Positions 1-64,000 of a DNA stretch of 64,000 nucleotides are shown one piece after another (position 1 is the stretch's first letter; every line of letters begins with the position of its first letter). The position numbers were made by a program, and so were the translations under genes. The notes below the pieces were generated by a model. The model searched no databases, had not been told where the DNA came from, and saw only the letters and a program-made list of their open reading frames with translations. The stretch is from Leptonemataceae bacterium (lineage in GTDB: Bacteria > Spirochaetota > Leptospiria > Leptospirales > Leptonemataceae). The stretch lies in the NCBI GenBank assembly GCA_965227295.1, contig OZ245742.1:3616001-3680000 (forward strand), written 5' to 3'.

Positions 1-849
1 CAGGGCCAACTGGAAATTGTAAACTCGCCGCTCTCGGAGTACGCGGTGCTGGGCTTCGAATTCGGCTACTCCCTCGCCGATCCGAAGTCCCTGGTCATCT
101 GGGAGGCGCAGTTCGGAGATTTCGTAAACAGCGCGCAGATCATGATCGATCAGTTCATCTCCAGTTCCGAAACAAAGTGGCGACGCATGAGCGGTCTCGT
201 AATGCTGCTCCCCCACGGATACGAGGGCCAGGGGCCGGAGCACAGCTCGGCGCGCCTGGAAAGATTTCTACAGCTTTGTTCCCAGGAAAACATGCAGGTC
301 TGCAACTGCACTACGCCGGCGCAGTTCTTTCATCTCATTCGCCGCCAGCATTTGCGCCGCTACCGCAAGCCGTTGATCGTAATGTCTCCCAAAAGTTTGT
401 TACGCCTGGCCGACGCCGGTAGCACGCTGGAAGATCTCGGGAAGGGCATCTTTCGTGAAGTCCTGCACGACCACCACATCGATGCAGCGCAGGTCAAACG
501 CGTCCTCTTTTGTTCGGGGAAGGTCTTCTACGATCTGCGCAACGAACGCAACGAAAAGAAGCGCACCGACGTGGCCATCGTTCGCGTGGAGCAGTTGTAC
601 CCGTTTCCCGCGGACGACGTGAAGGGCGCCATCCAGAACTACAAGAACGCAAAAGATTTTCTCTGGGTCCAGGAGGAGCCGCAAAACCAGGGCGCCTGGT
701 ATTACATCCGGGATCGCCTGCACGCGCAGTTACCGGGCAACGCGAAGTTCGAATGCGTCGCCCGTCCCGAATCCTCCAGCCCCGCCGCGGGACTCGTTAC
801 GTTGCACAAGGCGGAACTGGAAACGCTGCTCAAGGATGCACTGGGTTAA
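1..849 (+). CDS. sucA: 2-oxoglutarate dehydrogenase E1 component, C-terminal part (5' truncated by window)
   Basis: Frame open from base 1 (QGQLEIVNSPLSEYAVLGFEFGYS); motifs WEAQFGDF, LLPHGYEGQGPEHSSARLERFLQL, WVQEEPQNQGAW. Confidence 0.97.
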   Translation, partial: QGQLEIVNSPLSEYAVLGFEFGYSLADPKSLVIWEAQFGDFVNSAQIMIDQFISSSETKWRRMSGLVMLLPHGYEGQGPEHSSARLERFLQLCSQENMQVCNCTTPAQFFHLIRRQHLRRYRKPLIVMSPKSLLRLADAGSTLEDLGKGIFREVLHDHHIDAAQVKRVLFCSGKVFYDLRNERNEKKRTDVAIVRVEQLYPFPADDVKGAIQNYKNAKDFLWVQEEPQNQGAWYYIRDRLHAQLPGNAKFECVARPESSSPAAGLVTLHKAELETLLKDALG

Positions 850-863
850 TATAGTAAGAAGAC

Positions 864-1910
864 ATGGGGCTGCGTGTGTACATCTCGACGGCGGGGCGTG
901 CGTGCGTCGTGTGCCTCGCTGTCTGCGTGCATTCGCACTGTTTCTACGCCCATCCGCTGACGGGCATCACCGGCGATGATTCCGGCGGCGACGATCTTTC
1001 CGCCCTGGCATTGCTCGCGGCGGCCGCCGCCGTGCCCGTCGCCGTGAGCGCCGGCGAGAGCGGCACGGACACAACGGACGGCAGCGGCAGCACCACGACT
1101 CCGTACATCTACGTCGGTGACACCGGCAACGGCGTCCTGTATCGCTTCGAAGATCTCAGCGGCACGAATCAAGTCGAGTCCACCGGCGGCAGCGGCAATC
1201 CCTTCGCTACGAACATCGGCGGCATTACGACGGACAAGGACGGCCGCATCTACGTCATCGCCAACAACCGGCTGTATCGCATGGACGATATGAACGCCAC
1301 GAACCGCGTGGACTACGACGGCGGGGCGATGCCGTTCCTGGCGCCGCGGGACGTGCATGTGGACAGCTCCGGTCGCATCTACGTCACCGATAACAACCGT
1401 GACATCGTCTATCAGTTCGACGATATGAGCGGCACGAACCAGATGACCAGCATTGCCGCACTCAGCAATCCCCAGGGTGTGGTGACGGACTCCCTCGGGT
1501 TGATCTACGTCAGCGATTCGGCCTTCAATCAGATCTTTCGTCTGAACGATATCAACGACTCAACGCCCATGTCGTACAACGGCAGTATGGGCACGAACTT
1601 CAGTAGCCCGTTCGATCTGGACATTGACAGCAGCGATCGCATCTACGTGGCCTGCCTGGGCAACGGTCGCATCTATCGCTTCGACGACATTAGCGGCGCG
1701 GGGCACACAGAGTTCAACGCCGGCACTCTCACCACGCCGGCCACGAGTCCGCGCGGTCTGTCCGTCGACGGCAACGGCCGCATTTTGTTTACGGACTTTG
1801 CTCCGGATCTAGTCTATCGCCTCGATGGTATTGGCGGTACCGGCGCTACCGAATACAACGGTAGCGTGACGACGAACTTTATGCAGCCGTTGTACATGCA
1901 TGCGGAATGA
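864..1910 (+). CDS. Secreted/lipoprotein NHL-type six-bladed beta-propeller protein
   Basis: Hydrophobic N-terminus with Cys; six ~43-aa repeats each containing a YRFDD(L/I/M)SG-like motif, most with DxxGRIYV. Confidence 0.75.
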   Translation: MGLRVYISTAGRACVVCLAVCVHSHCFYAHPLTGITGDDSGGDDLSALALLAAAAAVPVAVSAGESGTDTTDGSGSTTTPYIYVGDTGNGVLYRFEDLSGTNQVESTGGSGNPFATNIGGITTDKDGRIYVIANNRLYRMDDMNATNRVDYDGGAMPFLAPRDVHVDSSGRIYVTDNNRDIVYQFDDMSGTNQMTSIAALSNPQGVVTDSLGLIYVSDSAFNQIFRLNDINDSTPMSYNGSMGTNFSSPFDLDIDSSDRIYVACLGNGRIYRFDDISGAGHTEFNAGTLTTPATSPRGLSVDGNGRILFTDFAPDLVYRLDGIGGTGATEYNGSVTTNFMQPLYMHAE

Positions 1911-3018
1911 GATGATTTGCCGGCGGTAGACGTCTCACGAGCTCATACATCTCTCGATCGCATTGTCTCATGTATAACAGGAAGATCGAAGGACGCGCGA
2001 GGATTGGTTCATCTGGGGAGGTCGAACGCAGGATAACAGCCAATTCTGACACGACTCTCTGTACTTGACGTAGTGTCGGACTAAACACCCTTGTCCAATG
2101 GTCCATGGCATCAGGCAGAGTATCCATCTGCCTGTGGCCGAATCTAAAGCCATGCCGCGTATATAATTCTCGGAGGAATATGTCTGTCTGTGACGGCGGC
2201 AGCAGATAATCAAAATCAATGAACCGCATCAAGTACCCGTCCACATTCATCCCCGTGCCGTATACCGATCGAATCGAATGCCCCAACTGCTCTTTATCCA
2301 GCGCCAGCACAAACACGATCCCAGGAATCGCAAACAGATGCTTTGCCTTTTCCAGCACTTCAATAGCGTAATTCGGCCGGCAGCGATCCAGCTCATCGAT
2401 AAAAAACACCAGCGGATTAGAGTTGCCTTTGATCGATTGCACGAACTCCACGAATTCCTGTAAGGATTTCTTGAATTCCTGGAATGCTTCCTTCGATTTC
2501 TCGTAATCATCAAACAGTTCTTCGACATACTCCGCGCCGGCATCTCCGACCGCGGAACCCACCGCATCGTCCAGGTCTTTGTCGGGAATGTTGATCAACC
2601 CGCTCGATAATATGCGGATCAGGGCCGGCAGCCCGCGTTTGATGAGCTTGCCCCCATGCTTGCGAAGGAGCCCCAGGGATTGTCGGGCTTTCTCCTGCAC
2701 GGCATCGTCACGGCCCCGGAGCTCCGCCATGGCCGCCTCGATTTCCGAAATCAAAGCCACCAGCGCATCATCCGTGAAATCACTCTCCCACGCGTTGAAA
2801 TACAACGTCGGAAAACCCTCCAGCTTAAGGTGCGCGTTCCACATCTTAATGAACGTGGATTTGCCCGTACCCCAGGGCGAATCAATTGCCAGCACGGCGC
2901 TGGCTTCGAGGGATTGCACAAACGTCGTCAGAATCTCCGCACTTTCCCTGCGATCCAGTGCGTCGTTTCCAAATGGATCATCCGGATCAATCTCCAACGG
3001 TTCTACTTTCAGGCGCAT
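1879..3018 (-). CDS. KAP-family P-loop NTPase, possibly C-terminally truncated
   Basis: Walker A AIDSPWGTGKST, FNAW motif, Walker B VFFIDELDRC, LEKAKHLF, YLMRFIDF. Confidence 0.85.
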   Translation of the reverse strand: MRLKVEPLEIDPDDPFGNDALDRRESAEILTTFVQSLEASAVLAIDSPWGTGKSTFIKMWNAHLKLEGFPTLYFNAWESDFTDDALVALISEIEAAMAELRGRDDAVQEKARQSLGLLRKHGGKLIKRGLPALIRILSSGLINIPDKDLDDAVGSAVGDAGAEYVEELFDDYEKSKEAFQEFKKSLQEFVEFVQSIKGNSNPLVFFIDELDRCRPNYAIEVLEKAKHLFAIPGIVFVLALDKEQLGHSIRSVYGTGMNVDGYLMRFIDFDYLLPPSQTDIFLRELYTRHGFRFGHRQMDTLPDAMDHWTRVFSPTLRQVQRVVSELAVILRSTSPDEPILARPSIFLLYMRQCDREMYELVRRLPPANHLIPHACTTAA

Positions 3019-3186
3019 GATGAATGACTGAAACGAACTGTGAATCTGTCAACACCGTAGCAAAGCCGGGGCATCGCCCGATCCAGAGTCGCACAATGAG
3101 CGTCCGGGCCGAAGAGAGGCATTCTCAGCAAAACGACATGCCGCAACTCCCGCCAGCCGTAGCCAGAAAAACGGCGCACCCGACCA

Positions 3187-3708
3187 TCATTCTGAAATGC
3201 GATGCACGTTTGCGGCGCCGTGTTCGTACACCAACTTCCCGCCCAGATGCGCGGTATACGCGCACCAGCCGAGCAGTAAGATCTGCACAAATACAGTTAA
3301 GACCCGCAGGGCCAGGCGTCCCGTGTCGTGTTTGAACTTCAGCGCCAGAGCGGCCAGGAAGAACGAGGCGATGGTGCCCACGAGCAGCGTGGAGGCCGCT
3401 TCCTCGTGCTCTTCGACGTGCTGGAGGATGTTCGGTTCGATGCCGGCCCGCTGTAGTTTCGTGGTGTCCACGGAATCCCGGGCCAGGGCGCCCAGGCGAT
3501 CCTCGTCGATCTCGCCCGTGGCCATGGCCGCGTAGATCAACGCGGCCTGAAAAAATTGCCAGGCGAGGACGACCGCCCAGATTTTCCGATCCACCGCCTG
3601 GCCGGACTTACGGGAGACGAGCAGGGCGCCCAGACCGACCAGAGGGGCGAACAGTGCGAACGCAATAGGCAGATGCACGACGGCGGGATGCAGTGGTAAA
3701 TCGAACAT
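3187..3708 (-). CDS. DUF2231-like membrane protein
   Basis: Start re-placed at ATG 3708 (MFDLPLHPAVVHLPIA); HP-x-x-VH motif, TG..E, HEE, C-terminal HLGGKLVYEHG. Confidence 0.75.
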   Translation of the reverse strand: MFDLPLHPAVVHLPIAFALFAPLVGLGALLVSRKSGQAVDRKIWAVVLAWQFFQAALIYAAMATGEIDEDRLGALARDSVDTTKLQRAGIEPNILQHVEEHEEAASTLLVGTIASFFLAALALKFKHDTGRLALRVLTVFVQILLLGWCAYTAHLGGKLVYEHGAANVHRISE

Positions 3709-3750
3709 TTTGCATTTGACAGGTCGGCCGTCACCGGGCCCACTCACCGA

Positions 3751-4212
3751 ATGAAAGCAACGTTCCGTACAAGCCTGTTGATTGCAATCGCCCTTTTCGT
3801 ATCCACCCCGCTTTTCGCGCAGAAGACTCCCGACCAGTACATCCAGGATCTGAACTCCGACGATCCCGTGGTCCAGATGGAAGCCTGCCGCGCCCTGGGC
3901 ATCGCTGAAGAGAAAAAGGCCGTGGGTCCCCTGACGCAGCTCATGGAAAGCGCCCCGGACAAACATGTCGCCGCCTCCGCCGCTGCGGCCCTCGGCGCCA
4001 TCGGCGATAAGTCCGCCGCCCCGGCCGTGGTTCGCACCGCCAACCAGAGCGACGACGACGTCGTGAAGTATGCCGCCCTCCTGGCCGCCGCCGCACTGAA
4101 AGACGACGGCAACAAAGCGGACGCCGTGGCCGCCGCCGAAAAAATGGAAGGCTCCAACGACGAACTCCTGAGCGACCTGGCCCTCAAAATCAAAGCCGTC
4201 CTTCAGAAGTAA
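3751..4212 (+). CDS. Secreted HEAT-repeat protein
   Basis: Signal peptide; repeats VQMEACRALG, VAASAAAALG, VKYAALLAA. Confidence 0.75.
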   Translation: MKATFRTSLLIAIALFVSTPLFAQKTPDQYIQDLNSDDPVVQMEACRALGIAEEKKAVGPLTQLMESAPDKHVAASAAAALGAIGDKSAAPAVVRTANQSDDDVVKYAALLAAAALKDDGNKADAVAAAEKMEGSNDELLSDLALKIKAVLQK

Positions 4213-4240
4213 GTCGTCACTCCCAGACAACGAGGCCGTT

Positions 4241-5029
4241 CTGCTTCGCCGGGAAGAACTCAGCCGCTACTCGCGGAACATCTTCCTTGAGGAGATCGGC
4301 CGCGCGGGACAGGAACGTCTCAAGGCGTCCCGGGTCTTTGTCATCGGTGCCGGAGGCCTCGGGTCTCCGGCATTGTTGTACCTGGCTGCCGCCGGGGTCG
4401 GTCACATCAGCGTCATCGACGATGATCGTCTCGACCTCACGAACCTCCAGCGCCAGGTCCTCTACAGCAGCGCTGATGTGGGTGAGGCCAAGGCCGTCGC
4501 GGCGGCCCGGCATTTGATCGAGCTGAACCCCGAAATCGAAGTCCAGCCCATTGCCGACCGCCTGGACGCGAACAACGCCGCCGCTTATCTGCGCGGCCAC
4601 GACCTCATCCTTGAAACCTCCGATAATTTCGGGACCAAGTTCCTGGCGAACGATGCCGCCGTACTTCTGGGCATTCCGCTCATTCTCGGCGGCATTCTGC
4701 GTTTTGAGGGGCAGGTTCTGGCGCTCCGGCCGGGAGAGTCGGCGTGTTATCGCTGCCTGTTTCATGAACCGCCGCCGGCGGACGTCGTGCCCAATTGCGC
4801 CCAGGCCGGCGTGCTTGGCGCCACCGCCGGAGTCATCGGTTCGCTCCAGGCCGCGGAAGCCCTGAAGATCCTGAGCGGGGCGGCCGCGCCACCCTACGGT
4901 GAGCTCGTTACGCTGCATCTGCTGGACACCCGGATGCGACGGATTCCATTGCCGCGGCGTGCGGATTGTCCCGTATGCGGGGAGAATCCCACGATTCGTC
5001 ATCTCGTGCCGGAAAATTACGGACACTGA
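4241..5029 (+). CDS. moeB: MoeB/ThiF-family adenylyltransferase (probable CTG start)
   Basis: EELSRYSRN, GQERLK, VIGAGGLG lie upstream of the track start 4373; NLQRQ, CYRC, CPVC motifs; the only plausible start is CTG 4241 after GAGG. Confidence 0.85.
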   Translation: MLRREELSRYSRNIFLEEIGRAGQERLKASRVFVIGAGGLGSPALLYLAAAGVGHISVIDDDRLDLTNLQRQVLYSSADVGEAKAVAAARHLIELNPEIEVQPIADRLDANNAAAYLRGHDLILETSDNFGTKFLANDAAVLLGIPLILGGILRFEGQVLALRPGESACYRCLFHEPPPADVVPNCAQAGVLGATAGVIGSLQAAEALKILSGAAAPPYGELVTLHLLDTRMRRIPLPRRADCPVCGENPTIRHLVPENYGH

Positions 5030-5100
5030 CAGCCGTGATTTTTTCATGCCGAAATAGCATTGCAAGATGCAGCAAAACCTGATACTTCAGCAGGGGTCGT

Positions 5101-5304
5101 ATGGCACACAGGCAGGAAGAAGCCGACGAAATTGACGAAATCGAAGACGATATTGACGAGGACTGGTCCGCCGACGAGGACATCGAAGGCGTAAGCTATG
5201 TCTGCGAGGATTGTGACTATCGCTGGGAAGACAGCGGTATGGACGAAGTCGAAGGCAGCATCGTCTGCCCCATGTGCGGTAGTATTAACGTAACCCAGTT
5301 GTAA
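5101..5304 (+). CDS. Small acidic zinc-ribbon protein
   Basis: Asp/Glu-rich N-terminus followed by CEDC...CPMCGS. Confidence 0.7.
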   Translation: MAHRQEEADEIDEIEDDIDEDWSADEDIEGVSYVCEDCDYRWEDSGMDEVEGSIVCPMCGSINVTQL

Positions 5305-5307
5305 GCC

Positions 5308-5547
5308 TTGATACCGGTCCGACTGACACTCCTCCTTTTATTATTCATCGTGCTGATGTTGCTCGTTCTGGGCAATCCGGCACCGGTGCAGTTGAACTTC
5401 ATTTTCTACAGCGCGCGTTTCGAACTCTACAAGGTCATCATCGGCTCCATGGTTCTCGGAATTCTCGGAACGCTGATTTACACCGGACATGCCCGATCCT
5501 TTCTGCGGTTTAGGGGGCGGCGGGATAACTTCGGCCGCCGCCGCTGA
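5308..5547 (+). CDS. LapA/DUF1049-like small membrane protein
   Basis: TM - N..PVQLNF - TM architecture; TTG start. Confidence 0.65.
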   Translation: MIPVRLTLLLLLFIVLMLLVLGNPAPVQLNFIFYSARFELYKVIIGSMVLGILGTLIYTGHARSFLRFRGRRDNFGRRR

Positions 5548-5559
5548 GCGAGAACGGTC

Positions 5560-6216
5560 CTGGATTCCTTACGCATTCAAAAGGGTCGTTACGGTGGCCG
5601 CAAGATCAAAGCGCCCCCCGCGGTCAGCGGGAATTCTCATCTTACCTTGAGCCTGGTCAAAGAGGCGGTCTTTCAGATCCTTGCCGGTCGACTGGCAAGC
5701 GGTGCCGACGACGACTTCAGCGAAAGCGGCTGCGCCTTCTTTGATGTCTGTGCCGGTTCCGGGCAGATGGGCTTCGAGGCGCTCAGTCGCGGTTTTGCTC
5801 CCGTACATCTTACAGAAGTGGACGGTGGTCGCCTGCGCCATCTCATCAGTGAAGCGAAGCGCGGAGATTACGGCCTGGAAATCCATCGCCGGGACTTTCG
5901 CCGCACGGCCCCGCTGATTCTGACCGAGGCGCGGAGCGTGGTCTTCGTGGATCCGCCGTACAGCTTCTGGAACCGCGGTCGTTCAGAAGCCGTGGACCGA
6001 TTGCTCTATAATCTACGCCATCCTTCCGAAGAAGTGCGCGAGCGCATGCCGACGAGCGTTGACGTGCACTTCGTCGTGCATGGTCCCGACGAGTACGAGC
6101 CGTCACCGGAGGTCCTGCCGGACGATGAAACAGCCCTGCTCCATGTGTCCGATCTGGAACGCCGGGACTATCGTCGCCAGCGCCTGGTATTTCTCAGACT
6201 AAGGACGAACTTGTAA
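5560..6216 (+). CDS. rsmD: RsmD-family 16S rRNA m2G966 methyltransferase (probable CTG start)
   Basis: LRIQKGRYGGRKI N-terminal motif upstream of the track start; KEAVF, DVCAGSGQMGFEALSRG, FVDPPY. Confidence 0.8.
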   Translation: MDSLRIQKGRYGGRKIKAPPAVSGNSHLTLSLVKEAVFQILAGRLASGADDDFSESGCAFFDVCAGSGQMGFEALSRGFAPVHLTEVDGGRLRHLISEAKRGDYGLEIHRRDFRRTAPLILTEARSVVFVDPPYSFWNRGRSEAVDRLLYNLRHPSEEVRERMPTSVDVHFVVHGPDEYEPSPEVLPDDETALLHVSDLERRDYRRQRLVFLRLRTNL

Positions 6217-6320
6217 CACAGTTGACGTTTGCGCGGCGCACAAAAATCATGACGCGGCGCGCCCCGGTCGTCACTTTCGTGTCGCCCCCGTTCACTTCAC
6301 ACTCTTACGCCGATTCAAAA

Positions 6321-7892
6321 ATGGACACCATCTTATATATACTACTGGGAGTGTACTTCCTCGACATCCTGCTGCTCTTTGCGTTCGGCCTGCACGCCTT
6401 CTTAATGATTGCGTTGTCCCGTCGCCGCAGGGAGCACTGTATGGCCGGTGAAACGGACCCGGCGGCGACGGCGCGTGAGTTGCCTGTCGTTACCGTCCAG
6501 CTTCCCATCTACAACGAGTACTACGTCATTGATCGTCTCATCGAAGGAGCGGTGGCTCTGGACTGGCCGCGTAAGAAACTCGAAATCCAGGTTCTCGACG
6601 ATTCCACCGATGCCACGCGTGAAAAGACCGCCGAACTCGTAGAGCAGTATCGCCGCCAGGGCTTCAATATCCAACATCTGCACCGTACGGATCGTACCGG
6701 TCACAAGGCCGGCGCGCTCAAGGCCGGTCTGGCCAGGGCCAGGGGTCGTTTCGTTGCCGTCTTCGACGCGGACTTCGTTCCATCGCCCGAATTTTTGCGC
6801 AAGACCGTCCCGTACTTCGACGACCCGGAGATCGGCATGGTGCAGACCCGCTGGGGTCACATCAACGAGGACTACTCGCTGCTGACGAAGGCGCAATCCA
6901 TCGGCATTGACGGCCACTTCATGATCGAACAAACCGCGCGCAATGCTTCGGAGCTGTGGATGAACTTCAACGGCACCGGTGGTATCTGGCGCAAGCAGTG
7001 CATCCTCGAAGCGGGCAACTGGCAGGCGGACACCCTGACGGAAGACTTCGACTTATCTTATCGAGCGCTACTGGCCGGCTGGAAGTTCCGCTACTTCAAA
7101 GACCTCACGAATCCCGGCGAGATTCCGCCGACGGTGCAGGCATTCAAGTCCCAGCAGTTCCGCTGGTGCAAGGGCTCGATTCAGACCGCCGTTAAATTGC
7201 TGCCGCGCATTCTGACGGCCGACGTCAACTGGAAGATCAAAGCCGAGGCCGTGGTCCATCTGCTCTCGTATACCATGCACCCGCTCATGATTCTGAACAT
7301 CCTGTTTGCCCTGCCGTTGTTGCTCATGGGCGAATGGACGAACCATCAACTGAGCGACGTCTCCATGGTTGCCATCCTCGGAGTCGTGGCGTTCATGAGC
7401 GTTGGCACCTTCGGTCCCATCGTTTTCTACATTGTTTCGCAGCGGGACCTGCATCCGGATCGCTGGGTGCGCCGCATGATCTGGTTGCCCTTCTTGATGA
7501 TGATCGGCATCGGCGTGGCTGTTTCGAATACCCGCGCCTGGCTTGAAGGCATTACCGGCCGCCGCTCGGCGTTCATTCGTACGCCGAAGCTCCGCATTGA
7601 GTCGAAGAAAGATCGCGTGGGTGATCGCAAGATGTACACGATTCCCCTCGATCCGCTCGTGGCCGTGGAATTCCTGATGGGCGTCTACTGCGTTGTCTGT
7701 GGCTACTTTGCTTTTCTTACGCGACCCATGCTCGTTCCGTTTATGGTGATTTACGCCGCTGGCTTCTTTTACGTGTCGATCCTCTCGATCCGTGAAGCCC
7801 TGGCGTCGCGGGAAATCGTGCGACCGAAGCAGCGTCCTTCGTCCACGTCCGCGCCGTCCGCGGAGAGCTTTGCTTCGCGGAACGCCGCCTGA
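6321..7892 (+). CDS. Processive glycosyltransferase family 2 (CESA-like), membrane-bound
   Basis: VQLPIYNE, VLDDS, KAGAL, FDAD, TED and QQFRW motifs; N- and C-terminal TM helices. Confidence 0.9.
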   Translation: MDTILYILLGVYFLDILLLFAFGLHAFLMIALSRRRREHCMAGETDPAATARELPVVTVQLPIYNEYYVIDRLIEGAVALDWPRKKLEIQVLDDSTDATREKTAELVEQYRRQGFNIQHLHRTDRTGHKAGALKAGLARARGRFVAVFDADFVPSPEFLRKTVPYFDDPEIGMVQTRWGHINEDYSLLTKAQSIGIDGHFMIEQTARNASELWMNFNGTGGIWRKQCILEAGNWQADTLTEDFDLSYRALLAGWKFRYFKDLTNPGEIPPTVQAFKSQQFRWCKGSIQTAVKLLPRILTADVNWKIKAEAVVHLLSYTMHPLMILNILFALPLLLMGEWTNHQLSDVSMVAILGVVAFMSVGTFGPIVFYIVSQRDLHPDRWVRRMIWLPFLMMIGIGVAVSNTRAWLEGITGRRSAFIRTPKLRIESKKDRVGDRKMYTIPLDPLVAVEFLMGVYCVVCGYFAFLTRPMLVPFMVIYAAGFFYVSILSIREALASREIVRPKQRPSSTSAPSAESFASRNAA

Positions 7893-8857
7893 GCGACCTC
7901 AGCCGGTACCCACTGCTCGTTTTCTCCGCGGCACGGTGTACCCTCTACGATCAGGCCGACGCCTGGAGCTATCCGGCGCGGATTTCATTCGCACAGACCG
8001 CACAGCAGCGCCGGCAACTTCTTGAGGAAAGCGAGGAGGTGCTCGCGCGCTCCGGGCCCCCGCTCTCGAAAGAAGATTTTCGTAAGCTTACCTGGCGCCC
8101 CGGTTCCGAATCCGCCGCCTTTCTACGCCTGGTGCATCGCCGGGCTCTGGGGGCCGGCGGACTGCGATTCTCCGGCCTGGAAAATCCGCCGCTGGAGTCG
8201 TTGCGGCTCCACGGCGCCGAAGGTGAGGATTGGGCCGCGGCCTTTCCCATCGTGCGCATGAACGAACGCTCTCATCTTACCGACGAAGAGCATGACTTTC
8301 GCAGCCCGGTCCGGCGACGGATTCTCATCTACGTCAACCCGGCCGGGGAACCTGCATTGCCCGAGGCCGCGCGGGAAGGACAGGAGATCCTTGCATTGCT
8401 GGAAGCCGCCGGGCCCGGCCTGGAAGTACGTTACATCGCGCGCAACTTGAGCGAACACGAATGGTTCGAGGCCGTCGCCGATGCGGACGTCGTCCTGTAC
8501 TTCGGTCACGGCCGAAACATCGGCGGGTATCCGGCGATTCCCCTGGGGGCTCGCGGGACGGTGGACGGCTATGCACCGTTTTTTCCGGGCACCGTACTGG
8601 GCGGCCCTGAACCATCACTTTTTGTATTTGCGGCCTGCCTCCCGGATGCCGGCGAGCTGTCCTTCGACCGCCAGGGGACCTTCGTCTATCCAGTCTGTCG
8701 GATTGCCGACCGGCCCTCGCGTTTTGTGCGGGATTTTTGCGAGCAGCTCTTCGTCGGCGAGTCTGCCGGGAGTCCCGCGCTGGCCTTTCACACGGCGTGC
8801 CGTCGGGACCGGGAACACGGCGACATCCGGCGGTTTCTGTTCCGGCTCCAGGGCTAG
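7889..8857 (+). CDS. CHAT/caspase-like domain protein; start uncertain (CTG 7889 or GTG 8039)
   Basis: LPEAAREGQEI, DVVLYFGHG and LFVFAAC resemble the CHAT His/Cys motifs; frame open from 7889. Confidence 0.55.
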   Translation: MSDLSRYPLLVFSAARCTLYDQADAWSYPARISFAQTAQQRRQLLEESEEVLARSGPPLSKEDFRKLTWRPGSESAAFLRLVHRRALGAGGLRFSGLENPPLESLRLHGAEGEDWAAAFPIVRMNERSHLTDEEHDFRSPVRRRILIYVNPAGEPALPEAAREGQEILALLEAAGPGLEVRYIARNLSEHEWFEAVADADVVLYFGHGRNIGGYPAIPLGARGTVDGYAPFFPGTVLGGPEPSLFVFAACLPDAGELSFDRQGTFVYPVCRIADRPSRFVRDFCEQLFVGESAGSPALAFHTACRRDREHGDIRRFLFRLQG

Positions 8858-8904
8858 ACCGCGAATCGCTTTGACAATATTTCCGGACGCCTTAGAAGCG
8901 TCCC

Positions 8905-9291
8905 ATGGTTTCGGGTTCCTTCTTTAATGATTCTGTTCATATGCGCGATGCGTCGCGTCAGAAGCGCAAGATGGCCCGTACGACGGTCAGCCTCAGCGGC
9001 GAGTATCTCGTCGGAAACGATGATCGCCCCGTGGAATGCAGCATCACCGATATTGGCACCGGTGGCCTGTCCATGCTCACCAGAACCTCCATGTATGTCG
9101 GCGATGCCGTGCGTGTGCGTCTGCGCCTCGGCAGCGAATCCCTGGAGCTGGCCGGTCAGGTCGTACGGGTCACAGGCAAGACCGTCGGCGTGCAGTTCAC
9201 CCGCATCGACGAGGAGCAGCTGGAAAAGATCCAGGCGTACATCCACACGACATTCTTCCAGGATCCGAAGGATTCGCGGAAAAACCGTTGA
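8905..9291 (+). CDS. PilZ-domain c-di-GMP receptor
   Basis: RKMAR (RxxxR) and DIGTGG (DxSxxG-like) motifs; VVRV...VGVQF. Confidence 0.85.
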   Translation: MVSGSFFNDSVHMRDASRQKRKMARTTVSLSGEYLVGNDDRPVECSITDIGTGGLSMLTRTSMYVGDAVRVRLRLGSESLELAGQVVRVTGKTVGVQFTRIDEEQLEKIQAYIHTTFFQDPKDSRKNR

Positions 9292-9370
9292 CCCGCGAAG
9301 CGTTGGTTCACAATCTGGCTGTTTCGTACCCTCCCGCACATACGCGGTCATCATTCAGGAGTCATTCTAC

Positions 9371-9667
9371 ATGCCGGCAGGTGAAAAGGTTTACTGCGCC
9401 AATTGCGCTCATTGCATCGTCGTCCGCCAGTACGAGGCGGAGCACGATAAGTACATTCTCCGCGTTCGTTGCAACAAGAAGAAGTGGTCTAAACGCTCCG
9501 GTGAAGAGAAACTCTACAAGTACTTCACCGTTGCACGGCGTATGCAACCGAACTGTGAAGACTATCAGGAGATGGGGGACTTGCTTCCGTACATTAAGAA
9601 CCTCAAGAAAGAGCTCCCGATCAAAGACGAGATCTACGTGGTGAAAAAACCCGTACGATCTTCCTGA
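9371..9667 (+). CDS. Small basic Cys-containing hypothetical protein
   Basis: ATG 9371 after AGGAG; KVYCANCAHC plus two further Cys; host-like codon usage. Confidence 0.7.
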   Translation: MPAGEKVYCANCAHCIVVRQYEAEHDKYILRVRCNKKKWSKRSGEEKLYKYFTVARRMQPNCEDYQEMGDLLPYIKNLKKELPIKDEIYVVKKPVRSS

Positions 9668-9668
9668 A

Positions 9669-10964
9669 TTGTTCTCCGCCCTTCGTTCCACGTTCCGCAC
9701 GCCGTATCTTCTCCTGCCGCGCCTGAGCGGCGCGTCGGCAACTTTCGCCCGGCTTCCTGTAGCAGGGCGCATCGTTCTTGCGGCTTCACGGGACCAGACC
9801 GGGTTTGCTTTTGCCCCGGTGAATCCGGAAGACTTCCCCCGCCGTGTCGCCGAGGGCGAGCGCATTGCCGGGGATCCCGACGGCTTCCCGTTGCTGGCCC
9901 CATTGCCGGGCATCCTCGATTACGATCCGTCCATGGCGGTCTTTACGTTAAAGACCGAGGGCAGTGTGCGCTTCGGCCGCTCGGGTAATGCTGAGGCCAC
10001 CGGCGGACTGGCCGCCTCTCTTCGTGATATTCCCGATGCCGCCGAACTTCGCGGGGAGTTTCTGCGCCGGTTGTTGCAGGCCGGTGTACCGTCTCTGGAT
10101 TTTCGCGGACTCTCCCTCGCGACCCTGCTCGATCGTGTCCTGAGTTCCGCCGATGCCACCGTTCGCCCGTGCGTTGTCTTCGATCTCTCAGATCCGGAAG
10201 GAGGCATCGAGTACGAACGTCTCCCGGAATTTTCCAGGGACCGTCTGCAGACGGCGCAGGACCTGTTGCGCCGCATGTCCGCGAGCCCGGAACTGGACCT
10301 GGTCATCTTAGCCGGGAATCGTTCGGGGCCGCGCGAACGTGCGCGCAACCTGGCCGAGGTGCGGGCTGCCCGGGCGTGCGGGCGCCGTCTCGATCACAGT
10401 CGCCCTCTGGAAGGACAGGGCGTTGCCTATCTGGGGCCGGCAACGTTGTATGCTCTGTTCGAGTTTCTATTCTCCGGTCCGTCGGGTGAGGCGCTGCCCT
10501 TCGTGTCGCGCCCGCTGGCGGTGGTACGCGAGAGCGGCGCGACTCAGATCTACCCGCTCGTGAACGGCTACGATCTCGAAACGTATTTCCAGGAGCAGGG
10601 CGCTTCGGTGCACCATGTCATAGCTGGCGACTTCTTTCGTGAACCAGCGCGCAATGCGGCTGATCCTGCGCTGCGTTACTTCAACATCTTTCGCCGGGCG
10701 ACGCTGTATCTGCTGCGCAGCGATCCCGGTTCGCGCCAGGCCTTGAATCTTCCCTGCACGGGCTGCCTCGCCTGTGAACAGATATGTCCAGTGGACGCGC
10801 GTCCCCTGGCATTGATTCAGGCCGGACGCCGGGAGGAATTTCGTGCGGATCGCTGCCTCCAGTGCGGGCTGTGCACCTACGTATGCGAAGCGGGCATCGA
10901 TCTTTCTCATGCGATAGAGGAGCGGCGCGGGGAACTCAACTTGCGTTCCCGTCCCGTGTGGTAA
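9669..10964 (+). CDS. Divergent RnfC-like protein with C-terminal 2x[4Fe-4S] domain
   Basis: VAEGERIA...APLPG (RnfC N-terminal-like); CTGCLACEQICP and CLQCGLCTYVCE. Confidence 0.6.
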   Translation: MFSALRSTFRTPYLLLPRLSGASATFARLPVAGRIVLAASRDQTGFAFAPVNPEDFPRRVAEGERIAGDPDGFPLLAPLPGILDYDPSMAVFTLKTEGSVRFGRSGNAEATGGLAASLRDIPDAAELRGEFLRRLLQAGVPSLDFRGLSLATLLDRVLSSADATVRPCVVFDLSDPEGGIEYERLPEFSRDRLQTAQDLLRRMSASPELDLVILAGNRSGPRERARNLAEVRAARACGRRLDHSRPLEGQGVAYLGPATLYALFEFLFSGPSGEALPFVSRPLAVVRESGATQIYPLVNGYDLETYFQEQGASVHHVIAGDFFREPARNAADPALRYFNIFRRATLYLLRSDPGSRQALNLPCTGCLACEQICPVDARPLALIQAGRREEFRADRCLQCGLCTYVCEAGIDLSHAIEERRGELNLRSRPVW

Positions 10965-10973
10965 GGCTGGCTC

Positions 10974-11834
10974 ATGTCCCGGGCGCGCGGTGTCTATCTG
11001 TTCGAAACCGTTCTGGTGTATTTGCCCGCACCGCTGATGATTCTATTCTTCACGGTGGAACCCGTGGTGCCCGCACTGCCCTGGGCAGCGGGCGCCGCCG
11101 TGATCGTCATTGCCTGGCGCGTGCTGCTGTTTCAGCGGGCCTCGGCCGGAGATAACGCCGACCTGCACCGTACGCGGCTCATCGGCGAGGTGCTGGCTCC
11201 GCTGCTTCAGATTCTGTGGCTGCTGTTGCTTTTGCCGCCGGGGGCCGCGATGGTCTGGGCCGTGGTCGTCGTGGTTGTTTATTGCGTGGTGCCGCCTCTG
11301 CCGGACCCGCGCCGCCCCTATCTTTCCCCGGCCGGCCTGGTGCTGATCCTGTTGTGTGCGGTGTTGCTCGTCTGGCCGCAGCTTTTGCCCGCGAATTCGG
11401 TTCCGATCTCTGCCTGCCTCATCCCCGGAGTTACCGCGGACCCCGGGATGCCGTGCCTGCCGGTGGAAAGCGGAGCCGACTGGATGCTGCTTCAGGTAGT
11501 GCTGCTCGTGCTCTTCCGGCCGCGGCGTTACTTCCTGTCGCTGATCGTGTGGTTGTGCATCGGTCTCGTGCTCGCGCAGTTTCTACCGGCGACGGACCTG
11601 CCGGCACTGCTGGCGCTCACGGCCCTGCCGTTCTTTTTTCCTGGCCGTCCGTATCGCCTGCTTGCGCCGCGTCTGGTCTTTGCGCTCATTTGGGCTACCG
11701 GTACCGGCTTGCTGGCGTATCTTGTCGGTCCGGCGGGTGTGTTCGTTCACACGGCCTGGCTCATCGGGTTGCTGGCGGCCATGCTGGTTTCCGCTGGCTG
11801 TGAGTGGTTCCTGGCCGCGCGTCGGTTTTCCTGA
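10974..11834 (+). CDS. Polytopic membrane protein, possibly a degenerate RnfD-like subunit
   Basis: About 9 hydrophobic segments; YLSPAGLV resembles RnfD FNPAxxG; follows the RnfC-like gene. Confidence 0.5.
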   Translation: MSRARGVYLFETVLVYLPAPLMILFFTVEPVVPALPWAAGAAVIVIAWRVLLFQRASAGDNADLHRTRLIGEVLAPLLQILWLLLLLPPGAAMVWAVVVVVVYCVVPPLPDPRRPYLSPAGLVLILLCAVLLVWPQLLPANSVPISACLIPGVTADPGMPCLPVESGADWMLLQVVLLVLFRPRRYFLSLIVWLCIGLVLAQFLPATDLPALLALTALPFFFPGRPYRLLAPRLVFALIWATGTGLLAYLVGPAGVFVHTAWLIGLLAAMLVSAGCEWFLAARRFS

Positions 11835-11896
11835 TCGCTTTTTTTCGTCTTTTTCCTTCCGTCGGGTATGCGCCTTTCCTTTTATGGACAGAAGAC

Positions 11897-12358
11897 ATGC
11901 AGGTCCAGGAAGTCATCCCCGAAAATCGCTTGTACCATATTGAGCAGGAGTTCGACGATAAGATTCAGTTGATCGAGTACCTTTTCGATCGCTGCATCGA
12001 GGGAACTGTCCTCACCGAACATCGTGAAAGCATCTGGCAGACTCTGCTGGAGCGTGAACAATCCATGTCCACCGGCATCGGCGTGGGCGTCGCCATCCCG
12101 CACTGCTCCTCGGAGTATGTTCCCGACGTGTTCGGCGTTGCGGCCGTATTAAAAAACGGCGTGGACTTTCAGGCCGTGGACGATGTCCCCGTGCGCATCG
12201 TCGTACTGCTGCTCATGCCGAAAAAGAAATTTGAGAAGCACATCAAGGTGCTCGCTGCCGTGGCGAAGTTGTTTAACAACGAAAGCGTGCGGGCCGAGGT
12301 GCTCGCGGCCGAAAACGCCGGCGAGGCCTATCGCATTATGGCCGCCGCCGAATCATAA
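11897..12358 (+). CDS. PTS EIIA (Ntr/fructose-type) protein
   Basis: REQSMSTGIGVGVAIPH, GVDFQAVD, HIKVLA. Confidence 0.9.
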   Translation: MQVQEVIPENRLYHIEQEFDDKIQLIEYLFDRCIEGTVLTEHRESIWQTLLEREQSMSTGIGVGVAIPHCSSEYVPDVFGVAAVLKNGVDFQAVDDVPVRIVVLLLMPKKKFEKHIKVLAAVAKLFNNESVRAEVLAAENAGEAYRIMAAAES

Positions 12359-12391
12359 CAAAACGGCAGCCCGCCCGCGCCGGCTCTTCCC

Positions 12392-12982
12392 TTACGTCTC
12401 GACGGAATCGATGATGCCGTAGTCCAGGGCTTCCTGGGCGTTCAGGTAGTAGTCGCGATCGGTGTCCTGTTCGACCTGCTCCAGACTGCGTGACGTGGCT
12501 TCGGCGATGATGCGGTTCAACTCATCGCGGATTTTGCGGATCTCTTCCGCCTGGATCTTGATGTCTACCGCGGGGGCGATGATCTGCCCGGAGATCAACG
12601 GTTGGTGAATCATGATCCGCGCGTGGGCCCAGGCCTTGCGTTTGCCCTTCGCGCCGCCGACGAGGAGCAGGGCGCCCATGCTCGCGGCGAGACCCATGCA
12701 AACCGTGGAAACGTCCGAGCTGATCATCTGCATGGTGTCGTAGATGGCCATGCCCGAGGTGATGACGCCGCCGGGGCTGTTGATGTAGAAGGTGATGTCT
12801 TTGCCCGGATCCTGCGCTTCCAGATAGAGCAGGCGCTCGACGATGTAGCGAGCGGAGCGATCCTCAACGGCGCCCCAGAGATAGATCTTCCGCTGCTCAA
12901 GCAGGGTCTCTTCGATTTTTGATTGGATGGGATCGATGGCGGCCGCCGGCTGAGCGGCCTTGATTTCAGAGTACTGGTTCAT
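12392..12982 (-). CDS. clpP: ClpP protease proteolytic subunit with intact triad
   Basis: YINSPGG, AASMG (Ser), MIHQP (His), DTDRD (Asp). Confidence 0.96.
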   Translation of the reverse strand: MNQYSEIKAAQPAAAIDPIQSKIEETLLEQRKIYLWGAVEDRSARYIVERLLYLEAQDPGKDITFYINSPGGVITSGMAIYDTMQMISSDVSTVCMGLAASMGALLLVGGAKGKRKAWAHARIMIHQPLISGQIIAPAVDIKIQAEEIRKIRDELNRIIAEATSRSLEQVEQDTDRDYYLNAQEALDYGIIDSVET

Positions 12983-13051
12983 AGCTTTCCCGCTAAGAAA
13001 CCGACGATAGGCCTGTAAGTCAACTCAGGAATGCTCCGGAAGAACCGGGGG

Positions 13052-14820
<1,769 letters not shown>

Positions 14821-14917
14821 TTACTCCGGTCCAGTAGAAACTTTTTTGGAATTTTGATTGCCCAAGAGCGGCCTTTCTGATCTGAACATAAGTGCGCCGT
14901 TTCCCGGCGAGACTCTC

Positions 14918-15421
14918 ATGACGACCCACAGCGCCACCATCGACGAACTGAATACCGTCGAAACCAGTGTTGAGACCTGGCAGGATTTCATCGAAGCGAG
15001 CATGGCTTCCGAGTTCTACGGCATCGCCCTGCAACACACGAGCGATCTCGAACTCGCCGCGTCTCTCACGTTGCTCCGGAATTACCTTTCGATTTTTGCA
15101 TCCTCGGAACAGAAGAAGATCGAGTCCGACGTCGAGGAGTTCTACAAATACGCCGCGGGTTTCATCAGCGAGCTCTCGCCGTACCGCTACACGAAGGACG
15201 GCGAATACAACGAGGCCATCCGGGCCGCTTTCATCGGCAAGATCCGTACGCTCCTGAATGCACAGAAGGATGAACAGGGCCAGGTCATCGATCGTGCGCG
15301 TTACATTTTCATTCGCACGCTGGTAAAGTTCTGCTCGTCGCTGGATTACATCATCCAGGTGCACGACGAGTACAAGAAGTTTCTCTTCCGCGATCTACCC
15401 CAGATCCAGCACAAGTCCTGA
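14918..15421 (+). CDS. Hypothetical protein
   Basis: Long ORF with host-like codon usage; ATG 14918; no motif recognised. Confidence 0.75.
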   Translation: MTTHSATIDELNTVETSVETWQDFIEASMASEFYGIALQHTSDLELAASLTLLRNYLSIFASSEQKKIESDVEEFYKYAAGFISELSPYRYTKDGEYNEAIRAAFIGKIRTLLNAQKDEQGQVIDRARYIFIRTLVKFCSSLDYIIQVHDEYKKFLFRDLPQIQHKS

Positions 15422-15422
15422 T

Positions 15423-16463
15423 TCATATCACGCCGAAGGCCTTTAGCTGCCGGTAAATGATCTCGATCGACACCATCACGATCGAAGCGAGTGGAATCGC
15501 AATGACCATGCCGATAATGCCGAGGTACTGCTGCATCGTAATGACGGCCAGGATTGCAATGAGGGGATGGAGTTCCACCGAGCGCGCCAGAATGACCGGC
15601 TGAATGAAGACGTTGTCGACGGCCTGGCCGATGCCGATGACGATCAGCGTCGGCACGAGCAGGCTCGCACCGGGTTCCATGATCGCAACGACGATGGCCG
15701 GCACAGCACCGATGATCGGTCCGAGATACGGAATAATGTTCACCGTGGCGGCGAGCAGACCGATGACCGGCCAGTAGGGCAGGCCGATCAAAAAGAAACC
15801 CGTACAGAAGACCGTGGACAGGATGATCCACTGAATGACCAGGCCTTTCATGTAAGCGATGATGTTGCTGTAGATGGAGTTCACGAGCAGAATCACCATC
15901 TCGAAGTAACGGTTCGGGATCATGTACATGAGGCGGCGGAAGATTTCATGGCCCTGCCAGAGAAAGACGACGGTGATGATCGGCGTGACGATCAGATACG
16001 TAACAAAGTTGCCGAGAAACGACATGTCCTGGGGCATCATGCCGGTAATCATGGACTCGGCGCGGTCCACGAGTTTCGCGGCGTCGCCTTTGCCGCTGAG
16101 TCCCGGCAGAGAACCGCCGAAATCTTCCCGCAATCCGTTGATGGCGCCTATGGCCCGATCGCGCAGTATGTCCTGGCGATCGCTGAGGGATTGCAACTCA
16201 CCCAGGATCATCGGGGCGATCAGGTTCACCACAATCACAAGCAGGACGATCATCCCGATGAACACGAAAAAAACGGCGAAGAAACGCGGGATGCCGAGGC
16301 CTTCGAGAAAGTCCACCAGCGGGTTCAAGACGAGGCCGATCAAAAAAGCGATGGCGATGGGGACGGCGAGCGTGGTCACGCCCGCGATCATGAACAACAC
16401 GAAGGCCCCCAGCAGTCCGAAGAACAGCAGTTGAACCAGGAAGTTGGAGATATCGCCGCGCAT
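15423..16463 (-). CDS. AI-2E family transporter
   Basis: LNPLVD, NIIPYLGP, QAVDNVFIQP, VELHP, GIIGMVIAIP. Confidence 0.92.
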   Translation of the reverse strand: MRGDISNFLVQLLFFGLLGAFVLFMIAGVTTLAVPIAIAFLIGLVLNPLVDFLEGLGIPRFFAVFFVFIGMIVLLVIVVNLIAPMILGELQSLSDRQDILRDRAIGAINGLREDFGGSLPGLSGKGDAAKLVDRAESMITGMMPQDMSFLGNFVTYLIVTPIITVVFLWQGHEIFRRLMYMIPNRYFEMVILLVNSIYSNIIAYMKGLVIQWIILSTVFCTGFFLIGLPYWPVIGLLAATVNIIPYLGPIIGAVPAIVVAIMEPGASLLVPTLIVIGIGQAVDNVFIQPVILARSVELHPLIAILAVITMQQYLGIIGMVIAIPLASIVMVSIEIIYRQLKAFGVI

Positions 16464-16482
16464 AATACCTGTCGAAACGCAA

Positions 16483-17097
16483 TTAAACGTCGGGTTCGTC
16501 GAGGCCCACCTGTTGTTCGAGCGGTTGAACGGGCTGGATGTCCGGGCCGAATCCCCGTCGATCGAAGGCCGTTTCCGGCTCGATCATCGACAGGCGGTGT
16601 TGCATCTTCTCCAGTTCGGCGTTGGTATTGATGAGTCGCCGGGCCGTCAGGCGCGCCATGTTCATGACGATGACGGAACCCAGGCGGGGATTGCGCTGAT
16701 ACAGGCTCAGAAGATCCGGGCGAAAGAAACCCATGATCCGCGAGTAGCTCTGGGCCCGGGCCGAGGCCGTGCGCGGCAGGTCTTCCAGCAGCGCGAGTTC
16801 GCCCAGGAAATCGCCTTCACCGAGGATCGCGAACTGCCGGCGGTATTCGTCATTCTCCGTCCGGTAGATCTCGACCTTGCCCTCAAGGATGATGTACAGG
16901 CCCACCCCCGGCTCGCCCTGGCGAAAGATGTGTTCGTTTTCCTTGTAGTAGCGCAGGTGACACATACTGCGGATCATCCGCAGGCCGCGCGTGGGGATGT
17001 CCTGGAAGACCGGACAGGCAGCGAGGCGTTCGAGGATTTCTTCTTCCGGATCATTCTGGAAGATGCGCAGACTTTCCCACAGAGTGGATCGGGCCAT
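16483..17097 (-). CDS. Cyclic nucleotide-binding domain protein
   Basis: IFRQGEPG, LYIILEGKV, GDFLGELALL, PRTASA; no HTH seen. Confidence 0.88.
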   Translation of the reverse strand: MARSTLWESLRIFQNDPEEEILERLAACPVFQDIPTRGLRMIRSMCHLRYYKENEHIFRQGEPGVGLYIILEGKVEIYRTENDEYRRQFAILGEGDFLGELALLEDLPRTASARAQSYSRIMGFFRPDLLSLYQRNPRLGSVIVMNMARLTARRLINTNAELEKMQHRLSMIEPETAFDRRGFGPDIQPVQPLEQQVGLDEPDV

Positions 17098-17217
17098 ATC
17101 GTTTACAGTATCGACCGCGCGAATTGTCGGACACACCGGATAGAGGTTTGTTTTTTATGTGGACGAGTATTCGTCCGATAAAATAGGGGTTACGGGGCTG
17201 CTCCGGCTCCGGAATAC

Positions 17218-17289
17218 CGGGATGTAGCGCAGGGGTAGCGCATCTGCTTTGGGAGCAGAGGGTCGTTGGTTCGAATCCAATCATCCCGA
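17218..17289 (+). tRNA. tRNA-Pro(TGG)
   Basis: Acceptor CGGGATG/CATCCCG; anticodon stem TCTGC/GCAGA with loop TT-TGG-GA; GTTCGAATC. Confidence 0.95.
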
Positions 17290-17293
17290 CAGA

Positions 17294-17367
17294 GCGCCAG
17301 TAGCTCAGTTGGATAGAGCAGCTGCCTTCTAAGCAGCTGGTCGGGGGTTCGAATCCTCCCTGGCGCG
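17294..17367 (+). tRNA. tRNA-Arg(TCT)
   Basis: Acceptor GCGCCAG/CTGGCGC; GCTGC CT-TCT-AA GCAGC; GTTCGAATC. Confidence 0.96.
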
Positions 17368-17410
17368 CAGGCAGTCGCTTTGGGACTGCCGAACCAGAAC
17401 AGATAAACAC

Positions 17411-17483
17411 GGCGGGTGTAGCTCAGTGGTAGAGCGCCAGATTGTGGCTCTGGATGTCGGGGGTTCAATTCCCCTCACTCGCC
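17411..17483 (+). tRNA. tRNA-His(GTG)
   Basis: G-1 plus GCGGGTG/CACTCGC, C73; CCAGA TT-GTG-GC TCTGG. Confidence 0.96.
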
Positions 17484-17488
17484 CATCG

Positions 17489-17599
17489 TTTTTGCCCCTC
17501 CCTCCCGCGCAGCCCTGTGCGCGGCGCCCATCCATGGGCTTAGCGCCCAGGGGGGCGGACATCCTGTCCGCCAATCAGCGCAGAAGGGAGGGGCAAAAA
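17489..17599. repeat. Palindromic element: 15-bp terminal inverted repeat enclosing three hairpins
   Basis: TTTTTGCCCCTCCCT ... AGGGAGGGGCAAAAA; inner CGCGCA/TGCGCG, GCCCAT-C-CATGGGC, GGCGGACA-TCC-TGTCCGCC. Confidence 0.75.
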
Positions 17600-17633
17600 G
17601 CGAAGGCGTGGTTTCGTTCGGGACCGGCCTGGC

Positions 17634-18290
17634 TTATCTCGGCCCCGGGAAATAGAACGGCGATTCGAACGGATTGTACGAATACTCCTGATCCGTGTGG
17701 AACCGGAACTCCGGTACGCTCAGGTTTACGCCGGCCACGCTGATCCGCGGGCGCACCGATAGATTCTCCACGTCACCGATGGGAACTCCCAGGAGCCAGA
17801 TCTGGAACTCCGTGGCCGTCTCGATTTCTACATAGTCGGGCAACGATTCGAATTCGTTGACGCTGTAGTACTCCGCAATATCGACATGGCCCGTTCCGGC
17901 ATCGTAGTCATACTGTGTCAGACCGGTGGGAGACAGAGTCGTCGCCTCGTGGCGAAACTGGAAGCTGTCCTGCTCAATGCGCAACGGGGCGGCTCCCGGC
18001 GGGAATTCCAGGCGCCAATGCATGTATACATCCCGGCTCGCGACGAAGTTGTTGTCCGTTGGCCAGAGCGGCAGCAGGCACGGACCGATGAATGCCTTCT
18101 GCTGACCGGAAACGGCCCAATAGTGCAGCGTGATCGGACCGGCCGGGGAAGCCGCGACATAGCGGGCACACGGGACCTCGCAACCGCGGGAGTCGCGGTA
18201 TTGATACTCCGGCGCCAGGTAGTAGCGCGTGTCGATGGTCGAGCAGTGTACGATAAGCAGGGCAATCGGCAGTGTGACGATCCAACGCAT
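17634..18290 (-). CDS. Hypothetical lipoprotein
   Basis: MRWIVTLPIALLIVHC lipobox-like signal. Confidence 0.7.
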   Translation of the reverse strand: MRWIVTLPIALLIVHCSTIDTRYYLAPEYQYRDSRGCEVPCARYVAASPAGPITLHYWAVSGQQKAFIGPCLLPLWPTDNNFVASRDVYMHWRLEFPPGAAPLRIEQDSFQFRHEATTLSPTGLTQYDYDAGTGHVDIAEYYSVNEFESLPDYVEIETATEFQIWLLGVPIGDVENLSVRPRISVAGVNLSVPEFRFHTDQEYSYNPFESPFYFPGPR

Positions 18291-18389
18291 GGACGAATTT
18301 TACTTTACCGGGGCGGGGCCGGGAATTCCTTTTCTGTTTGACTACCGGATGGGGCTGAAAAACCTTGCTGTCTCTATCCGGTTCGTCAC

Positions 18390-18471
<82 letters not shown>

Positions 18472-18475
18472 CAAC

Positions 18476-18547
<72 letters not shown>

Positions 18548-18578
18548 CAGTAATCTCGTATCAAGAGAGAACGTTCCG

Positions 18579-18603
18579 AATACCCGCTGCGGCGGGTATT
18601 TTT
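18579..18603 (+). terminator. Intrinsic terminator after tRNA-Leu/Gly
   Basis: AATACCCGC-TGCG-GCGGGTATT followed by a T-run. Confidence 0.7.
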
Positions 18604-18643
18604 ATATCCTGCTGCTCTAAGACTCTGCCTGCGAATTGTGACC

Positions 18644-19972
18644 ATGGAATTTAAAATCAAGAAACTATCTGAAGTGACCGCCGAGGTTACGCTGAAGACC
18701 ACTGCCGAAGAGGTGGACGAGGCGTATCGCGCCGCGTACAAAAAAGCCCAGACGAAGATTAAGCTCCCCGGCTTCCGCAAGGGTCGCGTGCCCCTGGAAA
18801 TGGTTGAGAAACACCTGGGCGAGAGCGTGGCCGAGGACGCCGCCCGGGAACTCATCGCCGCGACTTTTGAGGATGTGGTCGAGGATCTGGATCCGGCACC
18901 CATCAGCCTGCCGCGCTTTGAGATCGAGTCTTTTGAGCGGGGCAAGGGTGCCGTCTTCAAGGGTACTTACGACACCATGCCGAAGGTCAAGCTCGGTAAG
19001 TACAAAAAACTGAAAGTTAGTGAAGATAAGGCGAAGATCGACGACGCCGTTCTGAAAGAAGAGCTGGAACGCCTGCGCAAAGAAAACGCCACCCTGCAAA
19101 CCAGGGAAGGCGGCGCGCAGAAAGACGACTACGCCACCGCCGAGATCGTGGTCCGGGACTCGGACGGTAAAGAAATGTTCTCGAACAAGGAGTTCCGCTT
19201 CCAGATCGGCGCCGGCCAGAGCCTGCCCGGTTTCGACGATCAGGTGGAAGGCATGGAGGTCGAGCAGGAGAAATCGTTCGAGCTGAACATCGACGAGACC
19301 TTCCCCGACGCCCAGTTCGCCGGGAAGACCGTCCAATGTATCGTGAAGCTCACCGACTGTCGCTTCGCCGACATGCCGGAACTCAACGACGAGTTTGCGA
19401 AAGACATGGGCGAGTACGATACGCTGGCTGATCTTGAGAAGGAACTCCGGGAGAAACTGGAAGAACAGGCCAAAACCGCGCTCAAACAAAAGGCAATGAA
19501 CGAACTGGTCCGCCAGGCCGTCGAAGGCGCGAAGGTTTCCGTGCCCGATTCCGTCGTGGAGAACGAGATGGGACAGCGCTTCGAGCATATCAAGCAGCGA
19601 ATCGGCCAGAAGGATCTGGACCTGGACGGTCTGGCGAAGGCCACCGGTCAGAGCCGGGAGGATCTGGAAAAGGAACTCCGGGAATCCGCGCAGCGCGGCG
19701 TCGAGGAGCGCCTGGTGCTCCGGGAAATCCTCGAAACCGAGGCCATCGAGGTCGCGGACGACGAGATCGAGCAGGAGATCCGCACCATGTACGGACAATT
19801 CCTGCAGGGCCCGCAGCTGGACCAATTCGTGGGCAATGAAAAGGTCCGGGACGACGTTCGGGGCCGGCTACTCTACGTCAAATGCCTGGAGTGGCTCTAC
19901 GACAACGCCGAGGTAAAAACCGGAAATGAGATTTCTTATAAGCAGCTCAAAGAAGAGGGCGCCCTTTCCTGA
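18644..19972 (+). CDS. tig: Trigger factor
   Basis: PGFRKGRVP signature; FKBP-like LPGFDDQVEGM; precedes clpP-clpX. Confidence 0.95.
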   Translation: MEFKIKKLSEVTAEVTLKTTAEEVDEAYRAAYKKAQTKIKLPGFRKGRVPLEMVEKHLGESVAEDAARELIAATFEDVVEDLDPAPISLPRFEIESFERGKGAVFKGTYDTMPKVKLGKYKKLKVSEDKAKIDDAVLKEELERLRKENATLQTREGGAQKDDYATAEIVVRDSDGKEMFSNKEFRFQIGAGQSLPGFDDQVEGMEVEQEKSFELNIDETFPDAQFAGKTVQCIVKLTDCRFADMPELNDEFAKDMGEYDTLADLEKELREKLEEQAKTALKQKAMNELVRQAVEGAKVSVPDSVVENEMGQRFEHIKQRIGQKDLDLDGLAKATGQSREDLEKELRESAQRGVEERLVLREILETEAIEVADDEIEQEIRTMYGQFLQGPQLDQFVGNEKVRDDVRGRLLYVKCLEWLYDNAEVKTGNEISYKQLKEEGALS

Positions 19973-20056
19973 ATTCGGCGCTATTCTTTGAGCTATACTT
20001 GACATAAGTCGAATTACTATTTTTCTGGTAAGGTATCCCCGGAGGATCTATACACT

Positions 20057-20647
20057 ATGGCGATCGTACCCACAATCTGGGAACAAACCGGCCGCGGCGA
20101 ACGCGGTTACGACATCTACTCCCGACTCTTAAAAGATCGGGTCATCTTTCTTGGTTATCCCATCGACGACACCTACGCGAACCTCATCATCGCGCAGATG
20201 CTCTTCCTCGATGCGGACGATCCGGAAAAGGATATCTATCTCTACATCAACTCTCCGGGCGGATATGTCAGCGACGGCCTGGCGATCTACGACACCATGC
20301 AGTACGTACGGGCCGACATTCGGACCGTCTGCATCGGCCAGGCGGCCAACATCTCCTCGTTGCTCCTGGCGGCCGGCGCACCGGGCAAACGTTCCGCGTT
20401 ACCCAACGCCCGTATCATGATGCACCAGCCCATCGGCGGCGTCCAGGGTCAGTCCCGGGACATTGAGATCCAGGCGAAGGAGATCCTGCACATCAAAGAG
20501 AAGCTCAACAGCATCTACGCGAAGCACACCGGGCGACCGCTGGAGCAGATCGAGAAGGATGTGGATCGGTTCTTTTACATTTCGTCGGATGACGCCAAAG
20601 AGTACGGACTCATCGATACGGTCATCGAGAGCGAAAAAGAGCGCTGA
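20057..20647 (+). CDS. clpP: ClpP paralogue lacking catalytic Ser and Asp (ClpR-like)
   Basis: [27 protein letters not shown] present; AANIS replaces AASMG and DVDRF replaces DTDRD. Confidence 0.93.
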
Positions 20648-20751
20648 AGACCGCTCAAACGGTCCCGGAGACAATGGATTTTGATTGAAACTCCGGGCAG
20701 GCCGGGGCTTCTTATCATCTCCGGGGGCCCGGACGGACGGCGGACAAGAAA

Positions 20752-22053
20752 ATGGCAGTACGGAAGAAAAGCGGAGATCGAGAGAAGCTGCACTGTAGCT
20801 TTTGCGGCAAGGAACAGGACTCCGTGCGCCGCCTTGTGGCGGGGCCGGGGGTCTACATTTGCGACGAGTGCATCGAGCTCTGCAACGAGATCATCGCCGA
20901 AGAGGGCGATCAGGAGGGCGGCGGCGTCCTCCAGGGTGAGTTGCCGCGCCCGGCGGAAATTCGCGACATCCTCGACCAGTACGTCATCGGGCAGGAGCGA
21001 GCCAAGAAGGCCCTGGCGGTAGCCGTCTATAATCACTACAAGCGCATCAATCAGAACCAGAAGAAAGGTGAGGTCGAGCTGGACAAGTCCAACATCCTGC
21101 TCATCGGGCCCACGGGTTCCGGCAAGACTCTGCTCGCGCAAACCCTGGCGCGGCTCCTCAAAGTGCCGTTCGCCATCGTGGACGCCACGGCATTGACCGA
21201 GGCCGGCTATGTCGGCGAGGATGTGGAGAACATTCTCCTGCGTCTCATCCAGAACGCGGACAACGACATCAAGCGCGCCGAGATCGGCATCATTTACATC
21301 GACGAGATCGACAAGATCTCGCGCAAGACGGACAACCCCTCCATCACCCGGGACGTCTCCGGTGAGGGCGTGCAGCAGGCCCTGCTCAAGATCATCGAAG
21401 GAACCGTCGCCAACGTTCCGCCCCAGGGCGGCCGCAAGCATCCGCATCAGGACTTTCTGTCGCTCGATACGCGCAACATCCTGTTCATTTGCGGCGGTGC
21501 CTTTGTGGGGCTGGACAAGATCATCGAGCATCGCCTCGGTCGTCGGGAGATCGGCTTCGGTCGCAAACCGGACCATGCGCCCATGGGAAAACAGGATCGT
21601 GCGCGTCGCCGGGAGATGCTGGCTCAGGTCATTCCGGACGACCTCATGAAGTACGGCCTCATTCCGGAATTCGTCGGCCGTCTGCCCATGGTGGCAAGCC
21701 TCGACGACCTGGACATCGAAACGCTGAAGCAGATTTTTACCGAACCGAAGAACTCACTGCTGCGCCAGTATCAGCGCATCTTCGAACTGGAAGAGGTGAA
21801 GCTTAAGTTCACCGACGAAGCCATTACGAAAATCGCCGAGCTGGCCATGCAACGCGAGGCCGGCGCCCGCGGTCTGCGCAGTATCGTCGAGAACGTCATG
21901 ATGGAACTCATGTACTCGATTCCGTCCCGGGACGACGTCGAAGAAGTGGTCATCACTCCTGCTGTCATTGAGAAGCAGGATCAGCCCGTCTTCGTCATGA
22001 AGAAAGAGGGCGGTCGTTCTTCGTCGAAAGACAAGAAAGAAAAGCTGGCCTGA
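20752..22053 (+). CDS. clpX: ATP-dependent Clp protease ATP-binding subunit
   Basis: CSFC zinc finger, [21 protein letters not shown] loop. Confidence 0.98.
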
Positions 22054-22081
22054 GTTATTCGGGCCGTATTCGATGCACGAT

Positions 22082-22211
22082 TCTTCGCGTCAGCGATTGG
22101 AAGGGTCGCGCGTAGCGCGAGTCCGGAGCGAAGCGCAGGACCGAAGGCGAAGCCGTCGCCCTGGAAAGCGCGGTCGGAAGGCGCCTGGGCCTGGCGCCTT
22201 CCGAGACGCCC
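22082..22211 (+). repeat. Structured intergenic repeat, copy A
   Basis: TCTTCGCGTCAGCGATTGGAAGGG...CCCTGGAAAGCGCGG...GACGCCC; aligns by eye with copies B-F. Confidence 0.9.
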
Positions 22212-22251
22212 AATGAAATCGCATCTTGTCTTGACTAACTTCTGTAAGCGT

Positions 22252-23262
22252 TCACTTACGCCGCCGCGCGCGCTCAATCAACCACACCAGCATCACCGAA
22301 AACCCGTAGAGTCCCAGCAGCAGCGTTCCCATAATCAAGAGCGACAACGGGTCGGGCGGCGTAATGGCGGCCGAGAAAACGAAGATGCCCGTGACGAAAA
22401 CCTTCCAGGTGGCCCGATGCCAGGCCATGGTTACAATTCCCAGGGCACCCAGGATGACGACGACCAGAGGCATTTGAAACATGATGCCCGCGCCCACGTG
22501 CAACAGGAACAGGAAGTTGTAGTACTTCTCCACGGTGGTCTGCGGCGCGATGCCCTCGGGCAAAATCTCCACGAACATGAACTGCAGCGATAGCGGGAAG
22601 ATGTAGAACCAGCACACAGCCATGCCCGTCCAGAAGAGCAGTGTAGAACAGAGGACGATGCCGTTGCCCAGCAGCGCGGCGCGGCGGCTGAGGGCGGGGG
22701 CCACAAAGCCCCACAGGATATACGTTAACACGGGGAGCGCCGTGGCGAGGCCGGTAATGAAACTGACTTTGATGTAAACTTCCATCGGCCCGACGACACT
22801 CTGGAGCAGCAATCTTTCGCCGGTGACCTCGGTGTAAGGCCCGATGAGAAAACGATGGATGTACGTGCTGAACACACCGGCCGCCACACTGAACGTTACC
22901 AAAACACCGATCATCCAGAGGATGCGGACGCGCAGTTCTTCCAGGTGATCGCCCACGGACATGTACTTTTCGCGCGGGTCGTCGTCGTGATAGTCGGCGT
23001 CGAAGCCGTCATCGTGCGGATCGTGGTCGGTAACGGGTGGCTGGTCCGGCGGAGCAGGGGGGCCGCCGACGACCGCATCTTTGCGGTAGCTACCGGTGGG
23101 TACCAGCGTGGGCCGGCGGTCGGTCTTCCGGGGCGCTTTCTTGCGAGAGCGAGCGACTTTCTTGCGGGGCGTCGCACTCTTTTTCCGAGCGGCTTTCTTG
23201 CGGGATGCGGCCGTCTTTTTGCGCGCCGCGGCCTTGCGGGATCCCGATTTCTTCTTCGGCAT
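22252..23262 (-). CDS. tatC: Twin-arginine translocase subunit TatC with long basic N-terminal extension
   Basis: MSVGDHLEELRVR, WGFVAPAL, FQMP, AAITPPDP. Confidence 0.93.
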   Translation of the reverse strand: MPKKKSGSRKAAARKKTAASRKKAARKKSATPRKKVARSRKKAPRKTDRRPTLVPTGSYRKDAVVGGPPAPPDQPPVTDHDPHDDGFDADYHDDDPREKYMSVGDHLEELRVRILWMIGVLVTFSVAAGVFSTYIHRFLIGPYTEVTGERLLLQSVVGPMEVYIKVSFITGLATALPVLTYILWGFVAPALSRRAALLGNGIVLCSTLLFWTGMAVCWFYIFPLSLQFMFVEILPEGIAPQTTVEKYYNFLFLLHVGAGIMFQMPLVVVILGALGIVTMAWHRATWKVFVTGIFVFSAAITPPDPLSLLIMGTLLLGLYGFSVMLVWLIERARRRK

Positions 23263-23279
23263 GACTCAGGCGTGGTGGA

Positions 23280-23531
23280 TCAGCTTTTCTTGCTGCGACC
23301 GGCTTTCGTTTTCGAGGAATCTTTCTTTTTATCGACACCGTCGATGGTGACCGAGTCCTCGATTTCACCGCGGACGTTCGAGACTTCCTGCTCCGCGTCG
23401 CCCATGGTCTTTTTGAATTCGCGGATGCCGATGCCGAGGTCTTTGGCAAGCTGCGGAATTTTACGGCCACCGAAGAGGATGAGGACGATCAAGAAGACGA
23501 TTAATATTTCCCAGAATCCGAAATTGCCCAT
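23280..23531 (-). CDS. tatA: Twin-arginine translocase TatA/E
   Basis: GFWEILIV..LILFGGRKIPQLAKDLGIGIREFKK. Confidence 0.95.
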   Translation of the reverse strand: MGNFGFWEILIVFLIVLILFGGRKIPQLAKDLGIGIREFKKTMGDAEQEVSNVRGEIEDSVTIDGVDKKKDSSKTKAGRSKKS

Positions 23532-23698
23532 GAGACTGTTCCTGCGCCGAACCGATAATGATAGTAGTGCGGCTGGGCGCCCGGCCGTCGCCGGTTCTAC
23601 GGGCAGGAAACTGAGGTCCGGGAGATTCGGCCAGCAAAATGATTTAGAGTTGTCACGCTTTTTTGAGGCTGATACACTCTCGCAGGCGAGGTAATTCC

Positions 23699-24511
23699 GT
23701 GGCGGTCAGCAAGGAACAGAAGCATCTCTACAATGAAAAGGTCCGGCCGTACAAGAGCACGGCGGAAGACCTCAAAAAAGAAATCTCCACCGTGAAGGGG
23801 GCCGGGCGGCGGAACGCGAAGCTGGACCCTTACTTTCAGGTGAAGTCCGCGGTCCTGGGGGCCCAACGGGCCAACACCCTGGTGCAGATGTCCCGCCTGT
23901 CGCAGCAGATCCAGAACATCAAGAACGACAGTTACCTCAACGACGCTCGCAAAGAAATTTCCAGCCGACTTTCCGACCTCCTGAAGATCGTGGGCGAGAA
24001 CCTTGACGGCGGACTCACCGACAACGTCGACGAACTGGCAAAGATCTCACAGCTTACGCCGCTCCAGAAGTTCCATCTGCTTCAGGGACTCAAGGACGCC
24101 ATCGAGAACGTTCGCGCGGCCATGGGGGAGACCTCCAAGTGGCGCTGGTACTATCCGGACATGTATCTCAAGCTCGTGACCCTGGCCCGCAACCTCATGG
24201 ACTTCAAGCAGTTCGAGCGCACGAAGGATCCGAACGACGACAACTACCGGCCGCTTCAGGAGTACATGCGGTTTATGATGGAAGAGTCCCAGAATGCCGC
24301 TCAGGAATACCGCTCCAAGTACGAGCTGAGTACGAACGAGGTCGGCGACCTCCAGGTAATCCAGCGGATTTTCGAGATGCAGAAACGGGTCTACACGTTC
24401 ACCGGGCAGAAGGAGGAACTGAAAAAGGCCTCGATCTCCCTGGATAGCATCAAGGAAAAAATCGAAGCCCAGATGTCCGAAAAGAAGGGCGCCAAAAAGA
24501 AGAAAGGTTGA
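23699..24511 (+). CDS. Hypothetical helical protein
   Basis: GTG start after GAGGT; long ORF with host codon usage; no motif recognised. Confidence 0.75.
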   Translation: MAVSKEQKHLYNEKVRPYKSTAEDLKKEISTVKGAGRRNAKLDPYFQVKSAVLGAQRANTLVQMSRLSQQIQNIKNDSYLNDARKEISSRLSDLLKIVGENLDGGLTDNVDELAKISQLTPLQKFHLLQGLKDAIENVRAAMGETSKWRWYYPDMYLKLVTLARNLMDFKQFERTKDPNDDNYRPLQEYMRFMMEESQNAAQEYRSKYELSTNEVGDLQVIQRIFEMQKRVYTFTGQKEELKKASISLDSIKEKIEAQMSEKKGAKKKKG

Positions 24512-24557
24512 CGCTCCGGCCTTTCCTGGTTTGCTTATCGGGAAGGAGTGCCGAATT

Positions 24558-24872
24558 ATGTCCGTAAAAACCCTTACCGATGCCACCTACGATCAGGATA
24601 CCGCCAGCGGTACGGTGCTCGTCGATTTCTGGGCGGAGTGGTGCGGCCCGTGCAAGATGATCGCTCCCATTGTAGAAGAGCTTTCCGGTGAGATGGGCGA
24701 CGTCACCTTTGCCAAGCTGAACGTGGACGAAAACCAGCAGGTCGCTCAGAAGCTCGGCATCACGTCGATCCCCACGCTCATCCTGTACAAAGACGGCCAG
24801 CAGGTAGACAAGGTCGTCGGTCTCATGCCGAAGCCCCAGCTCAAGAGCTTCATCGAGAAACACAACGGCTGA
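24558..24872 (+). CDS. trxA: Thioredoxin
   Basis: DFWAEWCGPCK, SIPTL; AAGGAG RBS. Confidence 0.96.
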   Translation: MSVKTLTDATYDQDTASGTVLVDFWAEWCGPCKMIAPIVEELSGEMGDVTFAKLNVDENQQVAQKLGITSIPTLILYKDGQQVDKVVGLMPKPQLKSFIEKHNG

Positions 24873-24879
24873 GCCTTCC

Positions 24880-25215
24880 TCACTCCGACAGAACCTGCAA
24901 GAACACGCCGTGGTCGTGATCCCCGGCGCGTTCGCTGCGAACGTACACCGGAACGCCGAGTTCCAGCAGGGCGGACTCCTCGTCCGTGAGGACGACGGCG
25001 TGGCGGTGTCCCAGGGTTTCGTCGAGATCAAACACCCGAATTCCGGATCGTAGCAGGCGCAGGGAGAACGCATTCGTCGTGTGGCTGTGCAGCGCCGTCG
25101 TTTCCACCCGGGCCTGAAGCCGGCCATCCTCGCTACCGGACGTACAATGTGCCACCTGGCCGGTCAGGAGCGGGATGATGATCATTCCTGTGATTTTCTG
25201 GATGCGCCGGTTCAT
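24880..25215 (-). CDS. Small exported His-rich protein
   Basis: MNRR..hydrophobic..VAHC; HSH, GHRH, DHDH motifs. Confidence 0.6.
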   Translation of the reverse strand: MNRRIQKITGMIIIPLLTGQVAHCTSGSEDGRLQARVETTALHSHTTNAFSLRLLRSGIRVFDLDETLGHRHAVVLTDEESALLELGVPVYVRSERAGDHDHGVFLQVLSE

Positions 25216-25367
25216 GCTGTCCGCCTTGACTCAATTTGCATGGCTGCGGAGCCGATTTTAGAAAGGTTGTCTCGTATTTCGATGATTTCCGGGATTTTTT
25301 TAGTGTTAATTAGCTTTCTTTACGGAAAGGTGGCCTTCCAGTTCATGGAGAGCGGAACGGTAGATTC

Positions 25368-27539
25368 ATGGCTTTAACGAAGGTTGAGTTATCGGCTCCT
25401 TATACGTCGCTGCCCCGGGGCGGCTACCTGGTAGAGACGTCCGTCGGCTACATTCAATTCGGTTCCCCGCCGGAGACGATCAAAGACACGATGATGCTGC
25501 CGCGCAGTACGCCGCAGATCTTCGTCCTGCCGAACAAGTTTTTCCACGTGGAGAAGGGCATCTCCGTCGCCGAGCTGGAATTCCCGATCTACTACAATCA
25601 CTTCCTCCGCCAGAAGAAAACCTACATCGTCTGTACCCGGGAACAACGCGAGCAGTTGAAGATCGTGTTGAACGAGGCCGTCTTCGGTCCGGAGATTGTG
25701 GACCTTGCCTCGGAATTCGTCGACGGCGAGTCCACGTTCGGTTTCCCGGACATGGTCAAAGAGATGGATCACTTCCGCGGCGGCCGGGAACTGGACGACC
25801 TGGTGAAGTTCGTGATCTTCAAAAACAACCAGGTGCGGCTGAACAACGTCACGATCACGAAACTGGAGAACGAAAATTTCCGCCTGGAAGATACGGACTG
25901 GAACTCGCGTACCGAACTTCCCGGCGGCGTGGACTTTAAGATCATTTACGATACGGGAAAGCGGCCGGTGGAGCCCTACAAGCCGCCGCTGTTGGGCATT
26001 ACGTGCCTGGGACCGTCCCACGGTTTCGATCCCGAGGAAAACACCAGCGGTTTCTTGCTGTGGATCAATCACCAGGGCATTATGGTGGACCCGCCGGTGA
26101 ACTCGACGGAGTGGTTGCGCGAATCCAACGTCAATCCCAAACTCATTAACAGCATCATCTTAACTCACTGTCACGCCGATCACGACGCCGGCACGTTTCA
26201 AAAGATTCTCGAAGAAGGCAAGATTACCATCTACTCCACGGAGACGGTGATGCACTCCTTCGTGCGCAAGTACCACGGCCTTACGAAGATTCCGGTCAAA
26301 GAACTCTTTTCGCTCTTCGACTTCGTGCCGGTGGTCATCGGCAAGATGTACATCATCAACGGTGCCGAGTTTCGCTTCAATTACGCCCTGCATTCCATTC
26401 CGTCCCTGAGCTTCGAGTTTTTCTTTCAGGATCAGTCGTTCATCTATTCGTCGGATCATCTCAACGATCCCGACCGTTGCGCTCAGTTGCTCGAAATGGG
26501 CATCCTCACGGAAAGCCGCTATCGTGATCTCATCGAATTTCCGTGGCATCACAAAATGATCTATCACGAGGCCGGTATCCCGCCGTTGCATACGCGCATC
26601 GATTACCTGCGTTCATTGCCCGAGGACGTGCAGAAGCGCATCACGGTGTATCACATCGCGAAAAAGGACATGCCGGCGGACTCGCATTTGAACCTGGCGA
26701 CCTTCGGGATCGAAAACACGTACTATCCGGAGACCACGCCGCCGAAACACGAGACGGCCTATCGTTTGCTGGACGCCCTGGCCAACGTGGACATCTTCCG
26801 GGATTTCCCCATTGCGAAGTCGAAAGAGTTTCTAACGATTGTCGAACGTAAGATCTACGAGCGTGGTGAGCGCATCATCGAGAAGAACAGCCCGGGCGAT
26901 AAGTTTTTCATTATCGTTTCGGGGAACGTGCGGGTCGAGGGCCTGGACCATCTCCAGGATGCCGACGAGGGCAAACGCTTCGGCTCGTACGAGTACTTCG
27001 GCGAAGCCTCGCTGATTATGGATCAACCGCGGAGTGCCGACGTCATTGCCGAGACTCAGGTCGAGGCGCTAACGATCAACAAAACGAAGTTTCTGAACTT
27101 CATAAAGGGCTCCGGGCTGAACCAGAAGTTCGCGCGCCTGGCGGAGATCCGTCGCACCGGTAGTTGGGAGACGCTGTCGAAGTCGCGTTTCTTCCGGTAC
27201 ACCACGTCGGCGCAGAAGACCCAGTTGGAACTGCTCGTTTACTTTCGAACCATGCGCATGTCGGATCTGCTGATTCGCCAGGGCCTTACGTTCGACGAAG
27301 CTTACATTATTAAGACCGGTACGGTGGACGTGCTCCGCCACGGCCGCCTGGTGGAAGCCCTGGGCCCCGGCGACTTCTGCGGGGAGATCTTCAAACTCCA
27401 GAAGAACACGCCGTCGGCCTACGATTTTAAGGCCACTTCGAATCTCGAGGTTTACGTGATTCGTCGGGAAGACCTGATCTACTACATCACCGAAAACCCG
27501 GGCGTGTACATGCGCCTGAACTACGTGTACGGGAACTAA
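25368..27539 (+). CDS. Metallo-beta-lactamase-fold hydrolase fused to two cNMP-binding domains (putative cyclic nucleotide phosphodiesterase)
   Basis: THCHADHD, HSIP, YSSD; cNMP motifs YFGEASL..PRSADV and GDFCGE. Confidence 0.8.
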   Translation: MALTKVELSAPYTSLPRGGYLVETSVGYIQFGSPPETIKDTMMLPRSTPQIFVLPNKFFHVEKGISVAELEFPIYYNHFLRQKKTYIVCTREQREQLKIVLNEAVFGPEIVDLASEFVDGESTFGFPDMVKEMDHFRGGRELDDLVKFVIFKNNQVRLNNVTITKLENENFRLEDTDWNSRTELPGGVDFKIIYDTGKRPVEPYKPPLLGITCLGPSHGFDPEENTSGFLLWINHQGIMVDPPVNSTEWLRESNVNPKLINSIILTHCHADHDAGTFQKILEEGKITIYSTETVMHSFVRKYHGLTKIPVKELFSLFDFVPVVIGKMYIINGAEFRFNYALHSIPSLSFEFFFQDQSFIYSSDHLNDPDRCAQLLEMGILTESRYRDLIEFPWHHKMIYHEAGIPPLHTRIDYLRSLPEDVQKRITVYHIAKKDMPADSHLNLATFGIENTYYPETTPPKHETAYRLLDALANVDIFRDFPIAKSKEFLTIVERKIYERGERIIEKNSPGDKFFIIVSGNVRVEGLDHLQDADEGKRFGSYEYFGEASLIMDQPRSADVIAETQVEALTINKTKFLNFIKGSGLNQKFARLAEIRRTGSWETLSKSRFFRYTTSAQKTQLELLVYFRTMRMSDLLIRQGLTFDEAYIIKTGTVDVLRHGRLVEALGPGDFCGEIFKLQKNTPSAYDFKATSNLEVYVIRREDLIYYITENPGVYMRLNYVYGN

Positions 27540-27549
27540 GTTCTTCGCG

Positions 27550-28350
27550 TTACGCGGCCAACTTCCAGATCCCTTCGGCCGCCAGCGCCACGAAAAACCC
27601 CAGCGCCAGGAACACACCCAACGGAGCCGGGGCCCTGCGGTCGCGCTGAATCGCGTAGATGTATACGATGCTCCCGACGGCGCCGAGTTGAATCGTAACA
27701 AGGGCCCAGGGCACGCCGCCGTAGAGCGCCAGCACGCCGACTAATATCACATCTCCGAAACCTAAGCCGCGCATGCGCGAAAGAAAGAACAGCGCCAGGA
27801 ATATGAGCAGCGCGACGGCCGCGGTGAGCAGGTGCACCTGCAACAGGTCCCAGTCCCGATGACTGCGTTCTACGGTGGCGGCGGCGGACCAGAGGATTAA
27901 GAACAGGGCGTTTTCGTGATCCAGCAAGAAGTAGTTCCAGTCCGTTGCGATCGAAATGTAGAGATGCCCGCAGAGCAGGATCGTGAGCAGGGCCGCCACG
28001 GGAGACCAGCCGGCGGCCAGCAGCAGCGGAAAGAGCAGGCCTGGAAAGACCTCGCCGGCGAGGGTCCAGGGGCCGATGCGAATCTTACACGCGGAGCAGC
28101 GCCCGCCGGTCAGCACGTAACCCAGGATCGGCGTAAGATGCAGCGGATGAATGTTAGTGCCGCACGCGAAACAGTGGGACGGCCGGAAGAAGATTTCCCG
28201 CCAGCGATTCGGGAGTTTGCGGCCGGGGCCGTAGAAATAAAACAGCACGCGCGAGGCCAGGGCCGTGTAGAAACTTCCCAGCGTGAGGCCGAAGAACGTC
28301 GCCGCGGGGTAGACGATCACCGCGGGCAGATGCGCGAACGCATCATCCAT
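27550..28350 (-). CDS. pilD: Prepilin peptidase (A24)
   Basis: LGSF, PSHCFAC, GRCSAC, ATD and GLGFGD aspartate motifs, PLGVFL. Confidence 0.88.
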   Translation of the reverse strand: MDDAFAHLPAVIVYPAATFFGLTLGSFYTALASRVLFYFYGPGRKLPNRWREIFFRPSHCFACGTNIHPLHLTPILGYVLTGGRCSACKIRIGPWTLAGEVFPGLLFPLLLAAGWSPVAALLTILLCGHLYISIATDWNYFLLDHENALFLILWSAAATVERSHRDWDLLQVHLLTAAVALLIFLALFFLSRMRGLGFGDVILVGVLALYGGVPWALVTIQLGAVGSIVYIYAIQRDRRAPAPLGVFLALGFFVALAAEGIWKLAA

Positions 28351-28351
28351 C

Positions 28352-29458
28352 TTACAGCAGATCCAGGAAAGCGTCCATGCCGCGTTCGAGGGTCGCGGAA
28401 TCGGTGGCGTAGGATATCCGCACGCGGTCCTGGGCCTGAGAGAAAATACGGCCGGGGACGATCAGCAGTTCCTTCTCCTGGATGGCCCGCTCAATGAACT
28501 CACGGTCCGTACCGGGGATGCGCGCCCAGACGTAAAAGGCCCCGCCGGGATACGTGAACTCGGTGCGGCCCTGCAAACGTTCCAGGCAATAATCGCGGTT
28601 GCGTTTGTATTCGGCGACGTACGCGGACATGTCTATGTCCAGTGCGGCGATGCCGGCCCACTGCACGGCGGAGGGCGCGCAGACCACGGTGTACTGCTGC
28701 AGCGTGGTCATGGCCTTGATGATGGGCTCGGGACCCGTTACGGCGGAAAGGCGCAGTCCGGTCATACTGTAGCTCTTCGAAAAACCCATGAAGGTAATCG
28801 TGTTTGAGTAGAACTTAGCGGCGGAGACGAACTGGCCCTCGTAGTCGAAGAGTTCGTAGATCTCGTCGGCGACGAGCAGAGCGCCGCCCCGGTCGGCCAG
28901 GTTCGCAAGCGAACGCAATTGTTCTTCGGTCATGACGTGGCCGGACGGATTCGACGGCGAACAGTAGATGATGAGCTTGAGGCCGTTCGGATCGATGCCG
29001 TCGAGGTCCGCGGCGCTGAAGGTCTCCGGCACGTACTCCACGCGCGCGCCCATGAAGTGCAGCATGCTGCGATAGATGAGAAACGCCGGATCGGTGAGCA
29101 GCACGCGATCGCCGGGATCGATAACGGCCTGGAAGAGGAGCTGGATCAACGACGATACGCCGGAACTCACGAGGATGCGGTCGGCCGGAGCGTCGAAGCC
29201 GTTCACCTCTTTGAATTTTCGGGACAGGCGTTCCCGCAGTTCGAGGATGCCCTGGGTTTGCGTGTAGGCGGTCTGGCCGCGGTTCAGGGCCTCGGTGACG
29301 GCCTCACGAATTTCGGACGGCGCGGCGAAGTGCGGCTGGCCGATGGAGAGGTTGATGGGATTCTTGAGGCTCGCCGCGAGCTGAAAGACCCGCCGGATTT
29401 CGGAGGTATCGATGCGGGCCATGCGTTCGGAGAAGATCTGCGGCGAAACCTGAGTCAT
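28352..29458 (-). CDS. PLP-dependent class I/II aminotransferase
   Basis: INLSIGQP, SPSNPSG, ADEIY, GFSKSYSMTGLR. Confidence 0.93.
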   Translation of the reverse strand: MTQVSPQIFSERMARIDTSEIRRVFQLAASLKNPINLSIGQPHFAAPSEIREAVTEALNRGQTAYTQTQGILELRERLSRKFKEVNGFDAPADRILVSSGVSSLIQLLFQAVIDPGDRVLLTDPAFLIYRSMLHFMGARVEYVPETFSAADLDGIDPNGLKLIIYCSPSNPSGHVMTEEQLRSLANLADRGGALLVADEIYELFDYEGQFVSAAKFYSNTITFMGFSKSYSMTGLRLSAVTGPEPIIKAMTTLQQYTVVCAPSAVQWAGIAALDIDMSAYVAEYKRNRDYCLERLQGRTEFTYPGGAFYVWARIPGTDREFIERAIQEKELLIVPGRIFSQAQDRVRISYATDSATLERGMDAFLDLL

Positions 29459-29523
29459 ACACAGCCGAATGCCGGGGACGAGAGCCGACGTAAAGGCAAA
29501 TCCCGATCGTCCCCACGCACCGC

Positions 29524-29551
29524 TTGAAAAACTTGACTCACCGGTCATAAT
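29524..29551 (+). promoter_or_regulatory. Candidate sigma70 promoter of the AAA-VWA gene
   Basis: TTGAAA-16 nt-CATAAT, 16 nt upstream of ATG 29568. Confidence 0.35.
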
Positions 29552-29567
29552 AAATCGAACTGACCGC

Positions 29568-32500
29568 ATGGAAACCGTGAAGATCGCCGGCCTGGACGTC
29601 CCCCGTTACCACGAGGATCCGGGCTGGATTCCGGAGACAAAGCTCATCCTGACGCCCACCACCCGGCGCAATCTCCAGAAAATCCTCCATCCACTGATGC
29701 ACGGCTACAATCTGTTGCTCGTGGGGGACGCCGGCGTTGGTAAGAATGCTCTCATCTATTACATCAACCAACTGCGCCGTCATCCCACCGTGCGGTACTC
29801 CTTCAATGAAGACACTTTGCCCGAGGACCTGGTAGGCGCGTATCGCATCGATCCGACGTCTCACGGCTTTGTCTGGGCCGATGGGCCGCTGGCTCATGCC
29901 ATGCGTACCGGCTCTACCTTCGTGGCGGACGAGATGAACCTGGCTCCCCCCGAGGTCCTCAAACGTTTTTACTCGGTCTTCACGGATCGTATGCTTCAAA
30001 TCCTGGAAGGGGATTCGACGGAGATCCAGGCCGGGCCGGCCTTCAACTTCGTGGCGACTCAGAACCCGGCAGAGGGCTTTGAGGGCCGCAAGAATCTGCC
30101 GCGGGAAATTCAGAAGTACTTCGCCACGATTTACGTGGACCCGTATCCCCACGACGAACTGGTCGAGATTCTGCACGGCCTGTATCCGGGGCTCGCCCGG
30201 GACACGGTGGACGGACTCGTGAAAGCGAACGACGGCGTGGAACGCTTGATCCTGGATCGTAAGATCGGATCCGCGGACCTCGAGCGCTATCATTTCAACA
30301 TTCGGAACCTGGGGCGTCTGGCCAATCGCGTTAGCAACGCAAGCAGCGGAACGGCCCCGGCGGAACTGGACGATATCTACGTGCGACCTTTCCGCAAAGA
30401 CGAGGATCGCCGCGCGATTCACGAGAGCCTGAAAGAAAACCTGAACGACGCTAAGATCGATTGGCCGGAAGCTTATAAAGAAGACTCCGGTGAGGACATC
30501 GAACTCCACGTGAGTACCGCGGAACGGGCCGTGCGCGTGGGGCGGGCATTCATTGAATATCAGGGCGACGACACCGACGACATCGCCTATCGTTCGATGG
30601 TGCGTACGGCATTCGAGGATTTTCCGCCGGTGACCGCGGCGCGGCCGGTCCTGGAAGCCGTCGCCCGGGCCGTGGAGATGGGTGAGAACATCCTCCTCGA
30701 ATGCGAAGCGGACGTCGAGCCCGAGGACTACGTGCACTTCTTCAGTGAACTGGCGGGCAAGCGCCTGGCGGTGATTACGCTTTCCCGCGGCATGCATACG
30801 GCGGATGTTCTCGGCGGGCTCAAACCCTCGGGCGACGATCCGACGAAAGGCGGCGACGCCGTGCGTTGGGTGGACGGCCCGCTCACCGCCGCGGTCCGGC
30901 GCGGCGACTACGTGTTATTGAAAGGCCTGGAGGCCGCCGGCCCGGAGCTGGTGGAAAAACTGAACATGCTACTGGACGACGCCCGCGCACTGATGCTGCC
31001 GCCGGAGTCGGGCGAGACGGAGCCGCTCAAGCTAACTGACGATGCGCGCATCTTTGCGCAGAAGTTTTTTCGTTTGCAACGGAGCACGCCGTCCATCTCC
31101 CGGGCGTTCCGGAACCGCTTCTCGGCGATCGTCGTGGAACCGATTACCGAGGAGATGAGTCTGCGGGAGATTGTGCAGAGCCGGTTGGGCCTGGATCTGC
31201 TGGAAGATGAGCTGAACCCCGAGACGACGGGCAAGATCGTAAACAGCCTGGTGAAATTCCACGGGACGTTGCGCGAACAGTCCGCGAAGCGCGAGATCGG
31301 TTCCGGCAACATTCAGCCGTACCAGTTCGGTCTCACGAATTTGCGCCGCTGGTGTGAGCATGTGCGCGCTGGCCTCGGCGGTTTCGGCGAAAGCGGTGCG
31401 GCGAACCAGGACGGACTGCGCCAGGAACTCCAGCAATTGCTGTTGCGCGGCGCGGGGGTGGCGTACATCAACGAAATCTCGGACCCGCGCGAGCGGGACC
31501 GCGCGGCGCAGTTGCTCGATAACCTGCTGTCCGGGCTGCCCATCGAAGAGCTGCTGGAGGCGTTCCGGGCGGCCTCAAAAAAAAAAGAGATAAATCAGAA
31601 AAAGACTAACGTTCGCAAGATCTGGTGGGACCAGGACGAACACTTTCGTGAGGCGAACACCGGCAAGTTCAAGCCGAAGCTGGACGGCCGCGATCTCAAA
31701 CAGGGCATCAACATCGACACCCCCGAAACCGGCGGCAATCGCAAAGAAGGCGAGGACGCCTGGTATGGCTCCGACACCCAGGGCAATCAGGGCCAGGGCG
31801 AACCGGGAGCCGGGGGCGGGGCCTGGGGCTATCGCACCGAAGAGCTCTACAAGGAATTTCTGAAAAAACGCCGCGCGCTCTGGGACTACAACATCGGCGT
31901 TACGCTGAAGGATTTCAAAGAGACGTTTGAGGGCGAGATCAATCGCGTGACCATCGACTTCGATCGGCTGCTGGACCCGCAGGTGGACATCGATCGTCGG
32001 TACCTCTCGCAGGGTTCGCGAGTGGATGCCCGGCGCTATCTTTCGTATCTCTCCGGTCGCGGCGACGGCCGGGTCTTCGATAAAACGACGGTTTCCGTGG
32101 ATGAGGATCGCCTGAAAGGCGTGGAGATCATCTTCGCCGTAAACAAAGGCCGGCGCATGTTTAACTTCGAGTATTCGATCGCGACGCTCGTGTCGATCAT
32201 GAGTTGTTCGATCATTATGGACAATCATAAGTTGCCGTTCGGCGTGGTGGGCTACTCCGACCTGACGAACGCCAAGCGGGACATCGATCTCATGTGGTAC
32301 AAGCGCCTGGAAGAGGATTTTTCCCTGCCCGGTGAGGAACAATTGTTTCACGGCCTGGTCCGCGACTGGCACGGGGATACGGTGGCCGAGGCCCAGGTCC
32401 TGGAAGAACTCGGGGAATCGTTCACGGCCGAGGCGCGCACGCGGATCATCGTCATGGTTTCGGACTTTCGCGGCCCGCGCGGTAAGGTTACGATCGAAAA

Positions 32501-32726
32501 GGATTTATCCAGTCGCGAGACGACGATCCTCAAGCAGACGATCGACGATCTGACGAAGCGCGGTGTGATTCTGATGGGCGTCGGCACGGGCCCGCGCGCC
32601 ATCGCCGACGCGATCTTCCCGGAGTCCGTGCAGGTCGGCGGCGAGAACTTCGCGAACCTGCCGGCGCTCATGGCGGGGAGGGTGACGGAGCTGGTGCACA
32701 AGCATCACAACGCGGCGGTGCTGTAA
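29568..32726 (+). CDS. MoxR/dynein-related AAA-AAA-VWA fusion protein (midasin/VWA8-like architecture)
   Basis: AAA1 GDAGVGKN, WADGPL, ADEMN, ATQNP; degenerate AAA2 (WVDGPL, SRAFRNRF, no Walker A); Gly-rich linker; C-terminal VWA-like fold (GDT, VSD, GVG). Confidence 0.8.
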   Translation: METVKIAGLDVPRYHEDPGWIPETKLILTPTTRRNLQKILHPLMHGYNLLLVGDAGVGKNALIYYINQLRRHPTVRYSFNEDTLPEDLVGAYRIDPTSHGFVWADGPLAHAMRTGSTFVADEMNLAPPEVLKRFYSVFTDRMLQILEGDSTEIQAGPAFNFVATQNPAEGFEGRKNLPREIQKYFATIYVDPYPHDELVEILHGLYPGLARDTVDGLVKANDGVERLILDRKIGSADLERYHFNIRNLGRLANRVSNASSGTAPAELDDIYVRPFRKDEDRRAIHESLKENLNDAKIDWPEAYKEDSGEDIELHVSTAERAVRVGRAFIEYQGDDTDDIAYRSMVRTAFEDFPPVTAARPVLEAVARAVEMGENILLECEADVEPEDYVHFFSELAGKRLAVITLSRGMHTADVLGGLKPSGDDPTKGGDAVRWVDGPLTAAVRRGDYVLLKGLEAAGPELVEKLNMLLDDARALMLPPESGETEPLKLTDDARIFAQKFFRLQRSTPSISRAFRNRFSAIVVEPITEEMSLREIVQSRLGLDLLEDELNPETTGKIVNSLVKFHGTLREQSAKREIGSGNIQPYQFGLTNLRRWCEHVRAGLGGFGESGAANQDGLRQELQQLLLRGAGVAYINEISDPRERDRAAQLLDNLLSGLPIEELLEAFRAASKKKEINQKKTNVRKIWWDQDEHFREANTGKFKPKLDGRDLKQGINIDTPETGGNRKEGEDAWYGSDTQGNQGQGEPGAGGGAWGYRTEELYKEFLKKRRALWDYNIGVTLKDFKETFEGEINRVTIDFDRLLDPQVDIDRRYLSQGSRVDARRYLSYLSGRGDGRVFDKTTVSVDEDRLKGVEIIFAVNKGRRMFNFEYSIATLVSIMSCSIIMDNHKLPFGVVGYSDLTNAKRDIDLMWYKRLEEDFSLPGEEQLFHGLVRDWHGDTVAEAQVLEELGESFTAEARTRIIVMVSDFRGPRGKVTIEKDLSSRETTILKQTIDDLTKRGVILMGVGTGPRAIADAIFPESVQVGGENFANLPALMAGRVTELVHKHHNAAVL

Positions 32727-32736
32727 GAACTTTTGC

Positions 32737-32760
32737 CACAGAGGCACAGAGAGCACAGAG
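32737..32760 (+). repeat. Heptamer triad CACAGAG-G-CACAGAG-AG-CACAGAG
   Basis: Read directly; 20 nt upstream of repeat copy B. Confidence 0.85.
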
Positions 32761-32780
32761 GGTTTGCGGTGAGCTTGATT

Positions 32781-32895
32781 TTTCGCGCCAGGGATTGGAA
32801 GGGTCGCGCGTGAGCGCGAGTCTTTGCGTAGCAAAGACCGAAGGCGAAGCCGGAGCCCTGGAAAGCCCGACCGCCGCAACGCGGCGGGGGCGCCC
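32781..32895 (+). repeat. Structured intergenic repeat, copy B
   Basis: TTTCGCGCCAGGGATTGGAAGGG...CCCTGGAAAGCCCGA...GGCGCCC. Confidence 0.9.
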
Positions 32896-32979
32896 AAAAG
32901 ATGCTTATCCGTTTTACTATACGATGATTCCGCGCCGTTGACGAATGTCGGGCGCGTTTGCGCGATAGCAGAGCTGAGT

Positions 32980-33660
32980 ATGCCCAGGAAAAAGAAAGAC
33001 ATTAAAAATTCCAAAGACAAGGCCGCAAAGAAATCGAAGGACAAAGCCGCGAATAAGAAATCGAAGAAAGCTAAGTCCTGGGCGGATTATGTTAAGATTC
33101 ACGGCCAGGGCGAACTCAAGGCCTTTGTACACCCCGCCGCCACCGTGGAGGGGGATGTGGAACTCGGCGAGGGCTCGTCCATCTGGGCCGGGGCCGTCTT
33201 GCGCGGGGATCTGAACCGCATTGAGCTCGGACGTTTCGTGAACATCCAGGACAACACCACGTTGCACGTCGACGGCCGGTCGCCCATGAGCATCGGTGAT
33301 TATACTCTGGTGGGCCACAACGTTATGCTGCACGGTTGTGTGATCGGCCGGGGCGTTATGATCGGCATCGGCAGCATCGTGCTCGATCATGCCGAAATCG
33401 GTGACGGGGCCATGATTACGGCGGGTTGTTTGATTCGCGGCGGTAAGAAGATCCCGCCCCGGGCGCTCGTGGTGCAGAAGGGTGCCGAGCTCAAGATCAT
33501 CGAGAACGGGGCGAAGACCGATCTTACGGTGACCGGCTCGCTGGAGTACTTTGAGCTGGGGAAACGGTATCGGAAAGGTGTCGTGAAGAAACTGGAGCGT
33601 TCCGAAGAGCTGGAGATGCACACCCGGGCGAAAGCGATTATTGCGGAGCTGGGAATCTAA
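32980..33660 (+). CDS. Gamma carbonic anhydrase-like hexapeptide-repeat protein with Lys-rich N-tail
   Basis: VLRGD, NIQDNTTLH, VGHNVMLHGC (three Zn-ligand His). Confidence 0.9.
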   Translation: MPRKKKDIKNSKDKAAKKSKDKAANKKSKKAKSWADYVKIHGQGELKAFVHPAATVEGDVELGEGSSIWAGAVLRGDLNRIELGRFVNIQDNTTLHVDGRSPMSIGDYTLVGHNVMLHGCVIGRGVMIGIGSIVLDHAEIGDGAMITAGCLIRGGKKIPPRALVVQKGAELKIIENGAKTDLTVTGSLEYFELGKRYRKGVVKKLERSEELEMHTRAKAIIAELGI

Positions 33661-33665
33661 GATGC

Positions 33666-34004
33666 TTACGAGAGATACTGGCTCTCGAATTCTTCGGGCG
33701 TGACGATTTTGAAGAAGTTATCCAGCTTCGCCAGCCGAAAGACGTTGAGGATCATGGGCTTGAGGCCGAAGAGGATCATCTCGCCGCCGTAGTTTTTTAC
33801 TTTGTTCAACCCTTTGATCATGGAACCCATGCCCGAGGAGTCGATGAAGTTCACCGCGGTCATGTCCACGCCGACCTTCGCCGGGCGGTCGCCGATCATG
33901 TCTTCGAAGTTTTTTTCGAAGGTCTCGGACTGCTCGATATCGAATTTCCCTTCCAGTTTGAGTACAAGAAGGTCGTCGCCGTGCCTGGTCTTCGTTAGAT
34001 CCAC
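33666..34004 (-). CDS. STAS-domain anti-sigma factor antagonist
   Basis: LEGKFD, DMTAVNFIDSSGMG. Confidence 0.9.
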   Translation of the reverse strand: MDLTKTRHGDDLLVLKLEGKFDIEQSETFEKNFEDMIGDRPAKVGVDMTAVNFIDSSGMGSMIKGLNKVKNYGGEMILFGLKPMILNVFRLAKLDNFFKIVTPEEFESQYLS

Positions 34005-34058
34005 GGTGGCAACCTTGTATGATTTACAGTTTCAGTCAATCCATTTGAGCCGTGCCGT

Positions 34059-35108
34059 TCAATGAATGCGGCGACGCACGGCAAATTCCAGGCCGGCTTC
34101 TTTTGTGTTGATCCACACCGCCTGACTTCCGGCCAGGGCCACCACGAGCGCCTCGCTGGCGTAGCCGCCCTCGGCCTGCAGTTGTCCGCGGCTGTAGTAG
34201 CGATGGCCGTAGAATCGCAGCGAGATATCGTAGTCCTCGTTCAGGTGATACTCCGCGCCCAGATTCAACAGAAAGCCCTCGCCGCCGCCGTACTCCACAA
34301 TGAAGTTGATTCCCCGCTGGACGTGATGATCCCGCGCGTAGTTGTAACCGCTGACGAGTAGCAGATTCGCGTCGAATCGAAACTTGCCGGTGCGGAAGCG
34401 ATAGCCCGGACCCACGGGAAACTCCAGCACGGAATTCGCGAAGCTGTTGCCGAGGCCGATGGGGCCGTAGAGTAACAGGCTGCCCGTGCCGATCCACTGC
34501 ACCGCATCGTAGGTATTAAACTTGAAGTACGCGTAGCGCAGCGAGGCGCCGAGATACAGGCCGTCGTCCGCATCGCTCCGGGGCAGGCGTCCGGTTTGCC
34601 ATAGTTGTACGAGGGGACTCACGTAGAGTTTCAGCGAGGCTTCGAGATCGTAGTGTTGCATGTCCGTGCGCGCATAGGAGAGGGCGAAGTTCCGATTGCC
34701 GGAGAAGATCTCGGCGGAATCTCGAAAGGCCCACTTCGAAGTATCGAAACCGTTCTCGTGCTGGCTGGAATTGGACAGGGGCAGGACGAAGTCTTCGTTG
34801 TAGGTCGTGCCGGTGTCGACATACCGAAACGTCGTGCGATAACTAAAACCCGCGTCGATCAGAGAGCGCGAGAAGTCCAGGCGGAGCCCGTAGTAATCGA
34901 AGTTCCGCGGATACGTGAGTCGCGATCCGCCGGCGAAACCCGAAGCGTCCGGCGTGCGGCTGCCGGTTTCCAGGACGTGTTTGCCTTCGTTGCGGCCGTA
35001 GATGAGCCCGGCCCGAACGTCGACGGCATCCGCCAGGACGGCGGAAAATCCGCCGGAAAAAAGAATCGCTGAAAAACCCGCGACGAAGATTCTGGCGGTG
35101 CCTGGCAT
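34059..35108 (-). CDS. Putative outer-membrane beta-barrel (omptin-like fold)
   Basis: Signal peptide; amphipathic aromatic strands; SRLTY, NEDF and RDHHVQR reminiscent of omptins. Confidence 0.55.
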   Translation of the reverse strand: MPGTARIFVAGFSAILFSGGFSAVLADAVDVRAGLIYGRNEGKHVLETGSRTPDASGFAGGSRLTYPRNFDYYGLRLDFSRSLIDAGFSYRTTFRYVDTGTTYNEDFVLPLSNSSQHENGFDTSKWAFRDSAEIFSGNRNFALSYARTDMQHYDLEASLKLYVSPLVQLWQTGRLPRSDADDGLYLGASLRYAYFKFNTYDAVQWIGTGSLLLYGPIGLGNSFANSVLEFPVGPGYRFRTGKFRFDANLLLVSGYNYARDHHVQRGINFIVEYGGGEGFLLNLGAEYHLNEDYDISLRFYGHRYYSRGQLQAEGGYASEALVVALAGSQAVWINTKEAGLEFAVRRRIH

Positions 35109-35135
35109 TCCCACTATCCCTGAGCCCCCGGACGG

Positions 35136-35714
35136 ATGATCAACAAGATTCGCACCTATATTCGCTCGAATTTCTTTACGCTGGCCCTGCTCGTGCTGGT
35201 GCTTTCTTACCTGGCGTACCAACGCCTGCCTGCGTTCTTGAACGATCGCGAACTCATCGGCTCTGCGGCGCCGGATTTTACGCTGCCGGTGATGGCCGAG
35301 CGCGAAGGCGAGACCGACGGCGTGGTTACGTTAAGTGAACTTCGCGGCAAGAAGGTGCTGCTGAATTTCTGGGGGACCTGGTGCGGCCCCTGTGTTTCCG
35401 AGGTGCCGGCCCTCATCGAAATCACCGATGAACTGCGCGGTGCGAACTTTGTGATGCTGGCCATTACCGAAGAGAATCCCGGCGTGGTGCGCAGCTTTGC
35501 CCGCGAGAAGGGCATCAACTATCCCGTCGTCTTCGACAACGCCGCGCGCGTGCACCGGGACTATCGTGTGAATCTATTTCCGACGATGGTCTGGATCGAC
35601 GAACAGGGAAACGTCGAAAGCATCGGCCACGGTCTGGACTTTGTGTTGACATACAAGATTCGCGAGTGGGTCACGGGCAGTTACTTTGCTGAAAATGACG
35701 GAGGCGAATCGTGA
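35136..35714 (+). CDS. TlpA/ResA-family disulfide reductase
   Basis: N-terminal TM; APDFTL, LRGKKVLLNFWGTWCGPC, FPT. Confidence 0.92.
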   Translation: MINKIRTYIRSNFFTLALLVLVLSYLAYQRLPAFLNDRELIGSAAPDFTLPVMAEREGETDGVVTLSELRGKKVLLNFWGTWCGPCVSEVPALIEITDELRGANFVMLAITEENPGVVRSFAREKGINYPVVFDNAARVHRDYRVNLFPTMVWIDEQGNVESIGHGLDFVLTYKIREWVTGSYFAENDGGES

Positions 35715-37654
35715 GCAGTCCGGCTACCGAACATTCCAATCGTAAGATCGCCGTCGTGGACTTCGGCGGCCAGTACGCGCATTTGATCGCGTCACGGCTG
35801 CGCCGTTTGGGAGCTTACTCGGAAATCCGCAATCCCTCGGAGTTTACGGCGGCGATCGCGAAACGCGAGTACTCCGGCATCGTATTTTCCGGCGGCCCGG
35901 CTTCGGTGTACGCTCCGGGCGCTCCCGCGAGCCGGCCGGAATTGATCGAAGCGGGGTTACCGCTGCTCGGCATTTGTTACGGCCACCAGCTATTGATGCA
36001 CCAGGCCGGCGGGCGCGTCAGTCAATCGGCGAGCCAGGAGTTCGGTCCCGCGCGCCTGGGCTTAGCTGACACTCGCGGAATCTTTAGCGGAGAGGCCCCG
36101 AGTCATACGATAGACGGGCCGGTGGTCTGGATGTCTCACGGCGATGAGGTCCACGAGCTGCCGCCGGGATTCATTACCCTCGCGAGTACCGAGGACTGCC
36201 GTTTCGCCGCGGTGGGGGACCTGGATCGCAAGCTCTTCGGCCTGCAGTTTCATCCGGAAGTCAAAGAGAGCGAGCGCGGGGACGAGTATCTTAAAGCATT
36301 TATTAAGATCTGCGGCCTGGAAGGTTCGTGGAGCCTGGGCGACTTCTTAAAGGACGAAGTGGAGAAGTTACGCGAGGACGTCGGCGAAAAGAAGATCTTT
36401 TTTCTGATTTCCGGGGGCGTCGACTCCACCGTGGCCTTCGCTTTGCTTGCGCGCGCTCTGCCCGCGGAACATCTGGTCGGCCTCTTCGTGGACACGGGGT
36501 TCATGCGCGATCGTGAGGGCGCCGAGGTCCGCGAGGCTCTGAACGCCGTGGGCGTGCAGTTGCACACCGCCGAGGCCGCGGAGCGTTACTTCGCGGAACT
36601 GAAAGACGTCTACGATCCCGAAGAAAAACGCCGCATCATCGGCGAGCTCTTTATTAACGTACAGGCAGATGAAGTCAGCCGTCTCGAATTGAACGCCGGG
36701 GAATGGTTTCTGGGCCAGGGCACGATCTATCCGGACACCATCGAATCCGGGGCAACCGACCACAGTCACAAGATCAAAACGCATCACAATCGTGTGGCCG
36801 CCGTGGAAGAACTCATTAAGAAAGGGCGCGTTGTCGAGCCCATCCGCGAACTCTACAAGGACGAGGTGCGGCGCCTGGGTTCGTTGCTCGGCCTGCCGGA
36901 CAGCATCGTGCTCCGCCATCCCTTCCCGGGCCCCGGTCTCGCCGTGCGTTGTTTGTGTCTGGAAAAACCGCCGGAGGACGGCGACGGCGAACGTGAGGCG
37001 GCCGCCGTCCTCGGGCCGCGCGTATCGCGTACTTCGGGCGACGGCGAAGCCGCGGCGATTCAAGAACGGCTGGATCGCGCCGGCGTTGCCGCGCTGCTCT
37101 TGCCGGTGTACTCCGTCGGCGTACAGGGCGATCAGCGCAGTTACGCCCGCTGCGCGGTTCTGTTTCCGGACACAGCCGCACGCATTTCAGCTCCGGCGGA
37201 TCTCGATGCCTGGAACGATGCGCTGGAAATCGCGCGGCGCATCCCCAATCGTTTTCGTTCGCTGAACCGCGTGCTCTATTGCGCGGCCCGGGCCGACGCG
37301 GGAACGACGTATCCCGAAATCCAGGCCCGCTTTCCAGTGGACCTCAGCCCGGAGCGCATCGAACTTCTGCGTCGGGCGGATCGCATCGTGCACGACTTTC
37401 AGATTGAGGCGCAGATCTACGGCGAGATCTGGCAGTTTCCGACGGTATTGGTACCGGCGGGTAACGGCGCGGGTTTGGGGGAGAGCATCGTGCTGCGCCC
37501 CATCACTTCGACGGACGCCATGACCGCCTCGGTGTATCGCATGCGTGAAGAGCATCTGCGCAGCCTGGCGGAGCGCCTTGTCGCGCTGGACGGCGTGGAC
37601 TTCGTGTTTTATGATTTAACGAGCAAGCCGCCGGGCACCATTGAATGGGAATGA
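35711..37654 (+). CDS. guaA: GMP synthase (glutamine-hydrolysing)
   Basis: [46 protein letters not shown]. Confidence 0.97.
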
Positions 37655-37691
37655 GCCGGCGCAAGATACTAACTTTGCACAGGAACATGTT

Positions 37692-38156
37692 ATGAGTGAA
37701 AGACCGTTTCGGATTTTAGGATTGCAGCAGATCGCCGTGGGCGGCACGGACAAGAGTGCCCTCGCGAAGCTCTGGGTGGAACTCTTCGGCCTGAGCGTGC
37801 ACGACACCTACAAGAGCGAGAAAGAGAACGTCGACGAGGACATTCTGCGCCTGGGCAAGGGCCCGCACGCCGTCGAGGTGGACATCATGCAACCCATCGA
37901 TCCGGAGCAGAGCCCGAAAGTACACGTGCCGCCGTTGAATCACATCGGCCTGTGGGTGGACGATCTGGCCGCCTGTGTCGAGTACTTAACGAAAGCCGGA
38001 GTACGGTTTACACCGGGCGGCATCCGCAAGGGCGCGGCCGGTTACGACGTGACCTTTATTCATCCGAAAGGGAACGACGACGCCCCGGTGGGCGGCCAGG
38101 GCGTGCTGATCGAACTGGTGCAGGCCCCGGAAGACGTAATCCAGGCGCTGGGTTGA
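37692..38156 (+). CDS. VOC family protein (methylmalonyl-CoA epimerase-like)
   Basis: [29 protein letters not shown]. Confidence 0.88.
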
Positions 38157-38162
38157 GTTTGT

Positions 38163-38600
38163 ATGGCGGCGGAGCCGGAGTTGAACTTTGAAGAGGTCGC
38201 GAATCCATCGCCGGCCCTCCAGGAAGCGCTCTGGAATAACTTGCAAACTTTCAGCGATTCGAAGCTAAAGAACCCCGCTCTAGCACACACCGGCTCCGTG
38301 GCAGTCATTGCCCGGGAAGGGCAGCGCCTGGTCGCCGGCATGCTCGCCGTAATCTACGTCGGCGGCATGAACCTGCAATGCCTGTGGATCGACGAACCCC
38401 TGCGCGGCCACGGCCTGGGCAAACGCCTGCTCGACGCCGCCGAGGACATCGCGCGTCGGCATAAATGCAGCGTGATTTTCGGGCATTCTTTCGGATTCCA
38501 GGCGCCGGAGTTTTATCTGAGAGCCGGCTACGAGGAGTTCGGTTCCATTCCCGAATTCCCGCCGGGCTACGGCTGTATTTTTCTGCGCAAGCTGTTATGA
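38163..38600 (+). CDS. GNAT N-acetyltransferase
   Basis: LWIDEPLRGHGLG, SFGFQAPEFY..GY. Confidence 0.88.
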   Translation: MAAEPELNFEEVANPSPALQEALWNNLQTFSDSKLKNPALAHTGSVAVIAREGQRLVAGMLAVIYVGGMNLQCLWIDEPLRGHGLGKRLLDAAEDIARRHKCSVIFGHSFGFQAPEFYLRAGYEEFGSIPEFPPGYGCIFLRKLL

Positions 38601-39008
38601 TGTTCGCAGATAATCCCGCATGGCCTCATGCACGCCGTCCGGCCACGGCGTAAGTTTCTTTTCGTCGACATTAGCGGAGCCGTACAGAAAATCCATGTAG
38701 CAACGTTCTTCGCCGTTGCAAGTGGCTCGCAGGTGTATTTGGGCGTGGGTATCCCGCAGGCGTTTGACGTAGAGTTCGAAGTCCAGGACGTTGTTTAAGA
38801 ACGTGGGTTTGCGAAAGTGGGCGTCGATGTGCATGGCGGGCAGGCCGTGGCGCTCCTGAATGACCAGGCGATGGAAGCTGTAGCCGATGTGCGCCCACCA
38901 ATCTTCCAGTACCTCCACGAAGAGATTGAAGTACTGCGGCGTAAAGACGATGCCGCCGGGATCGCAGTGCTGGAAGCGGACGAGTTTCTGAGTCGTGAAC
39001 GTTTTCAA
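38595..39008 (-). CDS. 4HBT-type acyl-CoA thioesterase
   Basis: VRFQHCDPGGIVF; TTG start at 39008 (upstream part of the track ORF overlaps the next gene). Confidence 0.85.
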   Translation of the reverse strand: MKTFTTQKLVRFQHCDPGGIVFTPQYFNLFVEVLEDWWAHIGYSFHRLVIQERHGLPAMHIDAHFRKPTFLNNVLDFELYVKRLRDTHAQIHLRATCNGEERCYMDFLYGSANVDEKKLTPWPDGVHEAMRDYLRTS

Positions 39009-39049
39009 AAGGCGAGCATCGTTCCGCTTTCGCGGGGCCGCAAGTACTT

Positions 39050-39640
39050 TCAATTCCGGCTGAACTTCGGTCGCCGCACGGCAAATCCCAGGATCAGCTT
39101 TGTCAGGAAGAGCGGGGCCAGGGCGTGGAGCGCGATGGGCTCCGGCGCGAATATGGTTCCGGCGCAGATGCCGCAGACCAGCAGGGCCGCGCCCAGGTTT
39201 TGCTGGAGTTCCGGATCGTTCACGGAGTTGACGAGGAAGGCAGCCGCGAGGGCGAAGACGCCGACGTACGCGAAGTAGGCCCACTGCTCCGGGAAGAGGA
39301 GTGTAAACAACGCCGGCTGCAAAACGTGCAGCAACAGAAAGCCGATGCGTCGACCATTCGCGCGCTGATAGTACTGATTTGTGGAACTGGAGAGATTCGC
39401 CGTGACGCCGCCGATGATGTCGACCAGCAGCACGGCGAGCAAAGCGGACTTCCAGAGCGGGAGCGGATACGGATACAGGGCGATGAAGAACAACACGGTG
39501 CCGGCCAGGGCGGAGGCGTAGACCAGGAGGATTTGCGAAAGGGGCGCGGTTTCGCCGTGCAGTTCGTGCAGGAATTTCGGGATTCGGATGTCGTTCACAG
39601 TTGAGGATGATAGCACGGTCGCGACGACATGCAATGACAT
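39050..39640 (-). CDS. Membrane protein of unknown function
   Basis: About 6 TM helices; HELHG, DIIGGVTAN; start uncertain. Confidence 0.7.
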   Translation of the reverse strand: MSLHVVATVLSSSTVNDIRIPKFLHELHGETAPLSQILLVYASALAGTVLFFIALYPYPLPLWKSALLAVLLVDIIGGVTANLSSSTNQYYQRANGRRIGFLLLHVLQPALFTLLFPEQWAYFAYVGVFALAAAFLVNSVNDPELQQNLGAALLVCGICAGTIFAPEPIALHALAPLFLTKLILGFAVRRPKFSRN

Positions 39641-39743
39641 CCGTCAATTCCGGCCGCTGCCCCCGCCGCTCCGCGAAATATGTTGAAGCGTCAGCTCCCC
39701 GTAATACTGTCTCCCGATCGGCTGTGGAACAAGGACCCTTTTT

Positions 39744-41507
39744 ATGATAAACAATCTTTACCGCTCATGCATCACGACCCTTCTCGCGATTCTCGGGGCG
39801 TGCTTCTTTTTCACGTGTGGTGATCCGCCGTCGCCGGAACTGGTCTTTCACAACGGCCGCATCCTGACCATGCGTCCGGGAAGCTCTGAGACGCCCGCGG
39901 CGGTCCATGTTCGCGACGGCGTCATTGTAAACATCGGCAACGTCGAAGAAGTTTTCGCGGCGGCGCCGAATGCGCAGCGCATTGATCTGCACGGGGCCGC
40001 GCTTCTGCCTGGTTTCATCGCACCGCATACGCATCCGGAACTTTCAGCGTATCTTCACACCTTCGTCGATCTCAGCGGCTTCACGCATCGCACGCCCGAT
40101 CAGGTGTGGGACGCGTTGCGAGCCGCCGTGGCGGAAGCCGAACCCGGGGAATGGGTCTACTGTCGCGGTTTCGATCCGATCCTCATCGCCGGTCTCTCCG
40201 GTCCCACGCGACAGGAACTCGACGAGATCGCGCCGGAAAATCCGGTCGTGATCCTGGCGCAGTCCTTGCACACGGCCTGGGCCAACAGCCCGGCGTTTGC
40301 AGCGCTCGGCATCGATGCAAATACGCCGGATCCCGGTCCGGCTTCTTACTACGAGAAGAACGATGGTGGACTCAGCGGCATGATCGTGGAAGTCGAAGCG
40401 ATGCAGCCGTTCATGCAGGCGGCGCTACCGACCTTCGATATCAAAAAGAACTTTCAGGGCGTGCTCCGCGACTACAGTCGTCACGGCATTACGAGCATCG
40501 GTACGGCGGGGCTCTTCGGCAAAGACGATCGTCCGCTCATGATGTTACGCTGGCTGTCCGCCGAGAACCCGGGACTGCTGTTGCGCACGCTTGCTGTCTT
40601 CGGTTTTCTGCCGGAACGCGAGCCCGCGGTACGGAACTTCGTCTATCTCAAGGCCGACAGCCCGTTCGAACTTCCGGAGAGCCCGGAGCGAGAGGACACT
40701 AAGTTTCAAATAATAGGCATTAAGATGTGGTACGACGGTTCGCCGTACACCGGTAGCATGTATCTGCGGGAAGCATACAAACAAAGTGAGCTGATGCAGA
40801 GAGACCTCGGCGTTCCGGCAGGCAGTCGCGGGAGTTCGGTGATTTCCCGCGCAGAGTTCCGTGAAACGGCCGCGAGGTTTCACGGCCGGGGGTGGCAGCT
40901 CGCGGTGCACACCCAGGGCGATCAGGCGGCCCTGGAGGTGGTCGAAGAACTACGGGAAGTCCTGGGAGAGAATCCGCGGCCGGATCATCGTCATCGCCTG
41001 GAGCACGGTCTCTTGATTCCGAAAGACGTTATGCCGGACATTGCGGCGAGCGGTCTGAATCTCAGCTATCACATCAATCATCTTTACTACTACGGCGAGG
41101 CCCTGCGAACTTCCATCCTCGGCGAGGAACGCGCGGAAGAGATGCTGGCCGTGCGCAGCGCGCTGGACGCCGGGGTGACCGTGACGCTCCACGCCGATCA
41201 GCCCATGTATCCTGAGGATCCGCTGTCATTGATCGCCACGGCGGTGAATCGAAAGAGCCGCGACGGCCACGTGATCGGAGTCGGCCAGGCGATCAGTGTG
41301 AGTGAGGCGCTGCGTGCCGTGACCATCGACGCGGCCTGGCAACTCGGCATGGAAACGAAGCTGGGTTCGATTGAGGTCGGCAAGTACGCGGACTTCGTCG
41401 TGTTGGACCGCGATCCGCGTTCCGTTCCGAACGGCGAGCTACGTAAACTTCAGGTGCTGGAAACTTACGTGGGCGGCGTGCGCACGTATGCGGCAGGCGG
41501 GGCATGA
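39744..41507 (+). CDS. YtcJ-like metal-dependent amidohydrolase, probably exported
   Basis: PGFIAPHTH, HTAWANS, KMWYDGS, VHTQGD, HRLEH, GSIEVGKYADFVVL. Confidence 0.9.
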   Translation: MINNLYRSCITTLLAILGACFFFTCGDPPSPELVFHNGRILTMRPGSSETPAAVHVRDGVIVNIGNVEEVFAAAPNAQRIDLHGAALLPGFIAPHTHPELSAYLHTFVDLSGFTHRTPDQVWDALRAAVAEAEPGEWVYCRGFDPILIAGLSGPTRQELDEIAPENPVVILAQSLHTAWANSPAFAALGIDANTPDPGPASYYEKNDGGLSGMIVEVEAMQPFMQAALPTFDIKKNFQGVLRDYSRHGITSIGTAGLFGKDDRPLMMLRWLSAENPGLLLRTLAVFGFLPEREPAVRNFVYLKADSPFELPESPEREDTKFQIIGIKMWYDGSPYTGSMYLREAYKQSELMQRDLGVPAGSRGSSVISRAEFRETAARFHGRGWQLAVHTQGDQAALEVVEELREVLGENPRPDHRHRLEHGLLIPKDVMPDIAASGLNLSYHINHLYYYGEALRTSILGEERAEEMLAVRSALDAGVTVTLHADQPMYPEDPLSLIATAVNRKSRDGHVIGVGQAISVSEALRAVTIDAAWQLGMETKLGSIEVGKYADFVVLDRDPRSVPNGELRKLQVLETYVGGVRTYAAGGA

Positions 41508-41561
41508 AAACATGCATCATGCTGCTCCGCCGGGCCGCGCAACGCCTGATCGAAGCGCATG

Positions 41562-41643
41562 TACCCGGGGCGGGACTTGAACCCGCACGACCGAAGTCCC
41601 GGGATTTTAAGTCCCGTATGTCTACCAATTCCATCACCCGGGC
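41562..41643 (-). tRNA. tRNA-Leu(TAA)
   Basis: Minus strand GCCCGGG/CCCGGGT; CGGGA CT-TAA-AA TCCCG; long variable arm. Confidence 0.96.
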
Positions 41644-41674
41644 ATAGGTGAACGCAGCAGGGGAGGCTGCGATG

Positions 41675-41745
41675 AGGCGTCGACCGGATTTGAACCGGTG
41701 ATGGGGCTTTTGCAGAGCCCTGCCTTACCACTTGGCTACGACGCC
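41675..41745 (-). tRNA. tRNA-Cys(GCA)
   Basis: Minus strand GGCGTCG/CGACGCC; GGGCT CT-GCA-AA AGCCC; U73. Confidence 0.96.
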
Positions 41746-41845
41746 GATCAGCGCGGCCGGCGAATCCCGGCCGTATCGGACAGACTCTCCGCGGAGCAGG
41801 GGGCGTCAAGTCTTTGGAAAACGGGTGACGTTCGTGGATGCCGAT

Positions 41846-41887
41846 TCTTGCGTTAGGGATCCGCAGGGTGGCCCGAAAGGCCAGTCC
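41846..41887 (+). repeat. Structured intergenic repeat, partial copy F (5' part only)
   Basis: TCTTGCGTTAGGGATCCGCAGGG-TGGCCCGAAAGGCCA-GTCC, then breaks off against copy D. Confidence 0.75.
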
Positions 41888-41893
41888 GCTTTT

Positions 41894-42006
41894 GGGCGCC
41901 TCGCCGCTTTGCGGCGACCGGGCTACTCCGGGCTCCGCTTCGCTCCGGCCTCGCCTGCGGCGAGTCTCGCGCTAACGCGCGACCCTGCGTATCCCTGGCG
42001 CGAAGA
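41894..42006 (-). repeat. Structured intergenic repeat, copy D
   Basis: Reverse complement TCTTCGCGCCAGGGATACGCAGGG...CCCGGAGTAGCCCGG...GGCGCCC. Confidence 0.9.
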
Positions 42007-42012
42007 GAAAGA

Positions 42013-44103
42013 CTAAGAATTCAACAACGCCCGCAGATTATCCAGGCTGTGCACTGGCCGTTCGCACGCAAGCTGCCGGCAAACGTAGAACGTATCTTTC
42101 TCCGCGACGGCACGATCCGCAAGCAGCGGCACAATCTTCCCGGCCTCGTCACGATTGTCGCCGTGGGCGACGGCCTGCACCGACTCGCCGCTCTGTTCGG
42201 TGGCGAGGGCGTTCAGAACTTCGCGCAAATCATCCAGAGTTCCCGGTGTGACGAGAGCAATCTCCGCCGGCGGTTCCAGGAAGTACGCGAACGTTTTTAA
42301 TAGAAACGAATGCGCCGCGCCCTGTTCGCTGAGCGACGTCGGAAAGGCCGCAAAGATTTTGCGGGCGCGCTCATGGTACGCCGCGGGCTCGACGCCGTAG
42401 AGCGCGAGCGTATGAAACAACCGTGCCGCCGCCGAATTGCCGGAGGGTTCCACACCGTCGTACGACTCGATGGAGCGCACGATGAGGTCGTCGCTGTTCT
42501 CGGACGTCTCGTAGTAGGCGCCGCCGGCTCCGTCGAAGCGCGTGATGATCTGCGCGGCCAGTTCCTGCGCACGTTCGAAGAAGCGCGGCGCAAAGCCGGC
42601 GCGGTACAGATCCAGGCACGCGTTGCCCAGGAGCGCGTAGTCCGGCAGTGTCGCCGGGATGCGCGCTTCGCCTTCGCGGTAACGGCGCAGCAACGAACCG
42701 TCGGCCTGGCGCATCGTCTGCCAGAGAAAGTCCGCGGCCTTTTCGGCGCGCGCGTAGAGTTCGGTGTCGTCGAAGGCTCGTGCGGCCTGGGAGAGGGCCG
42801 AGATCATGAGGGCGTTCCAGGACGTGAGAATCTTATCGTCGCGCAGCGGGCGGATGCGTTTGTTGCGTTCCGCGAGCAGCGCCGTGCGGGCGCGGTCCAC
42901 GGTCTTTTGCCAGGCCGCGGCGTCGGTGCCGGCGGGCAGGCCGGCGACGAAACGTTCCCGGGGCAGGCCCTCGTGCAGGATGTTCTTGCCCTCCCAGTTG
43001 CCGCGCATGGACAGCCCCCAGAATTCGGCGAGGAGCTTGCGTTCGTCTCCGGAAAAACCGGCCGAGCTTAATGTTTGATCAAAATCACTTAAGCTCCAGA
43101 CGTAGAACTTGCCTTCCTCACCTTCGCTGTCCGCGTCCTCCGCCGAGTAGAACGCCCCTTCCGGCGAGGTCATGTCCCGACGCAGATACTCACAGACGTC
43201 CCGGCCCCAATCACGGTAACGTTCGTTGCCGGTGAGACGATAGCTATCGGTCAGGGCCCACAGAAAGAGCGCGTTGTCGTAGAGCATCTTCTCGAAGTGC
43301 GGGACGAGCCAGTCGTGGTCCGTGGCGTAACGCGAAAGTCCGCCGCCGATCTGATCGTAGATGCCGCCGCGCCGCATGTGGTCCAGGGTTTCCTCCACCA
43401 TGCGCAGGGCGTGGGCCTCGCCGCTGCGGCGATAGTACGTGAGCAAAAAGAGCAGGCCCATGGACGGCGGAAACTTGTTCGGCCCGTTGCTTGTGAAACC
43501 GCCGCTGTATTCGTCGAAGAGCTGGGAGTACTGGCGGAACGTCGCCTCCAGGGCCTCCGCTCCCGGAATTTCACCGCCGCCGGAAGCCGACTCCTGTTTC
43601 AGGAAGTTGTGCAACGCCGTGGCGGACTCGTCGATCTTCGCGCGGTTGTTCTGCCACATGTTATCGATGGACTCGAGGACCTGGCGAAACGACGGCCGCC
43701 CGAAGGCCGGCTGCGGCGGGAAATACGTACCGCCGGTAATGGGCAATAACTCCGGCGTGAGGAACATGTTCAACGGCCAGCCGCCGTGTTGGCCGGTGGC
43801 GTGCAGGGCCTTCATGTAGATCTGATCGACGTCCGGTCGTTCCTCGCGGTCGAGCTTAATCGCTACAAATTTTGCATTAAGGATGGCGGCGGTGTCTTCG
43901 TTCTCGAAGGACTCGCGTTCCATGACGTGACACCAGTGGCACGTGGCGTAGCCGATGCTGAGTAAGATCGGTTTGTTTTCCGTGCGAGCCTTAGAAAAGG
44001 CTTCGTCGCCCCAGGGGTACCAGTCGACCGGATTGTGGGCGTGTTGCAGCAAGTACGGCGACTTTTCGTTGGCGAGGCGGTTCGTGTGTTTGGGTTCGGA
44101 CAT
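42013..44103 (-). CDS. YyaL/SSP411-like thioredoxin-domain protein
   Basis: [47 protein letters not shown]. Confidence 0.95.
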
Positions 44104-44182
44104 GCTGGCTCGAAGTTAAATGAGAATCCGGGAGATCGGAAAGGGGAATCAAGAAAGGGAAAACAAAGAGTAAGACTAAGAT

Positions 44183-44300
44183 GGGCGCCCCCGCCGCTGG
44201 TGCGGCGGTCGGGCTGCTCCGGGCTCGCTATTCGCTCGGCCTCGCGACTTCGTCGCGAGTCTGGCGCTACGCGCCACCCTCCGCATCCCTGGCGCGAAGA
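44183..44300 (-). repeat. Structured intergenic repeat, copy E
   Basis: Reverse complement TCTTCGCGCCAGGGATGCGGAGGG...CCCGGAGCAGCCCGA...GGCGCCC. Confidence 0.9.
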
Positions 44301-44330
44301 GACGAAACTCTGGTGATGCGCTGCGGATGG

Positions 44331-44723
44331 TTATTCCGCGGCCGGGGCATTCAGGGCCTGGGCTTCGCGTTGTTCGCGCAGTACGTCCGGTTCGTCTGGG
44401 ATGTTCCGGCCGAAGATGTCGATCACGGAAAAGCTCACCAGGATGACGAACAGGATAATCGGGAACAGGAGTCCGTACCCCTTTACCAGGGTCGTCTCAT
44501 AGCGCATGTGCATGAATACCAGGATGACCAATGAGGCTTTGATCGTCGCGATGATCATGGCGATGACGACGTTGGTGACGAAGCCGCCGCCGATGACGAC
44601 GCCCCAGTCCACATAAGAGACGGCCACTGTGATGACCGTCAGCACCAGCAGGGCGATGCCGGTGAGGATGTAGTTTTTCCGGGGGACAATGTGCCCGCGG
44701 CTCTCTTGATCAGGTATATGCAT
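44331..44723 (-). CDS. Cytochrome c oxidase subunit IV
   Basis: LLVLTVITV, IATIKASLV..FMHM. Confidence 0.88.
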   Translation of the reverse strand: MHIPDQESRGHIVPRKNYILTGIALLVLTVITVAVSYVDWGVVIGGGFVTNVVIAMIIATIKASLVILVFMHMRYETTLVKGYGLLFPIILFVILVSFSVIDIFGRNIPDEPDVLREQREAQALNAPAAE

Positions 44724-44761
44724 GTGTTCGTCCTGTAATGATCCTTTAGGCTGTGTCCGCG

Positions 44762-45520
44762 CTATCGCACCAGGTAAAAGAGCGGGAAGACGTAGATCCA
44801 GATGAGGTCCACAAGGTGCCAGTAGAGGGTGCCGTTCTCCACCGGCGTGTAGTACCAGTGCGAGTAGCGTCCCTGAATGTTCTTCCAGAGCAGTACCGCG
44901 ATAATGCCCATGCCGATGAGAACGTGCAGGCCGTGGACGCCGGTCATGAGAAAGTAGAACGTAAAGAACAGGTCAATGCCGTGGCGGTAGTGCGAGATCT
45001 CGGCGTTACGCTCGGACGACTCGATTTCTCCCGCCGCGATCTTCGCATCGACGATCTTCGCAATTTCGGCGTCGGTGTTGGCGTAGCTGTGGTGGTCGTG
45101 AGAATCCAGCGGGATGATCATCTCGGCGCTGCCCGGCAGGATGCCGTGGGAGAACTTACCGCTATACTCGATGTACTTGATCACCATGAACACGCCGGCG
45201 AAGGCGATCGTCAGCGCGAGCATGATGTTCGCGAGTTTCTTCTTGCCGCGCTGCACGGAGTCCAGGGCAAGCACGGCCGTCACCGAACTGAGGATCAGCA
45301 CGATCGTGTTGATGCCCCCCATCACCTTATCCAGGGAGTGGTGCGCCACCTTGAACGGTTCCACGAACTTCGCGTGGAAGATGGTGAAAGCGGCGAACAT
45401 CACCGCGAAGAGCAGGAGTTCCGTGGCCAGGAAGAGCCACATGCCCATCTTCGAGCCTTCGTAGCCGCCCAGTTCCTCGTGGGCGGGGTGATGATCACGT
45501 ATTGCGTGTGCGTCTGCCAT
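44762..45520 (-). CDS. ctaE: Cytochrome c oxidase subunit III
   Basis: GMWLFLATE, NTIVLILSS, TGVHGLHV, YWHLVDLIW. Confidence 0.95.
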   Translation of the reverse strand: MADAHAIRDHHPAHEELGGYEGSKMGMWLFLATELLLFAVMFAAFTIFHAKFVEPFKVAHHSLDKVMGGINTIVLILSSVTAVLALDSVQRGKKKLANIMLALTIAFAGVFMVIKYIEYSGKFSHGILPGSAEMIIPLDSHDHHSYANTDAEIAKIVDAKIAAGEIESSERNAEISHYRHGIDLFFTFYFLMTGVHGLHVLIGMGIIAVLLWKNIQGRYSHWYYTPVENGTLYWHLVDLIWIYVFPLFYLVR

Positions 45521-45586
45521 AGTTCAGTGCGTCCGTGTTGTGTTTAATCTCGTATGTAGTCAGGTTAGCGTTTTGCGAACGATCGA

Positions 45587-47215
45587 TTAACCGGCGATTT
45601 TGTCCGGCGCCGCGTGATGACCGCTTTTGTCCGTGGCGTAGTCGTAGACGCCGTTCGCCGGGAACTGCGGGATCGTGTGGAAGTTCGTGGGCGGCGGCGG
45701 CGTGCTCGTTCTCCATTCCATGCCGAGGGACTCGAACTCGTTGTCCTCGGCCTTGCGACCGCGGAAGGCCGAATACATGAGGTGGCCCAGGATGAACAGA
45801 TAGGAGAAGCCGTTGAACCACGAGCCGATCGTCGAGATCGTATGCCAGGTCTGGAACTGCGGCAAATAGTCGTAGTAACGCCGCGGCATGCCTTCGAGTC
45901 CCAGGAAGAACTGCGGGAAGAACGTTAAGTTAAAGCCGATGAACAAGAACAGCCAGCCCCAGAAGGCTTTTTTCTCGTTGTACATGCGCCCCGTGAGGAG
46001 CGGGAACCAGTAGTGCAGGCCCGCGAAGAGCGCGATCACCGTGCCCCCCTGCATTGTATAGTGGAAGTGCGCGACCACGAAGTAGGTGTCGTGCAGGAAG
46101 ACGTCCGTTGCGAGGACGGCCAGGTGGACACCGGTGAGGCCGGCAATCGAGAACATGAAGACAAAGCCCAGGGCGTAGAGCATCGGTGCCTTGAACGAGA
46201 TGGAGCCCTTCCATAGAGTGGAGATCCAGTTGAAGACTTTGATGGCCGTCGGCACCGCCACGAAGAACGTTAGGAACGAGAAGATGTAGCGCGCCCAGTC
46301 GGACATGCCCGAAACGAACATGTGGTGGCCCCAGACGATGAACGAAACCAGCGCGATGGCCAGCGAAGAATAGGCGATGGCCTTGTAACCGAAGATCGGC
46401 CGCTTCGCGAAGACCGGCAGGATTTCGGAAATGATGCCGAAGCCCGGAAGAACCATGATGTAGACGACCGGGTGCGAGTAAAACCAGAAGAACTGCTCAA
46501 ATAAAATGGGATCCCCGCCCTTCGCGGGGTTGAAGATGCCGATGTCGAGCACGCGTTCCATGATCAGCATCACGAGAGTCATACCGATGATGGGCGTTGC
46601 AAGCACCTGGATGATGGACGTGGCGTAGAGGGCCCAGACCATGAGCGGCAGTTTATCCCAGGTAAGACCCGGGCAGCGCATGCGGTGGATGGTGACAATG
46701 AAGTTGAAGCCGGTCATGACCGACGAGAAACCCATGACGAAGGCGCCCAGGGTGAGCCAGAGGACCAGGGAGTTGGACTTCATGGAGTAAGGGGCGTAGA
46801 ACGTCCAGCCGGTGTCCGCGGGGGAGAGCAGGGAGACGAGGGCGATGGTGGCGCCGATGAGGTAAACGTACCAGCTTCCTAAGTTAATGCGCGGGAACGC
46901 TACGTCCTTCGCGCCGAGCTGCAGCGGCAGGATGAAGTTACCGAGGGTCGCCGGAATACCGGGCACAATAAAGAGAAAGACCATGACCGCGCCGTGCAAA
47001 GTCATGAGCACGTTGTAGGTCTGCGCGCCGACGATGGTGGCGCCCGGGGCGATCAGCTCCAGGCGTACCAGCAGCGCCGAGGTGCCGCCGATGATGAAGA
47101 ACCCCAGGATCGCGTAGAGGTACATGATCCCGATTTTCTTGTGGTCCGTGGTGGTCGCCCAGCCCCAGAAACCGCGGCCGACCTGATAAAACGATGATGC
47201 TTCTGCGTGTGCCAT
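45587..47215 (-). CDS. ctaD: Cytochrome c oxidase subunit I (A2-type, YS motif)
   Basis: DHKKIG, TLHG, FWFYSHPVVY, WGHHM, VVAHFHY, MPRR. Confidence 0.97.
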   Translation of the reverse strand: MAHAEASSFYQVGRGFWGWATTTDHKKIGIMYLYAILGFFIIGGTSALLVRLELIAPGATIVGAQTYNVLMTLHGAVMVFLFIVPGIPATLGNFILPLQLGAKDVAFPRINLGSWYVYLIGATIALVSLLSPADTGWTFYAPYSMKSNSLVLWLTLGAFVMGFSSVMTGFNFIVTIHRMRCPGLTWDKLPLMVWALYATSIIQVLATPIIGMTLVMLIMERVLDIGIFNPAKGGDPILFEQFFWFYSHPVVYIMVLPGFGIISEILPVFAKRPIFGYKAIAYSSLAIALVSFIVWGHHMFVSGMSDWARYIFSFLTFFVAVPTAIKVFNWISTLWKGSISFKAPMLYALGFVFMFSIAGLTGVHLAVLATDVFLHDTYFVVAHFHYTMQGGTVIALFAGLHYWFPLLTGRMYNEKKAFWGWLFLFIGFNLTFFPQFFLGLEGMPRRYYDYLPQFQTWHTISTIGSWFNGFSYLFILGHLMYSAFRGRKAEDNEFESLGMEWRTSTPPPPTNFHTIPQFPANGVYDYATDKSGHHAAPDKIAG

Positions 47216-47270
47216 AATAGTTGTGCTCCCGTATCGGGTTCGTAACCTTCTTTCGATGATACCTCAGCGC

Positions 47271-48227
47271 TTATTGCAGCGTTTTCATGTAAGCGATGAC
47301 CGACTGGATTTGCGGTTCGCTGAGTCCCTGGGCCGGCATGGCCGCGGGGTAACCTTCCACGATCTGCGCGTTGGGATTCAGAATGGAATTGCGGATGTAG
47401 TTCTCGTCCGCGACCACCGCGGTGCCGTCGGCCATACTCCGCTCGGCGCCCCAGAGACCCTGGAAAGACGGGCCGACGATGCGCGAGCCGTCCGTCGAGT
47501 GGCAGGCCTTGCAGTTCGCCGCGTAGAGGGCCTCGCCTTTTTCCGGGCTGATGTCGCCGGCTTCTTTTTCGATGACGGCCAGTTGGTTCTTGAACGCGTC
47601 TTCTTTGAGGACGATGGCCTTGCCGATCATGGCGCTGTGGTCTTTACCGCAGTACTCGGTGCAGTAGATGTCGTAGACCATGCGATCGCCTTCGAACTTG
47701 CTCGGCTCAAAGTAGACGTAGGTGAAAATGTTCGGAGTGACGTCCTCTTTCACGCGGAACGCCGGGATAAAGAACGAATGCAGGACGTCTTTGGACTTCA
47801 TGACCAGTTTCGTGGGCCGGCCTTCCATTAAATAGACGTCGTTGTAAGATTTGATCTGGGTCGCTTTCTCCGGCTCCTGGCGGAACTCGGCGGGGTAGGT
47901 GTACTCCCAGGCCCACTGCTTGCCCTCGACCGCGATGATCATGGTGTTATCGGGGAATTTACCGGGACGCATTTCGAGGAATTCGATCATGCCCCAGATG
48001 TAGAGCCAGACGAAGACGATGGACGGGATGACGGTCCAGACGACCTCGATGGTGGTGCTGTGGGCGATGGGGGACGTTTTGTCGTCTTTGCCGCGGCGGC
48101 GGTACTGGATGACGAAGTACATCAGCACGCCGTTGACCAGGAGAAATGCGAGCACAGTGATGATATTGATCCAGAGCATGAGGTTGTCATGCCCGGCACA
48201 GTATTCCGATCCACACTCAATGTACAT
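47271..48227 (-). CDS. ctaC: Cytochrome c oxidase subunit II with fused cytochrome c (caa3 type)
   Basis: EVVWTVIP, DVLHSF, CTEYCGKDHSAM (CuA), CKACH heme motif. Confidence 0.95.
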   Translation of the reverse strand: MYIECGSEYCAGHDNLMLWINIITVLAFLLVNGVLMYFVIQYRRRGKDDKTSPIAHSTTIEVVWTVIPSIVFVWLYIWGMIEFLEMRPGKFPDNTMIIAVEGKQWAWEYTYPAEFRQEPEKATQIKSYNDVYLMEGRPTKLVMKSKDVLHSFFIPAFRVKEDVTPNIFTYVYFEPSKFEGDRMVYDIYCTEYCGKDHSAMIGKAIVLKEDAFKNQLAVIEKEAGDISPEKGEALYAANCKACHSTDGSRIVGPSFQGLWGAERSMADGTAVVADENYIRNSILNPNAQIVEGYPAAMPAQGLSEPQIQSVIAYMKTLQ

Positions 48228-48289
48228 GTAAGCGATACCTTCTATAAATCAGGGCGAATGCTTCCAGTCTTGAGATTCGGGCGATCCGC

Positions 48290-49108
48290 TCAAGCTTTTT
48301 CCGCCTTTTCTCCCCTGCGAACGAAAAATATTAGTCCTACGATGAATATTACCGTGAGAACGCCGCCGATCCGCATGATCGCCCACATGTACGGCGTGTA
48401 CTTTCCTTCTTGCGGATCGAAGCGGAAGCAGTACAGGAAAATTTTCTCCGCGGTGTTGCCGATTTGGCCGTACGAACTCTCGATCAGCGAAAGCCGGAAG
48501 GTAGCCTCCTCGAAGGTTACGCCGTAGAGATAGCGAGTGATCTTCCCCTCGGGCCCCGCCATAACAATGACCGCCGCGTGGCTGTAGTCCTCTTCGCCGT
48601 CCGGGCGGTATTGATATCCAATCGCATCCATAACAGCGGCGATGGACGCCGGATCGCCGGTGAGGAACTGCCAGGCCTCCGGTTTTAAGGGCGGATCGAA
48701 GCTTCCGCGCATCTCACGGCCCTTGCGTGCGGCGTCCGCCGGGCCTTCCTCGGGCTTGAAGCTGATGGAAACGATGGTATAGTCCCGGCCCGGTATCAGG
48801 CCGCGGGTGGCCTTTGTCGCCGCCGCGGCCTTCTGCACCCCGCGAAAGATGAACGTGCACAGTCGCGGGCAGGTAAAGTAGGATGGGATGAGGATGACGG
48901 GCTTTTGTGCCGTACCGAAGAAATCGCCCAGGCGGACGGCCTTGCCGTTCTCGTCGGTGAGCACGGTATCGAGCGGGAGCTGCCCGCCCAGATTCTCCGT
49001 CGTTTCGAGGCCCTCGGGGTCGCGTGTGGGCTCGGCAAAGAGCGGGGAAACCGCGAGCAGGGCGGCAATGAGGAGGATGGGACGGATGGCGGAGGGGTGG
49101 CGGCTCAT
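48290..49108 (-). CDS. SCO family copper chaperone
   Basis: Signal peptide from ATG 49108; CPRLC, WQFLTG, YSH, ITRYLYG; C-terminal TM. Confidence 0.9.
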   Translation of the reverse strand: MSRHPSAIRPILLIAALLAVSPLFAEPTRDPEGLETTENLGGQLPLDTVLTDENGKAVRLGDFFGTAQKPVILIPSYFTCPRLCTFIFRGVQKAAAATKATRGLIPGRDYTIVSISFKPEEGPADAARKGREMRGSFDPPLKPEAWQFLTGDPASIAAVMDAIGYQYRPDGEEDYSHAAVIVMAGPEGKITRYLYGVTFEEATFRLSLIESSYGQIGNTAEKIFLYCFRFDPQEGKYTPYMWAIMRIGGVLTVIFIVGLIFFVRRGEKAEKA

Positions 49109-49228
49109 ATTTTGTTGTTTTCGCTTCAGCTCTCTTATGAAAAAATGACGGAAATCTGCGCCGTCAAGCTGGAACCGGCAAACGGAACGAAGTCCGCGCA
49201 GTACGGAAATTATTCGGAGAACTTTCGC

Positions 49229-49822
49229 ATGTACCATCGCATCCTGCTCAGCATCCTCTGTCTTTTGACGCTGTCTCTGTGGCAATGCTCATCTTCCCAG
49301 GAGGACACGGCCCCCGCCGATGACTCTGAAACGATGGAGAAAGGCGAGGAGAGCGGTACGGACCGGGACGGTGGAATGCTCGGCGAGGGCTGTGTGCTCG
49401 GCAACTGTGAAAACGGCACGGGCACCTTCGTCTATCCGAACGGCGACAAATACGTCGGCGAGTTCAAGGACGGTGTGCGCAGCGGTCAGGGTACTTTCGA
49501 GTATGCCAACGGCGATCGCTTTACCGGCGGCTACGCCAACGGCAAGCGCAACGGCAAGGGCACCTACATCTTCGCCAACGGCGATCGCTACGTCGGCATG
49601 TTCAAAGACGGCGTTCGCCAGGGGGATGGAGTCTACACGTTCGCGGCGGACGGCGTCTTCCGCGGCCAGTTCGAGAACGACGGCAACGCCGGTGACGGCG
49701 TCTTCGTGAATAACGACAAGACCTTCGAATGCGATCTGCGCAACCGCGGCCTGTACTGTGAAGAAGCCGATTCGCAGAAGGTCATCAAAGAAGCCGTCGA
49801 CGACAGCGGCACCGTCCAGTAA
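49229..49822 (+). CDS. MORN-repeat lipoprotein
   Basis: LSLWQC lipobox; repeated G.F.YANGDRY.G.FKDG.R.G. Confidence 0.9.
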   Translation: MYHRILLSILCLLTLSLWQCSSSQEDTAPADDSETMEKGEESGTDRDGGMLGEGCVLGNCENGTGTFVYPNGDKYVGEFKDGVRSGQGTFEYANGDRFTGGYANGKRNGKGTYIFANGDRYVGMFKDGVRQGDGVYTFAADGVFRGQFENDGNAGDGVFVNNDKTFECDLRNRGLYCEEADSQKVIKEAVDDSGTVQ

Positions 49823-49831
49823 TTCGGACGC

Positions 49832-50749
49832 GTGTCCGCGCGCGAAGTACAGCTCAAGCTACCTCACCTGACCCTGGCCGCGAAGGCCTGGGGACCATCT
49901 CACGAAGACATCCTGGCCGGGCGCGTTCCCGGCCGCATTGCCGTCGCGTTGCACGGCTGGCTCGATAACGCGGCGAGCTTTGATCAGCTTGCCCCGCTGT
50001 TGCCGGCGGACCTGGCACTCATTGCCCTCGACCTGCCCGGCCACGGCCTCTCGGGTCGCCATGCCGCCGGCGCATCCATCTATTTTCTCGATCACGTAGG
50101 CGTGTTGATGCAGGCGATCGAGGCCCTGGGCATGGAGATCGCGAAGGCCGGCTCGAACGAAAGTGACGGGCCGAAGATCATCCTGATGGGCCACAGCATG
50201 GGCGCCGGCATCAGCACGCTCGCGGCCGGTACGTTTCCGGAAGTATTTTCGCACGTCGTCCTGATCGACGGCATGGGGCCGCTCTCCGACGAAGACGAAC
50301 GTGCGCCGGAGCGTTTGCGCAACTTCATTGAGCACGCGAGTGATCTTCCGGATTCATCGGTCTATCCCGACATCGACCAGGCCGTGCGTGCGCGCAAACG
50401 CGTGGGCGGCTTAAGCGAAGACTCCGCGCGGCGCCTGGTGGAACGGAACATCGTGCGTTCATTGGAAGATACCGGCTACGTCTGGCGGACCGACCCGCGT
50501 TTGAAACTGCCGTCGCCGGTACGATTGACCGAACGCCAGGTTGTCGCGTTCCTCGCGGCAATCACGGCACCGGTGTTGTTGGTGCTCGCGGAAGATTCGC
50601 AGTTTCGCGGTTACGAGGATTTGATTACCGGGCGCGCCGCGCACGTAAAGGCACCGGTCGAGATTGTGAAGTTAAGCGGCGGACATCATCTGCACCTGGA
50701 GAATGCGGGGGACGTGGCGGAAGCGGTGGGGGTGTTTTTGGCTGGTTAA
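49832..50749 (+). CDS. Alpha/beta hydrolase
   Basis: LHGWLDNA, DLPGHG, GHSMG nucleophile elbow, GGHHLH. Confidence 0.93.
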   Translation: MSAREVQLKLPHLTLAAKAWGPSHEDILAGRVPGRIAVALHGWLDNAASFDQLAPLLPADLALIALDLPGHGLSGRHAAGASIYFLDHVGVLMQAIEALGMEIAKAGSNESDGPKIILMGHSMGAGISTLAAGTFPEVFSHVVLIDGMGPLSDEDERAPERLRNFIEHASDLPDSSVYPDIDQAVRARKRVGGLSEDSARRLVERNIVRSLEDTGYVWRTDPRLKLPSPVRLTERQVVAFLAAITAPVLLVLAEDSQFRGYEDLITGRAAHVKAPVEIVKLSGGHHLHLENAGDVAEAVGVFLAG

Positions 50750-50753
50750 AACC

Positions 50754-51445
50754 TCAAGGAGCGTCCATGCGGAGATATGCCTGTTGCTCCGGAATTAAGT
50801 CATCGAACTCAGTGGACCGGACGTAGACATTAACCGGCTTTTTGAAGCCGCGGATCTTCAGGGAAATTCGCTCCATGCCTTCGATCTTTCTGTTGGACTG
50901 TGCCTCGGCACAATAGCTGATTTTTCCGTTAATTTTTTGCAGTCGTGAGGCTAAGTTAATGCAGGTGCCAACGAAGTCTTCGGGTAAACCGTAATCGTGC
51001 GAGTTTGGTGAGTAGGCTGATACCTCCCCAAACGAGAGTCCGCAGCGCAGTTTTTGGGGTAAGTGGGCGTAATGGCTTTGGTGGTAGCCGAAGAAAGGCG
51101 TAACGTGCTGATTCCTTGAAGGAGCAAATCCATGCAAATTTGGATTGTATGAAATTATCAGGTCGCGCAGGTATTTGATTAAATTGTCTTCTTGGAGTTC
51201 TGGGGGATCATCCTCATCCGGAACCAATCTCCAGAGAAACAAAAAAGCATCGCCTAAGAACTTTAAAAATAGGGTCGTTCAACACTTTTCCCCTCAGGGT
51301 CCAGTGCTTTCATTGTTCGTAAAACCCAGTCGGTAAAGTCGACTGCAAATTTCTGGATCAGCGCAGGATTTTCAGAGCAGAACCATGTAAATCCTTCCAG
51401 GTCGATTACAGCGGCTGCTTCATTAATCTTTTGATCTGTTGGCAT
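50754..51445 (-). pseudogene. Class III nucleotidyl cyclase split by a 1-nt frameshift near 51265
   Basis: IDLEGFT in the upstream frame (ATG 51445); KFLGDA, RCGLSFG and DFVGTCINLASRL in the -1 frame; junction TAT TTT TAA AG. Confidence 0.75.
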
Positions 51446-51701
51446 GGATTCTTTCCTTTCGTCGAGACAGCAGTTTGAGTACGGTCGTCTCACCTTTCTC
51501 ATAGTCCACGAAGCTGCCGAAATTGGCGCCGAAAACCCCACCCGGTCAACCAGAAAATGTCACACCCCCATGCGATACTAAGCCGGGATCAAGTGTCATT
51601 GCGATTCGCCGGAGGACCCGCCGCGTCGATACGAATCACCTCAAAACATTCCCGCCGGATTTGCTAATTTCCGCAGATCGTCTCGCCGGGCGATCTCCCG
51701 A

Positions 51702-51728
51702 TTGACATGTCTCCGGATCTGCTATAAT
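51702..51728 (+). promoter_or_regulatory. Consensus sigma70 promoter with extended -10 upstream of the rpn-like gene
   Basis: TTGACA (51702-7), 15-nt spacer, TG-c-TATAAT (51720-8); GGGGAGG RBS before ATG 51755. Confidence 0.65.
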
Positions 51729-51754
51729 GGAAGCACTCCTCGGGGAGGCCGATC

Positions 51755-52558
51755 ATGCAGTACGACATAGCATCCAGGGAACTCATGATTATCAGCGGCC
51801 AAAAGATCCTGCAACGCTTCCTGCGTCGCGATCTTTCAGCAGTTCATACGATAGAAGAATTGCCGACAGAAACCGTTAATATCCGCCGATCCGATGCGCC
51901 GGTGAAGATGACGCTCTTAGACGGCGAAGAGCGTGTCGTCCTTGTGGAGTATCAGACGAACTGGGAGACGGGGCTGCCGATGCGTTTGGTGGAATATCAT
52001 GCGCGCTACTGGCTGCGATACCGCATTCCGGTCGATACGCTGGTCTTTCTGATTCGTCCGCACAAAGATGCACATGCGAGTTTCGAAAACCACGCCCTGA
52101 GGTTTCGTTATCATCTGGTGAAACTCTGGGAATTGCCCGCCGCGGAATTCATTCATGCAGAGCCGCCGCTGCTTCCGTTTATCCCCCTAATGGAGGACGG
52201 CGATCAATACATCCACCATGCGCAGGATCGCATTCAAGCGAGCAAACTTTCCGACGAAGAAAAAACCAGTTTACTTACTGTTTTATGCATCTATACTGGA
52301 GTCTACGATCCCGCCCGCGCGCGGGAAGTCTTAGACCGGGCAGGCAGGCTTATGTTTGAATCACCTGTATACGATTGGATCAAACAAGAAGGCGTTGAAG
52401 AGGGTCGTGAAGAGGGCATCGAGGAAGGCCGCGAGCAAGGCCGACTCGAAACCGCTCAGCGCATGTTAGAGCGCGGTATCGATCTTGCGACCGTGCTGGA
52501 CGTTACCGAACTTTCGGAAGATCTGCTGCGGCAACGCGGGGTTCTGCCGGCGGAGTAG
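51755..52558 (+). CDS. Rpn/YhgA-like PD-(D/E)XK nuclease family protein
   Basis: RRSD..VEYQ..MRL.EY, LLPFIPL, C-terminal EEGREEG repeats and ETAQRML...VTEL. Confidence 0.8.
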   Translation: MQYDIASRELMIISGQKILQRFLRRDLSAVHTIEELPTETVNIRRSDAPVKMTLLDGEERVVLVEYQTNWETGLPMRLVEYHARYWLRYRIPVDTLVFLIRPHKDAHASFENHALRFRYHLVKLWELPAAEFIHAEPPLLPFIPLMEDGDQYIHHAQDRIQASKLSDEEKTSLLTVLCIYTGVYDPARAREVLDRAGRLMFESPVYDWIKQEGVEEGREEGIEEGREQGRLETAQRMLERGIDLATVLDVTELSEDLLRQRGVLPAE

Positions 52559-52579
52559 GCCCGCATCCCCGACCATCTC

Positions 52580-54823
52580 CTAAGGTTTCGCCAAAAACCC
52601 TTTCAAAAACTCCCGCACCTTGCGAACCGAAGCGAGCCGATATGCCGCATGCGTCGGAGCCTTGCCGACCTTGACGGAGTACGCGTGCACCGGCAGGGCG
52701 TTGAACAGGTACTCGTCCGTCTCATCGTCGCCGACGGCCAGGATGAAGTCATAGCTGCGATCGAGGTCCCGGGCACGGTTCAGGATGTTGCCCTTGTGCA
52801 GTCCCTGGAAACGCACCTCGACCACCATCTTGCCGGAGAGTACTTCCAGGGGTTGGTTGGCGAGCACGTCCTGTAAGTTGATCGTCAGCTCACGGGCCTT
52901 CCAGCGGCCCTGGGTGGGATCGGACATGCGATAGTGCCAGGCGATGGACGCTTCTTTCTCTTCGGTAAAAGAACCGGGCGTTGTGCGGTTGTAGTGTTCG
53001 AAGAGATCGCGGACGTTTTCGTACCAGGCCATGCCGGATTCCGGCAGCATCTTATGCCATTCGGACTCGTCGGGAAACTTGATGTGGAGACCGTGTTCCA
53101 CCGAAAAACCCAGGGGCAAATCTCCGAGCCAGTCCTTGATATCGCGTTGCTTGCGGCCCGTAATGATGAACACATCCGTGTTTTCCAGAGCTGTAAGGTC
53201 CTTCAACAACTCGACGAGTTCCGGATCCGGCCGTGCTTCGCTGGGCAGGCTGCGGATCTCGGTCAGGGTGCCGTCGTAGTCGAGCAAGAGTAAGCGACGC
53301 TTCGCCGCGGAGAACTCGCCGCGAATCTTTTGCGCGAGCTCTATGCCGATGCTCGTGGTCGTGGACTGGTGATCGGTACCGTAGACGTCCATCTCGGCGA
53401 GTTCGGACAGGAACGAGTTGGACCAGTAGTGTACGTTGTTGCGGCTGACCTTCGCGAACATGGCGCTCATGCGTCGTGAGCGTTCGGACTCGTTCATGGA
53501 AAGCGCTTCTTCGAGGGCCCGGGCAATGCGGTCCGGGTTCCAGGGATTCGTGATCAATGCCTCGCCGAGTTCGTGGGCGGCCCCGGCGTGTTCGCTCAGG
53601 ATCAACACGCCGTCATCCTTCTTCACGGCGACGAATTCTTTGGCGACCAGGTTCATGCCGTCGAAGTAGGGCGTAACCAGAGCGACGTCCGCTTCCATGT
53701 AAAACGCGCACAGGCGTTTGAACGGCAGCGAGCGATAGATGAAATGGATCGGCGCGTGCGGTTCGTTCTCGTAGGTTTCGACGATGTCCATCACCGAAAC
53801 TTCCACGGCTTCTTTGAGTTCCTGATAGTCTTTGATCTGCGTGCGCGAAGGCACGGCGATTTGCACGAGCACCACGTCCCGTACGAGTTGCGGATTGCGC
53901 ATGAGAAACTTTTTGTACGCGCGGAGGCGGTCCGGCAGGCCCTTCGTGTAGTCCAGTCGATCGACGGACAGGATCATCTTGCGACCGTGGGTGATGTTAC
54001 GCACCACCTGGAGATCCTGGTCGATGTCCGGCTCCTGCATGGTTTCCTGAATGCGGTCGACGTCGATGGAGATCGGAAACGCGCCCATGCGTGCCTGGTG
54101 TGTTTCCAGTTCCACCTTGTTGATCTCGGAGTCGATGCCCAGGATGTGCAATAGCGACGAACGAAAGTGACGCAAATAACTGAACGTATGAAAGCCGATG
54201 AGAGACGCACCGAGCAGGCCGTGCAACAGTTCCTCGCGATAGGGCATGGCGCGAAAGACTTCCGATGACGGGAACGGCGTATGCAGAAAAAAACCGATGC
54301 GGGCATCCGGGAACTTCTTACGCACCAGCGCCGGCACGAGCATGAGCTGGTAATCCTGGATCCAGATCATATCGTCCGGCCGTATCTCGCCCATGAACTC
54401 GATGATCTTCTCGGCGAAGATTTCGTTCACTTCGCGATACATCAGGAAGTCGCGCTCATCGTAATCGATGTGCGTCGGCAGGTAGTGTAAGATCGGCCAG
54501 AGGACCTTGTTCGAAAATCCGAAGTAGTAACGTTTGAGATGCTGACGGGAGAGAAAGATCGGTACGGCGCCGTAGTCGCGGAGCAACTGATCCTCGACAC
54601 CCTTGGGATCGACCATGGAAAGATCGACTTCGCCCGGCCAGCCGATCCAGGTTTGATCGTACTCGCCCTCTAAGGCGGACAGCGCGGTGACAAGGCCGCC
54701 GGGGCTGGCTTTGAAATGAAAGCCGACGTCGTCGACGGTAATCGTAACCGGCAGGCGGTTTGCGGCGACGACCAGGCGTTTGCGGGATGATTGCGGTTGT
54801 TCGGAACTGTCTGCGGGATTCAG
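52580..54823 (-). CDS. otsAB: Bifunctional trehalose-6-phosphate synthase/phosphatase (probable CTG start)
   Basis: RLVVAANRLP and SPGGL upstream of the track start; WIQDYQL, FLHTPFP, DRLDYTKG, DGMNLVAKE; HAD DYDGTL and GDDETDE; GGAGGAG-N4-CTG. Confidence 0.95.
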   Translation of the reverse strand: MNPADSSEQPQSSRKRLVVAANRLPVTITVDDVGFHFKASPGGLVTALSALEGEYDQTWIGWPGEVDLSMVDPKGVEDQLLRDYGAVPIFLSRQHLKRYYFGFSNKVLWPILHYLPTHIDYDERDFLMYREVNEIFAEKIIEFMGEIRPDDMIWIQDYQLMLVPALVRKKFPDARIGFFLHTPFPSSEVFRAMPYREELLHGLLGASLIGFHTFSYLRHFRSSLLHILGIDSEINKVELETHQARMGAFPISIDVDRIQETMQEPDIDQDLQVVRNITHGRKMILSVDRLDYTKGLPDRLRAYKKFLMRNPQLVRDVVLVQIAVPSRTQIKDYQELKEAVEVSVMDIVETYENEPHAPIHFIYRSLPFKRLCAFYMEADVALVTPYFDGMNLVAKEFVAVKKDDGVLILSEHAGAAHELGEALITNPWNPDRIARALEEALSMNESERSRRMSAMFAKVSRNNVHYWSNSFLSELAEMDVYGTDHQSTTTSIGIELAQKIRGEFSAAKRRLLLLDYDGTLTEIRSLPSEARPDPELVELLKDLTALENTDVFIITGRKQRDIKDWLGDLPLGFSVEHGLHIKFPDESEWHKMLPESGMAWYENVRDLFEHYNRTTPGSFTEEKEASIAWHYRMSDPTQGRWKARELTINLQDVLANQPLEVLSGKMVVEVRFQGLHKGNILNRARDLDRSYDFILAVGDDETDEYLFNALPVHAYSVKVGKAPTHAAYRLASVRKVREFLKGFLAKP

Positions 54824-54878
54824 TGTTCTCCTCCGGGCTAACAGAATAGAAACGAATCCGCCTGTTGCACAGTGAAAT

Positions 54879-55865
54879 TCAAGTAGATGTCACACCGCGA
54901 CTTTGCTGGCTCGCGTAATAGACATGTTTGCGTGCACGCATCACGTCGCCCAGGGGCCGGTGTTCCGCGAGCGCGAGCCACGGATCGAAGACGGAGGCCT
55001 CAGCCTCTTCCTGGTACGTGCGCATCTCTCCGCTTTCGAAGTCCTGCTGTGGAATCGTAAGCCGGGCCACGGTCGTGTACGGCGAATCCCAGATTACGGA
55101 GGCGTCTTCAATCGGCGTGCTCTCTGCATTCGTGAAGAACTGCAACTGTAGATCGTACACGAGCGGGCCGCCGGCCAGGTGTGACCGAAAGTCCGCGCCC
55201 CAATCCTTCGAGGCGGCGGACTTCGGTTCACGATTCGAAGTCGGCACCAGACGAACGCGAGCGGCGTACGGGCCGCAGGCGATGGGAGCGGCGCTGAAAA
55301 AAGACTCCGTCGCGAAACCGGTAAAGGGTTTGCGAAACGCGGCGGCCGTCGCGCCGATTTTCTTGAACGCCCCGAAGATGCCGTAGGTACCGAAGAGATG
55401 ACCGAGGAGACTGCCCGTCCCCCGGGCTGCGGCTTCCACGAGGTCGATGAACTCCGCGCTCTTCGGAAACGAAAACGCCTCGTGATTGATCAGCAAGAAA
55501 CATTGAGCATCCGTGTCCGCGCCCAGCGCGCCGGGGCCGTTCACGCCTTCGACTCGCAGAGCGAAGCCGCGGATGTCGGGTTCGGCGTCCGGCTTCACAT
55601 CGAGGCCGCCGTTAGAAAGTCGGACCGCGGCCCTGTATCGTCCCGGCTGCGCAAAGAAACCGTGGCGAGCATGCTCGGGAAGATCGGCCAGGACTTCGAC
55701 TTCGGCCGGTACAGCCAGGAGCTGTTTGCGGTGCAGGGCACGCCCGCGGCCGTACTGTGCGGATTTCTGCGATTGGATGGCGGTGAACCGGCGCGCGTAA
55801 TCGGCGAAGCGTTCGTCCTCGTCGGCGGCGACGTCCTCGTGCCAGTTGGTTGCGGGGGTTGCCAT
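54879..55865 (-). CDS. Catalase-related heme protein (short catalase fold)
   Basis: RALHRK, VRLSNG, DIRGFA, PIEDAS..W, HRPLG..MRARKHVY. Confidence 0.8.
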   Translation of the reverse strand: MATPATNWHEDVAADEDERFADYARRFTAIQSQKSAQYGRGRALHRKQLLAVPAEVEVLADLPEHARHGFFAQPGRYRAAVRLSNGGLDVKPDAEPDIRGFALRVEGVNGPGALGADTDAQCFLLINHEAFSFPKSAEFIDLVEAAARGTGSLLGHLFGTYGIFGAFKKIGATAAAFRKPFTGFATESFFSAAPIACGPYAARVRLVPTSNREPKSAASKDWGADFRSHLAGGPLVYDLQLQFFTNAESTPIEDASVIWDSPYTTVARLTIPQQDFESGEMRTYQEEAEASVFDPWLALAEHRPLGDVMRARKHVYYASQQSRGVTST

Positions 55866-55890
55866 GGAACGGAAGAAGAGACGAACTCTG

Positions 55891-55963
55891 AGCCCACGGT
55901 CGGACTTGAACCGACGACCCCATCATTACGAGTGATGTGCTCTACCAACTGAGCTACGCGGGC
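55891..55963 (-). tRNA. tRNA-Thr(CGT)
   Basis: Minus strand GCCCGCG/CGTGGGC; CATCA CT-CGT-AA TGATG. Confidence 0.96.
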
Positions 55964-56046
55964 AATTGCAGCAGAACCGGCGGGTCATCCCGCCGGTTCC
56001 GTCAAGATTTTCGAAGGTTGGTTGCCAGGCAACCGGAATCCACGGC

Positions 56047-58383
56047 TCAGTGCGAGGCGCCGGCCGTTTCTTTGGGCGCGAAGCCGCCGGAGGAGATGGC
56101 GCCGCTGCCGCCTTTCATCGAAGAGGCCACAATCTCGGCGATGTCCAGGACCTTGACGTTTTCTTCCAGGGACATATTCTTCACACCGTCGGTCATCATT
56201 ACCATGCAGAACGGACACGCCGTGGCGATGAGGTCCGCGCCGGTGTCTACGAGCTGACCGGTGCGCTTCATGTTGACGCGCTCGTACTCTTCTTCCATCC
56301 ACATCTGGGCACCGCCCGCGCCGCAACACAGCGACGTGCGATGGTGATCGCTGGCCTCGGAGATATCCATGCCCGTGGCCTCGCGGATGAGGTTGCGGGG
56401 CTCGTCGTAGATTTCGTTGTAACGTCCCAGGTAGCACGAGTCGTGGTACGTCGCGCGGCGGTTGGACATTTTTTCGACTTCCGCCGGCTCCATTTCGATT
56501 TTGTCCGTGCGCAGAAGGTCCTCGATGAAGTCCGAGTGGTGCTGCACCTCGTAGTTACCACCGAGTTGCGGGTACTCGTTCTTCAGCGTGTTGTAGCAGT
56601 GCGGGCACGCCGTAACGATCTTCTTCACATTGTAGTTATTCAGCGTTTCCACGTTCATCTGCGCCAGCGTTTGGTACAGATACTCGTTGCCGCCGCGGCG
56701 GGCGGAGTCGCCCGTGCAGTTTTCTTCGGTGCCGAGGATGGCGAAGTTCACGTCCGCCTTCTGCATGATCTGCACGAACGAACGCGCGATGGTTTTGTTG
56801 CGATCGTCGAAGGAAGCGGCGCAGCCGACCCAGTAGAGGACGTCCACGTTGGAGTCCTCGGCCATGGTCTTCACGCCGAGATCGGCGCACCAGTCGCCGC
56901 GGGTGTGAGCGCCCATGCCCCAGGGATTGGAGTTGTTTTCCATGTTCTGGAAAGCGACCTGCAATTGTGCGGGGAAGCGCGCTTCGGCCAGCGCCAGGTT
57001 GCGGCGCATTTCGTAGATGGCTTCGAGTTGATTGTTGCCGACCGGGCAGGCCTCGACGCAGGCCATGCAGCTCGTGCACGCCCACAGTTCTTCGTCGGTG
57101 ATGTACGGATCGCCGATGACCGGCGACGCCGCCTGTGTGCCGTCCTCGGAAGGCCCGGCCCAGATGGAACCCCAGTGATCGAGCATGGAGTGTTTGGTAT
57201 CCACCATGATCTTTTTGGGATCGAGGGGTTTGCCGGTACGGTTGGCCGGACACTCGACGGTGCAGCGCCCGCACTCGATGCAGGACAGGCCGTCCATGAG
57301 GCTGGTCCAGCGCAGTTCACTGACGTTGCCCGCGCCCCAGACCGCCGTTTCGGATTCCAGGTCCATCATGGCCATTTGCCCGTTCGGAGCTGCGGTGCGC
57401 ATGAAGTAGTTCATGGGTGCGAAGATGAGGTGCGAGTGCTTCGAGAGCGGTACGACGATCATGAAGACGTAGACCGTTGAGATGTGCGTCCACCAGGCGA
57501 AGTTCCGCACTGCGGTGGCGGTGACCTCGTCGGTCATGCCGACGCTCTGCAAGATGTAGCCTACGGCGTTCGTGATCCAGATGGCGTGGGCGCCGCCGTC
57601 GAGAAAAGACTGCGCCGCGGTCCCCACGAGCGTGGACGTCATGAGCGTGCCGATGAGCAGCAGGACGATGGCCGACTGCGTCGACGGAATGTCCAGGGCC
57701 TTTGCGCGACGAATCCAGCGGCGGTACGCGAAGTAGCCGAGACCCGTGAGAACGAAGAGCGAGAAGTACTGAACAAAGGCTTCGTAGATTTCCGTGCCGG
57801 AACCGATGAGCACCGCGAACACGCCGGCGAATTGGGCCAGGGCAACGGCGATCAGAATCCATTGCAGAGCGACATTGTTGCGGAAGCCTTTGCGCTTCGC
57901 GTCGCCCGTGGTCTTGCCGGACCAGCGGCCCGGATTGATATTCAGGAAAATGAAGAACGACAGAAAGATGCCGGCCGTAAGCGCGGCGACGATGAGGCCG
58001 GCCTGAAGGCCCGTGGGGGTGAGGCCGAGCCAGGTGTAGTCCGTGAGGTAGAACTCGTACGGGTTCATGCCGCTCATCTTAAAGATGGACCAGGCGTTGC
58101 CCGCGACCATTTGCGAAGTGGTGTGCACCAGGTACGAGATGAAACCGTAAAAGATGAAGGCGTGCATGAGTCCGCGGATGGGATGCTTGAACAGCTTCAT
58201 CTGGAAGAGGACGTTGAGGATGAACGAGCGGATGCGCGTCCCCCAGTCGGCGAGTTCGGTGGCCGGCTGGACCTTACTCATGAGCTTGAGGCGCATGAAG
58301 ATGGCGTATACGAAGAAGAGGTTCGCGACGCCGAAGAATGTGAGGTGAAACAAATGCGTGAGGATGTCAGCCGTTGCGGGCAT
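56047..58383 (-). CDS. Membrane-bound Fe-S oxidoreductase (FadF/HdrD-like, two CCG domains)
   Basis: N-terminal TMs; CIECGRCTVECP, CTSCMACVEACP, WVGC, TACPHC, YHDSCYLGR, CCGAGG, TACPFC. Confidence 0.92.
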   Translation of the reverse strand: MPATADILTHLFHLTFFGVANLFFVYAIFMRLKLMSKVQPATELADWGTRIRSFILNVLFQMKLFKHPIRGLMHAFIFYGFISYLVHTTSQMVAGNAWSIFKMSGMNPYEFYLTDYTWLGLTPTGLQAGLIVAALTAGIFLSFFIFLNINPGRWSGKTTGDAKRKGFRNNVALQWILIAVALAQFAGVFAVLIGSGTEIYEAFVQYFSLFVLTGLGYFAYRRWIRRAKALDIPSTQSAIVLLLIGTLMTSTLVGTAAQSFLDGGAHAIWITNAVGYILQSVGMTDEVTATAVRNFAWWTHISTVYVFMIVVPLSKHSHLIFAPMNYFMRTAAPNGQMAMMDLESETAVWGAGNVSELRWTSLMDGLSCIECGRCTVECPANRTGKPLDPKKIMVDTKHSMLDHWGSIWAGPSEDGTQAASPVIGDPYITDEELWACTSCMACVEACPVGNNQLEAIYEMRRNLALAEARFPAQLQVAFQNMENNSNPWGMGAHTRGDWCADLGVKTMAEDSNVDVLYWVGCAASFDDRNKTIARSFVQIMQKADVNFAILGTEENCTGDSARRGGNEYLYQTLAQMNVETLNNYNVKKIVTACPHCYNTLKNEYPQLGGNYEVQHHSDFIEDLLRTDKIEMEPAEVEKMSNRRATYHDSCYLGRYNEIYDEPRNLIREATGMDISEASDHHRTSLCCGAGGAQMWMEEEYERVNMKRTGQLVDTGADLIATACPFCMVMMTDGVKNMSLEENVKVLDIAEIVASSMKGGSGAISSGGFAPKETAGASH

Positions 58384-58497
58384 AGAGAGGTGCTCCTGTC
58401 GACACTACGTTAAGTCTAGGCCAGCAACGTTTCGGGAAAACTCATCCACGTCCAGAAAAAAGCTGTCCCTGTCAGTTTGGCCGATTTTTTTTACTGT

Positions 58498-59598
58498 ATG
58501 GCTTCTATCTTCCCCGCCCACGACACCGACGCCATCCTGGAGAAGGCCCTGGACGGCGGTCGCATCACACCGGACGACGCGCTTCGGCTCTACAACGAGG
58601 GCGACTTCATCAAGATCATGGGCGTAGCCCGGGAATTGAGAAGCCGTCGCAATAACCCCGATCTGGTGACGTACACCATGTTCCGCGTGGTGAACTACAC
58701 GAACTTCTGCAACGTGGACTGTGCTTTTTGTAGTTTCATGGAGGAGTACGGCTCCGAGCGGGGCTACGTCCTCACGGCCGAGCAGGTCGTCGAGAAGATG
58801 CTTGAAGCCGGTAAGATGGGCTGCGACCAGATGTTCCTCCAGGGCGGAGTTTATTCGGAGCTGAAGCTGGACTATTACCTGGGCCTCATCCGGGCCGTGA
58901 AAGAGCAGGTCGGTGAACACGTGCACATCCGTGCGTTTTCGCCGGTGGAACTGGAAGGTCTGGCGGAGATCAGCGGCCTGGGCCTGCGCGGCGTCGTCCG
59001 CGAACTCAAGGCCGCGGGTATGGACAGCGTGCCCGGCGCCGGCGCCGAGATCTTAACGGATCGCATGCGCAAAATTCTCTCGCCGAAGAAATCAAACGTC
59101 GCGGGTTGGGTGAAGGCCATGGAGACCTGTCATGAAGAAGGCCTGCCCGGCAGTGCCAACGTGGTCTTTGGTTCGGAGGAAAGCCGCGAAGAAGTCATCG
59201 AACATCTAAACGTAATCCGCGATCTTCAAGATCGCACCGGCGGCTTCAAGTCGTTCATCCCCTGGACGTTCCAGCCGCAGACGAAGAAGTTTCATGTCCG
59301 TCCCGTGGGCACGCCGGAGTTCTTGAAGGTGCTCGGCATCTGCCGCATCTTTTTGGATAACATCGATCACATTGAAACGTCGCTCATGGTGCTCGGTCAG
59401 GGCGTGGGTTCGATTGCGTTGAACGCGGGCGCCGACGACATCTCGTCCATCGTTATCGAAGAGAACGTGTTGCGCAGTTACGGCATCAAGTCCGAAGAGA
59501 AGGCGCGGCAGTTTATTCGAGACAGCGGGTTCACGCCGATGAAGCGGAACCTGGTGTATGAGCATGTGGAAGGCCAGCGAGAGCCGGCGGGGGTTTGA
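58498..59598 (+). CDS. mqnC: Cyclic dehypoxanthinyl futalosine synthase (CofH/MqnC radical SAM)
   Basis: [47 protein letters not shown]. Confidence 0.85.
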
Positions 59599-59633
59599 TC
59601 ACCGGGGCTCTGAGGGGATCGGGGCGTTTTTAC

Positions 59634-59657
59634 CGCGGAGGCGCTGAGGACGCGGAG
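59634..59657 (+). repeat. Heptamer triad CGCGGAG-G-CGCTGAG-GA-CGCGGAG
   Basis: Read directly; about 30 nt upstream of repeat copy C; same spacing as 32737-32760. Confidence 0.75.
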
Positions 59658-59686
59658 GGTGGATCGGGTGCGCAGGGGGAGTCGAC

Positions 59687-59808
59687 TCTTGCGTCAGCGA
59701 TTGGAAGGGTTGCGGCGTAGCCGCAAGTCCGGAGCGCGAAGCGCGCAGGACCGAAGCGATAGCGGAGCCCTGGAAAGCGCGGCCCGAGCGTAAGCGAGGG
59801 AGACGCCC
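59687..59808 (+). repeat. Structured intergenic repeat, copy C
   Basis: TCTTGCGTCAGCGATTGGAAGGG...CCCTGGAAAGCGCGG...GACGCCC. Confidence 0.9.
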
Positions 59809-60077
59809 GACTTAATTTTTTCGAAGGTCCGGCAAGCTGTGTCGGATAGTCAGAAACTATTTCAGGAATTGGATGAATTGTTCGCGTGGCACGTGAAGCC
59901 GCACAGTATAGATGAAAGTACATTTGCTGCGATTAGTCGGATAGCCCAACGAGACTTTAGTCGCAACAAGGGACTTTCGAACCGCTGTTTACCATGAATG
60001 AGGTCACGCTCGAAGCACATCATTGGACCGCGGAGTATTTCGAAAGACCCGGTATATCTTATCGTCGATGGAAACAG

Positions 60078-60175
60078 CGATTCGAACACGTTATCGATGG
60101 CGTAGCGCGCAGCAGCTCCAGCATTCCGGGCCCGTAGAATTCCGGCGCGCGGCAGATCACGGCTTCGACATCCCC
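60078..60175 (-). pseudogene. Tiny remnant of an NAD-dependent epimerase/dehydratase gene
   Basis: GDVEAVICRAPEFYGPG fused to ELL/(frameshift)RYAIDNVFES. Confidence 0.5.
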
Positions 60176-60246
60176 GTTAAGCAGGCGGAAGTAGTAAGAC
60201 GATAGGTCGCTTGCGCAGATTTCACCGGCAATTGAAATCTGCCATC

Positions 60247-61374
60247 ATGCTCATGCGCGGGAAAATTTTGCGCCGTGTTCTTGCGATGTTCCTGGGTGCT
60301 GCGGCCGTTTCCTGCGGCGGCACTCTGGCCGCGCCAGGTGAGCGCGATCATACGTTCGTCGTGACCGGTGATGTCGTAAATCTGCGTGCAGCGCCGTCGC
60401 TCAATGCCAGAGTCGTTGGTACGCTGCAACGCGGCAGTCGCGTGCGCATCGGTACATTTCAGCATCCGGGAAAGGACTTACAATTCGAGAGCGGAGATCA
60501 ATGGCTGCGGGGCATCTGGCTCCCGGTCGTGCCCGCATCCGGAAAACAGGCCTGGATGTTCAGCACGTATGTCGGCCTGAAGATCGGCACGACCGATCTC
60601 ATCGGTTATACCACTTATACGAACGGCTCCGTGGTGCAGGCGGAACTGAACTTCATCATGCCGGACGGAATCCTGAGTTCCCGGGACGGCAGTCACGGCC
60701 CGCCGGATCGCAAAGGATTGAACACGAATCGGCCGATGCTGCTCCTCGACAATCTCGGCACGCCCATCGGTCAGGTGACGGCGCCGAAATTCTCGGAGAC
60801 TAACAGTCAGTTTGAAGCGTATGCCTGTACCGAAAGCTACTTCGCGACTGGAACCATGCAGCGGGATAGCAATTCGCCGTTACGCTCGGATCCGGACCTG
60901 GGCTTTCAGGGACCGCTGAATCCACGTGTGCCGGGATACCGCCCGGGCAGCCTGGCGATGGATCAAATCCACGAGGCGGTGAAGCGTGTCAACGCCGTGT
61001 ATTTCAGAGACAAGAAGATGAAACCGGAAACGCAATTGCAATGCAGTGGCTGCGCTTCGGCTATCCTTGATCATGCGGAAAAAAAACAGCGACTGCTACT
61101 GCTTACGCTGGGCAATCGAAACGGTTCGGCCAACAGCTTCTCTATTCACGCGGTCGATTCATCGGGGATGGCCGATCTCCTGGTACGCTTTAATTCCAGC
61201 TCGGGAGACGCCCGGGAAGTGGAGCGTTTTTACGCAATCACGGACCTGGACGGCAACGGCCGGCCGGAAATCTGGACGAAAATCATCGGCTACGAGTGGT
61301 GGTTCTATCGCGTGTATGTCTTTCAAGACGGTGTGGCCGTGCCCGTCTTTTCCGGCGGCGGCGGTGGTTGTTAA
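60247..61374 (+). CDS. Exported SH3b-domain protein
   Basis: AAAVSC signal; VNLRAAPS..A.VVGTL..G, AWMFSTYV; C-terminal DLDGNGRPEI. Confidence 0.75.
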   Translation: MLMRGKILRRVLAMFLGAAAVSCGGTLAAPGERDHTFVVTGDVVNLRAAPSLNARVVGTLQRGSRVRIGTFQHPGKDLQFESGDQWLRGIWLPVVPASGKQAWMFSTYVGLKIGTTDLIGYTTYTNGSVVQAELNFIMPDGILSSRDGSHGPPDRKGLNTNRPMLLLDNLGTPIGQVTAPKFSETNSQFEAYACTESYFATGTMQRDSNSPLRSDPDLGFQGPLNPRVPGYRPGSLAMDQIHEAVKRVNAVYFRDKKMKPETQLQCSGCASAILDHAEKKQRLLLLTLGNRNGSANSFSIHAVDSSGMADLLVRFNSSSGDAREVERFYAITDLDGNGRPEIWTKIIGYEWWFYRVYVFQDGVAVPVFSGGGGGC

Positions 61375-61485
61375 GAGTCCGTTTGATGCGTCGGTAATCC
61401 AGCCCGGGGATTTCTTGCTGTAAAAAGATGCAAATTATCCGGAGCGTGTTGTTGTCTTCCTCAGATCATACTTACGACGGCTCCG

Positions 61486-62691
61486 ATGCAAATCATCATT
61501 CGATTTACTCTAACAACTTTACTGATCAGTCTATCAATCACGTGCAGCACCGCCCTGAGTGTCGCCGCGCCGGAGTATCGTGAAGAAAACGTCCTCACCG
61601 AAGTGCGCAAGCATCACGAGGAGCTCGCCCCGCAGCTTCCGCGCAAATTTCGTAGCGGTAACGTAAGCCCGCAGCCCGTCGCGGCGCGGCCGGCGCCTAC
61701 ACAGTAACGCCGACAGACTACGGCTATCGTGCGCAGTTGCCCGCCGGCAACAATGCGAAGGGCGCCTTCATTCCCACGCCGGCCGCCTGTGACGGCGTGC
61801 TCGTGGTCAGCGGCGGTTTTCGACGTTACGAGTACTACGGCCTCGATGCGGAAACCGGCGAAATGCTCTGGGCCGTGAAGTTAAGCGACATCGGACCGTC
61901 GGGGCCGGTGTGTGAATTCGGAGTCGTGGTCTTCAACACGGAATCGTGCACCACGTTCGCGTGGCGTGCGAAGACCGGTGAGATGCTCTGGTCGCACTAC
62001 CTGGGCGATCCGCAAATGAGCGCACCGTCGATGCACAACGGCCGGGTGTTCGCGGCCTATCCCATCAAACACATCGCCCCCGGCGCATCGCGGGATGCGA
62101 GCCATGCTCTGGCCGCCTTCGCCGCGACGTCCGGGACCTTGCTGTGGCAGACCGTAATCGACGGCGACGTGATGACCGCGCCGGTGATCGTTAACGATCA
62201 GCAAGTTGTAGTTACGACCCTGGCCGGCACGCTCTACCTCCTGGACCAGGAAGACGGCACGATTCGCGCCGCCGCCCGGGCGCGCGGGACGAGTGCGCCG
62301 GTGTTCGTCGACGGCCAGCTGTATTACAGCCGCCGCACGGATGTTTTGTATGATTTGCGCATGCGGGAGGACCTCGCCGTGGCCGACGCTCTCTTGCAAC
62401 GCCGCCTCTCCCTGGGCGATGCGGACCCGGCGGGACGGGCGCATCTTCGTCAGCACGTATGTCGACGGAATCTGGGAGATCGATCCGCGGAGCGGTGAGA
62501 TTCTGCGCAAGTATCGGGATGCGGAGCAGGCCGCGCGGCTGCGATTCCAGCCGGTCATTCAGGACGGTCGCATCTTCGTGCCGACCGAAGACGACGCGTT
62601 GCTGTCGTTCGATACCGGGCGGCCGGAACTGACGGGCTGGAAGATGTGGGGCGGTAATGCCGGTCGGACGGGACAACCGGCACGCTGGTGA
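61486..62691 (+). pseudogene. PQQ/BamB-like beta-propeller protein gene broken into three frames
   Basis: Signal peptide ORF 61486-61707; DAETGEMLW repeats in 61737-62498; C-terminal PVIQDGRIFV...WKMWGGN in a third frame. Confidence 0.7.
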
Positions 62692-62751
62692 TCAGCCGCG
62701 AAAGAACTGCTCCGGCAGCTTCGGCCGGGCGGCATGATGCCGTAACCAATT

Positions 62752-63003
62752 TTACTTTTCTTTCTCTTTCTCCAGCTCAATCGTCTGGCAGATATCCAGG
62801 CAGTCTTCACTGCACGCCGTGCGTTTGGATTGCGGGGAGAGCTTCGTGCAGGCCTTCTTTTCTTCGCACTGATTGATGCAGGTATAGGAATCGACCCAGT
62901 TTTCCAGGGCTTCTTCGCGTCCGAATTTTTCGCCGCCGGCGAAGAGCACGCCGGAGAAGGCGATGAGCAGAGTGAGGCCAATGAGGGCGAGGGTTTGTTT
63001 CAT
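62752..63003 (-). CDS. Small secreted Cys-rich protein
   Basis: MKQTLALIG signal peptide; CINQC..C..CSEDCLDIC. Confidence 0.6.
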   Translation of the reverse strand: MKQTLALIGLTLLIAFSGVLFAGGEKFGREEALENWVDSYTCINQCEEKKACTKLSPQSKRTACSEDCLDICQTIELEKEKEK

Positions 63004-63148
63004 GTAGACTGTTTTTCTCATGCGGGCTTTGGGATGGCAATCAGAATTTGCGGCGCGGCACGAAACAGCTATGAATCCAGCAGGAAATCCAGGCGTGTGT
63101 CGGTCTTCGCGGCGCTGATCTCAAGGATCTCCGCCCGGAAGCAGTGGA

Positions 63149-64000
63149 TCACAGCTTGTGGCCGCTGAACGCGAGGTCCTGCAGGACCCGGGTCGCGCCG
63201 GCATCGGCGCCGGCCTCGGTGACGACGACATCCCCGGTATTTAGATACAGCACGGCCGTCAGGCTTCCGTTGGGGCGTTGACCGGAACTTTCGCCCGCCC
63301 GGGCACGTCCACGGTAGTTGCCGTTGACACGCAGTTCGACGTACACGTCGTCGGTCGTGCTGCCGTCAAAGACACTGCTGATGAATTGAATGCTGAACGA
63401 GTAGAGTCCCGGCACCGGTGCTATAAACTGCGTGCCGTCGAAGGCGTTGCCGACGTTCGTGTAGATGTTGATGTAGTTCGTGATCGCCTGGCCTGAGCCG
63501 CTGGAGCTGTGATCGGTGACCGCATAGAAACCGATCTCCTGCTTCGGCGCGATGCCCGGCGACGTCAGCTTGAGTAACTGCACGCGGGTGTAGATTTCGG
63601 GTTCGCTGATATTGGAAGCGATGCCCATGTTACCGGCTTCCGAAGGCGCCGGAATGTAATGTTCAATGATGAACGTCTTCGGTGAGCTGATCTCGAAGAT
63701 ACCGGTGATCGAAGCCGTCGTAGAACCTATCCCTGCGCCCTGGTCTGCATAGGTATTGGTTCCGAAGAGTGCCACCGTTGAGTCCGTGATATTCGTCAGC
63801 CTGGCTCTCGTAATATTCACCCGGTGTGCCGGGACCTCGGCGTCGATCTGATACGTTCCAGCCGGGAGCGTGAACTGATTTCCGCTGAGGGCTACGCCGC
63901 TGATGTTTGTGTCGAGCATGTTCAGATCGCGCGTAACATAACCTCCCGCCGGCGGTTGCCCGCCCGGAGTTCCCGCCGGTTTCTGATCGTAGATCATCGC
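63149..64000 (-). CDS. Protein with C-terminal C1q/TNF-like domain (5' truncated by window)
   Basis: FYA, TNVGNAFDGTQFIAPVPGLYSFS, LYLNTGDVV, FSGHKL; preceding beta domain NQFTLPAGTY. Confidence 0.75.
   Translation of the reverse strand, partial: AMIYDQKPAGTPGGQPPAGGYVTRDLNMLDTNISGVALSGNQFTLPAGTYQIDAEVPAHRVNITRARLTNITDSTVALFGTNTYADQGAGIGSTTASITGIFEISSPKTFIIEHYIPAPSEAGNMGIASNISEPEIYTRVQLLKLTSPGIAPKQEIGFYAVTDHSSSGSGQAITNYINIYTNVGNAFDGTQFIAPVPGLYSFSIQFISSVFDGSTTDDVYVELRVNGNYRGRARAGESSGQRPNGSLTAVLYLNTGDVVVTEAGADAGATRVLQDLAFSGHKL

Follow-up and report, generated by a model that had tools for sequence, protein, structure and literature searches.

A clpX-linked ClpP without catalytic serine and aspartate in a leptospiral bacterium, a candidate ClpX-docking ring on an intact ClpP2

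Dead ClpP paralogues are usually known as accessory copies, but in the 64,000-nucleotide stretch of DNA analysed here (the window) the dead copy was the housekeeping gene of the tig-clpP-clpX locus. The gene, clpP1, sat between tig and clpX (Table 1), and its open reading frame was full length with a GGAGG ribosome site upstream. A sequence-only reading of the window had proposed that this protein exchanged Ser98 for Asn and Asp172 for Phe and retained His123. The codons AAC, CAC and TTC at positions 98, 123 and 172 bore this out, and HMMER alignments to solved ClpPs placed Asn98 and Phe172 in the columns of the catalytic serine and aspartate, leaving Asn98/His123/Phe172 in place of the Ser-His-Asp triad of an active peptidase. 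The match to the profile PRK00277 was above the cut-off of 249, and the score against TIGR00493 was 306, slightly below the cut-off of 308.6. The protein shared 56-64% identity with ordinary solved ClpPs without any insertion, and its predicted structure (pLDDT 79) was a ClpP fold with a TM of about 0.9 (0.91) and an rmsd of 1.6-1.7 Å to solved ClpPs. Its nearest rows in a tree built without ClpR sequences were triad-intact leptospiral ClpP1s (identity 65-76%), which upheld the earlier proposal of an origin independent of ClpR, and its score against PRK12552, which we take to be a ClpR-like model, was 203.6 (cut-off 263). By its fold, ClpP1 belongs to the ClpP family; by descent, it is not a ClpR. 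A protein with neither nucleophile nor charge relay has no serine-peptidase chemistry. Because this chemistry needs the residues that were lost, ClpP1 is, as judged from its residues, near certain to be catalytically inactive. Two further residues, Tyr70 (20264-20266) and Tyr154 (20516-20518), were near-invariant in ClpP1 throughout the class and occurred in 3 and 10 of 74 controls, respectively; in the ClpP structure, both presumably lie near the substrate cleft and may narrow it.

Table 1. Positions in the window of the clpX-linked clpP1, its catalytic and docking residues, its neighbours and the intact paralogue
Feature	Position	Strand	Details
clpP1, pseudo-peptidase ClpP subunit, 196 aa	20057..20647	+	Asn98, His123, Phe172; PRK00277 316.6 bits
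codons 98-99: Asn replacing catalytic Ser (20348-50), Ile replacing next Met	20348..20353	+	codon reading
His123, kept	20423..20425	+	codon reading; His in 38/40 family orthologues
Asp170-Arg171 (ring-ring sensor, kept) and Phe172 replacing catalytic Asp (20570-72)	20564..20572	+	
Tyr61, Tyr63, Tyr83: retained aromatics of the pocket predicted to dock the Clp ATPase	20237..20305	+	
tig (trigger factor)	18638..19972	+	TIGR00115 319.9 bits
clpX, single genomic copy	20752..22053	+	intact IGF docking loop at residues 267-269 (21550-21558)
clpP2, triad-intact paralogue, predicted catalytic partner	12392..12982	-	Ser101, His126, Asp177

The surroundings of the two clpP genes were also inspected. The clpP blocks were separated by tRNA genes for Pro, Arg, His, Leu and Gly, five in all (17218-18548, +), and a 218-aa minus-strand ORF (17634-18290) was located between tRNA-His and tRNA-Leu. 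The clpP2 gene was the last of a minus-strand run (12392-14799) of eno, a 149-aa ORF (13052-13501) and clpP2, divergent from tig-clpP1-clpX. The 149-aa ORF had no NCBIfam match, and after eno it presumably occupies an ftsB-like position. Beyond clpX, a helical-looking 282-aa ORF (23663-24511, +) without an NCBIfam match lay upstream of a thioredoxin-like ORF (24531-24872) with a WCGPC motif. No sigma-70 promoter match was found between 18300 and 22300, which is uninformative.

To place the residue changes, ClpP1 was compared across the family of this genome (f1, by its relatives probably a Leptospirales family), a Leptospira-like family (f2, which would hold Leptospira itself, judging by the Ser98 that it shares with L. 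interrogans ClpP1) and the sister families f3 to f9. ClpP1 was found in 40 of the 42 f1 genomes searched, the two others being 67% and 81% complete, and clpX adjoined 89 of 90 ClpP1 genes. The triad was broken in 36 of the 40 f1 proteins, with Ser98 missing in 24, and was intact in four. The states were N-H-V (11), N-H-L (8), S-H-V (6), S-H-I (4) and S-H-D (4), together with one each of N-H-F, N-H-M, N-H-I, H-H-V, S-N-I, S-Y-F and a truncated H-H. The closest named records were Leptospirales bacterium L037 (74%, S-H-V) and Leptospiraceae bacterium L038 (73%, N-H-L). Among the 119 best database homologues, 18 were S-H-D and 101 degenerate; residue 98 was Ser in 57, Asn in 54, His in 6 and Gln in 2, and Met99 tracked the triad, being present in 17 of the 18 intact versus 4 of the 101 degenerate proteins. 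All 31 f2 proteins fetched (from 113 matches) had Ser98, with Asn (18), Asp (12) or Tyr (1) at residue 172, and the 19 of 32 fetched from the sister families comprised 13 N-H-D (f3, f4, f5 and f9) and 6 S-H-D (f7 and f8). Outside the class, S-H-D was found in 39 of the 40 best ClpP matches (about one per family; 40 of 104 matching genomes). The change in ClpP1 is not a matter of chance, because 71 of 74 control ClpP loci outside the order were S-H-D, the other three S-H-N, and Ser98 was missing in none. A degenerate ClpP1 is the majority state in the family and recurs in the sister families. In another class of spirochaetes, the best ClpP match of one genome (L292, G220) carried Asp98/Lys123/Asp172 and is a separate dead ClpP.

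A sequencing error or a decaying pseudogene would be an alternative, and the genome is a single contig; that explanation is already refuted. The contigs of two public runs were identical letter for letter (both runs belong to one study and one may be the source), two congeneric genomes carried Asn98 and Leu172, the same changes occurred family-wide, and no stop or frameshift was found inside the ClpP1 match in 40 family genomes. All estimates of dN/dS for ClpP1 were about 0.02-0.09, far below 1. The NG86 values for this genome against each congener were 0.09 for ClpP1 and 0.11 for ClpP2, and those of the 39 within-genus pairs whose dS was not saturated, 11 in number, gave medians of 0.025 and 0.033. 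The codon-model omegas, which are rough because the deep branches are saturated, were 0.023 for 32 degenerate f1 ClpP1s versus 0.034 for the ClpP2s that accompany them, 0.024 versus 0.030 in 20 Ser-less genomes, 0.023 versus 0.038 in 11 Asn98 sister-family genomes, and 0.018 for 12 intact f2 ClpP1s. The excess of variability over the controls was largest at site 172 and second largest at site 98, while 25 of 28 control-invariant sites were still near-invariant in ClpP1. The low dN/dS, with 172 and 98 as the most relaxed sites, indicates neither decay nor error: the protein was preserved and the chemistry alone was dropped. The proposal of the sequence-only reading, a conserved pseudo-peptidase, is supported, since the gene is kept by selection and relaxation was confined to the catalytic sites; checks of the reads, of relaxed selection and of a conserved replacement at Ser100 did not refute it. 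The present results extend it in two respects, since the change is family- and class-wide and a third intact ClpP is present in the genome.

The history of the losses was analysed on a tree of ClpP1 (sites 97-99, 123 and 172 excluded), ClpP2, tig and ClpX. The f1 family formed one clade, within which site 172 needs one change and site 98 at least four; the Ser98 changes in the family were nearly always to Asn. A single loss of Ser98 was rejected (one clade of all Ser98-less rows, p-AU 5e-60), and a grouping of the 36 degenerate rows into a single clade was not (p-AU 0.47). The four intact family members were nested in the tree, which suggests that they regained the triad, but no such regain is needed because that single clade was not rejected. 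In the simplest reading, Asp172, together with Met99, was likely lost early and possibly once, after which Ser98 changed repeatedly; a tree rooted on the ClpPs of other spirochaetes was unreliable, and the direction of individual changes is not proven. By the same simplest reading, the sister families underwent separate Ser-to-Asn changes with Asp172 kept, and f2 an Asp-to-Asn change. The codon of Ser98 was AGY in 16 of 16 f1 and 6 of 6 f7/f8 copies, and TCN in 31 of 31 f2 copies. Codon contingency, with AGY serines lost and TCN serines kept, fitted within the class and was rejected as the cause: in 47 of 74 ordinary ClpPs, too, the Ser98 codon is of the AG type, so that the codon type explains access to the change and not its cause.

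Some catalysis could persist in ClpP1 if the nucleophile had shifted to Ser100 or Ser101 and acted with His123. All 40 family ClpP1s had Ser101, as did 60 of 62 Ser98-less homologues, His123 was kept in 115 of 119 database homologues, and a Ser-His-Pro ClpP with low residual activity has been reported (PMC12900304). However, Ser101 was common to the intact members, occurred in 13 of 74 ordinary ClpPs and was missing in 12 of 13 Asn98 sister-family proteins; Ser100 was found in just 34 of the 62, residues 99-104 were helical in the model, and His123 was itself lost in 4 of 119. A shifted nucleophile is therefore very unlikely. The 62 Ser98-less homologues carried Asn (54), His (6) or Gln (2), with Gly, Ala, Thr and Cys in none; Gly is also one transition from an AGY codon, yet it never appeared, and the change to Asn recurred in separate clades. 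Occupied active sites have been reported to raise the affinity for ClpX in Listeria and E. coli (PMC5361862). Our tentative suggestion, held at well under even odds, is that Asn98 was selected and not simply tolerated. Together with Ile99 and the hydrophobic side chain at 172, it may fill the site like a bound substrate or inhibitor and lock an extended ring of high ClpX affinity, making ClpP1 a built-in allosteric activator of ClpP2. If so, the class would be a living graded series (S-H-D, S-H-N, S-H-V/I, N-H-D, N-H-V/L/F) for the origin of ClpR-type pseudoenzymes.

The paralogue at 12392-12982, which lies on the minus strand, retained all three catalytic residues, a retention that had been read from the sequence, and a third ClpP with an intact triad was found elsewhere in the genome (L003:1423-2001). 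An apparent break of the third gene by an internal TGA was rejected, as this TGA is the gene's own stop codon. The third gene was directly downstream of an ECF sigma-factor gene (L003:689-2001; G000:C1 ~5337080-5338393), and extra paralogues resembling it were seen in about 15 family genomes; it may form an alternative catalytic ring induced by stress. Each of the 85 complete paralogues that were fetched was triad-intact (53 of 53 in f1, 8 of 8 in f2 and 24 of 24 in the sister families). One further copy was cut by a contig end, and the count leaves out three f1 matches that were weak or partial, the G156 match that was split and an extra G189 copy. The split match, in an Asn98 genome (G156:C124:856-1382), was a ClpP2 match in two pieces. 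An intact paralogue accompanied the degenerate ClpP1 in 35 of 36 f1 genomes, the exception being a 54%-complete genome.

The docking features of the two subunits were then compared. The docking-pocket residues Tyr60, Tyr62 and Phe82 of E. coli ClpP, named in PMC13689560 (the pocket is also treated in PMC9765437), correspond to Tyr61, Tyr63 and Tyr83 of ClpP1 by the offset of the HMMER alignment. In the f1 ClpP1s these aromatics were kept in 38, 40 and 39 of 40, respectively, Arg23, Asp27, Leu49, Phe50 and Leu115 in 40 of 40 each, and the canonical N-terminal gate motif P5/R13/D19 in 40 of 40. The ring-ring sensor D170/R171 was present in 39 of 39 full-length family ClpP1s, and the Gly-rich handle was conserved as G127 (40/40), G128 (39/40) and G131 (40/40). 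The ClpP1 of this genome had the complete pocket and N-terminal gate, Ile190 included, by sequence only. In the f1 ClpP2s, position 61 was mostly Thr (Tyr in 5 of 38), position 63 was Tyr/Phe in 38 of 38, and position 83 was Met/Leu (aromatic in 0 of 38); Arg23 was present in 8 of 38, Leu115 was changed to Trp/Phe in 36 of 38, and the N-terminus was unrelated to the canonical motif. The ClpP2 of this genome likewise lacked the canonical gate and had Thr/Tyr/Met at the three pocket positions. Docking features are split between the subunits, kept in ClpP1 and largely lost in ClpP2, and the suggestion of the sequence-only reading that the dead ring docks ClpX is in line with these residues. The asymmetry is weaker in the sister families because their ClpP2 keeps two pocket aromatics (Tyr in 17 of 23 and Phe in 23 of 23). 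The IGF loop of ClpX was invariant in 34 of 34 aligned loops. The ClpX proteins of L013, L018, L118, L128 and L133 (genera g16 and g19) had extensions of about 25-45 residues directly after this loop.

Bacteria with two ClpPs assemble them into P1P2 barrels, in which a single face carries the ATPase. Our preferred explanation, to which we assign a probability of roughly 0.65, is that ClpP1 is a non-catalytic, ClpX-docking heptameric ring on an intact ClpP2 ring that does the cutting. A ClpP1 heptamer would stack on a ClpP2 heptamer and ClpX would dock on the ClpP1 face; the substrate would then pass the pore of the dead ring and reach a chamber whose active sites number 7 and not 14. ClpP1 would thereby gate entry, and may also hold ClpP2 in its active shape, while ClpP2 would do all the cutting. 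Within the data, the four family genomes with an intact ClpP1 triad and the mostly kept His123 are points against this explanation.

A doubtful alternative is that the dead ClpP1 pairs with ClpP2 as an activating structural ring only, with the ATPases on ClpP2 or on both faces. It agrees with the Tyr/Phe retained at the Tyr63 position of every family ClpP2, with a homology model placing the pocket in L. interrogans ClpP2 (bioRxiv 10.1101/2020.08.05.237438), with an ELISA in which ClpA and ClpC were reported to bind both L. interrogans isoforms alike, and with the weak-triad subunits of Listeria and Pseudomonas plecoglossicida, which are reported not to dock. However, that pocket model was reportedly built on the M. 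tuberculosis barrel, family ClpP2 is without the gate motif, Arg23/Asp27 and two of the three pocket aromatics and carries the Trp/Phe replacement of Leu115, and ClpP1 retains all the docking features that are eroded in ClpP2. Less probable again is a true ClpR-type architecture, in which every ring combines dead and active subunits or ClpP1 pairs with the third paralogue in place of ClpP2. Synechococcus ClpP3/ClpR is reported to form mixed 3:4 rings (PMC13689560), and a third intact ClpP is at hand in this genome; against this, the L. interrogans complex is described as two stacked homoheptamers, ClpP2 was present in nearly all genomes and third copies in some only, and clpP1 and clpP2 were within 15 kb of each other in 14 of the 19 f1 genomes that carried the two genes on the same contig (divergently in 13 of these 14). 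Most improbable of these arrangements is ClpP1 acting alone as a non-proteolytic cap that damps ClpX or makes it an unfoldase, with ClpP2 or ClpP3 forming separate proteases. The fully conserved docking surface and ring-ring sensor would suit such a cap, and pure L. interrogans ClpP1 is reported to self-assemble, but pure L. interrogans ClpP2 is reported to be inactive and the ClpP2 here is without most docking features, so that a cap would leave ClpX without a protease.

Most of one family and several of its sister families carry a dead housekeeping ClpP, all the intermediate states survive in living members, and parallel Ser-to-Asn changes in a housekeeping ClpP make the origin of a pseudoenzyme testable. 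These graded natural variants make two questions testable, namely why ClpR-type subunits are kept and why, in Clp proteases of two subunits, the ring that docks the ATPase tends to give up catalysis; the latter loss has so far been shown with engineered mutants only. The results also challenge current views of the Clp protease of Leptospira, which has been proposed as a drug target: class-wide conservation points to ClpP2 as the subunit that always retains its active site and to ClpP1 as the probable docking face, opposite to what has been published. A search of the full-text literature found no description of a Ser98 loss in Leptospirales; subscription journals were outside its scope, and Dhara 2019 and Kumari 2024 may discuss Asn172 or pocket mutants of the L. 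interrogans proteins. The accessible part of PMC8182300 adds nothing on dead or partial-triad ClpPs, and the accessible part of the supplements to PMC9067928 makes no mention of Leptonema or Turneriella.

The nearest known system is that of L. interrogans, also with two isoforms, ClpP1 (LIC11417) and ClpP2 (LIC11951), to which the present pair is probably orthologous: clpP1 adjoins clpX (LIC11418) there, Ser is found at the same position 98, and the f2 orthologues were 65-67% identical to this ClpP1. Both isoforms are reported to be inactive singly and active as a heterocomplex (bioRxiv 10.1101/2020.08.05.237438; PMC12493166), and one ClpP allele is reported to be without a triad residue (PMC9067928). 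Unlike the ClpP1 here, with both Ser98 and Asp172 lost, the Leptospira-like ClpP1s sampled kept Ser98 in 31 of 31 and had Asn172 in 18, and the ClpP1 serine of L. interrogans matters in vitro: S98A in ClpP1 was reported to leave the heterocomplex inactive, with rescue by ADEP seen for the ClpP2 mutant alone (bioRxiv 10.1101/2020.08.05.237438). ClpP1 therefore looks the more important catalyst in that species, since S98A kills the complex without rescue by ADEP. This counts against the preferred explanation, as do the reported binding and modelling data, which partly oppose ATPase docking on one face only.

In the ClpP1P2 systems of M. tuberculosis and Streptomyces, one ring docks the ATPase and the other cuts, as predicted here. 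M. tuberculosis ClpP2 is reported to be a chaperone scaffold with a dispensable catalytic serine (PMC9067928), and Streptomyces ClpP2 an ATPase-docking subunit whose serine is likewise dispensable (PMC9765437). The scaffold subunits of those systems retain Ser-His-Asp, and dispensability was learned from mutants, whereas here the residues were lost by evolution, in most of a family, in the tig-clpP-clpX gene; by analogy, the dead ring is best read as the natural end point of the asymmetry seen with the Mycobacterium and Streptomyces mutants. Some Streptomyces proteins of the ClpP2 clade are reported to be without the triad, and dead ClpPs are reported in Actinoplanes too (PMC13689560). In Chlamydia, the subunit of the clpX operon is reported to dock ClpX and the N-terminally truncated subunit not to (PMC6773864). 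The two paralogues here, whose docking features are split as judged from the protein sequences, may form an asymmetric barrel of the Mycobacterium, Streptomyces and Chlamydia type, although the L. interrogans data speak in part against this.

ClpR, described as a ClpP homologue without a catalytic triad in cyanobacteria, plastids and apicoplasts (PMC7966870), resembles this ClpP1 in that the latter is conserved without a working triad (two of three residues lost, the nucleophile included) and is predicted to depend on an active paralogue. It differs from this ClpP1, which has a separate origin, keeps His123, has no insertion, is encoded in the clpX operon and is predicted to form a homomeric ring in place of mixed ClpP3/R rings. 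The third triad residue is also replaced in Listeria monocytogenes ClpP1 (Asn172; PMC5361862) and in P. plecoglossicida ClpP1 (Ser-His-Pro; PMC12900304), and both proteins are reported to work in heterocomplexes. Those two subunits keep the serine, and ClpX is reported to bind the other, fully active subunit, which is the mirror image of the arrangement predicted here.

Follow-up and report, generated by a model that had tools for sequence, protein, structure and literature searches.

Mini-hairpins of the C(GNA)G and GNNA types, as well as GNA/GNA internal loops, are unusually stable in DNA and are poor binders of SSB. Several described systems come close to the element reported here. According to parts of PMC13037366, GCGNAGC and GCGNNAGC DNA mini-hairpins combine extraordinary stability with poor SSB binding; in the complementary-strand origins of G4, St-1 and alpha3 they are located where primase starts, and they also occur in ssiA of RSF1010. 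Excerpts of PMC11541004 describe leading-region genes as being read from the transferred strand. The Flavo-1 RNA motif (RF01705; Weinberg et al. 2010, PMC2864571) is, according to a section of PMC9723704, found 'indistinctly' in either orientation relative to transcribed regions (sense or antisense), and in many cases not within such regions.

The present element was found in a stretch of 64,000 nucleotides from a Leptonemataceae bacterium (GCA_965227295.1, OZ245742.1:3616001-3680000; hereafter the window), in which a preliminary description had listed five full copies (A-E) and one partial copy (F). All six stretches are real, and their ends agree with the earlier coordinates to 1-3 nt, the positions of A-E being taken from a covariance model built on the five full copies and that of F from nhmmer. 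The full copies score 94-126 bits with the covariance model. Copy A (22081-22213, plus strand; 106 bits, R1/R2 matches) has a long variant of the 3' hairpin H4 and lies 29 nt past the clpX stop codon, in the gap between the convergent genes clpX and tatC. Copy B (32779-32897, plus strand), the top-scoring copy with 125-126 bits, starts 55 nt past the stop codon of an AAA_5 ATPase gene (1085 aa), and its DNA minimum-energy fold is that of the covariation model (z -3.19). On the minus strand, the 5' end of copy D (41892-42007; 106-108 bits) is found 7 nt past the stop codon of a DUF255/YyaL-like gene (42013-44103, minus), and copy E (44181-44301; 94-108 bits) 31 nt past that of a COX4_pro gene (44331-44723, minus). 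Copy C (59685-59810, plus strand; 100-106 bits) follows the stop codon of an MqnC-like radical-SAM gene (58477-59598) by 89 nt. The partial copy F (41845-41888, plus strand; nhmmer, profile positions 2-45, E 2.8e-4) consists of the 5' 44 nt only, holding the 5' strand of P1, P2, P3, the 5' strand of P4, hairpin H1 and the start of H2, and is arranged tail-to-tail with copy D at a distance of 3-6 nt. The open reading frames and Pfam domains agree with the gene context proposed before (clpX, AAA, yyaL-like, cox IV and mqnC, with starts up to about 90 nt after the stop codon), as the five full copies start 7-89 nt past the stop of the upstream gene and have the same orientation as that gene.

These stretches belong to a family of small repeats without genes, which has about 200 members in this genome: nhmmer (E<1e-5) identified 209 copies in 5.94 Mb, of which 129 are full length. 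One unit comprises about 120 model positions with 38 pairs and three branch points. Two arms are enclosed by the outer stem, P1. In the first arm, a P2-P3-P4 stack leads to a four-way junction from which the small hairpins H1, H2 and H3 branch off, and the second arm consists of the variable hairpin H4. C(GNA)G and GNNA mini-hairpins, together with GNA/GNA internal loops, staple the fold; the invariant H3 hairpin is GCGAAGC, a sequence present in many copies. The stems originally listed can all be recognized in the alignment, i.e. the outer stem as GCGTC/GACGC or GCGCC/GGCGC, the second as GCG/CGC or GGG/CCC, the third as TT/AA, TAC/GTA or TGC/GCA, and in addition the invariant GGG/CCC, the three inner hairpins and the fourth, 3' hairpin.

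The proposal that this fold is kept by compensatory change gained clear support from larger alignments, in which strong covariation was found. Mutual information in a sequence-only alignment recovers the long-range pairs 11-111, 18-85, 27-39, 10-112 and 14-89, which are 93-99% Watson-Crick. In 65 genomic copies, aligned by fitting to the model, 91.9% of the cells are paired compared to 77.2% in shuffled controls. There are 289 double-change cells, at 27 of the 38 pairs, and not one of 500 shuffles reached the observed level. Covariation scored 0.313, compared to 0.088 in the shuffles and 0.064 at most when the partners were slid. The 77 copies from other genomes and phyla, likewise aligned to the model, show 92.0% paired cells (70.5% shuffled) and double changes at 33 of the 38 pairs. 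The accompanying statement that structure and not sequence is conserved has to be corrected, since an invariant core sequence, common to several phyla, is conserved beside the structure.

The pairing and loop statistics are DNA-like, and not RNA-like. G·T and T·G combinations amount to 17, versus 22 for A·C and C·A, among 2,274 cells in the 65 genomic copies (one invariant T·G left out), and to 28 versus 30 among 2,196 cells in the cross-phylum set. The 483 hairpin loops predicted in 129 copies include 271 triloops, of which 224 have the sequence GNA and 247 a closing C-G pair, confirming the dominance of C-GNA-G loops noted in the window; the 126 tetraloops in the same copies include 61 GNNA, 23 GNRA and no UNCG. 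The G..A loop ends and the GGA/GGA loops are on one and the same strand throughout, and with DNA parameters 123 of 129 copies have a better fold in the sense strand than in the antisense one. These signals favour folded single-stranded DNA over RNA, and the element may act as single-stranded DNA in vivo. We regard the copies as members of a non-coding, strand-specific DNA element with a length of about 120 nt. Short phage and plasmid versions are no more stable than shuffled sequences under standard DNA nearest-neighbour parameters (z +0.81 for L204, +0.29 for L061), and the minimum-energy fold of L061 departs from the model.

A structured RNA made from the folded strand, be it a 3'-UTR element, a small RNA or a ribozyme-like motif, is improbable. 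The multibranch fold with its conserved junction nucleotides does resemble functional RNAs, but G·U pairs are not in excess over A·C pairs, and the loops are GNA triloops and GNYA tetraloops rather than GNRA or UNCG. No Rfam family reaches its cut-off in a search with the element, in agreement with the earlier failure to assign it to a named family. Sub-threshold matches to twister-sister (RF02681) could point towards an RNA, the best being 26.2 bits for copy E (cut-off 34), with 18-19 bits for two other copies; copy D gave no match at E<=10, and copies A, B and C nothing at the gathering threshold. However, a twister-sister search of the genome gave 20.2 bits at most, equally weak matches occur in 8 of 14 control genomes, and P1/P2 of that motif clash with the covarying outer stem, the model pairings being marked non-canonical, so this candidate was rejected.

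A partial similarity exists with Flavo-1, which shares a basal part with G-A-U-x-G-N-A-G / G-G-A-x-A-G-C and tandem GNA/GNA loops, as read from the Rfam consensus. Flavo-1 is also found in Bacteroidota and, in the section of PMC9723704 cited above, is indifferent to transcription direction, which for a partly similar motif argues against an RNA role here. In contrast to the present element, Flavo-1 has its 76 positions in one hairpin and lacks the four-way junction, H4 and the outer stem. Its model matched none of 20 genomic loci at the cut-off of 42 bits, and a genome search gave one weak 17-bit match that is not a copy. Among 20 Bacteroidota loci, five have hairpins similar to Flavo-1 beside the element and inverted to it, with 25-39.6 bits and hence less than the cut-off of 42.

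Genome-wide, the copies follow no orientation rule toward transcription or replication. Co-orientation with the upstream gene, a constant feature of the five full window copies, could not be extended to the genome, where it holds for just 108 of 177 intergenic copies, the other 69 being antisense; in gaps between co-directional genes, 64 copies are sense and 42 antisense. The sense excess is weak but significant (108/177, p 0.004) and could also have its source in an RNA role, for which the 5/5 window copies would equally speak, whereas the 69 antisense copies count against it. A replichore orientation bias was looked for as well and is absent, the folded strand being the leading-strand sequence in 109 of the 209 copies (109 versus 100).

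The element also occurs in phages and plasmids. Microviridae package the coding-sense strand. In two microviruses of 4.3-4.6 kb, the Rep proteins of which are 37% identical, both copies are located on the strand bearing all genes and precede the pilot-protein gene, in the gap on its upstream side. The folded strand is here the mRNA sense too, so these two cases by themselves are compatible with an RNA. No further microviruses with the element were found, the other confirmed viral matches being five larger contigs (of six; 17.6, 36, 38, 40 and 42 kb), which may be prophage or host DNA. In each of the three Hymenobacter plasmids examined, the element precedes an ArdC-like zincin gene, or a small ORF in front of that gene, by 200-280 nt, and a toprim-domain gene adjoins. 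The folded strand is the template for the ArdC-like gene and is antisense to both flanking genes. This syntenic position persists despite an unrelated insertion beside the element; with their common backbone (86-92% identity), the three plasmids count as one observation. A Microcystis plasmid also carries a copy (41.8 bits). Of the two possibilities raised in the preliminary description, a mobile element structured as single-stranded DNA or a 3'-UTR RNA, the single-stranded DNA fold of the former is favoured by pair counts and loops, while the latter is not supported by the orientation counts and the antisense plasmid copies.

Judged by its gene content, the Hymenobacter region is probably a leading region, with the folded strand as the putative transferred strand. 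The element would then resemble the Frpo single-stranded DNA promoters in leading regions of conjugative plasmids, as depicted in passages of PMC11541004, in being folded transferred-strand DNA upstream of anti-defence-type genes, with the folded strand as template. It differs in that Frpo mimics a -35/-10 duplex promoter, is about 300 nt long and is known from enterobacterial plasmids, whereas the element consensus is GC-rich and, by eye, devoid of TTGACA or TATAAT-like hexamers.

We propose, with a probability of roughly 45% and partly by inference, that the element is a module of folded DNA that resists SSB and belongs to the single-strand-initiation kind, and that it has been amplified in this genome as a BIME-like repeat. 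The functional form would be single-stranded DNA of the drawn strand, and the ancestral role most likely that of a single-strand initiation signal. On DNA that enters or exists single-stranded, the folded island would itself remain free of SSB, and the host priming machinery could start synthesis of the complementary strand there. In the present genome, the module would have been amplified to about 200 BIME-like interspersed copies, with obligately inverted neighbours and avoidance of divergent, promoter-bearing gaps. As in the G4, St-1 and alpha3 origins and RSF1010 ssiA/ssiB, a hairpin cluster of about 100-140 nt is located on a strand that exists as single-stranded DNA (for the plasmids, the presumed transferred strand). 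Further common properties are the presence of GCGNAGC or GCGNNAGC mini-hairpins of the SSB-resistant type described in parts of PMC13037366, recognized here from sequence alone, and the location in a non-coding microvirus gap and, on plasmids, beside a primase-type gene. In contrast to the three independent hairpins of G4-type origins, the element has a closed four-way junction with a side hairpin, is conserved over several phyla and has about 200 chromosomal copies. It is also without detectable sequence similarity to any record of the phage collection: none of 50,697 phage records was matched by copy B or by the microvirus copy in blastn, and homology to G4-type origins is therefore unsupported by sequence. 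Moreover, the roughly 200 chromosomal copies lack a replichore bias and have no obvious use for priming, which implies that their amplification needs a second mechanism.

The arrangement of the chromosomal copies is reminiscent of REP, BIME and REPIN-RAYT repeats, which are likewise high-copy, extragenic and capable of a single-strand fold. All 35 neighbouring pairs (<= 400 nt) are inverted, 20 tail-to-tail, 15 head-to-head and none in tandem (p 6e-11), with a conserved head-to-head linker of about 14 nt and tail-to-tail spacings clustering at 70-76 nt. Copy density is halved in divergent, promoter-bearing gaps (0.12 per kb, compared to 0.22-0.24 per kb elsewhere). Always-inverted neighbours with characteristic linkers, depletion from promoter gaps and lineage-specific bursts are shared with BIMEs. 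The element could hence be a selfish or host-domesticated repeat of this kind, the fold of which serves its own propagation or DNA-level housekeeping (protein binding, supercoils, transcript-end protection), the plasmid and phage copies then being incidental insertions of a repeat frequent in their hosts. This we consider rather unlikely, albeit with several points in its favour beside the arrangement: modules have been shuffled between copies, Bacteroidota are rich in copies (39 of 58 titled, model-confirmed loci), so that their plasmids and phages could have acquired one, and an IS5-family IS, the only IS found with a copy, carries a full one as internal passenger. On the other hand, place and strand of the element agree between the two microviruses, the genomes of which are too small to leave much room for junk, the plasmid synteny has outlasted a neighbouring insertion, and the cross-phylum conservation of the core points to a shared partner. 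Compared to a REP, which is one 20-40-nt palindrome, the element has about 120 nt and seven helices, is without GTAG or CGTC head, and has a core common to several phyla and found in phages and plasmids; the genome is without a RAYT gene.

Relatives differ in the presence or absence of copies, which would be anticipated if the element moves or turns over. None of the five full window copies is present at the syntenic sites of two same-genus genomes, so presence at orthologous sites is not invariant. Just 2 of the 89 scored candidates matched in each of two same-genus genomes. One locus of the sister family carries a copy solely in the genome with a 94% identical flank and is unfilled in four genomes at 79-84% identity. 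Turnover, the high copy number, empty orthologous sites, the strand-specific and DNA-like fold, and one filled/empty paralogue pair flanked by a 6-7-nt direct repeat are all consistent with a non-autonomous transposon that would travel as folded single-stranded DNA, with the nuclease supplied from another locus (RAYT, IS200/IS605 TnpA, rolling-circle Rep, relaxase or another structure-specific enzyme); HUH enzymes are indeed encoded by microviruses and conjugative plasmids alike. We nevertheless hold such a transposon to be distinctly unlikely. The one-contig genome (93.55% complete by marker genes) has no match to Y1_Tnp (PF01797), for which the same search exceeded the cut-off in 6 of 14 control genomes, and none to the MOB relaxase (PF03432), which control genomes do match; searches for Y2_Tnp and Helitron_like_N gave no match in the controls and are therefore uninformative. 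The replichore bias that single-stranded DNA transposition gives is missing, and a k-mer test showed no general target-site duplication (3 of 126 copies, 3.8 expected in controls). Finally, the same core resides in replicons with unrelated HUH enzymes, which is explained more easily by a host factor. The suggested mobile element therefore retains the turnover and the strand-specific, DNA-like fold on its side, but not the REP/IS200-type HUH partner, target duplications or replichore bias. A MITE was rejected on the basis of the same duplication counts, the terminal repeats, which do not extend beyond the 5-bp outer stem, and the 21-bp terminal repeats of the IS5-family IS, which are unrelated to the element.

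Both copies of one group II intron are inserted at the same point of two different element copies, after H4 and xACG and before CCCA. The same site behaviour is presented in an excerpt of PMC3898094 as typical of hairpin-seeking group IIC introns.

Alignment of the five full copies in the window bore out the scaffold proposed in the preliminary description: an outer stem (P1), the stacked helices P2, P3 and P4, three hairpins (H1-H3) within P4, and a variable hairpin (H4) preceding the 3' strand of P1. R1, the covariance model built from these copies, matches copy A at 22081-22213 (+), B at 32779-32897 (+), C at 59685-59810 (+), D at 41892-42007 (-) and E at 44181-44301 (-), with scores of 106-126 bits for the very sequences from which it was made, and the partial copy F (41845-41888, +) was matched by nhmmer over profile positions 2-45. 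Conservation, with a weak leader of some 14 nt, begins about 6 nt 5' of P1 (TCTTC) and stops at GGCGCCCAA, which is followed by an A-rich run. The source genome, a single contig of 5,938,550 bp, gave 206 matches to an nhmmer profile of the five copies and 221 after one iteration; 209 of these have E<1e-5 and 129 are full length, and some copies that seemed 3'-truncated (profile 7-93) turn out to be complete, their H4 being very long. A weak model match at 62016-62092 (-) in the window (15.8 bits, E 0.36) comprises only the outer stem, P2 and H4, and is possibly a degenerate or minimal relative, or chance.

Covariation in support of the fold is strong, both in genomic copies and across genomes. 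When mutual information was calculated over all column pairs of a sequence-only alignment, with no structure supplied, long-range pairs ranked first (11-111, then 18-85, 27-39, 44-58, 10-112 and 14-89), the first of them being 98% paired with four Watson-Crick types. Two further alignments were both fitted to the model and thus lean toward the structure: in 65 genomic copies aligned to R1, 91.9% of 2,339 cells are paired (77.2% in shuffles), 27 of 38 pairs have changes on both sides (289 cells), and the covariation score of 0.313 (0.088 shuffled) was reached by none of 500 shuffles, with slid partners giving at most 0.064; in 77 model-confirmed copies from other genomes, the cross-phylum loci having been picked by a motif that fixes helix H3, 92.0% of cells are paired (70.5% in shuffles), 33 of 38 pairs have both-side changes, and the score is 0.311 (0.084 shuffled).

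Structured elements conserved by covariation are normally taken as RNAs, and a 3'-UTR RNA was one of the two readings offered at first, the other being a mobile ssDNA element served by a nuclease encoded elsewhere. In RNA helices G·U is tolerated far more than A·C. In the genomic copies G·T and T·G together occupy 17 of 2,274 cells and A·C and C·A 22 (one invariant T·G left out), and in the cross-phylum set the corresponding counts are 28 and 30 of 2,196. Unconstrained DNA folds of 129 copies contain 483 hairpin loops, of which 271 are triloops; the prevalence of GNA triloops noted earlier is evident in these predicted folds (224 of 271, with GAA 107, GCA 73 and GTA 37), and 247 of the triloops are closed by C-G. 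The 126 tetraloops comprise 61 of the GNNA type, only 23 GNRA loops and no UNCG loop. In P3/P4, and in many H2 hairpins, there are symmetric internal loops of the type GGA/GGA or GNA/GNA; in DNA, such loops have been described as a stacked base flanked by sheared G·A pairs. All these purine features lie on one strand; on the other they would read as T..C loops. In 123 of 129 copies the sense strand, on which the fold is drawn, gives the better fold of the two strands. The minimum-energy DNA fold of copies B and D is that of the covariation model (z -3.19 and -2.89; other strand -2.55 and -0.97).

The flanking genes in the window are those named in the preliminary description (ClpX, an AAA_5 ATPase, a DUF255/YyaL-like protein, COX4_pro and an MqnC-like radical-SAM protein), and each of the five full copies begins 7-89 nt past a stop codon and is co-oriented with that gene. 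By our own crude ORF calls (4,365 ORFs, 85% of the genome), 177 of the 209 copies fall between genes, the remaining 32 having an overlap of more than 30 nt with a called ORF. Co-orientation with the upstream gene, which holds for five of five copies in the window, is no rule genome-wide (108 of 177 intergenic copies, p 0.004); given the genomic rate of 61%, the outcome in the window has a probability of about 0.08 and is a sample of a weak bias. Co-directional gaps hold 64 sense and 42 antisense copies (p 0.04 for sense versus antisense; 0.22 copies per kb), convergent gaps 44 copies (0.24 per kb) and divergent gaps 27 (0.12 per kb). By GC skew, the origin maps to about 1.18 Mb and the terminus to about 4.09 Mb, and a replichore bias in orientation, for which the preliminary description had suggested a test, was not found, the folded strand being leading-strand sequence in 109 copies and lagging in 100. 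The lack of a wobble excess, the GNA mini-hairpins and the orientation-blind placement thus favour DNA over a structured RNA, and folded single-stranded DNA is the reading that the data fit best.

At gathering thresholds, Rfam identified only eight tRNAs in the whole window: five clustered at 17218-18547, two at 41562-41745, just upstream of copies F and D, and one at 55891-55963. A permissive scan of 20 copies likewise gave no family at its cut-off, in line with the earlier failure to assign the element to a named family, and returned weak twister-sister and chance matches. Twister-sister reached 26.2 bits, against a cut-off of 34, on the 3' two-thirds of copy E (44173-44253, -), did not match copy D in a permissive scan of 41700-44500, and scored 15-20 bits on other copies; the genome scan topped at 20.2 bits and matches were equally weak in 8 of 14 controls. 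We ascribe this likeness to GC-rich blocks that resemble each other by chance. The element copies here are not matched by the Flavo-1 model, whose genome scan stayed below the cut-off, with matches in control genomes as well. Beside the element in 5 of 20 Bacteroidota loci, all from Pedobacter and Chitinophaga, a Flavo-1-like hairpin of 25-39.6 bits (cut-off 42) could be identified in inverted orientation, on the opposite strand (extracted loci L166:41-106, L175:336-411, L142:335-410, L164:55-115 and L122:24-95). It lies 40-70 nt from the 5' end of the element and looks like a regular head-to-head partner. The Flavo-1 consensus and the element have in common the basal motif G-A-U-x-G-N-A-G / G-G-A-x-A-G-C. 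Since the model misses the copies, the adjacent hairpins are inverted and the basal motif is common to both, we regard the two as related modules and not as one family. A transcriptome paper (PMC9723704) describes Flavo-1 matches as being placed 'indistinctly' in sense or antisense relative to regions that are transcribed, and as frequently lying outside such regions.

A 19-base core motif, searched in contigs of one genome per species, gave at least 111 loci against an estimated 17 or so expected by chance, and R2, the covariance model used for element searches, confirmed the full element in 83 of the 111 loci listed (75 of the first 100, 8 of the last 11). Titles were available for 80 loci, 58 of them confirmed, with labels that rest partly on MAGs, in which binning can misplace contigs: 39 are from Bacteroidota, 13 from Spirochaetota, two from Eubacteriales (one MAG), and one each from Competibacteraceae, Rubrobacteraceae, Pirellulales (weak, 28 bits) and an unclassified source. 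Acidobacteriota, Streptomyces and a Thermoplasmata archaeon, all among the 22 of 80 titled loci without confirmation, were left out of the carrier taxa because R2 confirms none of them.

The element also occurs, according to blastn, on Hymenobacter plasmids and two Microcystis plasmids, where R2 scores two copies on one plasmid at 49.3 and 34.7 bits and the others at 44.4, 26.1 and 41.8 bits. In three Hymenobacter plasmids, which have a common backbone and count as one case, one copy is located 200-280 nt ahead of an ArdC-like zincin-metallopeptidase gene, or ahead of the small ORF in front of that gene, on the strand complementary to the ArdC-like gene, and adjoins a toprim-domain gene; genes for a topoisomerase, a coupling protein and a relaxase are found in the neighbourhood. 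On one of these plasmids an Abi/protease insertion parts the element from the toprim gene, not from the ArdC-like gene. We infer that this is a leading region; in conjugative plasmids it is the transferred strand from which leading-region genes are read, in some cases via folded ssDNA promoters or single-strand initiation (ssi) signals (PMC11541004). Among viral contigs, R2 confirmed four of eight motif-bearing loci, and two of these belong to microviruses of 4.6 and 4.3 kb. The two were recognised by a Phage_F capsid, a pilot protein and a replication initiator; each has its genes on a single strand, and their Rep proteins are 37% identical. In both, the element shares the strand of the genes and occupies the gap preceding the pilot gene, in a minimal form that lacks H1 and has short H2 and H4. 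The first viral motif pattern found no loci, a 14-base pattern gave mostly chance (6 model matches in 100 loci), and BLAST against a phage collection returned no match to the element; two broader viral scans yielded only four further contigs, three of 17-42 kb and, as the fourth, locus L304.

Phages and plasmids of these kinds are two sorts of DNA that enter cells single-stranded. DNA mini-hairpins of the types GCGNAGC and GCGNNAGC are, according to extracts of a 2026 review (PMC13037366), extraordinarily stable and poorly bound by SSB, and are found at the primase start sites of the complementary-strand origins of G4, St-1 and alpha3 and in ssiA of RSF1010. From these contexts and this literature, we propose that the most economical core function would be that of an ssi signal. 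More broadly, with a probability of roughly 0.3, a single module of folded ssDNA, ancient in origin and built as a four-way junction with GNA mini-hairpins as staples, may tell the replication machinery to 'start here' on the complementary strand, whatever the host. It would do so in microviruses, in conjugative plasmids and possibly in further DNA that is transmitted as a single strand, across several bacterial phyla, and may also escape into chromosomes as a high-copy repeat. Against an ssi function stand the short phage and plasmid versions, which under standard DNA parameters are predicted to be no stabler than shuffles (z +0.81 and +0.29), and neither the chromosomal amplification without replichore bias nor the weak sense bias finds an account in it.

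Interspersed folded repeats and ssi signals are both known as kinds, and a literature search for prior descriptions of GNA-loop repeats returned nothing relevant. A 120-nt covarying four-way-junction DNA fold common to chromosomes of several phyla, plasmids and microviruses is absent from Rfam 15 and from the literature searched. Should it prove to prime synthesis, the complementary-strand origin of gokushovirus-like microviruses would be identified with it, and it would be a first ssi-type signal for Bacteroidota conjugative plasmids. If the broader proposal is true, the element would be a DNA counterpart of a universal structured RNA and would connect replication origins with interspersed repeats, offering a case in which replication signal and genomic repeat family are the same sequence. 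It also provides structural work with a compact natural DNA fold. Because its statistics point to DNA, covariation screens may mis-file folded-DNA elements as RNA motifs, and Flavo-1 may be one of them.

A nuclease-served ssDNA transposon, the other reading offered at first, is retained as a rival, as are a structured RNA and a plain BIME-like repeat. Searches of the source genome found neither Y1_Tnp (RAYT/IS200), the type of partner suggested in the preliminary description, nor the PF03432 relaxase, while control genomes matched both; Y2_Tnp and Helitron_like_N gave no match in the source genome or in any control. Presence at orthologous sites is not invariant: the window has syntenic counterparts, at 66-79% identity, in two genomes of the same genus, and over 96.8 kb of these counterpart loci, with all five sites included, R2 found no copy. 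Of the 89 best candidates in genome-wide scans, two matched in each same-genus genome and 89 of 89 in the source genome, candidate matches not being copy numbers. The family is present in 29 of 41 genomes searched, the source included (13 of 24 in its own family, 15 of 16 in the sister family), and the copy on a 219-kb contig of a same-genus genome neighbours an rve integrase, an acyl-CoA dehydrogenase and large ORFs without Pfam match. At one sister-family locus the element is retained in a genome with a 94%-identical flank and was not found in the loci of four genomes at 79-84% flank identity; in one of these four the flanks are adjacent (355 nt apart, versus 1,644 nt in the filled genome), whereas the remaining three have the far flank at another place. 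Within the source genome, two paralogous regions differ by the presence of a copy, which together with a 20-22-nt leader stands between 6-7-nt direct repeats (CAAAAAG in element orientation) that are single in the empty paralogue. This could reflect insertion with duplication, or deletion between microhomologies. Family-wide, no signal of target-site duplication emerged (3 of 126 copies, against 3.8 in controls). Among the sequencing runs listed, no RNA run contains the stretch. In the two DNA runs that do, both from one study, short-read contigs are interrupted at every copy, and no joint skipping exactly one element was found among them, hence no sign of an empty site at population level. 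The leader at the filled paralogue (source-genome positions 5891230-5891270 versus 4444699) includes an 11-nt perfect inverted copy of the adjacent flank, and flank, direct repeat and leader form a hairpin; the palindrome is absent from the empty site.

Copies are also carried by, or receive, other mobile DNA. In an IS5-family IS, of which at least three copies were examined, the stretch from the end of the transposase gene to the right end holds a full copy of the element whose H4 is very long. This IS encodes a 362-aa DUF772+DDE_Tnp_1 transposase between perfect 21-bp terminal inverted repeats (locus L329:327-1732, equal to 38226-39631 of the source genome; further copies at 5697358-5698763 and 5236592-5237768), and its carriage explains only a handful of element copies. 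One group II intron is present twice, at the same point of two different element copies (L331:541-2440, from source-genome position 2367840 onward, and from 2020597 onward). It matches Rfam group-II-D1D4-3 (133.9 bits) and domain V, and has a 471-aa RVT_1+GIIM ORF (RT/maturase) without endonuclease domain. It interrupts the 3' strand of the outer stem, with H4 and xACG on the 5' side of the insertion point and CCCA on the 3' side (xACG / CCCA). Group IIC introns target a DNA hairpin plus short exon-binding sites, according to PMC3898094, and the site would fit with H4 being available as a DNA hairpin.

Pairs of copies less than 400 nt apart (n=35) are 20 tail-to-tail and 15 head-to-head, with none in tandem (p 6e-11), an arrangement on which the element could be viewed as a plain BIME-like repeat. 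Head-to-head linkers are 14 nt with a recognisable consensus, and tail-to-tail linkers are AT-rich, with lengths of 66-76 nt in 10 of 14 examined and 23-35 nt in the other four. Two tail-to-tail linkers of about 72 nt (source-genome positions 3764144-3764218 and 5814621-5814692) are alike, and there may be a third, AT-rich module in the repeat mosaic. Finally, in an array of PT-HINT / DUF6973 genes resembling polymorphic-toxin cassettes (locus L332, source-genome positions 2280300-2282400, with neighbours at 2279750-2289711), the genes are separated by 143-nt units that are 99% identical, each with a copy of the element.
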